DNA of 64,000 nt from an uncultured Chromatiaceae bacterium (GCA_937923175.1 CALALB010000039.1:4963-68962); one strand, 5' to 3'; numbered from the stretch's first letter, positions 1 through 64,000 are shown. Notes: a model not told the origin generated them from the letters alone. Numbers and translations are program-made.

Positions 1-1989
1 CTGTATTGCGAGCCGGGTGGCGAGGACCTGGTCACCCAATACGACAAGGATGACGTCGAACAGGTCGGGCTGGTTAAGTTCGATTTTCTGGGTCTGCGCA
101 CCCTCACCATCATCGATTGGGCGCTCAAGACCATCAATACCGAACGCGCAGGGCGCGGCGAGCCGCCCTTGGGCCTCGAGCATATCGACCCGCGCGACCC
201 CAAGGCCTTTGCGATGCTCAAGCGCTGCGAGACGACCGCAGTCTTTCAGCTCGAATCGCGGGGGATGCGCGAGCTGATCAAAAAGCTCCAGCCCGACTGT
301 TTCGATGACATCACCGCCCTGGTGGCCCTATTTCGACCCGGGCCCTTGCAGTCGGGAATGGTCGATGACTTTATCGAACGCAAACATGGGCGTGCCCCCG
401 TGGTTTATCCCCATCCCAGCCTGGAGCCTATCCTGAAATCGACCTATGGCATCATCCTTTATCAGGAGCAGGTGATGCAGATCGCTCAGGTCCTGGCGGG
501 TTATTCGCTGGGGGGGGCCGATATCCTCAGAAGGGCCATGGGCAAGAAAAGGCCCGAGGAGATGGCCAAACAACGGGCAACCTTTGAGTCGGGTGCCGAG
601 GCGCGTGGGGTCGATCGCCAGTTGGCCGCCCAGATCTTCGACCTGATGGAATATTTTTCGGGTTACGGCTTTAACCGCTCGCATTCGGCCGCCTATGCCC
701 TGCTGAGCTATCAGACCCTATGGCTTAAGGCCCATTATCCAGCGGCCTTTATGGCCGCCGTCCTGTCAGCGGATATGGATAATACCGACAAGGTGGTCAC
801 CCTGATCGATGAATGCCGATCCCTAGGGCTTGATGTCGAACCGCCGGCGATCAATCGCTCGGATTATCGATTCAGCGTCTCGGGTGAAAAGACGATTGTT
901 TATGGACTGGGTGCCATCAAGGGGGTCGGTGAATCAGCGATCGAGGTCGTCCTTCAGGCGCGCGCCCAAGGCCCCTTCCGCGACCTCTGGGATCTATGCG
1001 CCCGGGTGGATCTGCAACGGGTCAACCGAAGGGTGCTGGAGTCCCTGATCCGTGCCGGCGCCCTGGATGCGCTCGGTCCCAATCGCGCCACCCTGATGGC
1101 CCATCTGCCCCTGGCCCTGAAGGCCGCTGAACAATACCGCAGTGCCCAGGCGACCGGTCAGGTCGATCTGTTCGGCGCCTCTGGATCGAGTGGTCCGCCG
1201 CGCCCCGATCCCCAGATCGCCGGTGAGCTGCTTCCCGAGTGGGATGATGAAGAACGGCTGCGCGGCGAAAAGGAAACGCTTGGGCTCTATCTCACGGGCC
1301 ATCCGCTTGAACGCTATCGGGATGAGCTGAAGGTGATGGGCTGCACCCCGATTGCGCGTCTTTTGGAAACCGACCGCGAGCTGGAACGCCGTGACCGCGA
1401 GACCGTCATGATTGTCGGCCTGGTCGTCAATGTCCGCCACAGCAAGGGTGGCCGCGGCCGGATGGGTGTGGTGGTTTTGGATGACCGCACGGGTCGTATT
1501 GAGGTCACTGTCTTTTCCGAGCTGTATGAGCAGGTGCGTCAGCTGCTGACAGTGGATCGGATCCTGAGCGTCCGGGGGAGCTTGAGCTTCGATGACTTTC
1601 GTGAGACCTGGTCGGTTCGCGCCGACTCGGTTCGCTCGCTCGAAGAGATGCGGGCTGCCGCTGCCCACTGCCTGCTCCTAAGCCTGGATCTTGCCGATCC
1701 TGCTGACTATGCCGCAGGTCTAGAACGGGTTGAGGCGCTCTATAGGCTACTGGTGAGCTATCGCGAAACCGATCCTCAGCGCAGCCTGCCGATCCGTTTG
1801 CGCTATCGCTGTCCAGGTGCCCAAGGCGAGCTGGCGTTCGACCGCACCTGGCGGGTGAGACCTGCCGACGCCCTGCTGAAAGGGTTGCGCCAATTGCTGG
1901 GGGCAACTGGGGTCAGCCTCTCTTATGAGCGTCCGACCCAGCCGCTTACCCAAACCGAAAACTTACCGCGATTGTCGGCAGTGTCCTGA
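1..1989 (+). CDS. dnaE: DNA polymerase III alpha subunit, C-terminal ~660 aa (5' end outside window)
   Basis: Frame 1 is open from nt 1 (LYCEPGGEDLVTQYDKDDVEQVGLVKFDFLGLRTLTII...) and runs into the 169..1989 ORF. Motifs FDFLGLRTL, FNRSHSAAYALLSYQTLWLKAHYP and an OB-fold-like tail are typical of DnaE. Confidence 0.95.
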   Translation: MYCEPGGEDLVTQYDKDDVEQVGLVKFDFLGLRTLTIIDWALKTINTERAGRGEPPLGLEHIDPRDPKAFAMLKRCETTAVFQLESRGMRELIKKLQPDCFDDITALVALFRPGPLQSGMVDDFIERKHGRAPVVYPHPSLEPILKSTYGIILYQEQVMQIAQVLAGYSLGGADILRRAMGKKRPEEMAKQRATFESGAEARGVDRQLAAQIFDLMEYFSGYGFNRSHSAAYALLSYQTLWLKAHYPAAFMAAVLSADMDNTDKVVTLIDECRSLGLDVEPPAINRSDYRFSVSGEKTIVYGLGAIKGVGESAIEVVLQARAQGPFRDLWDLCARVDLQRVNRRVLESLIRAGALDALGPNRATLMAHLPLALKAAEQYRSAQATGQVDLFGASGSSGPPRPDPQIAGELLPEWDDEERLRGEKETLGLYLTGHPLERYRDELKVMGCTPIARLLETDRELERRDRETVMIVGLVVNVRHSKGGRGRMGVVVLDDRTGRIEVTVFSELYEQVRQLLTVDRILSVRGSLSFDDFRETWSVRADSVRSLEEMRAAAAHCLLLSLDLADPADYAAGLERVEALYRLLVSYRETDPQRSLPIRLRYRCPGAQGELAFDRTWRVRPADALLKGLRQLLGATGVSLSYERPTQPLTQTENLPRLSAVS

Positions 1990-2081
1990 ATGCCCGGGGA
2001 TCGTTGGGGATCTGGCTAGACAGGCATTAACCTCAATGCTTGGCTAGCCTCTGCTCGAAGATGTTGAAAGAGGATTGAGCG

Positions 2082-2639
2082 ATGTCGGATTGGATCAGAG
2101 TATGCCAACAGGCTTTATGCTCGTCCCTCAGCCGACGGCACGGAATCTGGAGGATGTTGGGGGCGCTCGCCCTCGGCCTAAAACCGATCCAGTTGTGTCT
2201 TGCTGCCGACTGGGGCGGGCGGCTGGCCGATGGTGCGCGAATCGAGGTCGATTCGGACACCCGCCGCGCCTGGCGCTTGGAAGAGGGCCGGCGCACCCTA
2301 TTATGGGACGGGGTCCATCATCTGGAGGACGGTTCGATCGTGATCGTGCGGGATGGTGTGGCAGTGCCGACCGAGTCTATGTTACGCGCCTGGGAGACAC
2401 CCCCAGCGCGCCGCCGGGTTGCTGATGAAGTAGATCTTGCCCCTTGTCGCGAGCTGAATGAGCTGGTCTGCGGCCGGGAGGGACAGTGCGCCCAGACCGA
2501 GCCTTGCCGCCTAGCGCGCGAACTGCTGGAGATGGCCCGAGAGACCCTTCCGGCAGAGCTTGAACTTCAAGCAGACAGCTCGGTCGGCAGTCAATGTCGC
2601 GAAGCCTTGGGTAACCCCTTTTTTACACCCTGTCGCTGA
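2082..2639 (+). CDS. hypothetical exported protein (hydrophobic N-terminal segment, several Cys)
   Basis: 185-aa ORF with ATG at 2082 and gagga 8 nt upstream. N-terminal hydrophobic stretch MLGALALGLKPIQLCLAA. No family recognised. Confidence 0.45.
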   Translation: MSDWIRVCQQALCSSLSRRHGIWRMLGALALGLKPIQLCLAADWGGRLADGARIEVDSDTRRAWRLEEGRRTLLWDGVHHLEDGSIVIVRDGVAVPTESMLRAWETPPARRRVADEVDLAPCRELNELVCGREGQCAQTEPCRLARELLEMARETLPAELELQADSSVGSQCREALGNPFFTPCR

Positions 2640-2668
2640 TTGGTGCGCTGGATGGGTGATGAATTCGA

Positions 2669-3238
2669 ATGGAGCCTGTGAAGGTGGCATTGCATCTTAA
2701 GACTCGCTGGAAGGATGAAACCCGCGAACGCTCGTTGCACGATATTGCAAGCGCCCTGGCAACGGTCGTCTGGCGAATCGCCCTGGCCAAGGCCATCAAT
2801 CTGCACTGCGAGCGTTTCGTCTATCGCGATGATGCCCAACGTCTGGCAGTGATTCAGGAATATTTGGTCTTTTTGCTCCAGATCACCGATCGTCTGGCCT
2901 ATGAGTCGCTCCCTGAGCCTGACCGCCGCGTCCTGATCATAGGGCTTGCCAAGCGTCTCTGCGCCCATGTTCAGGACAATGGCGAGGACCTACTCGGTCC
3001 AGGCGATCACGCTGGGGCCTTTATGAACAGGTTGAATGAACGCTCGAACGAGTACGCCGAGTTTCAGCTGACCGATGAGGGTCCAAGCTATGCCTTCTTG
3101 CGTCATCTCGGCCATGTCATCCAAAATCTGATGGGTGAGTCCGATGAAAATCGCTGGGTGATCGATCAGGTCATGGACAAGGACGGTTGGGAGGCCTATG
3201 AGGACCTCAGGTGTGCCTATCACAACCTTTTGGGATGA
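2669..3238 (+). CDS. hypothetical protein
   Basis: 189-aa ORF on the same strand, 30 nt after the previous gene. Composition looks coding. No family recognised. Confidence 0.5.
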   Translation: MEPVKVALHLKTRWKDETRERSLHDIASALATVVWRIALAKAINLHCERFVYRDDAQRLAVIQEYLVFLLQITDRLAYESLPEPDRRVLIIGLAKRLCAHVQDNGEDLLGPGDHAGAFMNRLNERSNEYAEFQLTDEGPSYAFLRHLGHVIQNLMGESDENRWVIDQVMDKDGWEAYEDLRCAYHNLLG

Positions 3239-3432
3239 GTTCAGTCTTGCATTTCACCCAGCTACAGGCGATGATCGGCCTGCCGTCGCCCGTCTCGTGA
3301 TTCGATCAGGTGCCCCAAGAGACGTCCCAGCGACGTGTTCAAATCAGCAGCCCTCGCAGGCGCTCATCTGCAAATCTCTCGACCCCTGGACTGCCCTGGG
3401 TACAGGCGGTCAATCCATGGAGAACTCGAGGT

Positions 3433-3789
3433 ATGGTCTTAAAGATCAGCGGCGATATGCTCGCGCTGGATGCCGCTATCCGTCATCAGATCGAAACAGA
3501 AACCCGCAAACTCATGGAGCGTTTCCCCGACGAACTGATCGAGCCTCAGTTTCATATCCAGGAGGAATTCGATCCCTTGCGCGGTCACCGCGTGTGTTGT
3601 GAGCTCAGCGCTAAGCTCGGCTCTGGCCAACAGATGGTGATGCGCGAGGCGCGTAAATCGCCTCAAGAAGCCATTGCCGAGGTCTTTCAGGCTGCGCACC
3701 AGACCCTACGCCGGCTGCGCCGCCAACGCGCCGCTACCCCTGCCCCTTCCGCCATGCCCGTGACTGCAGGCGCTCAGCTTGCCCGCTGA
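3433..3789 (+). CDS. HPF/RaiA-family ribosome-associated protein (sigma54-modulation-protein-like)
   Basis: Internal ATG at 3433 preceded by GGAG. MVLKISGDMLALDAAIRHQIETETRKLMERF...EAIAEVFQAAHQTLRRLRRQR follows the HPF/YfiA pattern (M.l.isG...l..alr..ie.k..kl.r.f ... Ai......l.rql.r). The upstream part of the 3310 ORF is Arg/Ser-rich and looks non-coding. Confidence 0.55.
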   Translation: MVLKISGDMLALDAAIRHQIETETRKLMERFPDELIEPQFHIQEEFDPLRGHRVCCELSAKLGSGQQMVMREARKSPQEAIAEVFQAAHQTLRRLRRQRAATPAPSAMPVTAGAQLAR

Positions 3790-3914
3790 AGGGGGCACCT
3801 TGAGGCCCAGGCAATGGGTCTAAATGGTTTCAATCAATACAGTCTCATCCCCGGCAGGGTTGGCCCGATGCCTTGTCCCTGCCGTTCGTCAATCCGATCG
3901 ATGAGGAATCTCCC

Positions 3915-4835
3915 ATGAAGGTTGCGATCATCGGCGGGACCGGCTTTGTCGGCCTATATATTACCCGTCAACTTCTAGCCGAGGGTCATGTCCCGCGCCT
4001 GTTGGTGCGCCCAGGCAGTGAGCATAAGGTTGCCGATCACGCTGCTTGCGAGATCGTCCGCGGCGAGGTAAGGGACCTTGCGGCATTGGTCGAATGCGTG
4101 CGTGGCTGCGATGCGGTGATCTATCTGATCGGCCTGCTGCGCGAGTTTCCGGCGCGCGGGATCACCTTTGAGGCCATGCATTATCAGGGGGTGGTCGATA
4201 CCATTGCCGCGGCTCAGGAGAATTGCGTCAGGCGTTTTATCTTAATGAGCGCCAATGGTGTGCGTCCGGATGGCACGGCCTATCAGCGAACCAAGTATCG
4301 CGCCGAGGAGGCGCTGAAGGGCTCAGGTCTCGAATGGACTATCTTTCGCCCCTCGGTGATCTTTGGCAATCCCGAGGGACGGATGGAGTTCTGCTCGCAG
4401 CTTAAAAAGGAGATCATCGACAGCCCCTTTCCGGCGCCCTTATTCTTCGATGGCCTCCTGCCGACCAAGGCCGGGCTCTTTGAGCTCGCGCCGGTGAGCG
4501 TCGAGGATGTCGCCAAGGCATTTGTCATGGCCCTAACCGAGCCGCGCACCGAGTCTCAGATCTATCCGCTGTGCGGTCCAGAGCGGCTAAGTTGGAAGGC
4601 GATCCTCATCACTATCGCTGCAGCCTGTGGGCGCACCAAGCCGATGGTGCCGGCGCCGGTCCTGCCGATTAAGCTTGCGGCTGGACTCCTCGATCGCTTC
4701 CCCTGGTTTCCGGTCACCCGCGATCAGCTCCAGATGCTCCTAGAGGGCAATGTCTGCACCGGCAATGACAGCTTTGCCCGCTTAGGCCTGACCCCGACCC
4801 GTTTTGGGGTCGAGCAGCTTGGCTATCTGCGATAG
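3915..4835 (+). CDS. NAD(P)H-binding SDR-type protein (NDUFA9 / NmrA-like epimerase family)
   Basis: ATG 3915 with gaggaa upstream. Rossmann motif MKVAIIGGTGFVGLYI near the N-terminus; length is about 306 aa. Confidence 0.8.
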   Translation: MKVAIIGGTGFVGLYITRQLLAEGHVPRLLVRPGSEHKVADHAACEIVRGEVRDLAALVECVRGCDAVIYLIGLLREFPARGITFEAMHYQGVVDTIAAAQENCVRRFILMSANGVRPDGTAYQRTKYRAEEALKGSGLEWTIFRPSVIFGNPEGRMEFCSQLKKEIIDSPFPAPLFFDGLLPTKAGLFELAPVSVEDVAKAFVMALTEPRTESQIYPLCGPERLSWKAILITIAAACGRTKPMVPAPVLPIKLAAGLLDRFPWFPVTRDQLQMLLEGNVCTGNDSFARLGLTPTRFGVEQLGYLR

Positions 4836-6115
4836 CCGATGATCAGGTCCATGACATTGGTGCCGGTGGGGCCGGTGTGGATTAGATCGCCGCTGGCCTC
4901 AAGGAAACGTCCGGCATCGCAGCGCTCGAGACAGCGGCAGGCATCGAGCCCCGCCAGCTCACCCCGCTCGACCGTTTGCCCATCGACCAGGGCGCCGGCA
5001 TCCTCGGTTGGGCCATCGGTGCCATCGGTCCCAAGGCACAGCAGCCAGCAGTCAGGATCGCCGGCCAGTTCGATGGCCGCCGCGAGTGCCAGATGTTGAT
5101 TGCGTCCGCCCCGACCGGGTCGCTCAGGCAAGCGCACCGTTGTTTCCCCGCCCCAAAGATAGATGCCTGGGCTGCCAGCCATGAGTTGGCGAGCGAGGCG
5201 CCGGCCTGTTTCTGCAGCATCCCCAGTCAAAGGGGTCGGTGATTGCCAGACGGGCAACCCCTGGGCGCAGGCGCTGGCAGCGATCGCCTCCTGGGCCTGG
5301 GCCGAGCTAGCGACGAGCTCAAACCGGGGCCCAGTTGGAGGCAAGGGGGGACGCCCTGCCAACCCTTGCTCGATCCAAGACCTCAGCCAAGGGGGTAGGA
5401 CAAGAGATTGCAACGCCGCGGCAAGATCGGTCACGGGGACCAGGGGCCCAGAGCCGATGAGTTCCGGTCGATCGCCTGGCACATCCGAGATCGCCAGTTG
5501 CCGAATCCGCCGCCCCTTCAGATGACTCAATAGACCGCCGCCCTTGATCTGCGAGATGGCCTGGCGTACCCGGTTGATCGCGCTGATCGGCAGACCGCTG
5601 CCGAGCAACCAGCGATTGATTGCCTGGAGCTCAGCGAGTCCAAGTCCTGGGATCGGCACCTCGATCAATGCCGAGGCGCCGCCGGAGAGTAAACATAGAA
5701 CCTGGGTTTCAGCGGAGAGTTGATCCAGGGATTCCAGAAGCCGTCTGCCTGCAGCCAGGCTTGCAGCATCGGGCAGGGGGTGGCCGGCAAACCAGACCTC
5801 GATCCCGGCTCGCTCAAAGCCTTGGGGATCGGCGTGACCGACCTTGGTCACCAGCAGGCCACCTTGACATCGCTCGCCCAGCACCGCCAACGCGCCCTCG
5901 GTCATGGATGGGGCTGCCTTGCCGATGGCAGCGATCCAGATTGGGCCCTCGGGCAGCGCCTGCTGGGCCAAGGCGCTTTTGACCGCCTGCTCACCCTTGA
6001 CAGACTCTAGCCCAGCGTGCGCCAGCCCCAGCAGCAGGGGGCGCGGATCATCCGTGGGACCCCCGCGCCGGTGGGGATGGATTGCCGCGCTTTGCTCAGA
6101 TCCACTATGATACAT
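4823..6115 (-). CDS. glycerate 2-kinase / hydroxypyruvate reductase-like protein (DUF4147 + MOFRL family)
   Basis: 430-aa ORF with C-terminal LGTDGTDGPTEDAGALVDG, characteristic of MOFRL glycerate kinases. ATG confirmed at 6115. Confidence 0.8.
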   Translation of the reverse strand: MYHSGSEQSAAIHPHRRGGPTDDPRPLLLGLAHAGLESVKGEQAVKSALAQQALPEGPIWIAAIGKAAPSMTEGALAVLGERCQGGLLVTKVGHADPQGFERAGIEVWFAGHPLPDAASLAAGRRLLESLDQLSAETQVLCLLSGGASALIEVPIPGLGLAELQAINRWLLGSGLPISAINRVRQAISQIKGGGLLSHLKGRRIRQLAISDVPGDRPELIGSGPLVPVTDLAAALQSLVLPPWLRSWIEQGLAGRPPLPPTGPRFELVASSAQAQEAIAASACAQGLPVWQSPTPLTGDAAETGRRLARQLMAGSPGIYLWGGETTVRLPERPGRGGRNQHLALAAAIELAGDPDCWLLCLGTDGTDGPTEDAGALVDGQTVERGELAGLDACRCLERCDAGRFLEASGDLIHTGPTGTNVMDLIIGYRR

Positions 6116-6139
6116 TCAAGCCCGCAATGCCTGCGCCGA

Positions 6140-6394
6140 ATGGAGTTGCCGATGCCACTCTGTGCTCAATGCGATCGCCCCCTGCATCCGTTCTTGCTGG
6201 CAACGCTTTTTACTGGTTTGGTTACCTATCTGAGCTGGTCAGCGCTTGGGCTGATGTCAATCAGCCCAGCTCAGCGCTTAAGCGGAGCGCTGGCAACCTT
6301 CGTCGTGGTTATGGCCGTGCTCTTTGCCGCCGTCATCCGTTGTCTGCAACGCCATTGCTGGGACAAGCAGGATATTACCCAAGGGCCTCCCTGA
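6140..6394 (+). CDS. small two-TM membrane protein with CxxC (hypothetical)
   Basis: 84 aa from the internal ATG at 6140 (MELPMPLCAQCDRPLHPFLLATLFTGLVTYL...). Two hydrophobic helices. Only 24 nt separate it from the divergent glycerate kinase start, so it is uncertain. Confidence 0.3.
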   Translation: MELPMPLCAQCDRPLHPFLLATLFTGLVTYLSWSALGLMSISPAQRLSGALATFVVVMAVLFAAVIRCLQRHCWDKQDITQGPP

Positions 6395-6399
6395 GGTGT

Positions 6400-7080
6400 T
6401 CAGGGTATCACCCGCGTCACCCGATCGCGGAGATAAACCGGCAAGGCCTGGCTCGCCTCGACCCAACCCCCAGCGGCATATTCGGCCGCGGCGAGACGCG
6501 CGATATCCTCGGCCTCGCAGATCGCCTCGGGATTGGTGCCGGTTAGCGCTATCCCCAGCCGTTCGGCCAGCAGCTGACCATAGACGCCCCAGCCCGAGCC
6601 AGCCCCATACCAGCCATCGTCTGCCGGCCGCTCCACCTCCTCCGGATTGCAGACCCTTTCCTCGCCCTGGGGCAAGGCCAGGTCGGCAGGACCGATCTCA
6701 TAGCAGCCCCAATAGACCTCATCCATCCGGGCATCCAAGGCTGCCAGGATGCGGCGATGACCTGAACGCCTGAATTCGCCTTGGGCGAGGGCAGCCAGCG
6801 TCGAGATCGGCACGACCGGCAGATCCGCCCCGAATGCTGCGCCCTGGATCACGGCGGCTGCAATCCGCACCCCGGTAAAGGATCCCGGCCCGCGGCCAAA
6901 GGCCAAGGCATCGAGATCCCGCAGTTCCAGACCTGCCTGGCTGAGCAGACTGCGCATCATCCCCAGGATCAACTCGCTATGCCGTCTGGGGGTCAGGGCA
7001 ATCTGCTGGATGAGCGCATTCTCGACCAAGAGCGCCGCCGAGCAGGCAGGACCAGAGGTGTCGATCGCCAGGAGCCTCAT
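6400..7080 (-). CDS. tsaB: tRNA threonylcarbamoyladenosine biosynthesis protein TsaB (YeaZ)
   Basis: MRLLAIDTSGPACSAALL N-terminus and 226-aa length. Its start overlaps the prlC stop (ATGA at 7077-7080). Confidence 0.85.
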   Translation of the reverse strand: MRLLAIDTSGPACSAALLVENALIQQIALTPRRHSELILGMMRSLLSQAGLELRDLDALAFGRGPGSFTGVRIAAAVIQGAAFGADLPVVPISTLAALAQGEFRRSGHRRILAALDARMDEVYWGCYEIGPADLALPQGEERVCNPEEVERPADDGWYGAGSGWGVYGQLLAERLGIALTGTNPEAICEAEDIARLAAAEYAAGGWVEASQALPVYLRDRVTRVIP

Positions 7081-9116
7081 GCGTCTTCGGCAATGATCCC
7101 GCTATGGCGCAATAGGGCGTCGATCCTAGGGGGGCGTCCGCGAAAACGGATAAAGAGTTCCATCGCATCCTCAGAGCCGCCCTTTTCTAGGATGTTCTCC
7201 AAAAAGGACCGGCCGGCGGCCGGATCAAAGATCCCGCGTTCCTCGAAGAGCGAAAAGGCATCAGCGGATAGAACCTCAGCCCATTTGTAGCTGTAATATC
7301 CAGCCGCATAACCGCCGGCAAAGATATGCGAAAAGCTATGGGCAAAACGATGGAATGGCGGCGGCTGGATCACCGCGACCCGATCGCGGACCTGGGCCAG
7401 GATCTCCTCAATCCGGCCGCCGCGCTGGGGGTCGTATTCCAGATGCAGCCGAAAGTCGAACAGGGCAAACTCGAGTTGCCTGACCATCTGCATCGCTGAC
7501 TGAAAGTTCTTGGCGGCGATCATCCGCTGAAACATCCCCTCAGGCAGGGGCTCGCCGGTTTCCCAATGCGCAGCGATGAGCTCCAGGGAGGCGCGCTCCC
7601 AACACCAGTTCTCCATGAATTGGCTAGGGAGCTCGACCGCATCCCAGGGCACGCCATTGATCCCAGCGACCCCCGGATAATCGACCCGGGTCAGCAGATG
7701 ATGCAGACCATGACCAAACTCATGGAACAGGGTCAAGACCTCCTCATGGGTCAGCAGGGAAGGGCGATCGCCGACCGGTGGGGTGAAATTACAGACTAGA
7801 TAGGCCACCGGGATCTGGTCATAGCGGCTGGTATGCATCCGGTTGGCATAGGCATCCATCCAGGCCCCACCGCGTTTGTTGGGGCGCGCGAATGGATCCA
7901 GATAAAACTGACCGCGCAATTCTCGGCTATGGGCATCCCGAATCTCGAAGAACCTGACATCAGGATGATAAGTGGGAAAGGAGGCAACCTCTTGGATCTC
8001 GATCCCAAACAGGCGCTTGACGATCGCAAACAGACCCTGCAAGACCCGGTCGATCGGGAAATAGGGGCGTAGCTCCTCTTGACTGATCTGATAGCGATGG
8101 ACGCGTAGCCTTTCCGAATAATAGGCGATGTCCCAGGGCTCGAGCCGCTCGACCCCATAATGGGTGCGGGCGAATGATTCTAGCTCGGCGAGTTCGCGCC
8201 GCGCCTGGGGCACTGAGCGGGCAGCTAGATCCTCAAGGAAACCCATCACCTCTTGCGGCGAACGCGCCATCTTGGTCGCCAACGAGCGCTCGGCATAGTT
8301 GGCAAACCCCAACAACTGGGCGAGCTCGTGGCGCAGCGCCAGGATCCGTTCCATGAGCGGGCCATTGTCCCAGCGCCCAGCATGCGGCCCCTGATCCGAG
8401 GCGCGGGTGCCATAGGCCTCATAGAGCTCAAACCTAAGATCCCGATCCTCGGCATAGGTCATGACCGGCAGATAGCAAGGCATATCCAGGGTCAGGACCC
8501 AGCCGTCCAGCCCGCGCTGTTCGGAATTCTGACGCGCCAGCACCAGGGCTGACTCAGGGAGTCCAGCCAGCCGACCCCCGTCTTGGAGATGCTTGCTCCA
8601 GGCATTGGTCGCATCCAAGACATTTTCCGCATATTTGCTGGCCAGTTGCGCCAATTCCTGGCTGATCGCCTTAAAGCGCTCCTGTTGCTTAGGGGGTAGA
8701 TCGACGCCTGCCAGATGAAAATCGCGCAGGATGTTTTCCAGGAATCTGCGCTGGGCCGGATCCAGGTGTTCTTGGGCGGCGACGGCGCGATAGGCGCGAA
8801 ACAACGCCTCGTTTTGCCCGACCTCGGTGCTATAGGCGCTGAGCTTGGGCAAACAGGCATTGTAGGCAGCACGCAGCGGCTCGCTGTTAAGCACGGCATT
8901 GAGATGGGCGACCGGGGACCAGGTGCGATCGAGTCGGTCATTGACCTCATCGAGCGGCTCGACAAAGCCCTCCCAGGTCGGTATCTCGACCTCCCGGGTT
9001 AGGCGTTCGATAGCAGCGCGACATTCGGCCAGCCGCGCCTCGAGAGCAGGCTCGACATGTTCAGGAAGGATACGGTCAAAGGCCGGTAGGCCTGGCTCAA
9101 GCAATGGGTTCGACAT
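7077..9116 (-). CDS. prlC: oligopeptidase A (M3 family zinc metallopeptidase)
   Basis: 679 aa with the HEFGHGLHH zinc motif. Overall layout resembles PrlC. Confidence 0.9.
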   Translation of the reverse strand: MSNPLLEPGLPAFDRILPEHVEPALEARLAECRAAIERLTREVEIPTWEGFVEPLDEVNDRLDRTWSPVAHLNAVLNSEPLRAAYNACLPKLSAYSTEVGQNEALFRAYRAVAAQEHLDPAQRRFLENILRDFHLAGVDLPPKQQERFKAISQELAQLASKYAENVLDATNAWSKHLQDGGRLAGLPESALVLARQNSEQRGLDGWVLTLDMPCYLPVMTYAEDRDLRFELYEAYGTRASDQGPHAGRWDNGPLMERILALRHELAQLLGFANYAERSLATKMARSPQEVMGFLEDLAARSVPQARRELAELESFARTHYGVERLEPWDIAYYSERLRVHRYQISQEELRPYFPIDRVLQGLFAIVKRLFGIEIQEVASFPTYHPDVRFFEIRDAHSRELRGQFYLDPFARPNKRGGAWMDAYANRMHTSRYDQIPVAYLVCNFTPPVGDRPSLLTHEEVLTLFHEFGHGLHHLLTRVDYPGVAGINGVPWDAVELPSQFMENWCWERASLELIAAHWETGEPLPEGMFQRMIAAKNFQSAMQMVRQLEFALFDFRLHLEYDPQRGGRIEEILAQVRDRVAVIQPPPFHRFAHSFSHIFAGGYAAGYYSYKWAEVLSADAFSLFEERGIFDPAAGRSFLENILEKGGSEDAMELFIRFRGRPPRIDALLRHSGIIAEDA

Positions 9117-9160
9117 CTAGCTTCCGTAATTTTTGGGTTGGGGAGAGGGTATTTTTCGAC

Positions 9161-9742
9161 CTATTCGGAGAGTAAACTGTTGCCCTGCCTGACCCTGACT
9201 TGGCCTGACAGCGAATCCTTGATTTCGGCAGCCGAGCGGGGTTTAAAGAGCTGGGGGAGGCAGAGATGATGCCGCCACAGCTCGATGCGATAGGCCTCGC
9301 TGTCCGGCCCGATCTGCTGCCAGTCCTGGTCGACAGGGACAAATCCGCGCTCAGTCCCATAGGCAAAGACCCTATATTGGCCACGCGCTAGGCAGCGGAT
9401 CCCCTCAAACGCCAGATTGGATGCACCTGAGCTGGAACGGATGACCATGGTGTAGCGTACCACCTCATCCTTTCCGACGCGCAAAGACCGACTGTCGACG
9501 AAATAACGCAACTCTGGGTTCTGCCCAGCGAGTCTCAGCTCGATGAGATCCGCCTCCTGGGGCAAAGGCGGCAGGTGTAGCGGATCCTCACTCCAAGGTG
9601 CCGGTGGCCTGAAGGTAGAAGGAGCCAGGGCATCTGGCTCTTGGAGCAAGGGGCTATCCGCATTGGCTAGGGGGATCAGAAGAACGACCAGCCAAGCAGT
9701 CGGATTGATGCGTATCTGACCGATAGGACGAGGTAGGGGCAT
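9161..9742 (-). CDS. exported hypothetical protein, possibly CNP1-like family
   Basis: 193 aa with an N-terminal hydrophobic signal (WLVVLLIPLANA). The YFVDSRSLRVGKDEVVRYT segment resembles CNP1-like lipoproteins, a weak call from memory. Confidence 0.5.
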   Translation of the reverse strand: MPLPRPIGQIRINPTAWLVVLLIPLANADSPLLQEPDALAPSTFRPPAPWSEDPLHLPPLPQEADLIELRLAGQNPELRYFVDSRSLRVGKDEVVRYTMVIRSSSGASNLAFEGIRCLARGQYRVFAYGTERGFVPVDQDWQQIGPDSEAYRIELWRHHLCLPQLFKPRSAAEIKDSLSGQVRVRQGNSLLSE

Positions 9743-9830
9743 GGGGTTTGGTTCGGGCTAACCTCAGGCGGCGGGGGTGATCACTCTAGGTAAACAAGAT
9801 CGATTCTACAGAATGCACTGACTATCCGCG

Positions 9831-11216
9831 ATGAATAATCCTGATAACTCCGCGGTCTTGATCGATCCCAAGGCCTTGCTCAATTCATTGCACGCTGGGG
9901 TGGTGGTGCATGGCCCGGATACCCGGATCCTTTATGCCAACCCGCGCGCCTTGGAGATCCTGCGTCTAACCCTCGATCAGGCCTTTGGTAAGGATGCCTT
10001 TGATCCGGGCTGGCGATTTGTCGACGAACACCGGCAGGTATTGGCCCCTGAGGAATATCCAGTCAATCGGGTGTTGGCGAGCGGGCAGCCGATTACCAAC
10101 CAAGTTGGCGGGATCATGGATGGTTCTTCTAATCAGGTCACCTGGGTCTTGGTCAATGCCTATCCCGAACGCGATGAAGAGGGGACCCTGACCAGGGTCG
10201 TGGTCACCTTCATCGATATCACCAGTGAAAAGCGGGATATCCCTTTCGAGCAGATCATTGCCCATGCCCGGGATGCGGTGGTTGTCACCGAGGCTCACCC
10301 TTTGAACGGCGAGGGTCCAAGGATCGTCTATGTCAACGCTGCCTTTACCGATCTCAGCGGCTATACGGCAGAGGAGGTGATCGGACGCTCGCCGCGTCTT
10401 CTCCAAGGCCCCAATACCGACCCGGAGACCTGCAGACGCATCGGGCAAGCGTTGCGCAATCATAGTCCGATCCGCGAGCAACTGATCAACTATACCAAGG
10501 ACGGTCGGGAATACTGGGTCGATCTCAATATCTTCCCTTTGCACAATCGCCGAGGCGAGGTGAACTATTTTGCCGCCATCGAGCGCGACATTACCGTCCA
10601 AAAGCTTAGGGAGCATACCCTCATTGCCCAGGCGATCACAGATCCTCTCACTGGCCTTCTAAACCGCCGGGGTTTCTTAGAGGGGGCTCAGGAGATATAC
10701 CATGCCTGGCGAGATCATCAGGTCGTGGCGCTGGCCATGATCGATATCGATTTTTTCAAGCAGATCAATGACCACTATGGCCATCCGCTCGGCGATCAGG
10801 TTTTGATCCATCTCGCCCAACTGCTGCGCACCTCATTTCGCAAAAGCGATGTGATCGGCCGGTTTGGCGGGGAGGAGTTCGCAGTCTTTTTGCCAGGCGC
10901 AAGCCTCGAACATGCCAAGCTCCTGATGGATAATTTTCGGCAACGTCTGGCCTCTACGCCCTGCCAATTGTCCGATGGCCAAAGTCTGGGGATCACCGTG
11001 AGCATTGGGATCGCCGGCGCGCCTGGGTCTCAGCTCAGTCTGACCCAACTGATCAAGATCGCCGATCGGTCGCTGTATATGGCCAAACACTCCGGGCGTA
11101 ATTGTGTGCGCATCGCTGAGTCTGCCGCTGGCGACCTCTCATTGAGTGCCAGGCTGTCAAGCAGTGACCCGGGGCAAGTCGAGTCGAGGGATCGAGCGGG
11201 GTTTCAAGGCAGCTAA
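9831..11216 (+). CDS. PAS-PAS-GGDEF diguanylate cyclase
   Basis: Two PAS-like segments followed by RFGGEEFAVFLPG (GGEEF active site) and a DxLTGLLNRRGF entry motif. Confidence 0.85.
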   Translation: MNNPDNSAVLIDPKALLNSLHAGVVVHGPDTRILYANPRALEILRLTLDQAFGKDAFDPGWRFVDEHRQVLAPEEYPVNRVLASGQPITNQVGGIMDGSSNQVTWVLVNAYPERDEEGTLTRVVVTFIDITSEKRDIPFEQIIAHARDAVVVTEAHPLNGEGPRIVYVNAAFTDLSGYTAEEVIGRSPRLLQGPNTDPETCRRIGQALRNHSPIREQLINYTKDGREYWVDLNIFPLHNRRGEVNYFAAIERDITVQKLREHTLIAQAITDPLTGLLNRRGFLEGAQEIYHAWRDHQVVALAMIDIDFFKQINDHYGHPLGDQVLIHLAQLLRTSFRKSDVIGRFGGEEFAVFLPGASLEHAKLLMDNFRQRLASTPCQLSDGQSLGITVSIGIAGAPGSQLSLTQLIKIADRSLYMAKHSGRNCVRIAESAAGDLSLSARLSSSDPGQVESRDRAGFQGS

Positions 11217-11484
11217 TCGGCCTTCCGCCATGGCCATCAGACTGGGCATGCCTGGGAAAATTGGCAACCCCCTTTGCAGGTCTAGACGAGTCTTTGAATC
11301 CATGCCCTGACCCCAAAGGGGTTAACGATGAATGGACTGGCCCCCGGCTTGCGCCGGGGTGAGGGGATCAGAGCGGACCAGTACGCTCCAGGGCTTTGGA
11401 TTTTTCCTGGTGCGCAGACCCAGCTGCGGTTGGGCTATTGACGGAAGGCTGGATCAAGACTACACCCACTGATCCAGGACGGAC

Positions 11485-11576
<92 letters not shown>

Positions 11577-11753
11577 AGGGCGAAGGTCAATGGGTGGGCT
11601 AGTCTAATCGCGGGCGTATTCATTGTCCAGGGTAAGGTCAGCTGGAACTCGGCATGGGACCTCTAAGGACGAGCCAGGACCTTCCGCTTGGGACTGCTCG
11701 AGGGGTCCAAATGCCAAGCCCAGCTGAATAATAGACCCGCGGGACGAGGGGCC

Positions 11754-13166
11754 TTAACCGTTGATCCAGAAATGGACTGCGATACTTGCCAAAAAGCCCA
11801 GGGCAATCGCGGGTGTCCATTGGAAATGGCCGAAAAAGGTATAGATCCCTCGCGTCTGGCCCATCAGGGCAACCCCTGCTGCCGAGCCAATCGAGAGCAG
11901 CGAGCCGCCTACCCCCGCCGTTAGGGTTACTAGTAGCCACTGGGTCTGATTCATGTCGGGCATCATGGTCAGCACCGCATACATGATCGGGATGTTATCG
12001 ACCACTGCCGAGAGCAGGCCGACGGCGACATTGGCCAAGGTGGGTCCCCATTGCTGATAGATCACCTCAGAGACCAGGGCCAGATAACCGATCTGGCCCA
12101 GCCCCCCGACACAGAGGATCACCCCATAGAAAAACAGCAGTGTATCCCATTCGACCCGCGCTACCTTATTGAAGACATCAAAAGGGGTCATATCGCCGAC
12201 CTGGAGCGCGCGGTCTTCGTTGAGGCTTTGCCAACGCGCATGGGTCTTGCGCAGATAGTAGCCAAAGATCTGCAGATAACCAAGGCCGGTGAGCATCCCG
12301 ATGACCGGCGGCAGATGCAGGAAATGATGGATGCTGACGGCGGTGACTATGGTCAAGAGAAATAACCCCATGATGCGCCGGGCCCCGCGTTTCATATAAA
12401 CACCGTCTTCTTGGGCAGCTGGTTTGAACCTGGGCACGGCGAAGCTCATCAGGATCGCTGGGACCAGATAATTGACTGCTGAAGGGATAAAGAGCTTAAA
12501 GAAGCCAAAAAAGTCGACCACCTCCTTCTGCCAGACCATGAGGGTAGTGATATCGCCGAAGGGGCTAAAGGCACCGCCGGCATTGGCAGCAACCACGATG
12601 TTGATACAGGCCAGGCTGATGAACAGCCGATTATCGCCGCCGACCGCCATCACCACTGCGCACATCAGCAAGGCCGTGGTCAGATTGTCGGCAAACGGCG
12701 AGATAAAGAATGCCAAGGTCCCGGTCATCCAGAACAGGGTGCGAAAGCCGAAACCCCGCCGGATGAGCCAGGCGCGCAACGTCTCGAAGACGCCGCGCTC
12801 TTCAAGGGCATTGATATAGGTCATGGCGACCAGAAGAAAGAGCATGAGCTCGGCATATTCGAGCAGAGTATGGCGCACCGACTCACCGGCAATCTCGGGT
12901 TGACCCTGTTGGACATAGGCATAGGCGATCAGACACCAGATAAGCCCGGCTGCAATGACCACGGGTTTGGATTTACGCAAATGGAGAAATTCCTCCAAGA
13001 TGACCAAGACATAGGCGATGACAAAGATTAAGAGCACTAGATAGCCGATGGTGTGATCGGTCAGGTCGATGGTCGGATGATCGGGCGCCCCGCCACCAAA
13101 GGCCAGGGCTAGACCAGGAAGTAACAGGACGAGCAAGCCGATGAGTAGGGTTTGAGCAGGCGGCAT
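11754..13166 (-). CDS. nhaD: NhaD-family Na+/H+ antiporter
   Basis: 470-aa polytopic protein with FFISPFADNLTTALLM and LLSAVVDNIPIMYAVL motifs (ArsB/NhaD permease fold). Confidence 0.8.
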   Translation of the reverse strand: MPPAQTLLIGLLVLLLPGLALAFGGGAPDHPTIDLTDHTIGYLVLLIFVIAYVLVILEEFLHLRKSKPVVIAAGLIWCLIAYAYVQQGQPEIAGESVRHTLLEYAELMLFLLVAMTYINALEERGVFETLRAWLIRRGFGFRTLFWMTGTLAFFISPFADNLTTALLMCAVVMAVGGDNRLFISLACINIVVAANAGGAFSPFGDITTLMVWQKEVVDFFGFFKLFIPSAVNYLVPAILMSFAVPRFKPAAQEDGVYMKRGARRIMGLFLLTIVTAVSIHHFLHLPPVIGMLTGLGYLQIFGYYLRKTHARWQSLNEDRALQVGDMTPFDVFNKVARVEWDTLLFFYGVILCVGGLGQIGYLALVSEVIYQQWGPTLANVAVGLLSAVVDNIPIMYAVLTMMPDMNQTQWLLVTLTAGVGGSLLSIGSAAGVALMGQTRGIYTFFGHFQWTPAIALGFLASIAVHFWING

Positions 13167-13217
13167 GGAACGGGATTCTCCTTAGATTCAAGAAACATAG
13201 GGTTTTGGGGAGTCCTC

Positions 13218-13271
13218 TATTAAAATCGGGCACCTAGGGAGCGGTATTAAAATCGGGCACCTAGGGAGCGG
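13218..13271. repeat. perfect 27-bp tandem duplication (2 copies) in the nhaD upstream region
   Basis: TATTAAAATCGGGCACCTAGGGAGCGG occurs at 13218-13244 and again at 13245-13271, 52 nt upstream of the nhaD ATG. Confidence 0.9.
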
Positions 13272-13366
13272 GGTTTAGCCCAGGGTTGTCCAGCTAGCCA
13301 ATCGGTCAAGACTGGGGGGTCATCCAGCCGCCTCGGCTAAGCGATTGGGGATGTATCCGCGTTCAC

Positions 13367-14119
13367 TCACCGACCTGTCTGCCCAGGCAGGCGCCGATAG
13401 ATCAGATCGCGCACCGGATGACCCAGGCGTTCTCCGCGCTGCTCGAATCGGGTCAAAGGGCGATGGGCGGGGCGGGGCGCATATTGTCCTGGTCCAGCAG
13501 TGTTCACAAACCAATCTCTGGCATCCTCGAGCAGTTCGAGCATCTGCTCGGCGTAAGGGGGCCAATCGGTTGCGGCATGGAAGATTCCGCCGGGACGGAT
13601 GACCCGCGCCAACAGTTCAATCAGCTCGCTATTCAGGATCCGGCGTTTGTGGTGCCGCCTTTTCGGCCAGGGGTCGGGAAAGAAGAGCTGGACCGCATCC
13701 AGTGCCCCCGGCGAGAGGCCGGTTCGCAGCACTTCGACGGCATCCTGGCGCAGCACGCGCAGGTTGGTTAGGCCCCGCCGTTCAATCTCGAGCAACAGGT
13801 GCCCGATACCCGGCCGATGGACCTCAATCCCCAGCCAGTTACGTCCTGGGTCCTGCTCGGCCATGGTGGCCAAGGATTGGCCATTGCCGAAGCCGATCTC
13901 GAGCACCACAGGTCGATCGTTGCCGAACAGGGCGGGAAGATCAAGCGCCTCACCGGGCACCCAGTCGATCCCAAAGCGCGGCCACAGGGTCGCCAGGGCG
14001 CGCGCCTGGGCTGCAGTCAGCCGCCCTTCGCGCAGGACGAAGCTGCGGATTGGGCGACACCCAGGTACCGGGCGGGGGGTTGGTTTTGGCCCGTCGCTGA
14101 AACCGGATCCGGTACTCAA
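13367..14119 (-). CDS. trmB: tRNA (guanine-N7)-methyltransferase
   Basis: [17 protein letters not shown]...[12 protein letters not shown]...[15 protein letters not shown] motifs. The 306-aa ORF would overlap thiG by 170 nt. The TTG at 14119 overlaps the thiG stop (TTTTGA) and gives a 250-aa product, close to the ~240-aa length I recall for TrmB. Confidence 0.8.
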
Positions 14120-14907
14120 AAGAATAAACCCTCGAGCGGCGAGGAGGCCGAGGCAAAGCGCTTGGGCGGCATGCGCCCAGCCAAGAACGCCTCGCGACCG
14201 GCTTCCACCGCCTTGCGCATGGCGCTGGCCATCAACACCGGGTTTTTGGCTGCGGCGATGGCAGTATTCATCAGCACCCCATCGCACCCGAGCTCCATCG
14301 CTTGGGCGGCATGTGAGGCCGTGCCAACCCCGGCATCGACCAGGATCGGCACCTTGGCGTTTTCAACGATGGTCAGGATATTGAGCGGATTGCGGATACC
14401 CAACCCAGATCCGATGGGTGCCGCCAGCGGCATCACCGCCACACAACCGATGGCCTCGAGCTCGCGGGCGACCACTGGGTCGTCGTTCGTATAGACCATG
14501 ACTGCGAAGCCTTCCTTAACAAGGATCTCGGCGGCCTTGAGGGTCTCGACGACATTGGGGAATAGGGTCTTTTCGTCCCCTAGAACCTCGAGCTTGACGA
14601 GGTTATGGCCATCTAGAAGCTCGCGCGCTAGCCGACAGGTGCGCACCGCGGTCTCGACATCGTAGCAGCCCGCAGTATTCGGCAGGATGGTATAGCGGTC
14701 GGGGGAGAGGACATCGAGTATGTTAGGCTCATCGGGGTTTTGGCCGAGGTTGGTCCGGCGTACGGCGACAGTCACGATCTCGGCGCCGCTGGCCTCGATG
14801 GCACGCGCAGTCTCATCGAGGTCTTTGTATTTACCTGTGCCAACGAGCAGGCGCGACCGATAGGCCTTACCGGCGATGATCAGCGGATCTGAAGGCGGTG
14901 TAGACAT
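14116..14907 (-). CDS. thiG: thiazole synthase
   Basis: Strong ThiG-like sequence (LLVGTGKY...TILPNTAGC...[11 protein letters not shown]). The ORF opens at TTG 14919; the first ATG is at 14907. Confidence 0.93.
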
Positions 14908-14970
14908 GGATTGACTCAACTCGGAATGCTGGGCAAACGGGGAACGGTAGATCGATCACTGTCTCTGGGT

Positions 14971-15171
14971 CTAACCGCCGCCAACGGCCTGAATGATCTC
15001 GACCTTATCGCCAGCGGCAAGCCGATGCTCGGCAAACTGGCTGCGCGGCACCAAGACCGCATTGATCTCGATGGCGATGCGCCGCCCAGTGAGCCCTAAT
15101 GATTGGACGAGATCCACGAGGCGGGTCCCCTCGTCGATCTCGCGCGGTGTTCCATTCAGAATGATCTGCAT
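14971..15171 (-). CDS. thiS: sulfur carrier protein ThiS
   Basis: 66 aa from ATG 15171 (MQIILNGTPREI...) ending in the ThiS-type C-terminal GGG. It lies directly upstream of thiG. Confidence 0.85.
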   Translation of the reverse strand: MQIILNGTPREIDEGTRLVDLVQSLGLTGRRIAIEINAVLVPRSQFAEHRLAAGDKVEIIQAVGGG

Positions 15172-15210
15172 CGTCCCTCGATCCTCGGGTTTACCAATAT
15201 GCTCTCTCAT

Positions 15211-16482
15211 TCAGCGGACCTGACTGGCCTCCTGGCCTAGCATCTCAGGGGTCACCAGGGTCACCCCGCCCTCGCTGACATAGAAACCGGCACGCCGATC
15301 GACCTCTGGATCGACCCCGATCTGCATCCGGGGCGGGATATGGCAAAAACGGTCGATGACCGATTTGCGGATGATACAATGACGCCCGATCCCCACGTCC
15401 GGCAGGATGACCGAATCTATCACCTGGGCATAGGAGTTGACCCGGACGTTGGAAAAGAGCAGCGAGTGACGCACCGTCGCGCCCGAGATGATACAGCCGC
15501 CCGAGACCATCGAATCGACCGCCATGCCGCGCCGATCCTCGTCATCGAACACAAACTTGGCCGGCGGTAGTTGCTCCTGATAGGTCCAGATCGGCCATTT
15601 GGCATCATATAGATTGAGAGGCGGCGTAACCCCAATCAGCTCTAGATTGGCCTCCCAGAAGGCATCGACCGTCCCGACATCTCGCCAATAGGCCTGGCCG
15701 CCGCTGCGCGGGTCACGAAAGCGGTAGGCCATCACCCGGTATCTTTTGATGACCTCAGGGATAACATCCTTACCGAAATCATGGCTCGAGCCCGGGGTAT
15801 GGGCATCTCTGGATAGCTGTTCAAACAAAAAGTCGCGGTTGAATACATAGATCCCCATCGAGGCCAGGCAGTAGCCGGGTTGATCGGGAAGGGTCTCGGG
15901 ATGCTCCGGTTTTTCAACGAAGCGATGCACCCGGCCCTCCGGGTCGGTCGCCAGGATACCGAATGCCGAGGCACGCTCAGCCTCGACCTCGAGACAGGCG
16001 ATGGTCAGATCGGCGCTGCTTTCGACATGATGAGCGATCATGGTCCCATAATCCATCTTGTAGACATGATCGCCAGCCAGGATCAGGACATAGTCGGGAT
16101 CATGGTCGCGGATGATATCGAGATTCTGAAACACGGCGTCGGCGGTCCCGGCATACCACGCGGTTTCGGCAACGCGCTGCTGGGCTGGCCAGAGCTCCAC
16201 GAACTCGCCAAACTCGCCGCGCAGGAATCCCCAACCCTTTTGGATATGCAGGATCAACGAATGGGCCTTGTACTGAGTGAGCACCCCAATCCGGCGGATG
16301 CCGGAATTGATGCAGTTGGAGAGCGGAAAATCGATGATGCGAAACTTGCCGCCGAAAGGGACAGCAGGCTTGGCGCGCCAGGCGGTGAGATGTTTAAGTC
16401 TCGATCCGCGCCCGCCCGCGAGGATCAGCGCCAGGGTATTGCGCGTCAGTCGGCTGACGAACCTTGGACTGGCGTAGGGCAT
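15211..16482 (-). CDS. glgC: glucose-1-phosphate adenylyltransferase
   Basis: [46 protein letters not shown] 16482 is preceded by aggag; the upstream 25 codons of the ORF are unlikely to be translated. Confidence 0.9.
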
Positions 16483-16582
16483 GGCTGGCTCCTGGGTCTC
16501 AATAGAGAACGCGGGATTTGACCAAACAGCACTATGATACCATTTAGCGCGGTCCATCTAATCCCAGAGGCAGCATAGAGAC

Positions 16583-18904
16583 ATGGTCAATGCGACGACA
16601 GGCCCAGCCAAGCTTCCCGAACCCCTGATGCGGATCATCGAGGCGCGTCATCATGACCCCTTTGAGGTTTTGGGTCGCCATGAGACGGATGGCCGTGTCA
16701 TCGTCCGCGTCTTTTTGCCGCTCGCCGAACAGGTGCGGTTAGTCGAGGCCGATGCCTGGATGCAGCGCATCGAGGGTACGGACCTCTTTGTCTGGGAGGG
16801 CGAGGCAACGGCCCTGCCCAGGCGCTACCAGATCGAATGGGTCGATGGAGCCGGGAGCACACATCTCCACTATGACCCCTATTGTTTCCCGCCCCTGATC
16901 GGGGACCTCGATCTGCATCTCTTTGGCGAGGGCCGGCATTGGCATATTTATCAGATCCTGGGCTCGCATCTCGCCGAGGTCGAGGGTATCCCTGGGGTGC
17001 GTTTCGCGGTCTGGGCACCCAATGCTGAGCGGGTGAGCGTGGTCGGCGATTTCAATGCCTGGGATGGTCGGACCAATCCGATGCGGGTGCGCGGCACTTC
17101 TGGGGTCTGGGAGCTATTCATCCCTGGTCTTAATCCAGGCGGCTATTACAAATACGAACTCCGCGATCGCTTCACCCATATCCATCTCAAGATCGATCCT
17201 TACGCCCAGGCCTTTCAGGAACGCCCGCATACGGCCGGCCTGATCGCCATGGATAGCGATTATCGATGGGGGGATGCTGAATGGATCGAGAGACGGGCCA
17301 AGGCCAATTGGCAGCGCTACCCCATGTCGATCTATGAGGTCCATCTCGGGTCCTGGCGACGCGCCCCCAATGGCGGTTTTCTCGACTATCGCACCCTGGC
17401 CCATGAGCTTGCCGACTATGTCAAGCGCATGGGCTTTACCCATGTCGAGCTGATGCCGGTGACCGAGCATCCCCTCGATGCCTCCTGGGGCTATCAATGT
17501 ACTGGCTATTATGCGCCGACCTCCCGGTTTGGGACGCCAGATGACTTTCGCTATTTCGTCGACTATCTCCACCAGCAGGGGATCGGTGTCCTACTCGACT
17601 GGGTGCCGGCGCATTTTCCCAAGGATGCCTATGCCTTGGCCCGTTTCGACGGCACGGCGCTCTATGAGCACGAGGATCCCCGGCTTGGTGAACACAAGGA
17701 TTGGGGAACACTGATCTTCAATTTTGGGCGCAATGAGGTCAAAAACTTTCTACTGGCCAGCGCGCTTTATTGGCTGGAGGAGTTTCATATAGATGGATTG
17801 CGCGTCGATGCCGTTGCCTCGATGCTTTATCTCGATTATTCGCGCGCTGCCGGCGAATGGATCCCCAATAAATATGGCGGCAATGAAAACCTCGAGGCCG
17901 TGGATTTCTTGCGCGAGCTCAATACCCTTACCCATGAGCGGTTCCCGGGTACTCTGATGATCGCCGAGGAATCGACCGCCTGGCCGGCGGTCTCGCGGCC
18001 GACCTATCTGGGGGGCTTAGGGTTTAGCATGAAATGGAATATGGGCTGGATGCATGACACCCTGGCCTATATGCAAAAGGATCCGATCTATCGCCATTTT
18101 CATCATGATCTACTGACCTTTGGTCTGCTGTATGCCTTTAGCGAGAACTTTGTCCTGCCCTTTTCGCATGACGAGGTGGTCCATGGCAAAAAGTCGCTTC
18201 TCGACAAGATGCCGGGTGATCCCTGGCAGCGCTTTGCCAGCGTGCGTCTGCTTTATACATATATGTTTGCCTATCCAGGCAAAAAGCTTTTGTTTATGGG
18301 TTGTGAGTTTGCTCAGGGTCGCGAGTGGAATTTCGCCGGTGAACTCGATTGGGATCTTTTAGAGCGGCCTCAGCATCAGGGGGTCCAGCGTCTAGTCGCT
18401 GATCTCAATCGGCTCTATGTCGAGCTTCCTGCCTTGCATGAGGTCGATTTTGAGGCTGCCGGCTTTGAATGGATCGATTGTCATGACAGCTCGCAATCGG
18501 TGTTGAGCTTTTTGCGCAAGGATCAGTCAGGCAAACGCTGGGTGGCAGCGATCTTTAATTTCACGCCGGTCCCGCGCACCAATTATCGAATCGGCGTGCC
18601 TGTGCCCGGCTTTTATCGCGAAGCGATCAATTCAGACTCAGAGGTCTATGGCGGGAGCAATGTCGGCAACCAGGGCGGGGTCACCGCTGAACCTGTCAGT
18701 TGGATGGGCCGGCCTTATTCGCTGCGCATCGCCCTGCCACCCTTAGCGGGGCTGATCCTGGTCCATGAATCCCCGGCAGAGACCATCGCTACCCCCGTGG
18801 CCGACACCTCCTCAGAGGAGAAGACCGATGCCAGCCCGGCGGGGACTCAGGCCGAGGCCTATCCCAGTCAGGGGCCTGAGTCGGATGTCGATCGATCGTC
18901 ATGA
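16583..18904 (+). CDS. glgB: 1,4-alpha-glucan branching enzyme
   Basis: 773 aa with GH13 branching-enzyme motifs ([46 protein letters not shown]). Divergent from glgC. Confidence 0.95.
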
Positions 18905-19060
18905 GCCGTTTTGCAATACCTAAGGCAAATCCAACCATGACTGGCCAAGGCTGCTGCCTGCTTCCTGTCTCTGCCGCAAGGCAACAGCCAGCGCCTGTCT
19001 CTCCCCAGGCCTGGCCCGGCGGAACTCGCCGTAGGGCCGCCTCGGGCGGTCATCCATGGT

Positions 19061-19366
19061 TCACCAGGTTCCTTGCCGCATCCACCTCAAGATCCTGGTC
19101 TGTGCCCCAAACCGGACAAGTCCAAACATATGCCGATACGGCAGGGTTTCCAGTTGATGCCCAAAGGCCAACAGGTCTTGCTGCTGGCAAGGAAGCGCTC
19201 CGCAACCACGAGTTGCCCGTCGTGCTGGCGCCTTGAGAGGCGATCGCTGTCTGTTGGTCACCGGAATCAGTCGCCCTGCGCGCTCCCGACGCTGGAGGGT
19301 CTTGACCGATACGCCAAGCAGCCTTCGCGATTTATGAAGTGCTAGGGCTTGGATCCTTAGAGCCAA
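19061..19366 (-). pseudogene. remnant of an IS607-type serine-recombinase transposase (MerR-like HTH, N-terminal part only)
   Basis: LHKSRRLLGVSVKTLQRRERAGRLIPV resembles the aa.LLGVS.kTLrRWdreGkL.PvRtpgG.RRY HTH of IS607 TnpA and excisionase-type proteins. The following ALPCQQQDLLAFGHQLETL looks like a decayed YARVSS..QK.DLERQ..L catalytic segment without the Ser. Nothing recombinase-like follows. Confidence 0.35.
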
Positions 19367-21174
19367 TCGAGCGGATCCTCATCCGGCGTAGGCCGCAGAC
19401 CTGGCTGGGCGATGAAGATGCGATACCAGATGGCGAATTGCATCAGCCCAAACAGCTCGCGGCTGCCCCCGCGCCCTGCTCGCCGGGCGGCGACCAGTTC
19501 GGGGATGACCTCGACCCGAAACCATTCCCGGATGCCGGGGTTTGCCAGCAGGCGACGCCCGACCGCCTCGGCCCGCTCGCCGCTTAACCAGTCGCCAATG
19601 GGCACATGAAAACCGCGTTTGGGCCGATCGAGATAGCCGGCCGGCAGGCGTCCCTCAGCCCAGCATCGCAGCAGCCATTTGCTGCGATGATCCCTGACCT
19701 TGAGACGATCGGGTAGCGCCAGCCCGAATTCGACCAGCCGATGATCGAGAAAGGGCACCCGACCCTCCAGACCAAAACCCATCAGCATCCGGTCGGTCTT
19801 GACCAGCAGATTATCGGGTAGGGCCGTCACCAGATCGGTATATTGCCGGCGTTGGAGATCCGACCAGTGCGGTGGCGTCGCCCGCCAGGCCTCCACGACC
19901 GGGGCGCGCTCGCTGGGGGCCGCCGCCTGTAACGCCGGTCCCATCAGCCGCTTGACCCAGTATCTGGACCATTGACCGCGGGTGCGAAATCCACCGCTGC
20001 CAGGTGCCAGCAGGCCCTTGAGCAGGCGCTCGATCCAGCCGGGGCGATAGCGTCCGTAGCCGGCAAAGACCTCATCCCCCCCCTCGCCCGTAAAGACCAC
20101 CTTGAGTTCGGCGGCTGCGGTCTCGGCCAGGATGGAGGTCGGCAGGCAGGCATAGTCGCGCATCAGCTCATCGGCGCACCAGACTGTATAGGGTAAACGT
20201 CGGAAGACCCGCGGGAGATCCAATGCCAAGGCATGGTGCGTAAAACCAAAATGGGTGGCGATCCGCTCGGCCTCGCCCAGCTCATGCGCCATCCGTGTCC
20301 CCCGATAGCCCACTGAATAGGTTTTGATCCGCCCTGCGCCCTGTTCGGCGAGCTTGGCCGCCAGGACCGCTGAATCCAGACCACCGGAGAGAAACAGACC
20401 GAAGGGCACATCGCTACGCTGGTGCTCGCGCATGCTGATCTCGAGCAGGCGATCGAGCTCGGCCAGGGCCTCCTCAGGATCGATGCGACGCGGCTGGATG
20501 GCTAGCGCTGACCAATAGCGCTGCCTGCGGATGGTGAGCGCGCTGTCGATCACCAGCACTGTCCCGGGGGGAACGCGTCGGATGCCGGCGATCAGGGTCT
20601 TCTCCCCCCCAGCGAACTGGTTTTGCAGAAACTGACGCAGCGCGCCTGCCTGGATCTGAGGCCTGTGATCCAGGAGCGGGAGCAGGGCCTTGAGCTCAGA
20701 GGCGAAGGCGATGCGATCGGGTAGGCGGATATAAAACAGCGGTTTGATCCCCAGCCGATCGCGCCCCAGGATCAGCCGGTCAGTGCGTCCATCATAGAGG
20801 GCAAAGGCATACATGCCATGGAGCCGTTCCCATGCGCTCAGGCCCCAGGCGGCATAGGCGTTTAGGATGGTCTCTGAATCAGAGGCGGTTTGCGGATGGA
20901 TACCCTGGGTGCGCAGTTCGGCATTGAGCTCAACATAGTTATAGATCTCGCCATTGGCCACCAGGACCAATTGGCCATCCGCCGAGACAAGCGGCTGATG
21001 ACCGCTGTCAAGCCCGATGATGGCCAGGCGAGTCTGGACGAGACCCAGGGGTCCCTGCCGATAGCTCCCGCGATCGTCCGGGCCGCGATGCCGGAGCTGC
21101 TCGACCATCTGCTCCAGCAGTCCGGGTTCAGGTCGTACCCCCGATCGACACAGACAGCCAGCGATTCCGCACAT
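19357..21174 (-). CDS. asnB: asparagine synthase (glutamine-hydrolysing), AsnB family amidotransferase
   Basis: N-terminal MCGIAG nucleophile motif and SGGLDS PP-loop; 605 aa. Its start shares one base with the pyrD stop (TGATG at 21174). Confidence 0.85.
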   Translation of the reverse strand: MCGIAGCLCRSGVRPEPGLLEQMVEQLRHRGPDDRGSYRQGPLGLVQTRLAIIGLDSGHQPLVSADGQLVLVANGEIYNYVELNAELRTQGIHPQTASDSETILNAYAAWGLSAWERLHGMYAFALYDGRTDRLILGRDRLGIKPLFYIRLPDRIAFASELKALLPLLDHRPQIQAGALRQFLQNQFAGGEKTLIAGIRRVPPGTVLVIDSALTIRRQRYWSALAIQPRRIDPEEALAELDRLLEISMREHQRSDVPFGLFLSGGLDSAVLAAKLAEQGAGRIKTYSVGYRGTRMAHELGEAERIATHFGFTHHALALDLPRVFRRLPYTVWCADELMRDYACLPTSILAETAAAELKVVFTGEGGDEVFAGYGRYRPGWIERLLKGLLAPGSGGFRTRGQWSRYWVKRLMGPALQAAAPSERAPVVEAWRATPPHWSDLQRRQYTDLVTALPDNLLVKTDRMLMGFGLEGRVPFLDHRLVEFGLALPDRLKVRDHRSKWLLRCWAEGRLPAGYLDRPKRGFHVPIGDWLSGERAEAVGRRLLANPGIREWFRVEVIPELVAARRAGRGGSRELFGLMQFAIWYRIFIAQPGLRPTPDEDPLDWL

Positions 21175-22223
21175 CAGGGCGCAATATCCTGGGTCTTGAG
21201 CGCCTGTAAGAGGCGGCGAACGAGGCCAGGTCCGCGATAGATCAGACCGGTATAGAGCTGGATCAGGTCAGCGCCGGCTGCAAACTTGGCGATGGCCTCT
21301 GCTGGCTCCAGGATCCCGCCGACGCCGATCAGCAGGGGCTCTGGGCCCAGGGCGGCCCGCAGCTGGCGCAAAAGCTCGGTCGAACGTCTAAACAAGGGTC
21401 GGCCGGACAGACCGCCGGTCAGACCGGATGGGGCATCTTGGAGCAGATCAATCCGATGAGTGGTATTGGTTAGAATCAGGCCGGCCGCCCCTGAGCCGAG
21501 CGCTGCCTGGGCACAGGCGATGGCCTGGGTGTCGCTCAGATCCGGCGCAAGCTTGACCAGTAAAGGACGCGGGCGGCTCAGGCGTTGATTAGGCGTCTGG
21601 ATGGCATCCAGGATACGGCGGATCTCATCTCCGCCTTGGAGATCGCGCAGCCCCGGGGTGTTGGGGCTCGAGATATTCACGACCACATAGTCGGCGAGCT
21701 CGGCGATGGCCTCAAACCCTTGCCGATAGTCCGTGGCGGCCTGGGCAAGGGGGACGATTTTGGATTTACCCAGGTTCACGCCTAGGGGGACCTCGGGCAG
21801 ACCGCGGGCGCGCAGACGTTGAAGCCGGCGGGCCAGAGCGGCAGCGCCGGCATTGTTAAAACCCATGCGATTGACCAGGGCCTCCTCCTTGGGAAAGCGG
21901 AACAGACGCGGTTGTGGATTGCCGGGTTGGGGCAGGGCGGTCACGGTCCCAACCTCGATAAAACCAAACCCCAGGGCCTGCCAGGCGGGAATCGCCACCC
22001 CGTCCTTATCCAGACCTGCCGCCAAACCTATCGGATTGGGAAAGTGCAGACCCAGATATTCGCGTTTGAGTTGCGGGTCGCGCGCCGGATCGGATGGATC
22101 GAGCCGCCTCGCCAAAAATGCAGACCAAACCCTCAACAACGCCAGGGTCAGGCTATGGGCCTGTTCAGGGTCAAGGGCAAACAGCAAGGACTTGAGAATC
22201 GGCCAGGTTGGCTGGGCGGTCAT
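21174..22223 (-). CDS. pyrD: dihydroorotate dehydrogenase (quinone), class 2
   Basis: 349 aa with GLAAGLDKDG, FIEVGTVT, NISSPNTPGLR and GVGGI motifs. Confidence 0.9.
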   Translation of the reverse strand: MTAQPTWPILKSLLFALDPEQAHSLTLALLRVWSAFLARRLDPSDPARDPQLKREYLGLHFPNPIGLAAGLDKDGVAIPAWQALGFGFIEVGTVTALPQPGNPQPRLFRFPKEEALVNRMGFNNAGAAALARRLQRLRARGLPEVPLGVNLGKSKIVPLAQAATDYRQGFEAIAELADYVVVNISSPNTPGLRDLQGGDEIRRILDAIQTPNQRLSRPRPLLVKLAPDLSDTQAIACAQAALGSGAAGLILTNTTHRIDLLQDAPSGLTGGLSGRPLFRRSTELLRQLRAALGPEPLLIGVGGILEPAEAIAKFAAGADLIQLYTGLIYRGPGLVRRLLQALKTQDIAP

Positions 22224-22338
22224 GGGTCGATCGAGGTGCGGTCAAGCAGGTTGAATACCGGATTGACCATTGTCCGGCGCGATGGTTTCTAATGCTATAG
22301 TTTGATCTTCCCAAGCACAGCGCGCGGAGGACTTCATC

Positions 22339-22926
22339 ATGGCGGCCAAGAGGATCCTGATGCTGGTCGGCGACTATGTCGAGGACTATGAGGCGATGGT
22401 GCCCTTTCAGATACTCCAGATGGTTGGACACCAGGTCCATGCCGTCTGCCCGGACAAACAGCCCGGCGAGCGGGTGCGCACTGCCGTGCATGACTTTGAA
22501 GGGGACCAGACCTACAGCGAGAAACCTGGCCATTGGTTTGTCATCAATGCCGATTTTGCCTCGGTCGATCCAGCGCGTTATGATGCCCTGGTCATCCCGG
22601 GGGGGCGGGCCCCGGAGTATCTGCGTTTGAATCCGCGTATCATCGAGATCGTGCGCCATTTCGTTGCCGGCGACAAACCGATCGCGGCCATCTGTCATGG
22701 TCAGCAGATCCTGGCCGCGGCTGGGGTCTTGGAGGGTCGCCGGTGCACCGCCTATCCGGCCGTGCGTCCTGAGCTAGAACGCGCCGGTGGGGTGTGGTGC
22801 GAGACCAATGAGACCTACTCCAATGCCTATGTCGATGGCAAGCTGGTCACTGCGCCGGCCTGGCCCGCCCATCCAGAATGGATGCGCCGTTTCCTGGAGC
22901 TGCTCGGAAGCCGGATCGAGCCTTGA
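22339..22926 (+). CDS. DJ-1/PfpI family protein (intracellular protease/amidase-like)
   Basis: 195 aa with the nucleophile elbow [10 protein letters not shown] and [12 protein letters not shown]. ggagga lies upstream of the ATG. Confidence 0.85.
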
Positions 22927-22939
22927 CCATCCCCAGGCA

Positions 22940-23401
22940 ATGCTGCCCCAGCGCGTCTTTGTCTATGGCACCCTGTTGCAGGGTGAATGCAACCATCACC
23001 TCTTGGCAGGCGCTATCTATCTCGGTCCCCATCGCACCCCTCCTGGTTTTACCCTCATCCTGCTCGATCATTATCCTGGATTGATCCGAGGTGGGCCGCA
23101 TACCGTTGTAGGCGAGGTCTATCTGATCAATGGCCTGATCTTGAGGCGCTTAGATCGGCTGGAGGGGTATCCAGTCGAATATGACCGTCAACAGTTCGCG
23201 ACCCCTTATGGCAAGGCCTGGGTCTATCTCTATCGCGGACCATGCGCAGGGCGGATGGTGATACGCGGTGGTGACTGGCGGGCCTTTGTCGCCGCTTGGA
23301 AACGGCGCAGGCATTCTCAGTGTTTGCCCTCGACCGAGGAGTTTTTATGTCTGAAGAAGGTCGTTTCACCATTGAGCTCAGGCAGCAAGAGGGCTTTCTG
23401 A
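22940..23401 (+). CDS. gamma-glutamylcyclotransferase (AIG2/GGACT-like) family protein
   Basis: Internal ATG 22940. VFVYGTLLQGECNHHLL ... VVGEVY ... LDRLEGYP is the AIG2-like signature. The tail overlaps the next gene by 55 nt. Confidence 0.65.
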   Translation: MLPQRVFVYGTLLQGECNHHLLAGAIYLGPHRTPPGFTLILLDHYPGLIRGGPHTVVGEVYLINGLILRRLDRLEGYPVEYDRQQFATPYGKAWVYLYRGPCAGRMVIRGGDWRAFVAAWKRRRHSQCLPSTEEFLCLKKVVSPLSSGSKRAF

Positions 23402-23805
23402 TTGAGGTGGTTTTTGATTGGGCACGGACACCATCCCTCTTGATGGACGAACCGCCCCCTTTGGGCGAGCAACAGGGTCCCAATGCCTCCCGTTTACTCG
23501 CTGCGGCTGCGGCCAATTGTTTGAGCGCAAGCCTGTTGTATTGTGTTTTCAAGGAGGAACCGCCACCCAACTGTTTGCGCGCCGAGTCCACCTGTATCCT
23601 GGTGCGCAATGAGCGCGGTCGTCTGCGGATCGGCGCCCTGGAGGTACGCCTGATCCTGACTGAGCAGGTGATTCAGGCGCCGCGCTTTGCCCGTTGCAAG
23701 GAGCTGTTCGAGGATTTCTGTGTGGTCTCGGCCAGTATCCGGCAGGGGATCCCGATTCGGGTGAGCCTGGAGGACACAGCGGGGACGGTCCATCATCGCT
23801 CCTAG
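23347..23805 (+). CDS. OsmC/Ohr family protein
   Basis: ATG 23347 with gagga upstream; 152 aa. The two-Cys pattern (AAANCLSASLLYC ... FEDFCVVSASI) is typical of the OsmC fold. Confidence 0.65.
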   Translation: MSEEGRFTIELRQQEGFLIEVVFDWARTPSLLMDEPPPLGEQQGPNASRLLAAAAANCLSASLLYCVFKEEPPPNCLRAESTCILVRNERGRLRIGALEVRLILTEQVIQAPRFARCKELFEDFCVVSASIRQGIPIRVSLEDTAGTVHHRS

Positions 23806-24053
23806 GCGCGGCCGAGGCTTGTCCTATTGGGGTAACGTTGGGGCAGGGCTACGGCATGGCGGGCGGGGCACCCGCAACTGCATCCTTGCGCACGCCCTAA
23901 CCGCCCGTGGTCCCGGAGCCGTCCCCAGCCAGGTATCCAGGATGGCGCCGAGAGCTCACTTGCCCAGACGGAAAGGATGCCTTGGGGCCGCTGGAACGAC
24001 CTGGAGCTCAATTGCTGATTGGGGCAGTTTGCCCCCCTGTTTTGGAGACGGCC

Positions 24054-26018
24054 ATGGTCCACCCCGATGCTGCTGCCGAGCGTTTCGAACGGGTCATCCT
24101 GGAGTCGATCCAACAGATCCTGGCGCATCCAGAGCCCTCTGCCTATCTCGCCTGGGCCGCTCATCGGCTCCCAGCGCTCTTGGGTCTCTCCCAGTTTGGA
24201 TTTGCCCCTGATGAGGGGGCGCGCCTAGGGCACCTGCTGGCGACCCTGATCTGGAATGCAACCCCACTCCCCACCAATGGGTTCCAGCCCAAACCCATCG
24301 CCCAGCCGGAGGCCGAGGTGCCTTGCCCCTGCGGCTCTGGGCTTGCCTATGGCGCCTGCTGCGGCGATCTCGCTGCCCTGCCGCCGCTCTCCACCGAGCT
24401 GGTCTGGGAGCTTTTGATCGAGCATCTTCCCGAGGAGACCCTGCGTGCGGCCCTCGATCTGGGCGCTATCCCCGAACCGCTGCTGGCCCGGGTTGCCGAG
24501 CGCTGGCTGGATGAGGACCGGCCGGGGCGGGCGGTTGCGCTCCTCGAACCGCTTTTTGCCGGCACCCTCGACCGGCTCGATGGGCACTATGGTCCGATGC
24601 TGGATGTGCTATGCGACGCCTATGACCGGCTCGATCATCGGCGCAAAAAGCTCGCATTGCTCGAGCGGGTCTGCACCGAGGGCGAGCGCGCCCTCCGGGC
24701 CACCGCTTGGCAGCAGATTGGCCTGATCCATCTCGATGCAGCTCGATATGAACTGGCGCATGCCGCCCTGATCGCTGCCCTGCGGTGCGATCCCAACAAT
24801 CCAGGCATCCCCCTGTTCGAGATCGCCCTCTTAACCGCCGAGGGCCGCAACTGGATGGCGCGCGAGCGGGCCCGATTCTGGTTGTATCGCCTGCGGCATC
24901 TAGACCTGGACCTCGAGGGGTTGAGGTCATTTTTAGAGTCAGCCCGCGCCGATCCGCAGGCCGCTATCCTCGCCGCCCAGGCCGAGGCATTAGACCCCGC
25001 ATTATTGGAGCTCCACGACTGGCTGGCAGTCGCCATGACCCGTCCCCTGCCTGGTTATCGGGTGCGTGCGCGCGAGCCGACCCTGGGCGCGGTGCGCCGG
25101 CGTCTCCGAGCTGAGCGAGATGCCGGTCTTGCCCGAGTGCGTCTGGAGACGATCAATGAGCCCCGCGCCGAGTTAAGACCGCCGCCGGGCATGCGCCAAT
25201 TAGAACGGGATTGGCGCAATCTCTATCGGTTCGGCAAGCCAGATTCGACCCATCTATCGCTGGCGGGGACGGTTGCAGTATGGTCCAATCCGGACTGGTT
25301 GGAGTATCTACTCGGCCATCCAGAACTGGCCGATAGCCTGGAGGTGCTCGACGATCTGGCCACGGCCCTGGATGAGCATCCGGATAGCAGCCAGCCCTGG
25401 ATTGTTCATGCCCTGATCCTGCCCGTACTTGAGCGCGCCTGGGCGATCCTTCAGGAGATCCTTGGCTCAGAATGCGTCAGGCAGCTTCCCTGGTCTTATC
25501 CGGCCAACCGTTCGCTGTTGCGCCTGGTGTTTAGGCGCTATCTCGCCCAGATCCGGTTTGGGCGAACCGATGAGGCGGCCCTGAGCCTAGAGACCCTGCT
25601 GAGGCTGAATCCCAGCGATCATCAGGGTGCGCGCGCCGAACTGATGAATCTCTATCTGCGCAACGGTCAGGATGAGGAGGCATTGGCGCTTGCGCGCCGT
25701 TTCCCAGAGGATCGACTCGCCGATCTCGTGTATGGCGAGGTATTGGCACTCTATCGTCTGGGGCGCGAGGAACAGGCACGCCGCGTACTGCAAACCGCGA
25801 TCCGGCGTCTGCCGCGTGTCCCAGTCTATCTGACCCGCAAGCATGTCCGCCGCCCGCGTTTCAGCCCTTTAGATCTGGATCTTCTACCCGAAGGCGAGGA
25901 TCAGGCCTGGCTCTATCGCGAGGCCATGCGCGATGTCTGGCTTGCCCAGCCCGGGGCCATCGCCTGGTTAAGGCGTTGCCTGGCCCGGAGGGCAGTCCCT
26001 GTCAACCAAGAGGATTGA
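24054..26018 (+). CDS. SEC-C motif plus TPR-like repeat protein
   Basis: ATG 24054 with ggaga upstream. CPCGSGLAYGACCG is a SEC-C metal-binding motif. The rest is helical-repeat (TPR-like) sequence. Confidence 0.7.
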   Translation: MVHPDAAAERFERVILESIQQILAHPEPSAYLAWAAHRLPALLGLSQFGFAPDEGARLGHLLATLIWNATPLPTNGFQPKPIAQPEAEVPCPCGSGLAYGACCGDLAALPPLSTELVWELLIEHLPEETLRAALDLGAIPEPLLARVAERWLDEDRPGRAVALLEPLFAGTLDRLDGHYGPMLDVLCDAYDRLDHRRKKLALLERVCTEGERALRATAWQQIGLIHLDAARYELAHAALIAALRCDPNNPGIPLFEIALLTAEGRNWMARERARFWLYRLRHLDLDLEGLRSFLESARADPQAAILAAQAEALDPALLELHDWLAVAMTRPLPGYRVRAREPTLGAVRRRLRAERDAGLARVRLETINEPRAELRPPPGMRQLERDWRNLYRFGKPDSTHLSLAGTVAVWSNPDWLEYLLGHPELADSLEVLDDLATALDEHPDSSQPWIVHALILPVLERAWAILQEILGSECVRQLPWSYPANRSLLRLVFRRYLAQIRFGRTDEAALSLETLLRLNPSDHQGARAELMNLYLRNGQDEEALALARRFPEDRLADLVYGEVLALYRLGREEQARRVLQTAIRRLPRVPVYLTRKHVRRPRFSPLDLDLLPEGEDQAWLYREAMRDVWLAQPGAIAWLRRCLARRAVPVNQED

Positions 26019-26023
26019 ATCCA

Positions 26024-27049
26024 ATGGCTAGTGTCCATCGCATCATCTATTCGGGCCAGCTCACCCCTGGCAGCAGCCACCAGAAGGTCGTGACCGAATT
26101 GGCGCGCACCTTTCATATGACCGAGGATGAGGCGCGCGAGCTGATCGATAAGGGCGCTGGCCGGGTCATCAAGCATGACCTCGATGCCGCCCAGGTCCGG
26201 CGTTATCGCGATGCCCTGACCGCGGTAGGCCTAGGGATTGCCATCGACCCCCCCTTGGAGACGGCGGATCTCTCACTGGCTCAGGGATCGCCCCAGGCGC
26301 CATCCGGCAATGTTCCCGTCCCGCGCGCGCGGCCAGCCGGGCGCGGTTGGAGCTGGATCGCCGAGGCCTGGGGGCTCTTTAAGGACTCGCCCATCGCCTG
26401 GATCCTCGCCCTGATCCTATTCATTGCGATCCTCATGGTGCTTGGCCTGATCCCGGTCGTCGGGGGGATTGCGACCACCCTGATTGGACCTATCCTGACC
26501 GGCGGGTTGATGCTCGGCGCCCGCGCCCAGGACCAAGGCGAGGGGTTTAGGATCCAATACCTCTTTGCTGGTTTCTCCACCCGAACTGGGCCCCTGGTCT
26601 TGCTCGGCGTCATCTTTCTGCTCCTGGGACTCCTGGTTGCCCTGGTCATGGGTGTGCTCTTTGCGCTCATGTTGGGCTTAGGTGGCTCGGACGTGCTGGC
26701 GCCTGGGATGCTGCTCTCCCCTGCGCAGGCCGAGACTTGGATGTCCACGCTGACGATCCTGCCTGTTCTTGTAACCCTGTTGTTGGTGATCCCCGTGATC
26801 ATGGCGATGTATTTCGCCCCCCTGCTCGTGGCCCTGGACGGGGTCGAGGTCATCGAATCCTTGCGATTGAGCCTGCTGGGGTGTCTCAGGAACATCCTCC
26901 CCTTCCTGGTCTCTGGCGGGATCGCCCTGGTCTTGCTATTCATCGGCGCCTTGCCGATCCTTCTGGGCTGGCTGGTGGTGGTGCCGGTCTTAAGCATCAG
27001 CGTCTATACCGCTTATCGGGACATCTTCCAGCAGGGCGACCGCGATTAG
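26024..27049 (+). CDS. polytopic membrane protein with soluble N-terminal domain (BPSS1780-like by recollection)
   Basis: ATG 26024 lies 5 nt after the previous stop, with gagga upstream. A soluble head of about 75 aa is followed by 5-6 hydrophobic helices. Confidence 0.7.
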   Translation: MASVHRIIYSGQLTPGSSHQKVVTELARTFHMTEDEARELIDKGAGRVIKHDLDAAQVRRYRDALTAVGLGIAIDPPLETADLSLAQGSPQAPSGNVPVPRARPAGRGWSWIAEAWGLFKDSPIAWILALILFIAILMVLGLIPVVGGIATTLIGPILTGGLMLGARAQDQGEGFRIQYLFAGFSTRTGPLVLLGVIFLLLGLLVALVMGVLFALMLGLGGSDVLAPGMLLSPAQAETWMSTLTILPVLVTLLLVIPVIMAMYFAPLLVALDGVEVIESLRLSLLGCLRNILPFLVSGGIALVLLFIGALPILLGWLVVVPVLSISVYTAYRDIFQQGDRD

Positions 27050-27219
27050 GATGCCAGCCTCGCGTGGTTATGGTTGAGTCGATCCCGGGATAGGCCCGCC
27101 GTGCCTTCAGACTGCTCAGGGAGGTCTGGGCTGAGCTCGAGTAACAGCCAGCAGGCGATCGACACATTTCATGCGTCTCTATTGCCAGATGGGAAGGCTG
27201 GGCCGGCTGAAGCATGCGG

Positions 27220-28077
27220 TCAGCAAGACCCGTTTGGGCAGGAAGAAAACCCTGCGCACTTTTGCGAATGTTCTTGATAGCAGTACTCAGAAAGGGATAC
27301 CGACCGATCATACGGCGATCGGGGTAGACGCAATGACCTGGCCAGTTCGGGAAGCGCCTCTGGTGTTGGCAGATGCAGCCGATCCCAGGGAGGGCTTGAG
27401 AGTTCGGCGCGGCTTAAAACCCGATAGGCCTCTGCCGCCTGGACCTGGGGGCCTAGGGTGTAGCTGCGAAAGGCATTGAGCCCTGCGATCTGGCGCCCAT
27501 AGTCCTGCTGAGCGAGCTGGCTTCGGAAGCAGGCGATAGCCTGCTGTTTTCGCTCGCTGAGCCCGCTGATATCGAGCAGGCGATTTGGCCACAGCGGCAC
27601 CCCGACCTCGTAAAAGACGAGCTGGCTAGCGCGCGCGCTGTGTCTGATCGCCTCGGCGCAGGCCAGGGCCAGATTGAGATGGTCTGGGTGGACCTCCCAG
27701 CATGAGGGCGCATAGACCAGCTCTGCCTGCCAGGCGGCGATCGCCTCCTGGATCTGGTTGAGCAATTCCTCGCCATAGCCTAGCCCGCGGTCCGGCCAGT
27801 CCCAGAAGATAGGTTCGCCATAGCCCAAGAGCCGGGCGGCGCAGCGCGACTCCTGGCGGCGGGTCTCCAGAGGATCGGGATGGCCTGGCGGGAGCCCCAA
27901 GGCGCCATCGGTGCAGATGATCACCCGCACTGGGTCTCCATCGGCAACATGGCGCATAATAGCCCCGCCGCAACCCAAGACCTCGTCGTCCGGGTGCGGC
28001 GCCAGGATCAATGCCCGACCGCGTCCCAGCCTTTGCTCGGCGCGGTAGGGGATGAATTCGTGTTCGGCGACAGACAT
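27220..28077 (-). CDS. PIG-L / LmbE family N-acetylglucosaminyl deacetylase
   Basis: ALILAPHPDDEVLGCGGAI is the PIG-L zinc-site motif; 285 aa. Confidence 0.8.
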   Translation of the reverse strand: MSVAEHEFIPYRAEQRLGRGRALILAPHPDDEVLGCGGAIMRHVADGDPVRVIICTDGALGLPPGHPDPLETRRQESRCAARLLGYGEPIFWDWPDRGLGYGEELLNQIQEAIAAWQAELVYAPSCWEVHPDHLNLALACAEAIRHSARASQLVFYEVGVPLWPNRLLDISGLSERKQQAIACFRSQLAQQDYGRQIAGLNAFRSYTLGPQVQAAEAYRVLSRAELSSPPWDRLHLPTPEALPELARSLRLPRSPYDRSVSLSEYCYQEHSQKCAGFSSCPNGSC

Positions 28078-28089
28078 AGGGTTGAATCC

Positions 28090-30606
28090 TTGATCCAGTA
28101 TTCGGTTTCTTGGTCATCTAGGCCTATTGATCAGCCTTCCGATCCGCTTGCACTCGGATTGGCTGCGCATCTGCGCGGCGATCTAGAACGGGCAATCGCC
28201 GAGTATGCGCGCGCCTTGCACGCGCGTCCAAACCGAATCCTTGCTGCTTATAACCTAGGGGTGGCGCTGATCGATAGGGGCTATGGCCTAAGCTCCATCC
28301 CCTTGCTTGCCCGGGTGGTCCGGCAATGGCCGTCTTCGGTAGTATTGCGCGCGGCCTGGCTATATGCCCTGTTGCGCGCCGGACGTCAGGCAGAGGCCGA
28401 ACACTGTCTGGCCGCCGCTGAATCCCTAGGGGTTGCTCCCGAGCACTTGGCGCGTTGGCGCCATTGGCTTGAGCAGCCTGATCTAGGGCTACTCGAGGCC
28501 GAGGCGCGCCCAACCCCAGCGCGGCCTAAAGACGAGCCGCTCGATATGCCTCTGTCCCTCCCCACCCAAACGATCGTCCAGCAACGCCTCCAGGAGACCT
28601 TTGCCCACTGGCTTGGGCTGTATCATTCCGGACAGTTCGCATCCCTGGTGCCTATCCTGGAACAGGCGCTCCTGGAGCAACCCTCCTGGGGTGAGGTGCA
28701 TCATCTGCGCGGGCTCGTTGCCCAGGCCCAGAAGGATTTACAAACCGCCCGTCTGGCGCTTGAACGTGCGCGCGATCTGATCCCCGGACGCGCCGAGATC
28801 TGGGACCATCTGGGGGTGGTTTATAGCCGGCTCGGGGAGCATCTTGCCGCCCACCAGGCCTTTGAGGAGTCGCTGTGTCTGAATCCTTTGCGCGCTGAGA
28901 CCTGGAACAATGCCGCAGATGCTGCATTGCGCGCCGGCGCCCTTGAGGCCGCCTTGCAATATGCGCATCAGGCCTTGCGCCTCGATCCCCAGCTGTTGGT
29001 GGCCGGCTATTCGCTGTTGCAGGCGGCATATAAACTGCTCGAGCGCGATCGGCCTGAGCGCGAGCCGGCGGACGATCGGGATGGGCCCCTGGCCTTTGGC
29101 GTCTCGTTGATTGGGAAACAGGTCAAGAGCCCAGACCAGGCGCTGATGGTGGCAGGCTGGCTGGCGGATCTTGGGCGTTTTGAGGATGCGGCGGCGATCC
29201 TGGCACACGGTCAGTCCTTGCCTGGGCCCCAGCCGCCCCAGTTATTGAGCGAGCTGATCAGCGCCCAGCTTTATGCCTGCAATTGGCAAGGCCTTGCCGA
29301 ACGCTGCCTCTCACTTGTTGAACAGGTGCGTACCCAGGATCGCTCTGTGGTTCGGCCCTTTGTTGCCTTGGCAATCCCTGGGTTGACTGCTGCTGACCAG
29401 CAGCGGGTGGCCCGCCTATTTGCCGAGACCCATTATGCCTCCTGGTCGGCCCGCGCCTCGATCCTGCCGCCTGCCCCTGCTAAGCCCAAAGGGGGTCGGT
29501 TGCGGATCGGTTATCTCTCGGATGATCTTCAGGAACATGCCACTGCCTATTTGACCGCCTCGCTTTTTGAATATCACAACCGCCAAAGGTTTGAGATCTT
29601 CGCCTATTCTACGGGTGCTGATGACGGCGGGCCGATGCGCCGGCGTCTGCAGGCGGCCATCGAGCATTTCGTCGATATCCGCGAGTTGGACCATGAGGAG
29701 GCGGCGCGGAAAATCCGTTTGGATGGCATCGATATCCTGGTCGATCTCAAGGGTTATACCCATCGTGCCCGCCTCGAGATACTCGCCCAGCGGCCTGCCC
29801 CCATTCAGATCACCTGGTTGGGTTTTCCAGGTGGGCTCGGTGCCCCATTCATCGACTATCTGATTGCCGATCCGATCGTCATCCCGCCCGAGCATACCCA
29901 TGATTACGATGAGACGATCGCCTATCTCCCCGATGCGTACGCCCCGGTCGATGAACGACGCACTGTCGACAGACAGCCGACCCGAACCGAGATGGGCCTT
30001 CCCGAGCAGGCGTTTGTCTTTGTTTGCTTCAATGAGACTTACAAGATCACCCCTGATCTCTTCGACCGCTGGTGCCGGATCCTTGGGGCTGTGCCAGGTT
30101 CAGTCCTTTGGCTGTATGCGCGGTTTGAGCGCGTTCGTCAAAACCTGAGGGCTGAGGCGAAAAGACGCGGCATTGAGCCGGAGCGTCTGATTTTTGCGGA
30201 TAAGTTGCCCCAGCCAGCGCATTTGGCCCGCATCCCCTTGGCTGATCTGATGCTCGATACCCTGCCGGTCAATGCCCATACCACGGCCTCGGATGCGCTC
30301 TGGATGGGGGTGCCGATCCTGACCTGTTTGGGCGAGACCTTTGCGGGGCGGGTTGCGGCAAGCCTGGTCCGGGCCTGCGGTCTGAATGAACTGGTGACTG
30401 AGAGCCTCGATGATTACGAGCGCTTGGCGATCGCCTTGGCGCGCGATCCTGCGCGTTTACAAGGGCTCAGGGACCGCCTGCACCAGGCCAAACGCAGCGC
30501 ACCCTTTTTCGACAGCCAGGGTTTCACCCGCCAGCTCGAGGACCTGTACGAGCGGATCTGGGCCAGGCACTGCCAGGGGTTGCCGCCGGCTCAACTCGGC
30601 CCCTGA
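28090..30606 (+). CDS. TPR-repeat protein with C-terminal GT41 (SPINDLY/O-GlcNAc-transferase-like) domain
   Basis: N-terminal TPRs (AIAEYARALHARPN, AYNLGVAL...). C-terminal RLRIGYLSDDLQEHATAYL...ITWLGFPGGLGAPFIDYLIADPIVIPPE...DTLPVNAHTTASDALWMGVPILT matches bacterial OGT/SPY-like transferases. The ORF opens at 27880, but its first 70 codons are antisense to the PIG-L gene. TTG 28090 is my guess for the start and is uncertain. Confidence 0.8.
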   Translation: MIQYSVSWSSRPIDQPSDPLALGLAAHLRGDLERAIAEYARALHARPNRILAAYNLGVALIDRGYGLSSIPLLARVVRQWPSSVVLRAAWLYALLRAGRQAEAEHCLAAAESLGVAPEHLARWRHWLEQPDLGLLEAEARPTPARPKDEPLDMPLSLPTQTIVQQRLQETFAHWLGLYHSGQFASLVPILEQALLEQPSWGEVHHLRGLVAQAQKDLQTARLALERARDLIPGRAEIWDHLGVVYSRLGEHLAAHQAFEESLCLNPLRAETWNNAADAALRAGALEAALQYAHQALRLDPQLLVAGYSLLQAAYKLLERDRPEREPADDRDGPLAFGVSLIGKQVKSPDQALMVAGWLADLGRFEDAAAILAHGQSLPGPQPPQLLSELISAQLYACNWQGLAERCLSLVEQVRTQDRSVVRPFVALAIPGLTAADQQRVARLFAETHYASWSARASILPPAPAKPKGGRLRIGYLSDDLQEHATAYLTASLFEYHNRQRFEIFAYSTGADDGGPMRRRLQAAIEHFVDIRELDHEEAARKIRLDGIDILVDLKGYTHRARLEILAQRPAPIQITWLGFPGGLGAPFIDYLIADPIVIPPEHTHDYDETIAYLPDAYAPVDERRTVDRQPTRTEMGLPEQAFVFVCFNETYKITPDLFDRWCRILGAVPGSVLWLYARFERVRQNLRAEAKRRGIEPERLIFADKLPQPAHLARIPLADLMLDTLPVNAHTTASDALWMGVPILTCLGETFAGRVAASLVRACGLNELVTESLDDYERLAIALARDPARLQGLRDRLHQAKRSAPFFDSQGFTRQLEDLYERIWARHCQGLPPAQLGP

Positions 30607-30746
30607 CCTGGGGATCGCCAGATGCCACTCGGACCTTCCTGGCAGGACGCAAACGCCCTCGGCAAGGGTATTTTGTTACCCAATAGGCCGGCCCCGGATG
30701 AGGCTGGAGGTTTGTCGCCGGCTAAAACAATCTAGATCATCCGCCC

Positions 30747-31709
30747 ATGGATCATTATCGATTGCGCGCTGCTGAACCCGCCGATGCGGAGGCGTTGCGC
30801 GGGCTATTTGCGACCGTTTTTGGCAAACCAGTGACCGCCGAGGTGTGGTGCTGGAAATATCAGCAGAGCTGTGCCCTCGCCCGCTCGGCCGGTTACCCCT
30901 GCGCCGATTCTTTGATCGCCTGCACCCCAGCGGGCCAGATCATCGCCCATGCCGGCGCCTTAACCCTTCCAGGTTGGTATCAGGGCAGGGCCATCCCGAT
31001 CATCCAGGTCTGCGACGTGATGGTCCATCCCAAACACCGCGGTGGGCTGGGTAAAAACAACCTCTTTACGGTCCTATTGCGTGAACTTCTCAAGCGGATT
31101 GCTGAGCGTCTGCCGCATGCCTTTGGGTACGGATTCCCCGGCGAGCGTCCCTATCTGCTCGGCGAACGCGCCCGCGTCTATGCGCGTCTGGAAAGGGCCT
31201 TAGAGTTCAGTATCCAGCCAAAAAGGGGCCTGGGACTGTGGTATACCGCGCCTCTTGCCTGGGATGAGCCGCGGATCGATCTCCTGTGGGAGCGTCTCAA
31301 GGAGCAATGTCGGTTGGGTCTCATCCGCAATCGCGCCTATCTGCGCTGGCGTTATGCGGTAAACCCTGCCCATCGCTATCGGCTATATGGACTCTATCAC
31401 CTAGGCCGCTTACGCGGTTGGGGGGTGGTCACAGAAGAGCACAGCGAGCTGCGCCTAATCGATTTTTGGGGCCCAGGAGATCTTATCCGCCCTGGCTTAG
31501 GGGCCTTGGCCCGGCGGGTCGGCCTGGAGTTGGGACAGCAGGGGCAGGGGTTGAATGCATGGTTGCCCTCAGGCTACCGCCAGAGCTGGTGGGGGGAGGG
31601 AAGGGAGACGCCTGTCGTCGTCGCCCAGATGTGCTGGCCAGGAGCGCTGAGGCCGACAGTTGCCCTTGATCTTTTGTATTATACGATGGGTGATGTGGAC
31701 ATCTTTTAG
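30747..31709 (+). CDS. GNAT-like N-acetyltransferase (two-domain, 320 aa)
   Basis: YRLRAAEPADAEALRGLF ... VMVHPKHRGGLGKNNLF (acetyl-CoA pocket R-x-x-G-x-G-like) followed by a second alpha/beta half. Confidence 0.6.
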   Translation: MDHYRLRAAEPADAEALRGLFATVFGKPVTAEVWCWKYQQSCALARSAGYPCADSLIACTPAGQIIAHAGALTLPGWYQGRAIPIIQVCDVMVHPKHRGGLGKNNLFTVLLRELLKRIAERLPHAFGYGFPGERPYLLGERARVYARLERALEFSIQPKRGLGLWYTAPLAWDEPRIDLLWERLKEQCRLGLIRNRAYLRWRYAVNPAHRYRLYGLYHLGRLRGWGVVTEEHSELRLIDFWGPGDLIRPGLGALARRVGLELGQQGQGLNAWLPSGYRQSWWGEGRETPVVVAQMCWPGALRPTVALDLLYYTMGDVDIF

Positions 31710-32002
31710 GGTATGATGGTTTTTTAGTCCACTCTCCTTGGATCGGAAAGGAAGGGCAAGGGCAAGTTTCTAGCTTGAACCGTCTGGGCAGAGGCCCGGA
31801 GAGTCGGGTGGGATGCTCCGCCTATCGTTGCAAAAATGTAACACTGCCCCATTGGGGCAACAGCAGCGAGCTTGTTGTCAACATGCGACAGAGCCTGAGT
31901 ATAGCTATGAGAAGGTCTGCAAAAGACTTGTTTTCGCGCCCCCTTTGGGCATATCCTGTTGCTACGAGGTCAGCGGGTCGTCGCCAAATTTACGAATGTA
32001 GG

Positions 32003-32030
32003 TTGACAACAACAATTTGTGGTGTAGACT
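32003..32030 (+). promoter_or_regulatory. candidate sigma70-type promoter for the 32170 gene
   Basis: TTGACA (32003-32008), a 16-nt spacer, then TAGACT (32025-32030), about 140 nt upstream of the ATG. A GTTGACAAC palindrome overlaps the -35 and its partner GTTGTCAAC is at 31874-31882. Confidence 0.3.
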
Positions 32031-32169
32031 CCTGAACGAGCCGCGGGCCAGCGTGGCACCTGTTTTGGATGGGCGGCGCCTCTGCTAACCCAGCATGGGT
32101 CATCCGTAGAATCCGGCATCTCAACCCTTGGTCAGTTTCAACCTGATAAATCACAGGAGAACTCAAACG

Positions 32170-33360
32170 ATGTTTGCGAAAAACAAACTCGCATCCGCGG
32201 TTGCGGCAGCCATCGGCGTCTCGGCGGTTGGCGTGGCGCAGGCCGATACCGTCTTTTTCCCCTATGTGGCTCTCAGCGAGACCGTCACCACCGTCGTCAG
32301 CGTGATCAATACGACTGAAAACAACTGGAATTCCGATGGTTCAGCGCGCGCTGCCACCCATCTGCATTACCGGTTTTATTATAAGACTGGGGCCAATGCA
32401 AACAACTTGACGGCCAACTGCGAGGAGTATAACGAATATCTGCCAACCAGCCGCAATGATATCCAGACGATCGATTTAGGCGGTATCTTTGGCGCAAACA
32501 CCTCAGGCGTCCTGTTCAATGACCCCAGTGTCAATAACCAATGGCAACAGTCCGGCCGTGATTATGCCTTTGGCCGTTATCTCATCCCGGCACGCGGTTA
32601 TCTGACCGTCGATAACAGCAATGCCGATCCTAGTTTTATCGCCAACCGGGGGGAGTTGGCGAATATCCCCACGCTGAGCGGCGAGGCCTTCGTATTCGAG
32701 TTTGCCAGCGGCGCGGCCTGGGGCTATCCGGCCTATTCATCCTTGCCACCGCGGGCTATTACGGATACCCTCTATCCTGCCGATTTCCGTTACGCCGCAT
32801 CGCGCAACCCAGCGGATGTGGCGTTCATGCCCTTGTCTGAGGTTACCACTGCCTTCCTTGTGACCCCTGTTAGTGCGGATCAGACTCCGGATGTCGCGAA
32901 TAATTATCGGGCGCGTATCGATATTCGCAGCACTGTACGCGGTGATCTCTTTGATCGCGATGAGAACCTGATCTCCGGTACCTCGCCTGTGGATGTGGTC
33001 TGCGTGGGTCGCGTCAATCTCCCTGATCTGATCAGCGACGGGGTTGAGGCCCGTCTGAGCAATGGCGGCTGGGGTCGGGTGTGGAACTATCGCCTTGTCC
33101 AGGTCGGCAGCAACTGGGTCCCCGCCAACTTTGCGCGTGCTAACCAGCCCAGCACCGGCGGGCTGACTCCTACTCCAGCCAATGCTGCTGCGGGTGCGTT
33201 TGCAGATCCCCGTTACAATGCGGATGATGGCGCTGTTGTGATCAAGCTCGAGTATAATCTCGGCGCTACGCTCAACGGCGAGGCGGTGGGTGGCACCTAT
33301 AACAATGCCATCATGCTTCGGCCTGATCCCAACAACTATTTCCTGAATAATTATCAATAA
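32170..33360 (+). CDS. secreted protein of unknown family (396 aa, Asn/Thr/Ala/Gly-rich)
   Basis: ATG 32170 with caggaga upstream. Sec signal MFAKNKLASAVAAAIGVSAVGVAQA/DT. Only two Cys; no recognisable domain. Confidence 0.75.
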   Translation: MFAKNKLASAVAAAIGVSAVGVAQADTVFFPYVALSETVTTVVSVINTTENNWNSDGSARAATHLHYRFYYKTGANANNLTANCEEYNEYLPTSRNDIQTIDLGGIFGANTSGVLFNDPSVNNQWQQSGRDYAFGRYLIPARGYLTVDNSNADPSFIANRGELANIPTLSGEAFVFEFASGAAWGYPAYSSLPPRAITDTLYPADFRYAASRNPADVAFMPLSEVTTAFLVTPVSADQTPDVANNYRARIDIRSTVRGDLFDRDENLISGTSPVDVVCVGRVNLPDLISDGVEARLSNGGWGRVWNYRLVQVGSNWVPANFARANQPSTGGLTPTPANAAAGAFADPRYNADDGAVVIKLEYNLGATLNGEAVGGTYNNAIMLRPDPNNYFLNNYQ

Positions 33361-33386
33361 TCCCTTCTAGCACCTAATACCTTTGC

Positions 33387-33411
33387 AGGCCGCCATTAGG
33401 CGGCCTTTTTT
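33387..33411 (+). terminator. rho-independent terminator
   Basis: AGGCCGCC-ATTA-GGCGGCCT perfect 8-bp stem followed by T6, 27 nt after the stop codon. Confidence 0.8.
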
Positions 33412-33438
33412 ATGCCTATGCCTGTTAGCCATAGGCAT
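33412..33438 (+). terminator. second perfect hairpin immediately after the terminator
   Basis: ATGCCTATG - 9-nt loop - CATAGGCAT (9-bp stem). No T-run. Confidence 0.4.
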
Positions 33439-33479
33439 GGATGGGAGTGATCTTCTAAGCTGTATCGAGTGAGGTGCAA

Positions 33480-35273
33480 ATGGGAAATAAGAATTCTAAC
33501 CTTGCGTGGCTATTTGGCCTATGGGCAATCAGCAGTTATCTGGTTGCTGCCCCCCAGGATTCAACAGGCGGTTTGTTTAGGCCCCTGACCGGCGCCTGGA
33601 TGGAGGGCGCAGGTAACTGGGACTATGCCCTAGATGGTTCTGGCCAATTATGGCTTGCCTATTATGACCGCGATCGGTTGTTGAGATTGCGCACGCCCCA
33701 GCGACAGGAGCGCCTCTTGGTCCCCGACAACCGAGCCCAGTCGCCCTCGGGGATTGCGCTTGCACCCACCGCCAGAGGGGTGATCGCCCTGTGGCGCGAT
33801 AAGCATCCAGATAAAGGCCTGTATCTGCTCGACAGCGAAAGGATGGCACCGGATAGGCCGATCAACCCAATCGAGATCGGCGGCGACACCGAACCCTTGG
33901 CGCGTTTTGTCGCCCGCGTGGATCAAGACGACCGGGTACATCTGCTCTGGTATGGCGAAAAGGCCGGCCAGCCGACTGGAAGCATCCACAACCTTTATTA
34001 CCGGCTGTTTGATCGTAAGACCGGCGAGCTTTCGCCGATCGAGTTGGTTGCTGCTGGGATCTATCCAGTGATGGCTGTAGATCAAGGGGGCAACCTGGTC
34101 GTGGTCAGCTGGCAGGGCGACGTCCAAGGTCGGCGGATCGTCGCCCGCGCCCGACCTGCAGGCGGCCAGTTCGCCGAGCCCGTGGTGATTGCCGATGATG
34201 TCTCGGAGATCACCCCAGTCTTCGAGGCCTTTCATGTCAATGACCGATGGTTGGTCTTTTGGGTCTCACAATATGGGCTCGATCGGCGCGGTTTTCGGCT
34301 GGAAGGTGCCTATTCCGACGATCTAGGCAAGAGCTGGCAGCGCCTTGATTTTCCCGCCCTCCATGGCTATGACATCGCCAATCTGAATCTGGCCGATGAC
34401 GGCCAAGGCCATCTGGTCTTGGCGATCACTGCGCGCCAGCGCACCCAGCCGAATGAGCAAAAACAGGATGTCTATGTCATCCGCTCCTCTGACCGCGGTA
34501 CCAGCTGGTCTGAGCCGACCAGGCTGCGCAGCAGTGACCCTGAAACCCTGGCGCTGTTTCGTGCCCGCTATCCCGTGGTCGCATTTGGTCGGAGGCCGGG
34601 TCAGGTTCTGGTGGTCTGGGAGGATTGGCGCACCATCCGCTCAAGCCTATATGCCAGCCTGTCGAACGACTATGGGGCGACCTGGCAGCCCTCTGAGGTC
34701 CCTGTACCGCGCGAGCCTGGAACCAATCTGGGTCTACGCTATGCGCCCAATGCGCTCTATGCCACAGACCAGGGTTTCCATCTGATCGCCGAGCATTACC
34801 CGGATGACCAGCTGAAAGAACAGAGGCTCGTGGCATTGGCGTTCGATGAGACAAATCTCAAGCAATGGGCCGAGGCAGCGCGCCACCAGCAGGTCAAGGC
34901 GGATGAAGGCTCATTGCGCAAACGGGTCGAATCCTACTGGCAGGCGATGCAGCAGGGGGACTACAAGACCACCTATGAGCACCTCGACTCATTCTTCAGG
35001 TCCTTGACGCCGCTTGATGTCTATCTCTCCAAGATGGGCAAGATCAAATATACCCAGGCCAAGATCGAAGGGGTCCAGATCAAGGGGCCGATCGCCGAGG
35101 TTCGCCTTCAGGTGCAAGCATCCATCCCGCCCTTTAAGGCACAGACGACCGGCGAGACAATTAAAAGGGATGAACGGCGGATTCAGATCCTAGAGCGCTG
35201 GCTGTGGATCGATGGCGACTGGTTTAAGGAATTCCGGATCGAGTCGCAGGATATCGCCTTTACTCGCTATTGA
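33480..35273 (+). CDS. secreted BNR/Asp-box repeat protein (sialidase-like beta-propeller) with NTF2-like C-terminal domain
   Basis: ATG 33480 (GAGG 5 nt upstream; the ORF opens at GTG 33474). Signal peptide LAWLFGLWAISSYLVAA. Asp-boxes YSDDLGKSWQ, SSDRGTSWSE and LSNDYGATWQ. Confidence 0.75.
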   Translation: MGNKNSNLAWLFGLWAISSYLVAAPQDSTGGLFRPLTGAWMEGAGNWDYALDGSGQLWLAYYDRDRLLRLRTPQRQERLLVPDNRAQSPSGIALAPTARGVIALWRDKHPDKGLYLLDSERMAPDRPINPIEIGGDTEPLARFVARVDQDDRVHLLWYGEKAGQPTGSIHNLYYRLFDRKTGELSPIELVAAGIYPVMAVDQGGNLVVVSWQGDVQGRRIVARARPAGGQFAEPVVIADDVSEITPVFEAFHVNDRWLVFWVSQYGLDRRGFRLEGAYSDDLGKSWQRLDFPALHGYDIANLNLADDGQGHLVLAITARQRTQPNEQKQDVYVIRSSDRGTSWSEPTRLRSSDPETLALFRARYPVVAFGRRPGQVLVVWEDWRTIRSSLYASLSNDYGATWQPSEVPVPREPGTNLGLRYAPNALYATDQGFHLIAEHYPDDQLKEQRLVALAFDETNLKQWAEAARHQQVKADEGSLRKRVESYWQAMQQGDYKTTYEHLDSFFRSLTPLDVYLSKMGKIKYTQAKIEGVQIKGPIAEVRLQVQASIPPFKAQTTGETIKRDERRIQILERWLWIDGDWFKEFRIESQDIAFTRY

Positions 35274-35326
35274 CTGGCTGAGATTGGGCCAATCCAGGGT
35301 TCGTCCAATCGGCGCGGTCAGGATGT

Positions 35327-35346
35327 CAGGGTGTCATTACACCCTG
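35327..35346 (+). terminator. perfect hairpin downstream of the BNR gene (possible terminator/attenuator, no T-run)
   Basis: CAGGGTGT-CATT-ACACCCTG. Confidence 0.35.
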
Positions 35347-35437
35347 GCATCCCCCTGCAAGCGTTAAATAATCGCCGGCGCCCTGGCATTTAGACCTTGC
35401 CCAATATCCTGCTGCCTGCCGGTTAGGGAGAGCCCCA

Positions 35438-36592
35438 GTGCATCTCTTGATCCTGCACCTTGCGACTGTCTTCGGCGGCGCCGAGCGCACGACCAGCAAT
35501 CTGCTGACCTATCTAGACCGGGGGGTGGTGCGCCGTCTGACCCTGGCTGGGCCTGCAGCCCTGCGCCCACTCGTCCCGGCGCATTATGACGCCTTTATCG
35601 ATACCTCGGGTGTGATTCAGCGCGGTTGGTTTACCGGTGCCCGCGAGCTTTGGCAGGAGACGAGGTCAGCGGGCGCGTTGCTTGCCTCAGTGCAGCCAAG
35701 ACCGCAGGTGATCCTGGGGATGATGCATTATCCGGCAGCGCTTGCCGTATTTGGGGCATGCCGCTCTCGCCTGCCGGTCAAGACCATCGCCAGCCTGCGC
35801 GGCCCGGTCTATGAGCATATGCGTCGCTATGAGCATGGGATTTGGCGCAGGTCATTTTTGACCCTCGCGGTGGGGGCAACGGCGCGCCTCGCTGATCGGG
35901 TGATCGTGCCATCGGCAGGTACTGGCGATGAGCTCAAACGCCGCTTTTGGGGACCGGAAGACAGGATCCGGGTCATCCCCAATGGGATCGACCTCGCTGA
36001 GGCAAGACGGCTCGCCGCTGAGCCGGCGCAGGGTCTTGAGGATCTGCCCGCTGGATGGCCAAGGCTGTGTACGGCAGCGCGACTCTCCGCCGAAAAGGAT
36101 TTGCGGCTCTTGCTCGAGTCGTTTCGGCGCCTCCAGGCCATGCAGCCTGCTGTCTTGATCCTGGTCGGCGATGGCCCCGAGCGCCCCAGGCTCCAACAGC
36201 AGGTGGCCGACTGGGGCCTGGGGGAGCGGGTGCGTTTTGTCGGAGAACGCGCCAATGTTTATCCCTATATGGCCCAGGCGGATCTCTATGTCCATACCTG
36301 TCAATTTGAGGGCTTTGGCTATACGATGCTTGAGGCCCTGGCCTGTGGGACCCCGGTAGTCGCCACCGATTGCCCCTATGGACCGCGGGAGGTGCTGGGC
36401 GCTGGGCGCTATGGGGTCTTGGTGCCACCTGGCGATGCCGAGTCTCTGGCCCAAGCATTGGCCTCCGTGCTCGCCGACCTAGAGCGCCGGCAGGAATTGT
36501 CTGAGTTGGGGCGAAGGCGCGCTGAAGGGCTATCGGTCGAACGGATGGCGCGCGGCTATGAGCAGGTATTTGGAGAATTGTTGGGCAGGTAG
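35438..36592 (+). CDS. glycosyltransferase family 4 (GT-B, GT1-group)
   Basis: GTG start with agggagag upstream. N-terminal LILHLATVFGGAERTT and C-terminal FEGFGYTMLEALACGTPVVATD (E-x7-E region). Confidence 0.8.
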   Translation: MHLLILHLATVFGGAERTTSNLLTYLDRGVVRRLTLAGPAALRPLVPAHYDAFIDTSGVIQRGWFTGARELWQETRSAGALLASVQPRPQVILGMMHYPAALAVFGACRSRLPVKTIASLRGPVYEHMRRYEHGIWRRSFLTLAVGATARLADRVIVPSAGTGDELKRRFWGPEDRIRVIPNGIDLAEARRLAAEPAQGLEDLPAGWPRLCTAARLSAEKDLRLLLESFRRLQAMQPAVLILVGDGPERPRLQQQVADWGLGERVRFVGERANVYPYMAQADLYVHTCQFEGFGYTMLEALACGTPVVATDCPYGPREVLGAGRYGVLVPPGDAESLAQALASVLADLERRQELSELGRRRAEGLSVERMARGYEQVFGELLGR

Positions 36593-36662
36593 GGTGCGCA
36601 CTGCGTGCCCGGCCTTCCATCACCCCGCTTGGCCCCCTAGCAGGTAACCCAATGGGCGCCTG

Positions 36663-37874
36663 ATGGATACTGCAATGCGATCGCCGACCCCTTCTGATGC
36701 TTGGCAGCGGATTGCCAGACTAGGTGTCTCCCTGCTCGGCGCAACCCTGGGCGTAGCCCTTTGGCTTGGTTTGCTCTACTGGCTCGGCGATGACCCCGAG
36801 CGGCCAAGGATCCAGTTGGAGGCCGAATCCTTACAGCTCACTGCAGGGGAGGGCTCCCAAACCGACCAAGGACTGGCGATCAGTCGCCCAGGGGCTAATG
36901 GACTGATCTTGGTGCAGGGGGGCATTCAGCCATTGCGCGCGCGCGACTATCAGGTCCTGAGATGGAGGATCCAGGGTCTGGAAGAGGCGCATGAGCTGCG
37001 TCTGGTTTGGGCAAGCCCAGCGAGCGTGCGCAGGCCCTTTGATCGGGTCCTGACCCCGGCTGAACGGCGCGCGGGTATGATCAGGCTCGATGCTGATCCC
37101 AGATGGGAAGGAATGATCATTGCCTTGGGTCTAGCCATCGTTACGCCGCCTGGCAGCTCTGATGGACCCTGGGTCATCCAATCACTCAGCATTCTGCCGA
37201 CCCGTCCAAGGCCTTCCGAACTGATGCATCTGATCTGGTCCGATTGGCTGAGCGATCAGGGCTGGGTGGGGCGCTCGATCAATTTTACCGATTCGGCAGC
37301 AGGCCAGGGGCGCGTCCGCCCGCTCTGGCCGATCGCTGTATGGTGCGGTCTGGCTATATTGCTGTCTCTCTTGTTGGCCATACCCTGGCGCGGCAATCAT
37401 TCCTGGTGGCCCTATCTGCTGATCCTGTGGCTCGGCTGGCTCGCACTCGATATCCGCTGGCAGATCTTGCTGTCAGGGCGCCTGGATCATATCCGCTCGC
37501 TGTATGCCGGGCTTGCCGGTGAAGAACGCCACAGGGTCAGTTTAGACCAGCCATTTTGGCCGATCGTCCAATCCTTGCGTGCCAAATTGGGTCCCCAACC
37601 GCAGCGTCTGTTGATCCTCGCCGATCCAGCCGACTATGTCGCCAATCGTTTGCGTTATCACCTGCTGCCGCATAATGTCCGGCTAGTGCCTGAGCTCGCG
37701 GACACCACTGGGCTGCGGGTGGGCGACGCGCTGCTTCTGCTCAGCCCAGTCGCCCGCGGGTCTTATGATCCAGCCCGCGCCGAACTGAGAGGCTCCCAGC
37801 GGCGGGTACGGGTGGAGCAGCAGCTCGATCTGGGTGGGTTTGGGGTATTGCTGCAGGTAACCGAGGTCGATTGA
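36663..37874 (+). CDS. membrane protein, unknown family (N-terminal TM, ~170-aa extracytoplasmic domain, then several TM helices)
   Basis: 403-aa ORF. Hydrophobic segments LGVSLLGATLGVALWLGLLYWL, WPIAVWCGLAILLSLLLAI and WWPYLLILWLGWLAL. Its stop overlaps the next start (TGATG at 37872-37876). Confidence 0.65.
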   Translation: MDTAMRSPTPSDAWQRIARLGVSLLGATLGVALWLGLLYWLGDDPERPRIQLEAESLQLTAGEGSQTDQGLAISRPGANGLILVQGGIQPLRARDYQVLRWRIQGLEEAHELRLVWASPASVRRPFDRVLTPAERRAGMIRLDADPRWEGMIIALGLAIVTPPGSSDGPWVIQSLSILPTRPRPSELMHLIWSDWLSDQGWVGRSINFTDSAAGQGRVRPLWPIAVWCGLAILLSLLLAIPWRGNHSWWPYLLILWLGWLALDIRWQILLSGRLDHIRSLYAGLAGEERHRVSLDQPFWPIVQSLRAKLGPQPQRLLILADPADYVANRLRYHLLPHNVRLVPELADTTGLRVGDALLLLSPVARGSYDPARAELRGSQRRVRVEQQLDLGGFGVLLQVTEVD

Positions 37875-39325
37875 TGGGCTGGATAGGGGTGGGATTGGCA
37901 TTATTGTTGCCTTGGCTAGCCGGGGCACTGGCGCTGCGTCGCCTTTGGCTGGATGGCAAGGCTGGCGCTTGGGCCTTGTATATCGGCTATGGCTATTGGC
38001 TGGGGCTGCCTGGGGCAGCGTTAGGGTTAATGGCGCTGTCGGGCTTTGGCCTGAGGCCGGCCTTCTGGCTGATCCTGCTCTCGTGTTTGGCGATCACCGG
38101 CTGGGCCGGACGCGATCTTGGCTGGCCAAAAGGATTCGTTGCTGGGGAATTGGGCGCTGGGCGTCCCGTTCTCCATGCCCTGCGGCTTAGACGGATTGGA
38201 TGGCAGGGGGGGCTGATTCTGGCGCTATCACTCTGGCTTGGCTGGCGCCTGGCGATCTTGGCGCTCCATGTCTGGTATCAACCCCTGTTTCCCTGGGATG
38301 CCTGGACGACCTGGGCGCTGCGGGCGCGGGTGTGGTCTGAGCTCGGCCAACTCGTCCCCTTTGTTGCCCCAGAGCGCTGGGCAACTGAGCAGTCGGATAG
38401 GCTTTATACGCTCGAGGCTTGGCGCTATCCGCCCTTGGTCTCGCTCATCGCGCTTTGGCCGACCCTTCCGCTGCAACGCTGGGATGAGACTGCAGCCAAT
38501 CTGCCTTGGTTAGGGGCCGGGTTGAGTTTGGGCTTGGGGCTCTATGCTCAGCTACGCCGCTGGGGGGCGGATCGACTCACTAGTCTATTTGGGGTGTGGT
38601 TACTGATGTCTCTGCCCCTGCTGGAGACCCATATCGCCTTGGCTGGCTATGCCGATCTCTGGCTGGCCGGCGCCCTGGGGTTGAGCCTGATCGCCTTTCT
38701 TCACTGGGTGCGTTCGGGCGAGCGCCAGCAGTTGGCACTATGCCTGATCCTGGCAGCGGCTTGGCCGCTGATCAAGCTAGAGGGGACGGTTTGGCTGAGC
38801 TTGCTGGTTCTGGGACTGATTGTTGCCAGGCCGCGCTGGGGCCGGCTGGGTTTGGCGCTCGCCGGGGCGATGGCACTCGGTCTGCTCGCCCTATGGTTCA
38901 TCGGCATCAGGCTTGCCACCCCCTGGGGTATGCTCGAGCTGAGCACCCAGGCCATCGCATTCCCCTTCATCGGGCATTTTGCACTCGGCTATCACCCGAA
39001 TTGGTGGGCGCTCGGCCTGATGCTTTTTGGGCTTGAGAATTGGCATCTACTTGGATATCTGCTGATCGCCGGGATCATGCTTGCCGGTCATCGGCTCATC
39101 CGGGGCGGCGAGCCCTGGCTGCGCGCCGCCTTTGTCCTCGTCAGCGGCAGCCTTGGGCTGTTATGGGTCCTCTTTTTTCTAACCGATGCCGCCGCCTGGT
39201 TGGAGCAAGGGACAGCATCCGGGCGGCTTTTGCTTCAGTTTGCGGTGCTCTATGTCTTTTTCCTGCTAGTGCTTTGGCTCGATATTCAAGGGGTCGGATC
39301 GCCTGCAGCCAAGAGTTCCCGATAA
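37874..39325 (+). CDS. large polytopic membrane protein (>=10 TM), candidate GT-C-type glycosyltransferase / polymerase-ligase-like
   Basis: About 483 aa, almost entirely hydrophobic helices, translationally coupled to the preceding gene. The family call is by topology only. Confidence 0.6.
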   Translation: MGWIGVGLALLLPWLAGALALRRLWLDGKAGAWALYIGYGYWLGLPGAALGLMALSGFGLRPAFWLILLSCLAITGWAGRDLGWPKGFVAGELGAGRPVLHALRLRRIGWQGGLILALSLWLGWRLAILALHVWYQPLFPWDAWTTWALRARVWSELGQLVPFVAPERWATEQSDRLYTLEAWRYPPLVSLIALWPTLPLQRWDETAANLPWLGAGLSLGLGLYAQLRRWGADRLTSLFGVWLLMSLPLLETHIALAGYADLWLAGALGLSLIAFLHWVRSGERQQLALCLILAAAWPLIKLEGTVWLSLLVLGLIVARPRWGRLGLALAGAMALGLLALWFIGIRLATPWGMLELSTQAIAFPFIGHFALGYHPNWWALGLMLFGLENWHLLGYLLIAGIMLAGHRLIRGGEPWLRAAFVLVSGSLGLLWVLFFLTDAAAWLEQGTASGRLLLQFAVLYVFFLLVLWLDIQGVGSPAAKSSR

Positions 39326-40488
39326 AGGGCGGCGATCTGGGCGGCGACCGAGACGATCGCAAACTGCCGGGTTAGGGCCTGACCGCCGGCCTGACCGAGT
39401 TGTCTGGCCAAGAGTGGGTCTTGGGCGAGCAAACGGATGGCCTGGGCGAGTGCATGTGGATCATTGGGGGGGACGGTCAGCCCGTGTCCGGCCTGACGGA
39501 TGACCCAGCCGACCCCAGAACCCAGGATATCGCTTGCGATCACCGGTTTGCCGAAACGCATGGCCTCGAGCTGAACCAGGCCGAATGCCTCGGTGCGCTC
39601 GAGCGAGGGCAGACCCAGGAGATCACAGCTTGCCAGGAGCGCCCAGACGATGGGGTCAGGTTGATAGCCCAGGAGCCGGACCTGCTTGCCCAGGCCCAGG
39701 GCCTGAATCAACCGCTCAAGCCGAGTGAATAACGCACCCCCGCCGACGATCAATATCCCTGCCTCGGGCAGCTCGGCAGCGGCGCGGATCAGGACCTCAT
39801 GACCCTTGTAATAGGTCAGCCGACCGATCGCGAGTACCCGCCAGCCTCGCTGCCCACCTGCATTGTGGGGGCATACACTCTCCCACAGACCCTCGGCCAG
39901 GGTGCGACTGTCAGCATCTGGCTCGGGGATGCGTTGGGGATCGAGTCCCAAGGGGATGACCCTACAGCGCCCCCGCCAAGGGACAAGAGACCTGCTTGCG
40001 GCCAAATAATCGGGTGAGGTGACGATGATCCGGCTTGCCTGCCTCAGGAGCGCCTGCTCGAATGGTCGATAGATCCCATAGGCCCAGCGCAGCCGCCGAT
40101 CGAGCTGGGAAGGGACCACATCGGCGTGCCAATGGATGACCCAGGGTAGACGCCGGGCTGAGGCAAGCCCCAGGGCCCAAAAGGCCGAGGTGTTGGGCAG
40201 ATGCAGATGCAACAGGTTCGGTTGGAACGTCTCGATAACCTGCTGGAGCCACAGCGGAAAGGCGGGACTAATTGGGGCATAAAGCCATTGCCCAAAGGTG
40301 GGTGCGCGATAAACCAGCGGCCCGCTTTCTCCCCCTGGCCGCACGCCGCACCCGCCTAGGCGCTCATCATGGACCAGGGCTGCAACCCCAAGCCCCCGGG
40401 CAGACAATGCCGGCAGCAGATCCCCAAGAAAGTATTCAATCCCCCCGGGATGAGGCGGATAGTATTTGCCCAGGTGCAGGACGCGCAT
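39286..40488 (-). CDS. glycosyltransferase family 4
   Basis: MRVLHLGKYYPPHPGGIE N-terminus from ATG 40488. C-terminal EAFGLVQLEAMRFGKPVIASD. The start shares one base with the DUF2304 stop (TGATG at 40486-40490). Confidence 0.8.
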   Translation of the reverse strand: MRVLHLGKYYPPHPGGIEYFLGDLLPALSARGLGVAALVHDERLGGCGVRPGGESGPLVYRAPTFGQWLYAPISPAFPLWLQQVIETFQPNLLHLHLPNTSAFWALGLASARRLPWVIHWHADVVPSQLDRRLRWAYGIYRPFEQALLRQASRIIVTSPDYLAASRSLVPWRGRCRVIPLGLDPQRIPEPDADSRTLAEGLWESVCPHNAGGQRGWRVLAIGRLTYYKGHEVLIRAAAELPEAGILIVGGGALFTRLERLIQALGLGKQVRLLGYQPDPIVWALLASCDLLGLPSLERTEAFGLVQLEAMRFGKPVIASDILGSGVGWVIRQAGHGLTVPPNDPHALAQAIRLLAQDPLLARQLGQAGGQALTRQFAIVSVAAQIAALYRELLAAGDPTP

Positions 40489-41000
40489 CAGGATCGGTTC
40501 GCCCCTTGATCTGGACGGGATTCGGCTGCGGTTATGGCCTGATCGGCAGTTGTTGCCTGCCCGCATCCGGCTGCATTCGGGCCGGTGCTCGGCTCAGCAG
40601 CGGGTGTCTGGCCTTCTGATACTTGCTGATGGCTGGTTAAACCGGTATCCGAACCAAGGGCAATACCCTGTTGAAATAAGCGGCCTTCGAGCAAGGCCAG
40701 CCGTTGGACAAGGCGGCGGATCCGGCGTTCTTGACGCGAACGCTCGAGATCCATGGTCAGGATCTTGAGCAAAAGCAGGGCAAAGCCCAACAGCACCGCC
40801 AGGATCGGCGGGTAATTGATCCCCAGATAGTGCGCCAGATAGTCGAAGATCCCGGGGAACAAGCCGAGTAGCACGACCACGATCGCCGTCCCTATCCACC
40901 AGATGGCGTAAGGGCCGTGCAGATGATCGCGCCGCACCAGCCACAGGATGGTTGCTGCAACCAGGACGCCGATCAGCATCGAGGTCATCTGGTAGGTCAT
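40488..41000 (-). CDS. DUF2304-family small membrane protein with low-complexity C-terminal tail
   Basis: LIGVLVAATILWLVRRDHLHGPYAIWWIG...ILAVLLGFALLLLKILTMDLERS matches the DUF2304 pattern that usually accompanies a GT2 gene. Confidence 0.7.
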   Translation of the reverse strand: MTYQMTSMLIGVLVAATILWLVRRDHLHGPYAIWWIGTAIVVVLLGLFPGIFDYLAHYLGINYPPILAVLLGFALLLLKILTMDLERSRQERRIRRLVQRLALLEGRLFQQGIALGSDTGLTSHQQVSEGQTPAAEPSTGPNAAGCGQATTADQAITAAESRPDQGANRS

Positions 41001-41201
41001 GGTTGCAACTCCAAAGGGGCCGATCCTGCCCAGGTGTCAGTCTGGATGCAGCCGAGACAGTGGAATGCTTGGGTAAAGCACCTGCCTCTAGGCGAAGGGG
41101 GGTATTTTGCTGGCAATGCAGGCATGATTCGTTCCAGCGGAAGTGAGCGCGGTCATGAGCCAGGCGGAAGCTTGAATGTTCTCGAGCGAATGGGACCCTG
41201 C

Positions 41202-42020
41202 CTACTTGCGACTATATCCGAACCTGGCTAGGCACAGCACAGTGGTCTGCAGCATATAGCTGCCGACAGTCCACCAGGATCTGAATACCCGCGAGATTCC
41301 CTGAGTGCGCGGTTGCATCCTGACGGGGACCTCGATGACCCGCAGGCCATGACGGTTCAGCAATAAGAGCACCCCAACGTCTTGATAATCGAGCAGGGTG
41401 GCGGTGCATCCGGCCAGCAGGTCGATGGCCTGTCTATCATAGGCGCGAAAGCCTGAGGTGATGTCCTCAACAGCAAGTCCGGTCAACCAGCGGAAATAAC
41501 GCCAGGCCAGACGACGGGCGCAGCTTGCCCGGGCTGGAAAGGCCCCGATCACCACATCGGCCTGTCCTAGCCGAATGGGTTCTAACAGATCGCCGATCGA
41601 GTCAGGCTCATGTTGGCCATCGGCATCCAGGGTGATCGCCATCTGATACCCAAATTGCTTGGCATAACGCAGTCCTGTCTGAATCGCCCCCCAGGCGCCG
41701 AGTTGGAGGATCAGGGACAACACAATGGCACCAGCAGCTTGCGCCTGCTCGACTGTAGCATCAGAGCTACAATCATCGATGACCACTACCGGATAACCCC
41801 ACAGCCGTCGCGCTGCGCGCACAATGGCACCCACCGTCGCCGCCTCGTTATGGGCCGGGATCAGGATCACCGCCTCGCGCCCCTGGTGTGGAGTCGACGG
41901 CTGGTGACGCATCAGGGTGGAAAGATGCGTATCTCGATTGCATGGGGGTAAGTCAGGCGGTTGATCTACCCTTTTGCCGCAATCGGCTTGATCGGATGAT
42001 GGCTTGGGATACACTTTCAT
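41202..42020 (-). CDS. glycosyltransferase family 2 (polyprenyl-phosphate sugar synthase-like)
   Basis: VILIPAHNEAATVGAIV ... VVVIDDCSSDAT ... ITLDADGQHEP (DxD-type) motifs. The start may be the internal ATG at 41912 instead. Confidence 0.8.
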   Translation of the reverse strand: MKVYPKPSSDQADCGKRVDQPPDLPPCNRDTHLSTLMRHQPSTPHQGREAVILIPAHNEAATVGAIVRAARRLWGYPVVVIDDCSSDATVEQAQAAGAIVLSLILQLGAWGAIQTGLRYAKQFGYQMAITLDADGQHEPDSIGDLLEPIRLGQADVVIGAFPARASCARRLAWRYFRWLTGLAVEDITSGFRAYDRQAIDLLAGCTATLLDYQDVGVLLLLNRHGLRVIEVPVRMQPRTQGISRVFRSWWTVGSYMLQTTVLCLARFGYSRK

Positions 42021-42205
42021 CTTGGGGTCGGGGAGACAGAACGATCCTTCGGTCCGGTACCAGGCTAGTCAATTGCAGCAAGGGACGCCCCTAGACCCGC
42101 GGCTACCTTAGGCACAATGTAACATGTTGGGTTATGGCAATAGGTGACGGACAGCTGGGTAAGGTTTCACGACATCATAGCGCAGGTTTAGCGGCGGAGG
42201 TTTTC

Positions 42206-43813
42206 ATGAACAGGCGATTGAAAGGGGCGGTTGGGTTTGTGTGCCTATTGCCATTGGCAGCAACAGCTGCCTCGCTCGGCACCAATCCAGGCGCTGACTA
42301 TTGTAAAAGCGATCGGGAGTCTAGCTATGCCCAGGGCTATGCCGCGGGCGAGGTCAATGGCTGGAACCTAGGCCACCAGGTGGGACATGACTTTGGAATC
42401 CGGCAATGTGTGGCTGAGCCTTTGCAATTTGGGGTCACCCTTGCCTCGGTAATTCCGCCGGCGACCTTTGGCGAGACCGAACCCAATGACAATATGTTTT
42501 CCGCTGACCCACTCGTTCAGGGTCAGGCCTTCTGGGGGCAACTCTATAGTCTGGCCGATCAGGATTGGTATTACACCCAAACCACCGCGGCTAACCAGAA
42601 TATCCTAGTGACCTTTTCGGTCCCGGCCTGGTTGAGCAATGTCGATCTCATACAAGGCAAGCCAGCAGTCTGGAATATCTCGGTGCGCGATGCGGCAGGC
42701 AATATCTTCGCGAACTATAACACCAATATCATCGGTGCCATTGATTCCTATGACCGGGATAAAGAAAGCTTTTATGCGATGACCTATGGCGTCACCGCGG
42801 GATTGGCTGGGACCTATTATGTCGTCGTCAGGCCGGTCAATGACAGCGTAGTATGTGGGGATGCGTGTAAATATGTGGCAGCCTATCCCTATGCGGTTAC
42901 GGTCGTCGTCCAGGATTCACCCCTTCCTGGCCGCCAACCCATCGTTGGCTTTTATGATACCGAGGTCGAACCAAACGATATCCCTAGCCGCGCCAATCCC
43001 TTGGCCACGGGGGTTACCATGTATGGCCTGATCAGCCTGACCTTTAATACCCCCATCCCGCAAGGTGATGATGCCGTCTGGGGCCAGGGCGAAAACGACT
43101 GGTTTGTCTATAAGAGCAATGGCAATGAGATAGCCACCTTAAGCTTTTGCGAGCGTGAGTCCTGTGGCCCGGGCAACTGGTCGGTCGAGCTCTATGATCA
43201 GGCCATGGCCAATCGGTGGGAATCAGGCGAATCCCGGCAGACCCTGCGTCCACTCTTTTCGATCAATACCGATACCGTCAATGACCCAAGCGCGGTTTAT
43301 CGCATCGGCCTGCGCGATCCCGGTTATTATTTCCTGCGGGTCAATCACAAGCGGCTGTTGACAGCCAGCTGTTCGAGTTATCGCTTTGTCTCCAAGACCG
43401 ACCCGAGTGGCTTTGCCGAGCCCTGTCAATGCGACACCGGCACCAGCTGTTATGTGCCGATCGATATGAAGCCTGATGAATGTAAAGCAGAGGGTCTAGA
43501 CTGCAAGGCCCAGATCCTCGCCTGTATCGAAAAGGTTGATCCAGGCTGCTTTACCGCAGATGGTGCGAATGGTGGCCCCAGATATCCGAGCAACTGTGGT
43601 CAAAGCAGCGGTGGGGGTGAAATAACCCCCTGTGCAACCTATCAGATGTCTGCCCGCTGCGGCTGCAGCAAATACCTCGGGGAGGTTGAGATCCCGGATA
43701 ATGCCTATACCAGCCCCTATAATTTCACCTGGAGCGGGACCCAATTGCCGCCGCATACCATCGATAGCGATGCCTATGATGACTATGGAAAGCGCCCGAA
43801 TCCCTATCAATAG
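42206..43813 (+). CDS. secreted protein with two PPC (bacterial pre-peptidase C-terminal)-like domains and a Cys-rich C-terminal module
   Basis: ATG 42206 with ggagg upstream. Signal MNRRLKGAVGFVCLLPLAATAAS. ETEPNDNMFSADPL...LADQDWYY and VEPNDIPSRANPL...GENDWFVY are PPC-type motifs. I counted about 14 Cys in the last ~150 residues. Confidence 0.7.
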   Translation: MNRRLKGAVGFVCLLPLAATAASLGTNPGADYCKSDRESSYAQGYAAGEVNGWNLGHQVGHDFGIRQCVAEPLQFGVTLASVIPPATFGETEPNDNMFSADPLVQGQAFWGQLYSLADQDWYYTQTTAANQNILVTFSVPAWLSNVDLIQGKPAVWNISVRDAAGNIFANYNTNIIGAIDSYDRDKESFYAMTYGVTAGLAGTYYVVVRPVNDSVVCGDACKYVAAYPYAVTVVVQDSPLPGRQPIVGFYDTEVEPNDIPSRANPLATGVTMYGLISLTFNTPIPQGDDAVWGQGENDWFVYKSNGNEIATLSFCERESCGPGNWSVELYDQAMANRWESGESRQTLRPLFSINTDTVNDPSAVYRIGLRDPGYYFLRVNHKRLLTASCSSYRFVSKTDPSGFAEPCQCDTGTSCYVPIDMKPDECKAEGLDCKAQILACIEKVDPGCFTADGANGGPRYPSNCGQSSGGGEITPCATYQMSARCGCSKYLGEVEIPDNAYTSPYNFTWSGTQLPPHTIDSDAYDDYGKRPNPYQ

Positions 43814-43898
43814 GGCGCATCGTCCTTGTTTGATTTGAGTGGTAGGGCAAGGAGTCAACTCTAGCCAAGGGGGGCAAGAGGCCGGGATTGCTGAGCAG

Positions 43899-43935
43899 GG
43901 GCTCTAGGGGTCTTAGGACAGATCACCTAGAGCCC
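43899..43935. repeat. perfect 10-bp-stem hairpin in the convergent intergenic region
   Basis: GGGCTCTAGG - 17 nt - CCTAGAGCCC. Confidence 0.35.
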
Positions 43936-44275
43936 TGTGGATTTGAGAGATCTACGAGTTACCCTTTTCCTGAGTGAAGGAACTCAAGGGTGTATCCTTG
44001 GGGGATCCCCTGTTCACCTGGCCCTTTCCCGGTCAGGGATGAGAAGGAGGTCAGCCATGCACGCGCCAAACCCCAGCGCGCCCCCGGGCCCTGAGCCATT
44101 CATCTGTTTCGGTCTTTGGGTTGTAAGCCCAGAACCCTGATCGGGATGGGTCTCTGGTCATCATCCGGCCGAGGCGGCAGTTTGGGGGCTTGCCTGTTTA
44201 TCACCCCTTCCTCCACCCTCCTGCGGGAGAGGGGGAAGGAGCGGCAGGAAGGTGAATCGTGAGCGGTCTTCTCGC

Positions 44276-44677
44276 CTAGGATGGCCGGCGCATCTGTTCG
44301 GGGATGGCGTCCCAGCCTGCCTTGATCTCGCGCAGCAGGGCCGCCACCTCTTCAAGCGGCTGGGGATCATTGTGGGCATTGCCGGCCAAAAGACGGCGTA
44401 GCATATACTCATAGAGCGCATCCAGATTGGCCGCAAGCTCGCCGCCTTCGGCCAGATTGAGCGAGGCGCGCAACTCGCTGATGATATCCATCGCCTGGAT
44501 GATCTTTTTGGCCTTGAGCGCCAGCTGACCCTGGGCAATAGCGCCCCGTGCCACGGCGATGCGTTCCAGCGCACCTTCAAACAGCATCTGGGTTAGACGA
44601 TGCGGATCGGCAACCGCGATCTCAGCGATGGGTCCGGCCTGACGGTATTGGTTGAGTTCTTTACGCATCGCGTACAT
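44276..44677 (-). CDS. fliS: flagellar export chaperone FliS
   Basis: 133 aa. YRQ...PHRLTQMLFEGALERIAVARGAI...KAKKIIQAMDIISELRASLN...LAANLDALYEYM is the classic FliS four-helix pattern. Confidence 0.9.
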   Translation of the reverse strand: MYAMRKELNQYRQAGPIAEIAVADPHRLTQMLFEGALERIAVARGAIAQGQLALKAKKIIQAMDIISELRASLNLAEGGELAANLDALYEYMLRRLLAGNAHNDPQPLEEVAALLREIKAGWDAIPEQMRRPS

Positions 44678-44912
44678 GATCGACCTCGGTTTACATCATC
44701 GTTATCCGTTCAATTGAATTGGGTTGCGCCTAGACCGAATTTGGTTGTCCGTCTTGCTGCGCATTCACTGACTATAACGACCGCTGCGCCGATTTTTGTA
44801 GGGTCCTCCAGAGGATTTTGTAAAACCCATCATGCCGCTAAGCCTGTTTGGGCATCGCCCAGGGGCGGCGGTGAGAGGATGGGTAAATAACCCACCCCTT
44901 TCCTCGCAGGCC

Positions 44913-45281
44913 TTAGCGCAGGACGAGATTATGCCCATCCCCGACCTCAGGCGTATTGACGGCCGCCCTGGGCGCGATGGCCGTCGCACCCATGCGGGCA
45001 GGGTTCCGACTGGCATTCAAGTTGCTGGGCGTCCCAAGACCCAGTGAGCACTTGAGGCCGTGCCTCGAGCGCCTGCCCAACCCTCCCCAACCCGAGCAGG
45101 TCTGAGGGGTGTAGGCCGGATCGCCAGACTCGACGGCGATACCTTCTGCTCTTGCCTTGGATGCGACGAAGGACTGAAGCTAGCGCAAGCCCTAGGGCAG
45201 CTGGGCATGCATGCGCCTGTCCGCCTGGATCCGGGTGCGGTCTTCCATCAGGATCCTGGCGATCCCTGCGGCCTTGGCGGC
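44913..45281 (-). pseudogene. decayed C-terminal part of a TnpB (IS605/IS607 OrfB, RuvC + Zn-ribbon) gene
   Basis: My hand translation of one minus-strand frame reads AAKAAGIARILMEDRTRIQADRRMHAQLP*GLR*LQSFVASKARAEGIAVESGDPAYTPQTCSGWGGLGRRSRHGLKCSLGLGTPSNLNASRNPARMGA...*. It compares with the TnpB motifs IvlEdL, L.YKa...G..v..VdPayTSQtCS.CG and F.C..CGh..nADlNAArNI. Two in-frame stops (45192-45194, 45180-45182) and lost Zn-ribbon cysteines. Confidence 0.6.
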
Positions 45282-45548
45282 CTCGACGCGGTTTCAGACG
45301 CGATGTTCGCGCCCGCTGGGCGCCCCCGCCAGCTGCCCGCGTCAGTGAGGCCGCCTGCAATGCGGCAGGCCTTGCCGATTGCTCGGCCATTCCATTGAGC
45401 CCAATCGATGCGGTGTAGCATGGCTTAGCGCCTCGGGCAGGGGCCCTAGCGACCATGCGGTCATATATCACCCTAGGGGTACTTGCCTGCCCCCAGTTCC
45501 TCGCGCGACTTCAGGTGCGGGTTTCTTGCGGGGAAATTATGAAACTGG

Positions 45549-45568
45549 ATTCCGGCTTCCGCCGGAAT
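45549..45568. repeat. REP-like palindrome (ATTCCGGC-TTCC-GCCGGAAT followed by GAC)
   Basis: Perfect 8-bp stem. A half copy GTCGGAATGAC is at 45585-45595, and a near-identical unit is at 55320-55339. Confidence 0.8.
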
Positions 45569-45684
45569 GACGAGGGCGGCCTGCGTCGGAATGACAAGGC
45601 AAGGGACGCCGCAATGATACCCCCGTCACCCCGGTGCAAACCGGGGCACCCCAGCGAAACCCAGGGTCCAGAGTCTGGATAACA

Positions 45685-45706
45685 GGATAAAAGGCGGATA
45701 CGCCTT
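45685..45706 (-). terminator. possible rho-independent terminator after fliD
   Basis: The minus strand reads AAGGCG-TATC-CGCCTT followed by TTAT, 20 nt after the fliD stop. Short stem and weak T-run. Confidence 0.4.
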
Positions 45707-45726
45707 ACGTATCTGCTGCCGTTGGT

Positions 45727-48165
45727 TTAACGGTTTCTGGCCGTGAAGGGCAAGCGGTCGTTGATCCCTTCGAGTTGTTTGCCGGTGTCGCGCAGGCTGC
45801 TGACGATGTTTTCCATAGCGATAAACTGGGCTTGGAGACGCGCGGCATATTTTTCCATCCGCCGGTCCAGGGTAGTGCGTTCCTCCTTGAGCGCATCGAG
45901 TTGTTGTCGGAGCCCTTTTTCCCGCGCCCCGATGGTCCCCGTGGTGTCGGTCAGGCCATCGATCATGTTGACCAGCTCGCCGGCAAACCCGCGGGCAAAG
46001 CTGAACTCAAAGGACCCTTGCGCCTTCGCCCCTGGGCTGACCCGCAGATTGAGCCCATAGGCCGGTGAATCCAGGCTAGGCAGTAGGATATTGCCCGCGC
46101 CAAAGCCCTCGGTGCCATTGATGGTCCCGGCCACATCCACCCCGCGGGTGCCGCTCAAGGCGGTCTCGATCCCGAACGCGGCCATCGCCTCGCTGCGCTC
46201 GCTAAAATCGATCGATGAGCGCGCCCCGCTCGCATTCGAGGTGAAGCTGAAACGGTTGGCCACAGCATCATAGGCTACGCTGACCCCTGCCCCCGCGCCG
46301 CTGAGCTTGGCGTCGGCATTGATCGCATTTTCCAAGGCAGCGCGTAGCTCCTCAGCGGTATTAAAGGTCCCTGTGAGGGCAATGGTGTTGGACTCGACCC
46401 CATTGACCCGGATCTTGAAATTGTAGGCGCCGCCACTGGTGTCGAGCGGGGTCGTGAAGGTATCGGTTGCGGCATCGAACTGGACATGGCTGATTGCCTG
46501 GCCATTGACAAAGGCGCGGGTCGGTGCAATCCCCAAGACACCCATCTGGTCAGTCCAGGTCCCACCGACGTCCTCGCCCGTTTCTAGAAACATCACCCGC
46601 GAGGCCGAGCCATAATCGCGCGAGATGAAACGAAAGGCATTGGCCCCGCTGTCATATTCGACATCCACACCCACGCCTGCCGCCCGCAGAGCGGTATCGC
46701 CGTTGATCCGCGATTGCAGCTCAGCGCGTAACTCCTCGAGCGAATTGAAGCTTCCAGTTAATCGGATGCTCCCTGAATCTATACCATCGACCTGGATCTT
46801 GAAGGCATAGCCGCCGCCGGAGGTATCAAGTGGACCCGCGCCAAAGTCATGGTTAATCACAGACCCGCGCGCCTGACCCTGGGTGGGATCGCGGGTGATC
46901 TGGGCGCTATAGGTCCCAGCAAGGGCACGTCCAGAGAAGCTGCCGCGATTGACGGTCACCGCGGTATTGGTCGAGCTCGTCTGTCCGGCGAATAGACGCT
47001 CGACCAGGGCAAACTGGGTATTGATCGCATCCTTAAGCTCGGTCTCATTGATCGTTAGCGATCCATCGCGCTCGGTGCGGATTCCAATATTGGTCAAGGC
47101 CGTCAAGCCGCCTTGGAGGCCGGGGACAGCCCCGCCGAGCTGCTGACGCAGGCGTTCGATCATGGTCCGGGCCGTGCCGTCGCTCGCCAGATCCCCGCGC
47201 ACCACCCGATTGTCCTTGTCGCGGCTATAACCGACGATTTCCTGGGTGGTCTTGTGGAAGCTGTTATAGGCTTTGACAAAATCGCGGATCGCCTGTTCAG
47301 CTGCACCCTTGTCGGCGGTGATCGAGAAATTGAGCGCCTGACCTGGTGTACCCTTTTTGTTGACCGTGAACGAGAAACCCTGGATGACGTCATTGATCTC
47401 GTTGGTGGTGCGGGTGATATTGAGCCCATTGACCCTTAGCTCGGCATTGCGGCCCTTTTGGGTCTCGAGCGCCGAACGGGTGGTCTCATTGAACTCGAAG
47501 CTATCGAGACCCGTTGAACCCGGGCTGGCGGTGATCCGCAGGGCATTCGCTGCGCCAGAGTCAGCGGTGAGCATGAGCTGATACTGGTTATCGACCTTGA
47601 TAATCGAGGCCTGTACCCCGGCGTTCTGCTCATTGATCTTTTGGGCGATGGTATCGAGCGAATCGCTGGCATTGATCGCGATCGAGAGTGCTGCCCGTTC
47701 GCCGTTGACTGCAAAGCCGGTCGGCTCACCTGTCCCTGGGTCATAGTTCCAGGTGCCGAATTGGATGGTGAGTGTCCCAGACTTGTCGAGTGCCACATCG
47801 CGCGCGCTCTGGGCCGGCATCGCTAGGGTATGGGCGCTGGCCGTTTCCAAGACCTCAATGGCATAGGAACCGGTTTGGGCGCCGGGTTCGATCTTATTGG
47901 CAGTGATGACATCCGAATTCGGTACATTGACCGAACGGGCGTTAAAGAGATCGCGATTGGTCAATGAACTGAGTGCGTTCCTGAGCTCTGAGAGGACATT
48001 GCGCAGCTTGCCATAGCCTGAGATCTGGGTCTGAAGACGCTGCTCGCGTTCATTGATCCGCGCCTCCTTGGGGGCACGCTCGACCGCGGTCAGTTGGGTG
48101 ACCAGATTCTTGATATCGATCCCGGAACCGGCGCCGAGGGTGGTAATGATATTGGTGTCGGCCAT
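45727..48165 (-). CDS. fliD: flagellar filament cap protein FliD (hook-associated protein 2), unusually long (812 aa)
   Basis: N-terminus TLGAGSGIDIKNLVTQLTAVERAPKEARINEREQRLQTQISGYGKL. C-terminus KGLRQQLDALKEERTTLDRRMEKYAARLQAQFIAMENIVSSL. Both are typical FliD coiled-coil ends. Confidence 0.92.
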   Translation of the reverse strand: MADTNIITTLGAGSGIDIKNLVTQLTAVERAPKEARINEREQRLQTQISGYGKLRNVLSELRNALSSLTNRDLFNARSVNVPNSDVITANKIEPGAQTGSYAIEVLETASAHTLAMPAQSARDVALDKSGTLTIQFGTWNYDPGTGEPTGFAVNGERAALSIAINASDSLDTIAQKINEQNAGVQASIIKVDNQYQLMLTADSGAANALRITASPGSTGLDSFEFNETTRSALETQKGRNAELRVNGLNITRTTNEINDVIQGFSFTVNKKGTPGQALNFSITADKGAAEQAIRDFVKAYNSFHKTTQEIVGYSRDKDNRVVRGDLASDGTARTMIERLRQQLGGAVPGLQGGLTALTNIGIRTERDGSLTINETELKDAINTQFALVERLFAGQTSSTNTAVTVNRGSFSGRALAGTYSAQITRDPTQGQARGSVINHDFGAGPLDTSGGGYAFKIQVDGIDSGSIRLTGSFNSLEELRAELQSRINGDTALRAAGVGVDVEYDSGANAFRFISRDYGSASRVMFLETGEDVGGTWTDQMGVLGIAPTRAFVNGQAISHVQFDAATDTFTTPLDTSGGAYNFKIRVNGVESNTIALTGTFNTAEELRAALENAINADAKLSGAGAGVSVAYDAVANRFSFTSNASGARSSIDFSERSEAMAAFGIETALSGTRGVDVAGTINGTEGFGAGNILLPSLDSPAYGLNLRVSPGAKAQGSFEFSFARGFAGELVNMIDGLTDTTGTIGAREKGLRQQLDALKEERTTLDRRMEKYAARLQAQFIAMENIVSSLRDTGKQLEGINDRLPFTARNR

Positions 48166-48224
48166 TGTCGTTACTCCCGCTTTGCTCCCTCTGCCCTGGG
48201 CGCATCATCCGCAACCGAGCGCCC

Positions 48225-48704
48225 TCAGGCCTTTTTGTTGAAGATCAGACCGATCAGACCATCGACATATTTGGCGAAGTTCAAGGTCTCTTCGCTGGGG
48301 ATCTGGCGGATGACCTCATTGGTCTGGGCGTCGATCACCCGGATGACCATCCGCTCCGAGTCCTCATCGAGCTGGAAGGTCAGCATCTGCCGGCCTTGCT
48401 GCAGCATCTCATTGATCTTGTCGACCGCCTCGCTGAGCCGATCGACCATCTCCTGGTCGCTCACCAAGACACCCTGACCTGGATCGCGCCTGGACTCCTC
48501 GGTCTGGCCAGTCGGCGATTCGGTCTCCGAGCGCTGGGCGATGCGCCCATTGAGCTCATAGACCGCATCAGATCGGCCATTGGTTGACGGCTGCACGCTG
48601 CCCTGGCGCATCTCGGCGCTGGGATGGGTGCGGGGATTTGCCGGATTTGCAGATGACAAAGGCGCCGTCATCGCTCCGACACCGATCAATGGATCGCTGG
48701 CCAT
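48225..48704 (-). CDS. flaG: flagellar protein FlaG
   Basis: C-terminal LTFQLDEDSERMVIRVIDAQTNEVIRQIPSEETLNFAKYV is the FlaG signature. It sits between fliC and fliD. Confidence 0.85.
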   Translation of the reverse strand: MASDPLIGVGAMTAPLSSANPANPRTHPSAEMRQGSVQPSTNGRSDAVYELNGRIAQRSETESPTGQTEESRRDPGQGVLVSDQEMVDRLSEAVDKINEMLQQGRQMLTFQLDEDSERMVIRVIDAQTNEVIRQIPSEETLNFAKYVDGLIGLIFNKKA

Positions 48705-48726
48705 CGTCTTGCCTCCTCGAACTCTA

Positions 48727-48754
48727 GGCGGGCAGCCCCTGGAGGCCGCCCGCC
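48727..48754 (-). terminator. GC-rich hairpin between fliC and flaG (possible partial terminator, no T-run)
   Basis: GGCGGGC - 14 nt - GCCCGCC, about 25 nt after the fliC stop. Confidence 0.35.
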
Positions 48755-48778
48755 GCCGTCATGCAACCTGACTCAAGT

Positions 48779-50881
48779 TTAGCGCAGGAGCGACAGCACC
48801 TGTTGCGGCTGCGAGTTGGCCTGGGCCAGCATGGCCTGGCTGGCCTGCATCAAGACCTGGGTGCGCGATAGCTTCGCCGTCTCGGCCGCAAAATCGGCAT
48901 CTTCGATCCGCGAGCGCGAGGCCGAGGCGTTCTGCGAGATACTCATCAGGTTATTGATGGTGAACTCCAGCCGATTATTGACCGCACCCAGATCGGAGCG
49001 GACGTTATTGACCCGCTCGAGGGCATTGTCGATGGCCACGATCGCCTTATTGGCGCCCTCGACAGTTGAGATATCCACATTGGCGATCGCCATGCCGTCC
49101 TTGCCGCCGCCATAGTTGCCCACACTCAGGCCCGAGTAATCCAGGTTCGCATCCTTGCCGCGGGTGATCACGATCTCTTTATCCGAGACCAGGGTGAACT
49201 CGCCGACAAAGGTCTGAGCGCCGCTTTGGAACCCGGCGTATTGGCTGTCCGAGAAATCGACGATGATATTGCGTCCATCCTTGGCGATGAGCTGGACTCC
49301 GCCGCCGTTCGCTGAGCCTTGTTCACCTGTATCGACCGCCCGCACCCCGGTTTGATCCGAGATGGCATTGACCGCCGCTACCAAGGCCTGGCGGTCGGCG
49401 CTCAGGTCGCCAGTCGTGAGGAAGGAGGTGATGGCCACCCCGTTGATACTGCCGCTCACAGTCTGGCCCGCGCTGGCAGTCTGGGCAGCGGTGTTCTTGG
49501 CGATGTTTTCATTGACAATCGCCCGCACCCCGGTTTTATCCGCCACTGCGTTGAAGGCCGCTGCCTTGGCGATGGCGCTGTAGGCCTTGCCGGCCGAGGA
49601 CGCGGTATCGTCGGTGGCATAGGACGGGCCGACCGACACGCCATTGACGAACACGTTGCCGGCGGTCATGGCATTCGTCGAATCCCGGAGGTTTGAGGTG
49701 ACCTGGGTCGCTGTACCGCTGTATTTGCCCTCCACGAAGCCGGCGTCGCTGGCATTACCAGTGGCACCCGAGGAGATCTGGATCTCCTTGCCGCCCGAGG
49801 ACACCAGGGTGACAGTGCCAGAGGCGATGGTGGCGGCGTTGGCGCCAGTGGTTAATCGCAGACCGGTGGCGGCCGCCCCTAGGTCACTGGTGTTCTCCAG
49901 CATGATATTACGCCCGTCCTTGGCCACCAGGGTAACGCCGCCCTCGTCTGTGCCGGTGTCGATAGCGATGACCCCGGTGCGCTCCGACTCCAGATTGATG
50001 GCGCGCACCACCGACTCACGGGTGGTCGCGGTATTATCGGTGGTTTGCAGGGTAATCGTGACGCCATTGATCGCGATCGAGCCACTGGTTGCCGTTGCGG
50101 TCATGGCTGCGCCGCCCAGGTGCGTCTCGCCGACCACTGCGGTCACCCCGGTCTGATCGCTCTTGGCATTGATGGCCGCGGCGATCGAGATGGCGCTCTT
50201 GTCCTTGGCATGCGAGGAGGCGGTATCAGAGGCCGCCTGGGCACCCTCGATGGCAATCCCGTTGATCATGAGATCGCCGGTACCGAGCGTGGTCAGATTG
50301 GTCACGGCCGCCGCCGCACTTGTCCCAGTCGCGATGCGAGTAAATGAACCCACGCCGGCGGTCTTTTCGACCCCCAGGTTCTGCGCATCTAGTCTGCCGA
50401 TATTTACCGAGATGGTCTGATTGGCCTCGGCGCCGACATGCAGCTTGACCTCGCTGGCTGAGCCGTCGAGCAGGTTGAGCCCATTGAAATTGGTGCTGTC
50501 GACCAACCGGTTGAGCTCCTTGATGAGCTGCTGGGATTCGGCATTGAGCGAGTTGCGGTTGCCCTTGGTATAGGTGCCGTTGGCCGATTGCACCGCCAGC
50601 TCGCGCATGCGCTGCAGGATATTGGACATCTCGCTTAAGGCACCCTCAGCGGTCTGCACCAGCGAGATCCCGTCGTTGGCATTGCGTACCGATTGATCAA
50701 AGCCGCGGATCTGCGAGGTCAGGCGGCTGGCGATCGCTGAACCTGCGGCATCATCCTTGGCCGAGTTGATACGCAACCCGCTGCTTAAGCGCTCCATTGC
50801 CTGACCCAGAGAGCTTTGGCTCTTGGTAATGTTGCGCTGGGCGTTGAGCGACATGACGTTAGTATTGATGACCAGTGCCAT
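48779..50881 (-). CDS. fliC: flagellin, long form (700 aa) with repeated central modules
   Basis: N-terminus MALVINTNVMSLNAQRNITKSQSSLGQAMERLSSGLRINSAKDDAAG. C-terminus DADFAAETAKLSRTQVLMQASQAMLAQANSQPQQVLSLLR. Confidence 0.95.
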   Translation of the reverse strand: MALVINTNVMSLNAQRNITKSQSSLGQAMERLSSGLRINSAKDDAAGSAIASRLTSQIRGFDQSVRNANDGISLVQTAEGALSEMSNILQRMRELAVQSANGTYTKGNRNSLNAESQQLIKELNRLVDSTNFNGLNLLDGSASEVKLHVGAEANQTISVNIGRLDAQNLGVEKTAGVGSFTRIATGTSAAAAVTNLTTLGTGDLMINGIAIEGAQAASDTASSHAKDKSAISIAAAINAKSDQTGVTAVVGETHLGGAAMTATATSGSIAINGVTITLQTTDNTATTRESVVRAINLESERTGVIAIDTGTDEGGVTLVAKDGRNIMLENTSDLGAAATGLRLTTGANAATIASGTVTLVSSGGKEIQISSGATGNASDAGFVEGKYSGTATQVTSNLRDSTNAMTAGNVFVNGVSVGPSYATDDTASSAGKAYSAIAKAAAFNAVADKTGVRAIVNENIAKNTAAQTASAGQTVSGSINGVAITSFLTTGDLSADRQALVAAVNAISDQTGVRAVDTGEQGSANGGGVQLIAKDGRNIIVDFSDSQYAGFQSGAQTFVGEFTLVSDKEIVITRGKDANLDYSGLSVGNYGGGKDGMAIANVDISTVEGANKAIVAIDNALERVNNVRSDLGAVNNRLEFTINNLMSISQNASASRSRIEDADFAAETAKLSRTQVLMQASQAMLAQANSQPQQVLSLLR

Positions 50882-50962
50882 TGCTGTATCTCCATGTTGG
50901 ATGATCCGGGCCGACAGCCCAGGTTAAGCCAGCGCCCCGGATGGTGGTTTGACCCAATCTCC

Positions 50963-50989
50963 CTATCGGCCAGCCCTGCGAAATCTTGA
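50963..50989 (-). promoter_or_regulatory. sigma28 (FliA)-type promoter of fliC
   Basis: The minus strand reads TCAAGATT - 11 nt - GCCGATAG (consensus TAAAGTTT/TCAAG-N11-GCCGATAA). The -10 element is about 80 nt upstream of the fliC ATG. Confidence 0.6.
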
Positions 50990-51034
50990 GTCACGCCGGC
51001 CGGATGGTTTTGGCGGGCGGGCAGGCGCATTGGT

Positions 51035-53728
51035 TTAACGAAGATCGAGCGCCACCCGGAAACCGACAAAGCTATAACGACTTTCGGAAAAATTGCGGTT
51101 GCGATAGGCGGCGCGCACCAGATTGGGCGCGCTATTCCAGGCCCCGCCGCGCATCACCCGCGGGGCATCGATCTCAGACGGGGCGCAGATCTGCTCAGCG
51201 CCTCGATAGTCGGTCTCATATTCTGAACAAGTCCATTCCCAAACATTGCCCAGGATATCAAACAGACCCCAGGGATTGGGCCTGAGACTGCCGACCGGGG
51301 CGACCCATTCATGGCCATCGTCGCACCCAAAGCCTGTATCCCAGCCCTGACCGCGATCGGCTGAATTGGCATAGAGACAGGGGCTGGCCGCGGGATCTGC
51401 TTCCCAAAAGCGCGCAGCTGAGGTGCCAGCGCGTGCGGCATATTCCCATTCGGCCTCGGTCGGTAGGCGGAAGGGGAGGGTGGTTTCGGTTTTAAGCCAC
51501 TGGACATAGGCCAGGGCATCGTTCCAGCTGACGCAGGTCACTGGATGGTGGTCATCGAGCCTTTGCTGACGATTGGGCTCGCGCCAATTGGCCCAGGGTT
51601 TGAGGCCCCAGGGTGTCTGGCGGTCGGCGCGATCGAGGGTCTCGCAGCCCGGGCTGTCGCCCTTGCCTGCCTCAGCATCGGTACGATAACCGGTCGCTGT
51701 AACAAAACGTCTAAATTGGGCGACGCTCACCTCGTGCACTGCCAATTTAAACGGCTCGAGACAGACCCGATGCAGCCCCTCGTCGGACTCATGACCGGGC
51801 TCATGCTCCGGGCTGCCCATCATGAAACATCCGCCTGGGATCAGGACCATCTCGGGTAAAAAGGCGCGGCGCTGGCTGAGCTCTTGAACGAGCGCAGCGA
51901 GCCGGGGAGAATCCGGGGCAATAGCGCGCAAGCGGGTAAGCTGCTCCTCCGCCTCAGCGAGCCGATAGCGCTTTAAAAGATCGGCGGCTGAAGCGGCATA
52001 ACCCTCGGCGGCTTCCTTAAGATGGGTCCGCGCCGTTTGGATCTGGGCGCTGATCAACCGCTCGCGCAGGGCAAGCAGACCGGCATGTCCAGGATTAAGC
52101 CTTAAACCCGCGTCGATCAGCTGGAATGATCTGGCTGGCTCGCCGAGGTCATGGGCAGCGATCGCTTGTTCATACAGCTGCTCGGTTTGGGTCTGGCGCG
52201 CCCGGGTTTGCTCGAGCGCGGCCAGCAAAGCCAGCAGACCTGGATGGTCCTGAACCAGTGCTAGGCCCTCGCGCCCCAGGCGTTCAGCGGTGGCAAGATC
52301 GCCCTTGGCCTGGGCGGATTGGGCCTGTTCGAGCAGACGCTCGGCGGCAAGGCGCTGGCGAGCGGCGAGTCGTTCCTGGATCTCAGCGCGCAGGTCCTTG
52401 AGATCAGTCTGATGCGGGGCGAGGGCCAGTCCAGACTCTACCGCCTGGGCGGCATCCTCAAGACGGTTTTCCAACAAGGCGCGGCGGGCTGCGCCGAGTA
52501 ACTGGGCAAGCTGAGCCTGCCTTTCCAGATGGTCGCGCAGCGCTTGGAGACGCTGATCCTCTGGGGTCGCCGCCAAGGCCAAGCGGATGATCTCCTGGGC
52601 CTGAGCGGTCTGACCGCGGCGCAGATGATCCAGGATCAGGGATTCATATTGGATCGCGGTCAGGGGGCGGTCGGGAGCAGCGGGTGGAAGCTCGACCCCG
52701 AGCTCCACCGGCGGGGCACTAGCCGGCGGCGCTGACCGCTTAAACCAGAGATAGCCTGCGCCTCCTGCCAACAGGAGGCCGACAGCAATGGCCCATAACC
52801 AGGGAGGGGGACGTCTGGGCTGAGGCGCTGCCTGAGGTTGCGCCTGGGGTTCTTGTGGCCGCGGGGTGGGTTCGGGGACGACTGGGGCAGCAGGCCGGAT
52901 CAGCCGAGTGGCATCATAGGTCTCACCGTATTCGGACTCCAGCGTCTCAAGGGTGCGGATGAGTTGGCCAGCGCTCGTGAACCGATCCTCCGGCTGCTTG
53001 GCCAGCAGTTTATCGATCAGCGTCTGATAAACGGCCAGAGGCTCAGGTAGACGGGGGATAGGGTCCTGGCAGTGTTTCATCGCCAGGCTGACGGCATCGT
53101 CTGCCTTATAGGGCAGACGCCGGGTCAGCATCTGATAGATGACCACCCCTAGGCTATAAAGATCAGAGCGCGGATCGAGCGGCTGGCCCAGACATTGCTC
53201 GGGGCTCATATACTGGGGGCTGCCGATCACCATGCCGACGCGGGTAAATTGCAGCGATTCGGGACCCGGGGTGATGGCCCGGGCGATCCCAAAATCGGTC
53301 AGGACTGGGGTCCCATCGGTGCGAAACAGGATATTCTGGGGCTTGACATCGCGATGGATCACCCCCCGCGCATGCGCGACTGCCAGCGCCTCGGCGATCT
53401 TGCGCGCGATCGAGAGGGCCCGACTGGCCGGCAACCCCCGCTTGATCTCGTCGAGCAGGGTCCCCCCGGGCAGATATTCCATCGAGAAGTAATAGAGCCC
53501 CTCGGCGACATCCAGGTCATAGATGGTGATGATCTGCGGATGCTGAAGGCGGGCGATGATCTGGCCTTCCTTGATGAAGCGCGCGATGAACTCATCGCCC
53601 CCCAGGGCCTGGGGCTTCATGACCTTGAGCGCCACCTCGCGCCCAAGCCGCTCTTGGCGGGCGAGATAGACCGTCGCCATGCCGCCCTGCCCGAGCTCGC
53701 GGAGGATGGTATAGCCTGGGATCTTCAC
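51035..53728 (-). CDS. receptor-type Ser/Thr protein kinase with TM helix, helical-repeat region and C-terminal FGE-sulfatase (SUMF1-like) domain
   Basis: Hanks kinase motifs GQGGMATVY, VALK, HRDVKPQN, DFG and SPE. TM WLWAIAVGLLLAGGAGYLWF at about aa 309-329. C-terminus (about aa 622-897) with MVLIPGGCFMMGS ... RVMRGGAWNS ... GFRVA. GTG start. Confidence 0.85.
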   Translation of the reverse strand: MKIPGYTILRELGQGGMATVYLARQERLGREVALKVMKPQALGGDEFIARFIKEGQIIARLQHPQIITIYDLDVAEGLYYFSMEYLPGGTLLDEIKRGLPASRALSIARKIAEALAVAHARGVIHRDVKPQNILFRTDGTPVLTDFGIARAITPGPESLQFTRVGMVIGSPQYMSPEQCLGQPLDPRSDLYSLGVVIYQMLTRRLPYKADDAVSLAMKHCQDPIPRLPEPLAVYQTLIDKLLAKQPEDRFTSAGQLIRTLETLESEYGETYDATRLIRPAAPVVPEPTPRPQEPQAQPQAAPQPRRPPPWLWAIAVGLLLAGGAGYLWFKRSAPPASAPPVELGVELPPAAPDRPLTAIQYESLILDHLRRGQTAQAQEIIRLALAATPEDQRLQALRDHLERQAQLAQLLGAARRALLENRLEDAAQAVESGLALAPHQTDLKDLRAEIQERLAARQRLAAERLLEQAQSAQAKGDLATAERLGREGLALVQDHPGLLALLAALEQTRARQTQTEQLYEQAIAAHDLGEPARSFQLIDAGLRLNPGHAGLLALRERLISAQIQTARTHLKEAAEGYAASAADLLKRYRLAEAEEQLTRLRAIAPDSPRLAALVQELSQRRAFLPEMVLIPGGCFMMGSPEHEPGHESDEGLHRVCLEPFKLAVHEVSVAQFRRFVTATGYRTDAEAGKGDSPGCETLDRADRQTPWGLKPWANWREPNRQQRLDDHHPVTCVSWNDALAYVQWLKTETTLPFRLPTEAEWEYAARAGTSAARFWEADPAASPCLYANSADRGQGWDTGFGCDDGHEWVAPVGSLRPNPWGLFDILGNVWEWTCSEYETDYRGAEQICAPSEIDAPRVMRGGAWNSAPNLVRAAYRNRNFSESRYSFVGFRVALDLR

Positions 53729-53837
53729 GGTGCTGGGTGACCCTGACGGGTAGGACTGCTGACGGTTGGCGATGATATAACCGATCGCCGCGCTGCTTAC
53801 AGCTCAACGCATCTCGGGAAACGAGGTTTCATCCGCT

Positions 53838-54764
53838 ATGGAGATTATGATCTGCATCATCCAGCGCGATGGGGCGGTGCGCCCGCGCGTCTTGCCGCTG
53901 ATGGTCGATGAGACCGGGATCGAGATCGGCCGGGCCCTCAGTTGTGACCTCTGTCTCGAGGATCCAGAGCGGGCCATCTCGCATCGGCATGCGCGCATCC
54001 ATGAATCTGGAGGCCAACTCTGGGTGACCGATCTCAGCCGCAATGGAACCCTGCTCAATGGTGCGCCCCTGCCTTCCCAGCAGCCAGTTGTCCTGCGGGA
54101 TAAGGATTGGCTGTCGATCGGTCCTTATGAGCTGCGGGTCATCCTAGATACCGGTGCGGCTGCGGGCGAGCCAGCACAAGCGCCTCTCCAGCCTCAATCG
54201 ATCCCTGAACCCATGACCCAAGCCGCAACTGTCCCTCTTGCCATGCAGTCCGAGCAGACCCAGGTCCTGGCTGAGGCCAGGACTGCGGTGGTGGGTGAGG
54301 TCGCCCAGCGTCTAAAGGATGTCGGCCAGACCCAACCAATAGCCACAACCCCGCCTGGCGAGGCTCACACCCGGTGGCTGCATACCCCGGTCGATCTGCC
54401 TGATCCAGGAAACCGAACCGGCGTCCTGACTGAACGCACCCAGGTCTTATCCCGGTCGCCCGCCGCGCCAGCGACGCAAATCCTCTCTCAGAGGCCAACG
54501 CCCGAACCTACCCGGGTGCTCGTGCCGGCCCCAGATGGGCACGCTGACCTGATCGAGACGGTCCTGGCGATCCTCAGCGAGCGCTTTGATCCCGCCGGTA
54601 TAGAACAGCGCCTGCTGGGTCATCCAGGACCTGCGTTCAGCGATCAAGAGCGGGCGCGCTGTTGGGAGGGGTTTAAGGCCGCCTATCCTGGTCTACTGAT
54701 TGAGATCCGGGCGGCCTTGGACGAGCAAAAAAAAAGGCGGGGCGGTATCCTCGAGCCAGACTGA
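53838..54764 (+). CDS. FHA domain protein with Pro/Gln/Thr-rich linker
   Basis: N-terminal FHA core (IEIGRALSCDLCLEDPERAISHRHARI...LWVTDLSRNGTLLNG). Divergent from the kinase gene. Confidence 0.8.
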   Translation: MEIMICIIQRDGAVRPRVLPLMVDETGIEIGRALSCDLCLEDPERAISHRHARIHESGGQLWVTDLSRNGTLLNGAPLPSQQPVVLRDKDWLSIGPYELRVILDTGAAAGEPAQAPLQPQSIPEPMTQAATVPLAMQSEQTQVLAEARTAVVGEVAQRLKDVGQTQPIATTPPGEAHTRWLHTPVDLPDPGNRTGVLTERTQVLSRSPAAPATQILSQRPTPEPTRVLVPAPDGHADLIETVLAILSERFDPAGIEQRLLGHPGPAFSDQERARCWEGFKAAYPGLLIEIRAALDEQKKRRGGILEPD

Positions 54765-54893
54765 GCCAATCAGCTGGCCCAGTGGGTCCAGGATAGCCTT
54801 TGGCCAGGGTCGATCCCTTGCCTCTATCCCAGGGAGCGGGTGATATATGCTAATGCGATCCAGACAAAACCATTGCGAGCAGGCTCATTGGTC

Positions 54894-55208
54894 ATGCCTT
54901 ACTATCGCCAGCATGTCTTTTTCTGTATCAATCAGCGCGAGGACGGGCGCCAATGCTGCGCCCAGGCCAATGCAGCGGCCATGCGGGATCATCTCAAGCG
55001 CCGGGTCCAGGAATCGGGGCTTGCTGGAGTCGGGGGGGTGCGGGTCAATACGGCCGGCTGTCTGGGACGCTGTGCCGAAGGTCCGGTGATCGTGATCTAT
55101 CCCGAGGCTGTTTGGTATACCTATACCCAGGTGCAGGATCTCGAAGAGATCCTCAAGGAGCATCTAGCCGGTGGCCGGATCGTCGAACGCCTACGCCTGG
55201 CCGATTGA
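54894..55208 (+). CDS. (2Fe-2S) ferredoxin, thioredoxin-like fold
   Basis: 104 aa from ATG 54894. HVFFCINQR...CC ... NTAGCLGRCAEGPVIVIYPEAVWY is the thioredoxin-like [2Fe-2S] ferredoxin pattern. Confidence 0.7.
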   Translation: MPYYRQHVFFCINQREDGRQCCAQANAAAMRDHLKRRVQESGLAGVGGVRVNTAGCLGRCAEGPVIVIYPEAVWYTYTQVQDLEEILKEHLAGGRIVERLRLAD

Positions 55209-55319
55209 GCAAATCGCTGGGGGGCACGCCGCCCGGCGGTGCCTGAATGGGCAGCGCAGGCTGGTTCACACCAGCGAAGGCCGGTGTCTGGCTTCATCCC
55301 GGCCGATGCCGGGGTCTGG

Positions 55320-55339
55320 ATTCCGGCTTTCGCCGGAAT
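55320..55339. repeat. REP-like palindrome, same family as 45549-45568
   Basis: ATTCCGGC-TTTC-GCCGGAAT followed by GAC, preceded by a second hairpin CCCGGC-CGAT-GCCGGG. A degenerate copy ends at 55580 (CATCCGAATGAC). Confidence 0.8.
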
Positions 55340-55362
55340 GACTTCTCACTGTCACCTCGGAT

Positions 55363-55456
55363 TAGGCCGTGGCAATATCCACTTATTCTGGCATAGGCCA
55401 TGGCAATACCCCATCAACCTGACATAGGCCGTTGCCCCATCCCCACATCCTAGCCC
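55363..55456. repeat. three (to four) degenerate direct repeats with exact 31-bp spacing
   Basis: TAGGCCGTGGCAATA at 55363, TAGGCCATGGCAATA at 55394 and TAGGCCGTTGCCCCA at 55425. A weaker TAGCCC is at 55451. Confidence 0.7.
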
Positions 55457-55796
55457 AGGCAGGGGCATCACCCAGTCACCCTGGGGCAGGCCGGGGTCCA
55501 GGAGAACCTTGGTGGCGAGGCGGATGGTTCCGGATCCCGTGTTAGGTTCCAGATTTCGTTCCGGCCTTCATCCGAATGACTTGACTGACAGCGCCTGCCG
55601 CGATTCCGCCGCCTCTCCTAGGCCAGACTCAACACCATCCCTTCCTTCGCATCCCATCCATGCGGACCCAGTTGGCACAGGGTGTCTTGCGTTCCCCCGG
55701 AGAGGTCTTTAAAATCCGCCGTCTTCATAGATATCGATTAACCAGTTTTCATGGCCGTGCGCCTTGTGGGATAGCGCGCGGTTTTCGGAGCAAGCC

Positions 55797-56228
55797 ATGA
55801 ATATGACCCCTAGTGCCAAGCCTGCCGAGGTGCGCCGTGCTTGGTACCTTGTCGATGCCGAGGGTAAAACGCTCGGTAGACTTGCCAGCGAGTTGGCACG
55901 CCGTCTGCGCGGTAAACACAAACCTCAATACACGCCGCATATCGACACCGGCGATTGTCTGGTCGTGGTCAATGCCGCCAAGATCCGCGTCACTGGTAAC
56001 AAGCTGAAGGACAAGACCTATTACTGGCATAGCGGCTATGTCGGTCATCTTAAGTCGATCAGCCTGGAAAAACTGTTGCAAAAGGCGCCTGAACAGGTCA
56101 TCGAACACGCGGTCAAGGGAATGTTGCCGCGCGGTCCGCTTGGTCGCGCCATGTTCAAAAAGCTGCATGTCTATGCAGGGCCAGAGCATCGCCATCAGGC
56201 CCAGCAGCCGCAGCCACTTGATATCTAA
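55797..56228 (+). CDS. rplM: 50S ribosomal protein L13
   Basis: [49 protein letters not shown] 55797 with GGAG upstream. Confidence 0.95.
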
Positions 56229-56253
56229 GGTTTAGGGTTTTAGGACGAAACTC

Positions 56254-56643
56254 ATGTCTCAGGTTTGTCTCACCACCGGTCGTCGTAAAACCGCCTCGGC
56301 GCGGGTGTTCCTGTCGCCAGGTTCTGGCACCATCACGGTCAATGGCCGTTCCCTGGACGACTATTTTGGACGCGAGACCGCACGCATGATCGTGCGTCAG
56401 CCGCTTGAGGCTGCCGGTCTCGTCGATCAGGTCGATCTCAAGATCACGGTGCGCGGCGGTGGCAATAGCGGTCAAGCGGGTGCAATCCGGCATGGGATCG
56501 CGCGTGCCCTGGTGGCCTATAATGAAGACCTGCGCCAAGTCATGCGCCGCGGTGGTTTTCTTACCCGCGATGCCCGCGAGGTCGAGCGCAAAAAGGTCGG
56601 CTTGCATAAGGCGCGCAAACGCCCGCAATACTCCAAACGCTAA
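56254..56643 (+). CDS. rpsI: 30S ribosomal protein S9
   Basis: [13 protein letters not shown] ... [19 protein letters not shown] ... C-terminal KRPQYSKR. Confidence 0.95.
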
Positions 56644-56653
56644 AACCCTTTTC

Positions 56654-56727
56654 TGGGGAATCGTCTAACGGCAGGACAGCGGACTCTGACTCCGTTAATC
56701 TAGGTTCGAATCCTAGTTCCCCAGCCA
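56654..56727 (+). tRNA. tRNA-Gln (anticodon CTG), 74 nt, CCA encoded
   Basis: TGGGGAATCGTCTAACGGCAGGACAGCGGACTCTGACTCCGTTAATCTAGGTTCGAATCCTAGTTCCCCAGCCA. Acceptor TGGGGAA pairs with TTCCCCA, T-loop is GGTTCGAATCC, anticodon loop is CTCTGAC. Confidence 0.9.
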
Positions 56728-56737
56728 ATGCTCGCCC

Positions 56738-56770
56738 GGCCCTGGAGTGACCGCCAGGGCCTTTTGTTTG
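56738..56770 (+). terminator. rho-independent terminator after rplM-rpsI-tRNA-Gln, placed between convergent units
   Basis: GGCCCTGG-AGTGACCG-CCAGGGCC followed by TTTTGTTTG. The recD stop is 26 nt further on the other strand. Confidence 0.8.
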
Positions 56771-56795
56771 CGATTGTCGAATCGACCGCGGTTCC

Positions 56796-59045
56796 CTATC
56801 TATCTGATCTCGGCTCCAGGGCAAGCGCCAGACCGCTGATCCTTTGCACGCGCCGCTGCAATGTCTTTGCGAGTATCTCGTCTTGGCAATCGATCAGGGT
56901 TAGAGAAGACCTGGCGCGGGTGATGCCGGTATAGAGCAGCTCGCGGGTCAGAAGCGGTGTATCCGTATCCGGCAGGACCAAGGCGACATGTTCGAACTCG
57001 GAGCCCTGGGATTTATGTACGGTCATGGCAAAGACGGTCTCGACCGCTTGCAGACGGCTCGGCGAGATCCAACGGATGCCGCTACCCGAGCTGGACAGAA
57101 AGGCCACGCGCAATAGCCCGCCTAGCTGTGGTTGCTCAGACATCGGCTGGGTGCAATAGGTCCCCTCGATCTGTCCAGCAGGATGGGTGGCCGCAGGGCA
57201 CGAGAGATTGAGTCCCTCGGGTATCCTGAGGGTAATCCCGATATCCCCGTTCATCAGACCCAAGACATAGTCATTGCGCGTCACCATGACCGGGCGGCCT
57301 TCAAACCACAGATACTGGGCGGACCCAGCAAGGGGTGGGAGGTGTTGAGCCAGCATCCGTTGGATGCGTTGATTGAGTCCCTCGGTTCCCCAGGGGCCAT
57401 GGCGCAATGGGGTCAGCAACTGAAAATGCGCCTGGGCTCGCAGCACCGCCCGGGCCCAGTTGGCAAAGGCTGCAGGTTCGGCATCCGGGGGTGGGCGTAG
57501 GTATTGGATGATCGCCAGATAGCCGCTGGGCGCGCTGGGATCCCCTGCTCGCCACCTGGGTTTGGGGCGCCCATCCGCGCCAAGACCCTGCCAATAGCCC
57601 GCATAGGCCAGCTCCTCGAGGCGATGGTCCTGGGGGTCGCGCAGCCGGATATGCCGGATCATCCCCTGGGAGTGGGGCGTGCCTTGCGCTTGGGCAAATA
57701 GATCCTCGAGAGCGGCGAGCGGGGCCGAGGGTCTAGGTGCAGCATCCGGGTTTGCCGCTATCTGACCGCCATTTCTGACCAGCTCGGCCAGGGCGCCGAT
57801 CCCGCCCTCGGCGCTAAAGCGAAAGCTTGCGCGCAGCATGGCGATCGCCTGATCCAGGGGTTGGCCGTGCGGATCGATCAGGGCATCGGGCAGACGAACA
57901 CCTGTCACCTGCTCGAGCCAGGCGCGGGTTTGGGGGGTGTAGTGTCCCTCTGGAGCGCGCTGGCAGAGATCGCCGAGCACTGCCCCGGCCTCGACCGAGG
58001 CCAGTTGATCCTTGTCGCCGATCAGGATCAGGCGCGCCTCTGGGCGCAGGGCATCGAGCAAGGCGGCCAGGCGTTCGACATCGATCATGGATGCCTCATC
58101 GACGATCACCACATCCGCCGGCAATGGGTGCTGGCGGTCATAGCGCAAGCGGGATGAATCCGGGCGTGCGCCCAGCAAACGGTGCAGGGTTTGGGCCTCA
58201 GTCGGGATCTGGTTTGCCCATGACTCTTTGTCTGGCCAGAGGGTGGAAAGAAGGCGGTAGATGGAGGCGGTCAGCGCCTCGTTGAGCCGGGCAGCGGCCT
58301 TGCCGGTCGGGGCCGCGAGGCGGACGGACAGGGGTGGGCGGCCCGAGGCATATGCCAGGCCCTGGAGCAGGATCAACAGACGAGCAACTGTGGTCGTCTT
58401 GCCTGTACCTGGTCCGCCGGTGATCACGGCAAAGGACGAGCGCGCTGCCAAGGCACAGGCGATCCGCTGCCAGGGCAAGACATCGGGCGGGTCATCGACA
58501 AAGAGGCGATCGAGCCAAGTGCGCAGGAGATCCTGATCCAGGTTTAAGGGCTGGGCTAGACGCTGGCGGATGCCGGCAAGGATCTGTTGTTCATAGAGCC
58601 AGTAGCGGCGCAGATAGAGCAGTGGATGCTCAGGGGTACCGCCCAAGACCAAGGGCCTGACCTCCGCAATGGCAATGCCTGTCTCATCCTCAGGGGGAGG
58701 CAATGGTTGGACGCCGCGCCGATCCTCGACCGCTGGGCTTGCAGCCAGACGTTCGGCCCAGGCGTTGAGGTCCAGAGCCTGCAGCCGGGTTAAAAGGGGA
58801 AAGATCGCTGATCGATAGACCTCTGGTTGGTTTGACCAATCGCCGCTGGCCAGGGCCTCTGCCAGATCCAGACAGACATGGCCGTGACCGCTGCGTGCAC
58901 AGGTCAGGGCGATCGCCAGCAAGACCGCCGGATCCTGCTCGGGGGCCTGCTGATGGATAAAGCGGGTGAAGGCGAGATCCAGTGGACGCAGACCTCCGGT
59001 CTTTGCCCAGTCTGCAAGTGCGGCCAAGAGTTCAGCTGCCTGCAT
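56796..59045 (-). CDS. recD: exodeoxyribonuclease V alpha subunit
   Basis: Walker A ITGGPGTGKTTTV, helicase motifs VIVDEASMID and AMTVHKSQGSEF. 749 aa. Overlaps the recB stop by 14 nt. Confidence 0.9.
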   Translation of the reverse strand: MQAAELLAALADWAKTGGLRPLDLAFTRFIHQQAPEQDPAVLLAIALTCARSGHGHVCLDLAEALASGDWSNQPEVYRSAIFPLLTRLQALDLNAWAERLAASPAVEDRRGVQPLPPPEDETGIAIAEVRPLVLGGTPEHPLLYLRRYWLYEQQILAGIRQRLAQPLNLDQDLLRTWLDRLFVDDPPDVLPWQRIACALAARSSFAVITGGPGTGKTTTVARLLILLQGLAYASGRPPLSVRLAAPTGKAAARLNEALTASIYRLLSTLWPDKESWANQIPTEAQTLHRLLGARPDSSRLRYDRQHPLPADVVIVDEASMIDVERLAALLDALRPEARLILIGDKDQLASVEAGAVLGDLCQRAPEGHYTPQTRAWLEQVTGVRLPDALIDPHGQPLDQAIAMLRASFRFSAEGGIGALAELVRNGGQIAANPDAAPRPSAPLAALEDLFAQAQGTPHSQGMIRHIRLRDPQDHRLEELAYAGYWQGLGADGRPKPRWRAGDPSAPSGYLAIIQYLRPPPDAEPAAFANWARAVLRAQAHFQLLTPLRHGPWGTEGLNQRIQRMLAQHLPPLAGSAQYLWFEGRPVMVTRNDYVLGLMNGDIGITLRIPEGLNLSCPAATHPAGQIEGTYCTQPMSEQPQLGGLLRVAFLSSSGSGIRWISPSRLQAVETVFAMTVHKSQGSEFEHVALVLPDTDTPLLTRELLYTGITRARSSLTLIDCQDEILAKTLQRRVQRISGLALALEPRSDR

Positions 59046-62000
59046 GGCCCTTTTCTCCTGCCAGCAGGAGATCCAGTGCCTCGATCAGGGTATAGGGCGG
59101 ACGCTCCATGAACAGCCCCTGGGTCGGGGATTCGGCGCCGCGCACAAAGACATAGATTGCCCCCCCGAGATGGCGCTCGTAGTCATAGTCGGCGAGACGG
59201 GCTCTCAGCTGCCGATGCAAGGCGAGCAGATAGATCACCGCTTGCAGATCATAGCGGTGCTCAAGAATGGCTGCGCGCATGGCCTCCTGGGTATAGGCGC
59301 TGTCGTCTGGCCCAAGCCAGTTCGACTTCCAGTCGAGCACGTAATAACGCCCCTGATGCACAAAGGCGAGGTCGATGAAGCCCTTCAGCATGCCGTTGAG
59401 CAGGGTACCATTCACCAGTGAACGCGCCTGGCCAGGGAGGATAGACTGGCTGATCCACCGATCGAATACGCGCGGGTCGCATGTCTGCGCCTCCAGCCAA
59501 AACTCAAGCTCAACCTGATACTGTTCAGGTTGCAGATCGACCAGACGCAAGGGAGGTACCTCGAGCCTGTCCAGAGACCAATGGCGATCCAGCATCCCGC
59601 AGAGCCAATGATCGAGCATCTGGGTCCAGTCGTTGAGCCGGCGGTGGGCGCAGCGCCGGGCGATGAGTTGCAGGCGCGTCTCTGGGTCGTTACGGGCAGC
59701 GGCAAAGCCCTGGATTGCCGCCCATTCCAATAGGCCATGCAGAAAGGTGCCGTAACGCCCGCCGCGAGGGAAATCATGGAGAGACCGGATCCCAGCACTG
59801 CCCCTTGGGGTGATCCCGTGGATCCTATCCGCTGGGATTAGGGGTGTGCCCTCCCAATCCACAGTGCCGGCCAGGCCCTGGTCCCCTGTGCCTTCCTCGC
59901 GCGCAAGCTCTTCGCCAGCGGTCTCGGGTGCATCGGGTTCAGCGACTTGGATGGGACCTGGGCCAAAGGATAGAAGGCCTGGGGATAAACCCGCTTGGCC
60001 GGGGTGCTCGGCTCGGGTCGGCAGACCCAGATCCTGGGGATCGCCATGGTCGGTTTGGGCGCGCAGGGCCGAATAGCTGCTGATCCACCAGGGATGCCAA
60101 TGCCAATGTCTGAGGGTGCGGGCCTGACCCAATGATTCGGGCGGGGTGAGAGGGGGGGATCCCGGGGTATCATAGCCGAGCTGGGCAGACCTCTCTGTTT
60201 CGAGCAGGTTTAAACCGGGCAGTTGCGCCAGGATCCGACTGAGATCCGCAGGCGCAGTTTCCTGGGAGACACCCAGCAGATAGCCGATGGCAGACCGACG
60301 GAGGTCGGAAATCATGCCGAGTCCCAGCCAAACGGCATACTGGGCCCGGGTCAGGGCGACATAGAGCTTACGCAGATCCTCACCCAGACGTTCTTGGTCA
60401 AGCTGGGTGAGATTGTGCTCCTCGGCAATCAGCTGGACGCGCCGCCGATGATCGGCATCATGGATCAGGATCGGGGGTTTGGCCTCGGTAATCGGGCGGC
60501 AGTCAGCGACGAACGGCAGCAAGACCAGGGGATATTGCAGGCCCTTGGATTTATGGATCGTGACGATCCGCACCAGCTCGGCATCGTTTTCCAGACGCAG
60601 CTGATAGGATTCAGGCGTATCCGCTGAATCGCAATCGGCAATCGCCTCGGCGAAAAAACGCAATAGCGCCTGCTCACCATCGAGCTCAAGGCTGGCCTGG
60701 TGCAGCAATTCGCCCAAATGCAAAAGATCGGTCAGATCGCGCTCGCCCGTCTGGGTTGCAAGCAGGCGGGCGGCGATCCCAAAGACGTTGATCAATCGAT
60801 AGAGCATGGGCAACAAACCCTGCTGCTGCCACCGCAGGTGCAGGGCACGCAGACCTTCGCACTCTCGCTCCCACATGAGCTCATCGCGATTGAGCCGATC
60901 GAGATCGGCCAGGGAACGCCCAAGCAGTCGACTGGCCAGGGCCTGGCGGAGCAGGCCGTCATCAAATGGATTAGCGATGGCCCGCAGGACAATGAGCAGC
61001 TCAGCAGCCACCCAGGTCGCAAAGACGCTTTGACGCTCGGAAAGATAAACGCTGGGGATACCGAGAGATCGGAGCGCCTGGCGCATCACCTCGGCCTCCT
61101 GCATATTGTTGACCAGGACGCTTAGGTCGCTGGCCGCGAGCGGGCGCCAGCCGTCTGGATCGCCGGGCAGAAGCGCCTGCCCCATACGCCCAAGCCGCAA
61201 GAGCTCGGCGATTTGGCGGGCGGCGATCTCGGCGCTGCGCGCGCGATAATCCCCCTTAGAGAGGTTTGCTCGGGTCTCCTCCGGTTCGATGATCCAGGCC
61301 GAGAGGGGGGGATGGGGTTGGTCCCTGAGCTTAAAGAGACGCTCGGGCGCAGTGCCAGCGTTTGCAGACACAAAGGGGAGGGCATCGCCCAACAAAAAGG
61401 CGCCCTGGGCGCGTCCCTCGCCCAGGGTAAAGAGTGCATTGACCGCCTCGATCAGCTTGGGTGTGGCGCGATAATTGGTCTTTAGGGTGAAATGACGGCC
61501 CTGGGTTGCGATCCGGGCCCTTAGATAGGCGTGGATATCGGCCCCGCGAAAGCCATAGATCGCCTGTTTGGGATCACCGACCATGAGCAGGCAGGTGGTT
61601 GGATCATTGGCGCGGAGGTCATAGATTGCATCCAGGATGCGATATTGCAGTGGATCGGTATCCTGGAACTCATCGACCATGACCGCAGGAAACTGGCGCC
61701 GGATCAGCGCTGCCAATTGGCTGCCCCAGGGACCCTGGAGCGCCCTGGCGAGCTGCACCAAGAGGTCCTGCTGGGTCAAGAGGCCCAGGCGTTGCTTGTC
61801 CCGTTCGATCCGTCCCCAGATCCAGTGGGCGGCATGGAGCAGCAGGTTAGGGAAGGGTTTGGGGGGCAAGGCCGCAAGGCGCTCCTGGAGTTCGGCCAGG
61901 GCACGACAGGCGGAATGATCGATGGGGGCCTGATCCCGATCGTGCCAGATCTCCCTAACTGCCCTAGAGGACATCCGCTCCCAGGACTTATTGGCGAAGA

Positions 62001-62934
62001 TCGCCGGTTTCTCCTGCTCGGGGTCGGCGAGCCAGGCTGCAAGCGCATTGAGAACCTGCTCGCGGTGATTCCGGTTTAGGCGTTGCTGATCAAACGACTT
62101 GGCGCGCGCTGCCTCAGCGAAGAGGTCCCTGAGGTCGGCGACATAACCCTGCTGACGCCACTCCGACTTGATCTGTTCCAGCTGGGCCCGCCATATGGAG
62201 ACCCAGCCCTTTAGGATCAGCTGCGGCGATTCATTCGGAGGGGGCTGCAGTTCATCGATCAGGGAGAGGAGCGGCCGGATCTCGTTGGCCAGCGCCTGGG
62301 GGTCTCGCCAGCGATCCAGCAGGATCGGCAAGAGATCCGCATCCAGCCCCAAGACGAAGATCCGCCAATAATCCTCGGCGGCCTGTTGCGTCAGTGCATG
62401 CGCCTCATTCTCCAGCTGCGGCCCTAAGGCGGCCGCTGCCGCAAAGGCGGTCCCAAGGCCCATCCCGTGCTCGCGCAACATCCGGTAACACCAGGCGTGG
62501 ATGGTGAGGATCGCTGCCTCGTCCATCCACTGGGCAGCCAGCCTCAGGCGCTGGGCACAATAGGCCCGATCCCCCTCAGGCATCTCGGTGCAGAGCCGGA
62601 TCAAAAGAGGATCCAGCCCAGAGGTCTGGGTCTGGCACTCACCTTGAAAGAACTCTGCTGCCTCGACAAGACGGTGCCGGATACGTTCGCGGATTTCCTC
62701 GGTCGCCGCCCGCGTAAAGGTTATGACCAGGATCTCTGGCGGCATCAGCGGACGGGCAAAGGCTGCCTCCTTGCCCCCGTGCCCCAGAATCAGACGCAGA
62801 TAGAGTAAGGCCAGGGTATAGGTCTTGCCGGTGCCGGCGCTGGCCTCGATCAGGCGCGCCCCCCGAAGCGGCAGACGCAAGGGCGCGAGTGCCTCGTTTG
62901 CTGCGAACTGACAAAACGGATCTGCCTCGGCCAT
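59032..62934 (-). CDS. recB: exodeoxyribonuclease V beta subunit
   Basis: 1300 aa. N-terminal UvrD-type IEASAGTGKTYTLA. C-terminal PD-(D/E)xK nuclease GFIDLAFVHQGRYYVLDWKSN. Confidence 0.93.
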   Translation of the reverse strand: MAEADPFCQFAANEALAPLRLPLRGARLIEASAGTGKTYTLALLYLRLILGHGGKEAAFARPLMPPEILVITFTRAATEEIRERIRHRLVEAAEFFQGECQTQTSGLDPLLIRLCTEMPEGDRAYCAQRLRLAAQWMDEAAILTIHAWCYRMLREHGMGLGTAFAAAAALGPQLENEAHALTQQAAEDYWRIFVLGLDADLLPILLDRWRDPQALANEIRPLLSLIDELQPPPNESPQLILKGWVSIWRAQLEQIKSEWRQQGYVADLRDLFAEAARAKSFDQQRLNRNHREQVLNALAAWLADPEQEKPAIFANKSWERMSSRAVREIWHDRDQAPIDHSACRALAELQERLAALPPKPFPNLLLHAAHWIWGRIERDKQRLGLLTQQDLLVQLARALQGPWGSQLAALIRRQFPAVMVDEFQDTDPLQYRILDAIYDLRANDPTTCLLMVGDPKQAIYGFRGADIHAYLRARIATQGRHFTLKTNYRATPKLIEAVNALFTLGEGRAQGAFLLGDALPFVSANAGTAPERLFKLRDQPHPPLSAWIIEPEETRANLSKGDYRARSAEIAARQIAELLRLGRMGQALLPGDPDGWRPLAASDLSVLVNNMQEAEVMRQALRSLGIPSVYLSERQSVFATWVAAELLIVLRAIANPFDDGLLRQALASRLLGRSLADLDRLNRDELMWERECEGLRALHLRWQQQGLLPMLYRLINVFGIAARLLATQTGERDLTDLLHLGELLHQASLELDGEQALLRFFAEAIADCDSADTPESYQLRLENDAELVRIVTIHKSKGLQYPLVLLPFVADCRPITEAKPPILIHDADHRRRVQLIAEEHNLTQLDQERLGEDLRKLYVALTRAQYAVWLGLGMISDLRRSAIGYLLGVSQETAPADLSRILAQLPGLNLLETERSAQLGYDTPGSPPLTPPESLGQARTLRHWHWHPWWISSYSALRAQTDHGDPQDLGLPTRAEHPGQAGLSPGLLSFGPGPIQVAEPDAPETAGEELAREEGTGDQGLAGTVDWEGTPLIPADRIHGITPRGSAGIRSLHDFPRGGRYGTFLHGLLEWAAIQGFAAARNDPETRLQLIARRCAHRRLNDWTQMLDHWLCGMLDRHWSLDRLEVPPLRLVDLQPEQYQVELEFWLEAQTCDPRVFDRWISQSILPGQARSLVNGTLLNGMLKGFIDLAFVHQGRYYVLDWKSNWLGPDDSAYTQEAMRAAILEHRYDLQAVIYLLALHRQLRARLADYDYERHLGGAIYVFVRGAESPTQGLFMERPPYTLIEALDLLLAGEKGHAGS

Positions 62935-63009
62935 GGTGAAATGGGTGTATCGCTTGCGGAATGCTCGAGCGCTCAGGGGTCCTGGGATCAGTGGTTGCGG
63001 TTGCAGCGC

Positions 63010-63675
63010 CTAATCCAGATCCGGGGTATGGCCTGAGACGGCAAAGACAGCGCGCTCGGCGATATTGGTCGCGCGATCGGCCACCCGCTCATAGTTGTGG
63101 GCAATCCATAGGAGATAGGTCCCGTTTTCGGTGAACTCGGGCTCTGTCCGCATCCGTTCTAGGATCTGGGCAATGAACATATCCTCGTCGCGGTCAATCC
63201 GTGGCTCATCGGCAACCGCGGCGCGCAGACTCGATTCATCGGCATGGGAGAGAAACGCAGCGAGGGTTCGTTCGAGCATGGCGATGGAGGCATTGGCCAG
63301 ATCGATGATCGCGGCCACCGCTCCCTCGGGCAGCGGCGGCTGGACATCCCGGGCGATGATCAGGGCCACGTCCGCGGCATAATCGCCGATCCGCTCGAGC
63401 TCTGAGGCCATCTCCAGACAGGCGCCGATGGCCCGCAGGTCCTCAGCGGCGGGTTTAAAGGCGGCCAGGGCCACCAGGCATTCCTGCTCCAACAGCCGAC
63501 GCTGTTGGTTGATGAGCCGATCATCCATCATGATCTGCTGCGCCAATGCCTTGTCCTGGGTACGCACGCATTCGATCGACTGCTGCAAGGCAGCAGCGAC
63601 CTGTGAGCCAAGCTCACGGACCCGCTCCTGGATCTGCGAGCGTTTTTTCCGAACCAGGTTCGTTAGATGCGACAT
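63010..63675 (-). CDS. phoU: phosphate signalling complex protein PhoU
   Basis: Two PhoU repeats (RLINQQRRLLEQECLVALAAFKPAAEDLRAIGACLEMASELERIGDYA and ...LWIAHNYERVADRATNIAE). ATG 63675 is preceded by GGAG. Confidence 0.85.
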   Translation of the reverse strand: MSHLTNLVRKKRSQIQERVRELGSQVAAALQQSIECVRTQDKALAQQIMMDDRLINQQRRLLEQECLVALAAFKPAAEDLRAIGACLEMASELERIGDYAADVALIIARDVQPPLPEGAVAAIIDLANASIAMLERTLAAFLSHADESSLRAAVADEPRIDRDEDMFIAQILERMRTEPEFTENGTYLLWIAHNYERVADRATNIAERAVFAVSGHTPDLD

Positions 63676-64000
63676 GGCTCCATCCTCGGGTGATCTATTC
63701 AATGAATGGCAAGGCGATGATCGCCCGCCTCGCTCGAAGTAGCCTAACCGCTGGCCTGGGGTTAGAGGAGCTCCGACTCGGTTTGGCCCTGGCCCAGACG
63801 TCCGCTCCGAGCCGTGCCTTGCGGGGCGCGGTCGAACATGGCGGCGCTCGGCGCTTTGCCGATCGACCCCTCTATCCTCATTGAGATCCGAACCCTGGGC
63901 AGAGTTCGCCCGGTTGACCGGATTGGGCCATTGCCCCAGTGGGCGGCCTAGCCAATTTTAGCCTCCGTCTGGGTCTCGATAGAGCGATGAGCCGCATTTT

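Follow-up and report, generated by a model that had tools for sequence, protein, structure and literature searches.

Several systems move amino sugars to the outer side of the bacterial cytoplasmic membrane or attach sugars to proteins destined for export. GacI/GacJ/GacL of Streptococcus pyogenes and PpgS/Rv3632/Rv3779 of Mycobacterium tuberculosis add a HexNAc or HexN side chain via a polyprenyl-phosphate-sugar donor. ArnC/ArnD/ArnT, Bordetella LgmABC and Francisella FlmF2/NaxD/FlmK are amino-sugar modification systems of lipid A or LPS. Haemophilus HMW1C is a GT41 enzyme that modifies HMW1, a protein secreted afterwards, and the Aeromonas S-layer protein VapA has type II secretion (T2SS)-like genes of its own and depends on O-antigen. 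Flagellin may also be the target: Caulobacter FlmG is described as a TPR plus GT-B domain protein acting in Pse/Leg systems.

The window analysed here is a 64,000-nt stretch of DNA from an uncultured Chromatiaceae bacterium. Positions 27220-43813 hold a block of 12 genes, a number on which our analysis and the gene calls on same-organism assemblies and on Thermochromatium tepidum agree; a preliminary description had counted 13, although its own list names 12. The features of the block and its surroundings are as follows.

23907-26018, plus strand: TPR protein with SEC-C motif, 703 aa (Pfam TPR_2, Tcf25, SEC-C)
26021-27049, plus strand: BPSS1780-family membrane protein (NCBIfam NF041043, 199 bits, cutoff 90; start codon uncertain)
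27220-28077, minus strand: PIG-L family N-deacetylase, 285 aa, predicted cytoplasmic (Pfam PF02585, E 2e-26)
28060-30606, plus strand: OGT-type TPR plus GT41 protein, ~848 aa (Pfam; start uncertain within ~30 nt)
30747-31709, plus strand: GNAT acyltransferase, 320 aa (Pfam Acetyltransf_9, E 2e-9)
32003-32030, plus strand: sigma-70-like promoter match 5' of the 396-aa gene (consensus match only)
32170-33360, plus strand: secreted 396-aa all-beta protein (signal-peptide-like N-terminus, AF2 model)
33387-33406, plus strand: intrinsic-terminator-like hairpin directly 3' of the 396-aa gene (stem and T-tract)
33480-35273, plus strand: exported BNR/sialidase-like beta-propeller with a C-terminal extra domain, 597 aa (Pfam BNR_2, E 7e-9)
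35438-36592, plus strand: GT4 'a', 384 aa, predicted cytoplasmic (Pfam Glycos_transf_1, E 1e-37)
36675-37874, plus strand: 399-aa membrane protein, three TM segments and two soluble domains (TM prediction)
37874-39325, plus strand: 483-aa polytopic membrane protein, probable GT-C-fold glycosyltransferase (AF2, Foldseek, homologue names)
39286-40488, minus strand: GT4 'b', 400 aa (Pfam)
40488-41000, minus strand: DUF2304 small membrane protein, GacJ/Rv3632-like, 170 aa (Pfam PF10066)
41202-41912, minus strand: GT2 of the polyprenyl-phosphate-sugar synthase type, 236 aa (Pfam Glycos_transf_2)
42206-43813, plus strand: secreted 535-aa protein with two PPC-like segments and a Cys-rich C-terminus (signal-peptide-like N-terminus)
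44276-44677, minus strand: fliS (Pfam FliS)
45727-48165, minus strand: fliD (Pfam FliD_N/C)
48225-48704, minus strand: flaG (Pfam FlaG)
48779-50881, minus strand: fliC (Pfam Flagellin_N/C)

A Pfam search bore out the PIG-L, TPR-GT41, GNAT, BNR, DUF2304, GT2 and both GT4 assignments of the preliminary description. Its two polytopic membrane proteins were recovered at 36675-37874 and 37874-39325, and its orphan secreted protein is the 396-aa product, which has a signal-peptide-like N-terminus and no match in Pfam or NCBIfam. The lengths of the 396-aa and 535-aa products equal those of the called proteins P0121 and P0241 exactly. Nucleotide-sugar synthesis, Wzx/Wzy/Wzz and ABC exporter genes, whose absence had been claimed, were indeed not found among the 12 products with Pfam and NCBIfam, nor was an initiating phosphoglycosyl transferase. 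The view that this is no standard O-antigen or capsule locus stands for the window; sister versions, however, have a Wzm/Wzt-like ABC exporter.

To the left, two more genes probably belong to the conserved block, which would then begin at 23907, as judged from gene neighbourhoods. T. tepidum and Imhoffiella purpurea both have a TPR/SEC-C orthologue directly left of the cluster (59% identity in the former, 56% over 92% in the latter), as well as a BPSS1780-family gene left of PIG-L. Beyond the TPR/SEC-C orthologue, Imhoffiella has different genes; the left flank with pyrD, DJ-1, TPR and BPSS1780 genes is common to the window and T. tepidum.

We compared the block with 90 related loci from other organisms, anchored on two genes and taken with 10-kb flanks. 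All 12 genes recur in unchanged order in T. tepidum, Thiorhodococcus minor, T. fuscus, T. drewsii and I. purpurea, and Thiobaca trueperi has 10 of the 12, the PIG-L and 535-aa genes not being found on the fetched sequence. Gene order is thereby kept across four genera or more, with proteins 45-70% identical. This comparison marks the block as a cluster conserved among purple sulfur bacteria, in which predicted sugar-handling enzymes are joined by uncharacterised secreted proteins.

The right border is a different matter. Here the block is followed by fliS, fliD, flaG and fliC, all on the minus strand, as previously described and as Pfam now shows; the interval between fliS and fliD comprises ~1 kb without a convincing ORF. 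None of these four genes was detected near the cluster in the 90 related loci (E ≤ 1e-5, 10-kb flanks), nor in the fetched flanks of 55 loci of the 396-aa family. The right flank consists of trpE-like, HAD and rpe genes in T. tepidum, and of genes for a trypsin/Flg_new_2 protein, a GT4 and HSP20 in the closest relative (82% identity) and in Caldichromatium japonicum; unrelated genes fill the slot of fliS in the two closest relatives and T. tepidum. Adjacency to fliC/fliD had been the sole evidence behind the flagellin half of the earlier reading. The synteny check suggested for the proposed flagellin modification system, run here, confined that adjacency to this organism, and the proposal did not survive it. 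Since every species with the full block has the identical 12-gene order, the cluster predates the fliS junction, and its position beside fliS is, on this gene-order comparison, the outcome of a right-border rearrangement in this lineage. Being next to filament genes in one lineage only, the block is probably no flagellin-glycosylation island.

Linkage within the block was counted in 55 distinct loci of the 396-aa family, independently sampled from metagenomes. A BNR gene follows the 396-aa gene in 21/21 loci with enough sequence, and a GT4a orthologue is present in all 14 loci having at least 4.5 kb downstream of it. The 396-aa protein, the BNR propeller and the GT4 are the invariant core of the block; GT41, PIG-L and GNAT genes usually accompany them. 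The N-terminus of the propeller is hydrophobic, and the best NCBIfam matches of GT4a, all below cutoff, include BshA. Upstream of the 396-aa gene, a T2SS operon was found in five of nine loci, the window itself having no T2SS genes. Outside Chromatiaceae, the neighbours of the core are a type II secretion operon and the genes of a Wzm/Wzt-like ABC exporter. Among 14 core loci, 12 carry either such an exporter (5) or a GT-C-like membrane pair (7), never both, and a GacI/GacJ/GacL-like module occupies the exporter's slot in the present block.

The 396-aa family comprises 437 clusters at 50% identity, and numerous Asp, Glu and His residues are invariant in it, some within an FDRDE motif. An AF2 model of the window protein (pLDDT 85.6, pTM 0.88) had no structural match in the PDB or BFVD. 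Longer family members contain SdrD_B, CarboxypepD_reg or DUF11 domains, which are found chiefly on cell-surface proteins. The promoter-like site before the gene (TTGACA, 16-nt spacer, TAGACT; 10/12) is the best match between 27 and 46 kb, and the hairpin behind it—an 8-bp stem with seven GC pairs, then TTTTTAT—is the top-ranked site. On 30 contigs of ~1.1-1.8 kb the gene stands alone, a pattern that an abundant monocistronic mRNA would fit. As far as its conserved residues go, the protein could also be an enzyme or lectin acting on polysaccharide and not a glycosylation target. Some homologues bear UniRef names of PEP-CTERM/exosortase cargo; we rejected this assignment after reading C-terminal sequences directly, for the window protein and eight homologues: none showed a terminal TM helix or PEP motif. 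An exosortase gene lies close to the core only at the Thiohalocapsa locus.

The GT41 domain matches PF13844 (Glyco_transf_41) with 318.6 bits against a cutoff of 25, and phmmer aligned the protein to human OGT (E 5e-94) and Xanthomonas XcOGT (E 2e-92). In these alignments, 'QEHAT', 'FNETYKITP' and 'NAHTTASDALW' retain the His, Lys, HTT and Asp positions that serve in catalysis and UDP binding in the OGT structures (His of 'HPT', Lys of 'YK', 'HTT..D'). The enzyme thus looks catalytically competent, going by its conserved motifs. Its gene lies upstream of the 396-aa gene in 14/17 loci; certain core loci, that of Thiohalocapsa PB-PSB1 among them, lack it. PIG-L, whose best NCBIfam matches, BshB1/MshB, fall below cutoff, accompanies the secreted-protein core even in distant loci, at one of which it is fused to three GT2 domains. 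GNAT orthologues adjoin PIG-L in Competibacteraceae-type and Thiohalocapsa loci.

Next in the block come the genes of two membrane proteins and three minus-strand genes. Neither the 399-aa protein (TM segments at ~13-38, 214-240 and 248-266) nor the 483-aa protein has a Pfam match. They occur together in 79/86 loci, and the former is, by this co-occurrence, a putative obligate partner of the latter. Homologues of the 483-aa protein are named 'RgtA/B/C/D-like' or 'dolichyl-phosphate-mannose-protein mannosyltransferase' in UniRef, and the family has the invariant motifs WDAWTTW and ALAGYAD. Foldseek matched its AF2 model (pLDDT 82) mostly to GT-C enzymes in the PDB (AglB, AftA, PglB, STT3, Pmt1), at weak TM of ~0.4 and E of 0.06-3 with probabilities up to 0.99; a family profile found no match among PDB sequences. 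The model suggests, as a weak assignment, that the protein is probably a GT-C membrane transferase. A GT4b orthologue (52-67% identity) is present in 48/90 loci, always together with DUF2304 and GT2 genes. Both here and in ~52/90 loci, the gene of the DUF2304 protein (PF10066, E 6e-27, 94 bits) adjoins that of the GT2; its relatives GacJ and Rv3632 are described as activators, each partnering a GT2 enzyme in a pair that feeds a GT-C enzyme (bioRxiv 10.1101/180810). The best NCBIfam matches of the GT2 were PpgS (85 bits), AglJ, ArnC and dolichyl-phosphate hexose transferase, all far short of the equivalog cutoffs of 325-529. In Nitrotoga and other betaproteobacteria, the membrane pair is preceded by gmd, epimerase, GT2, GT4 and Bac_transf initiating transferase genes, a context that places the pair in a lipid-linked glycan pathway. 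The two proteins probably supply the periplasmic transfer step.

Downstream of the GT2 module, the 535-aa gene was found in 13 loci; in Allochromatium vinosum it is solitary. With GT41 absent from some core loci, neither gene is obligatory. All 84 homologues of the 535-aa protein with a source name come from Chromatiaceae. Its Cys-rich C-terminus has 19 Cys. The window protein (42206-43813) matched nothing in Pfam (E ≤ 0.01) or NCBIfam, PPC included; the earlier PPC label fails on that search, its sole support being PF04151 matches of three homologues, the names given in UniRef and a pair of 'EPND' motifs that can be read in the sequence. Both secreted-protein genes are AT-richer than their surroundings, as had been noticed by eye (GC 0.563 for the 396-aa and 0.548 for the 535-aa gene vs 0.607 for the window). 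The difference arises mostly at codon position 1 (GC1 0.58 and 0.55 vs ~0.70), owing to N/T/S/Y-rich proteins, GC3 being slightly lower (0.63 and 0.61 vs ~0.69). AT-richness is a weak sign of foreign origin here.

We favour, at a probability of about 55%, a vertically inherited Chromatiaceae envelope-glycoconjugate cluster of two modules, not a flagellar accessory island, whose glycan serves the co-encoded secreted protein or proteins. What the genes are, how far they are conserved, how often they are linked and that flagellar genes are not linked to them are observations; which sugar is used, what accepts it, and whether the glycan is attached to the secreted proteins or simply bound by them are inferred. 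Module A would consist of the Sec-exported 396-aa protein, the exported BNR propeller and the cytoplasmic GT4, with GT41, PIG-L and GNAT as usual companions; module B would be a GacI/GacJ/GacL-like (PpgS/Rv3632/Rv3779-like) route. On the cytoplasmic face, the GT2, aided by the DUF2304 protein, would load a hexosamine-type sugar onto polyprenyl phosphate, and after flipping, the 483-aa GT-C-like protein and its 399-aa partner would pass the sugar to a periplasmic acceptor. A GT4 may attach GlcNAc, which PIG-L would deacetylate and GNAT re-acylate at the amine. A hexosamine-containing glycan would thus reach the periplasm and, at the cell surface, decorate or anchor one or more of the co-encoded secreted proteins; the exported protein may already be modified by GT41 in the cytoplasm, much as HMW1 is by HMW1C. 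That co-encoded secreted proteins are modified, the other half of the preliminary description's idea, gains circumstantial support from the constant company of BNR and GT4 genes, and the usual company of GT41, PIG-L and GNAT genes, around the 396-aa family in the 55 loci.

Modification of LPS, lipid A or exopolysaccharide is a possible if doubtful alternative, in which GT2, DUF2304, the GT-C-like protein and PIG-L would add an amino sugar in the manner of ArnC/ArnT, LgmABC, FlmF2/NaxD/FlmK or GacI/J/L, and the BNR and 396-aa proteins would process or bind the glycan in the periplasm or outside the cell without being substrates. GT2 plus DUF2304 plus GT-C is published polysaccharide-decorating logic, and surroundings elsewhere fit it: module B sits amid O-antigen-like genes (GT2s, WbsX, methyltransferase, epimerase) in Competibacteraceae, and adjoins gmd, phosphoglycosyl transferase and Wzm/Wzt-like genes in betaproteobacteria. 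The PIG-L-GT2 fusion, the sialidase-like fold of the BNR protein and the many invariant acidic residues of the 396-aa family point the same way. However, this explanation accounts neither for the linkage of an OGT-type, protein-directed GT41 (14/17) nor for that of a T2SS operon to the secreted-protein gene (5/9), nor for a 396-aa gene that resembles a separate and, by its signals, strongly transcribed unit; moreover, module B and the secreted-protein core are each found without the other. Such separations—module B alone in ~40 loci, the membrane pair alone in Nitrotoga, the solitary 535-aa gene of A. vinosum—might instead suggest a chance juxtaposition of envelope genes with no shared function. 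This is unlikely in view of the identical 12-gene order over at least four genera at 45-70% identity, the 100% core linkage in independently sampled loci, and the single slot that exporter and GT-C pair share in mutual exclusion.

A flagellin/FliD glycosylation island, in which flagellin, bound via the TPRs of GT41, would be O-glycosylated by that enzyme prior to its export, with the remaining transferases elongating or providing the glycan, is very improbable. Its attractions are the abutting fliS-fliD-flaG-fliC genes in this genome, the existence of TPR-bearing flagellin glycosyltransferases such as FlmG, an unusually long and Ser/Thr-rich flagellin and FliD (700 and 812 aa), and a GT41 that looks competent from its motifs; both this organism and T. 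tepidum are flagellated, and the enzyme may act on flagellin in trans. Yet 0/90 loci have flagellar neighbours, including those with the same block in five other species, and Pse, Leg, viosamine or other nucleotide-sugar genes are missing among the 12 products (Pfam, NCBIfam). Five of the 12 proteins are predicted to be membrane-bound or exported; because flagellin bypasses the periplasm, these five would be unable to reach it. Core genes also occur in Thiohalocapsa, and in Thiocapsa rosea and T. roseopersicina, members of a genus described as non-motile (PMC8767323). The flagellin reading of the block is hence disfavoured.

Compared with described systems, the block resembles the Pseudomonas and Campylobacter flagellin islands and Caulobacter FlmG in having glycosyltransferases, one with TPRs, beside fliC/fliD in this organism only, but many of its components are predicted to be periplasmic or membrane-bound, and its TPR transferase is an OGT-type GT41, set apart from FlmG by description. 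With HMW1C/HMW1 and XcOGT it shares a GT41 gene next to that of a Sec-exported protein, and in its catalytic motifs the enzyme agrees with OGT and XcOGT. Unlike HMW1C, which is not known to have a TPR array, it carries a long OGT-like one, and unlike HMW1, the secreted protein is no two-partner-secretion adhesin and its modification is putative. Sister loci recall the VapA S-layer system in placing a probably abundant, variable-insert beta protein with a Sec signal beside T2SS and ABC glycan export genes; the window differs in being without T2SS genes, and the 396-aa protein resembles no known S-layer protein in sequence or fold. For C. okenii, the proteins put forward as S-layer candidates are of the T1SS type.

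The Arn, Lgm and FlmF2-NaxD-FlmK systems likewise combine a GT2, a deacetylase and a GT-C to bring an amino sugar to the periplasmic face; here, by contrast, the deacetylase is of the PIG-L family and tracks with the secreted-protein core, not with the GT2. GacI/GacJ/GacL and PpgS/Rv3632/Rv3779 are matched by the adjacent GT2 and DUF2304 genes and a nearby polytopic protein modelled as GT-C-like. In contrast to those systems, the block belongs to a Gram-negative gammaproteobacterium, its putative GT-C falls outside the Pfam GT-C families and has a 399-aa partner, and the module includes a well-conserved GT4.

ORF listing combined with Pfam/NCBIfam scans established the following genes in the block at 27220-43813.

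Genes of the block, with window positions, strand where noted, and basis of assignment
27220-28077, minus strand: PIG-L (Pfam/NCBIfam)
about 28060-30606: TPR plus GT41 (Pfam/NCBIfam)
30747-31709: GNAT of the Acetyltransf_9 type (Pfam/NCBIfam)
32170-33360: 396-aa protein without a family (ORF listing, Pfam/NCBIfam)
33480-35273: BNR_2 (Pfam/NCBIfam)
35438-36592: GT4, here GT4a (Pfam/NCBIfam)
36675-37874 and 37874-39325: two membrane proteins (399 aa and 483 aa) without a family
39286-40488, minus strand: GT4, here GT4b (Pfam/NCBIfam)
40488-41000, minus strand: DUF2304 (Pfam/NCBIfam)
41202-41912, minus strand: GT2 (Pfam/NCBIfam)
42206-43813: 535-aa Cys-rich protein without a family (ORF listing, Pfam/NCBIfam)

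These identities match the gene list of the preliminary description, which counted 13 genes; it names 12, and the block has 12. Gene calls likewise number 12 in further assemblies of this organism and in Thermochromatium tepidum. The 5' ends of the divergent PIG-L and GT41 genes overlap by ~18 nt (28060-28077) if GT41 starts with the GTG at 28060; since the T. tepidum starts lie 14 nt apart, the true GT41 start in the window may be slightly downstream. Pfam/NCBIfam scans confirmed that nucleotide-sugar, Wzx/Wzy/Wzz and ABC-exporter genes are missing from within the block. Likewise, the 64-kb window contains no type II secretion system (T2SS) genes, an Rfam scan of the whole window returned two tRNAs only, and neither tRNA nor IS flanks the block.

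The window has a GC content of 60.7% and encodes proteins resembling those of purple sulfur bacteria, the nearest named relative being Caldichromatium japonicum (77% identity across the 535-aa protein). The AT-richness of the two secreted-protein genes, previously judged by eye, is real (GC 0.563 and 0.548). The shift resides chiefly at codon position 1 and mirrors amino-acid composition, since Asn, Thr, Ser and Tyr make up 25-28% of the two proteins; fliC and fliD display the same pattern, and a foreign origin is poorly evidenced. Horizontal transfer as the source of the low GC is unsupported, given the codon-position-1 shift, the lack of a flanking tRNA or IS, and the collinearity of the block across genera.

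As previously noted, fliS, fliD, flaG and fliC follow the block on the right, in that order, an adjacency that had led to the proposal of a flagellin glycosylation island. For comparison, we started from homologues of the 483-aa membrane protein, taking 80 loci with 10-kb flanks from contigs at one genome per species. We added loci around specific homologues and, from metagenomes, 52 loci picked through the 396-aa family, and searched 21 window proteins against all fetched loci by tblastn. The full 12-gene block, with order and orientation kept, recurred in T. tepidum, Thiorhodococcus minor, T. fuscus, T. drewsii and Imhoffiella purpurea, and ten of its genes in Thiobaca trueperi, where PIG-L and the 535-aa gene are absent from the fetched sequence. 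The four filament genes were found in 0 of 90 loci from other organisms (E ≤ 1e-5), with at least 9 kb available to the right of the membrane protein in 59 of the 86 loci holding it. The window and T. tepidum share a left flank of pyrD, DJ-1, a TPR protein and a BPSS1780-family protein. At the position of fliS, T. tepidum carries trpE-like, HAD and rpe genes, and C. japonicum and a closer uncultured relative (82% identity) carry a trypsin/Flg_new_2 protein, a GT4 and an HSP20. Given these differing right flanks and the lack of flagellar genes across the loci, the junction between block and filament genes is a lineage-specific rearrangement. The island proposal is therefore unsupported: adjacency to fliC is confined to this lineage, flagellar linkage is not kept, and a neighbourhood seen in one genome proved a misleading guide on a point that synteny settles.

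Several features near this junction deserve mention. Between fliS and fliD lies ~1 kb without a convincing ORF (44678-45726), its 174-aa reading frame being Arg/Ala/Pro/Gly-rich (GC2 0.63); this could be a scar or variable spot from the rearrangement that brought in the filament genes. A repeat search around the fliS junction gave nothing significant, and another, independent assembly of this organism (comparison locus L090) stops about 280 bp past fliS. FliD (45727-48165; 812 aa) and flagellin (48779-50881; 700 aa) are both unusually long, FliD containing an internally duplicated segment of ~110 aa (DTSGGGYAFKIQVDGIDSGSIRLTGSFNSLEELRAELQSRINGD and DTSGGAYNFKIRVNGVESNTIALTGTFNTAEELRAALENAINAD). 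The stretch directly past fliC (51035-54764) encodes an 897-aa fusion of a Ser/Thr protein kinase with an FGE-sulfatase (formylglycine-generating-enzyme-like) domain, adjoined by a divergent FHA-domain protein. The ~860-aa trypsin/Flg_new_2 protein of C. japonicum and of the nearest relative is encoded next after the 535-aa homologue (L087:12247-14832 and L089:3475-6042); its domain name notwithstanding, no flagellar genes are nearby.

The block is a composite of two modules. Module A has as its core the 396-aa secreted protein, the BNR propeller and GT4a. Counted over 55 distinct loci, the BNR gene is next after the 396-aa gene wherever sufficient downstream sequence exists (21/21), a GT4a orthologue is present in 14 of 14 loci, and TPR-GT41 lies upstream in 14 of 17; PIG-L and GNAT are usually present, and a T2SS operon (GspK, L, M and secretin) precedes the 396-aa gene in five of nine. 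The Competibacteraceae-type order runs T2SS, GT41, secreted protein, BNR, ABC-2 permease, GT4, ABC ATPase, GNAT, PIG-L, with PIG-L fused to three GT2 domains in one such locus. The GT41 is strongly OGT-like (E 5e-94 against human OGT, 2e-92 against XcOGT), and its His, Lys, HTT and Asp motifs are all intact in the alignment.

The 396-aa family, which comprises 437 clusters at 50% identity, has no counterpart in Pfam; orthologues include WP_153975993.1 of T. tepidum and WP_093030074.1 of Thiocapsa roseopersicina. AF2 confidently predicts an all-beta structure (pLDDT 85.6, pTM 0.88), for which Foldseek against PDB and BFVD returned no real neighbour (TM about 0.1-0.2). Longer members carry SdrD_B, CarboxypepD_reg or DUF11 domains, which occur mainly in cell-surface proteins. 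The gene is flanked by the region's best promoter-like match and best terminator-like hairpin and is the sole gene on 30 contigs of about 1.1-1.8 kb, which would fit an abundant monocistronic transcript. The UniRef name of its homologues suggests PEP-CTERM cargo, ruled out by reading the C-termini; the T2SS operon of Thiohalocapsa sp. PB-PSB1 is separated by genes for an Exosortase_EpsH and an XrtH-associated protein (L092:7017-8137) from the 396-aa homologue, which itself lacks a PEP-CTERM tail. Identity with a known S-layer protein was dismissed for want of a Foldseek match in PDB or BFVD. The only paper found on Chromatiaceae S-layers proposes unrelated T1SS-type candidates, and literature searches on the pink-berry Thiohalocapsa did not bring up the protein. 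Against PDB sequences, the BNR protein matched only designed propellers and, weakly, a sialidase.

Module B consists of the 399-aa/483-aa membrane pair, GT4b, DUF2304 and GT2. The pair co-occurs in 79 of 86 loci and is joined by the other three in about 48-53 of 90. The best NCBIfam matches of the GT2 are polyprenyl-phosphate-sugar synthases (PpgS, AglJ, ArnC), every one below cutoff. GacJ and Rv3632, which belong to the DUF2304 family, activate their partners GacI and PpgS, and these in turn supply GT-C transferases (10.1101/180810). The best PDB neighbours of the 483-aa model (pLDDT 82), weak at a TM of about 0.4, are AglB, AftA, PglB, STT3 and Pmt1, all GT-C enzymes; no Pfam model matched the family, and its sequence profile hit a single spurious entry in PDB. 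Among core loci, an ABC exporter (five loci) and the GT-C-like pair (seven) are mutually exclusive and occupy the same slot after BNR and GT4, and we read them as putative alternative routes of glycan to the periplasm. In one uncultured betaproteobacterium, three consecutive TPR-GT41 paralogues lie downstream of the pair (L080:13710-21338), an independent association of GT41 enzymes with it.

The 535-aa protein is restricted to Chromatiaceae, its gene following module B in 13 loci and standing alone in A. vinosum. Left of PIG-L, genes for a TPR/SEC-C-motif protein and a BPSS1780-family membrane protein (23907-27049) are shared by the window, T. tepidum and Imhoffiella. As Imhoffiella keeps both though the genes further left differ, the conserved unit probably starts at 23.9 kb. 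SEC-C denotes the SecA C-terminal zinc motif; a betaproteobacterial locus likewise has a DUF5672/SEC-C/TPR protein separating the membrane pair from a GT41 (L080:11465-13726), and through such a recurring partner the system might connect to Sec targeting.

The block is very probably a conserved, non-flagellar envelope cluster. Our best overall explanation, at a probability of roughly 0.55, is that it makes an envelope glycoconjugate serving the co-encoded secreted protein or proteins; for the secreted protein as target or anchor partner of the glycan, we put the odds somewhat below even. A less likely alternative has the block modify LPS or EPS, the BNR and 396-aa proteins then being enzymes that process glycan. 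The membrane pair of Nitrotoga and other betaproteobacteria follows gmd, an epimerase, a GT2, a GT4 and a Bac_transf initiating enzyme, often with Wzm/Wzt-like genes nearby. A collection of genes without common function is improbable, the two-module make-up standing beside an order kept across genera. Flagellin glycosylation in trans appears more improbable still, even with the filament genes as neighbours here. Members of the core are found in Thiocapsa rosea, T. roseopersicina and Thiohalocapsa sp. PB-PSB1 too, and Thiocapsa is described as non-motile (PMC8767323).

For an envelope glycoconjugate, GT4a, PIG-L and GNAT would build a hexosamine unit in the cytoplasm by adding GlcNAc, deacetylating and re-acylating, a sequence comparable to MshA/B/D, BshA/B and NodC/B/A. 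GT2 and the DUF2304 protein would make a polyprenyl-phosphate sugar, and the GT-C-like pair would transfer sugar on the periplasmic side, with the co-encoded secreted protein as putative acceptor or binding partner and the BNR propeller assisting. GT41 may act on the preprotein ahead of Sec export, as HMW1C is reported to do with HMW1 (PMC3012730).

More tentatively, the block may represent one form of a fairly widespread but undescribed system (Chromatiaceae, Competibacteraceae, related uncultured Proteobacteria) dedicated to a single novel-fold beta surface protein. TPR-GT41, possibly with the TPR/SEC-C-motif protein, would recognize this protein in the cytoplasm; Sec and a dedicated T2SS would export it; and, with help from BNR, it would either receive a hexosamine glycan or be anchored to one, the glycan arriving through GT2/DUF2304/GT-C in purple sulfur bacteria and through a Wzm/Wzt exporter otherwise. 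If true, this would offer a concrete candidate substrate for bacterial OGT-type GT41 enzymes, whose targets are, to our knowledge, mostly unknown; a bacterial OGT would be paired with a specific secreted substrate, and two back-ends for glycan delivery would be interchangeable, giving two routes to the periplasm inside one conserved system. A further gain would be a new family of secreted proteins, lacking Pfam family and structural match, with an obligate BNR partner. The hosts are environmentally important; among them are purple sulfur bacteria and Competibacter, which accumulates glycogen in wastewater plants.

The combination of parts had been called unfamiliar, and our limited literature search agrees: it turned up no described system with an invariant secreted-protein/BNR/GT4 core plus an OGT-type enzyme, with the unclassified membrane pair, or with a swap between ABC exporter and GT-C route. 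Taken part by part, the block has precedents in OGT/HMW1C, GacIJL and PpgS, Arn-like systems, and T2SS-secreted surface proteins.
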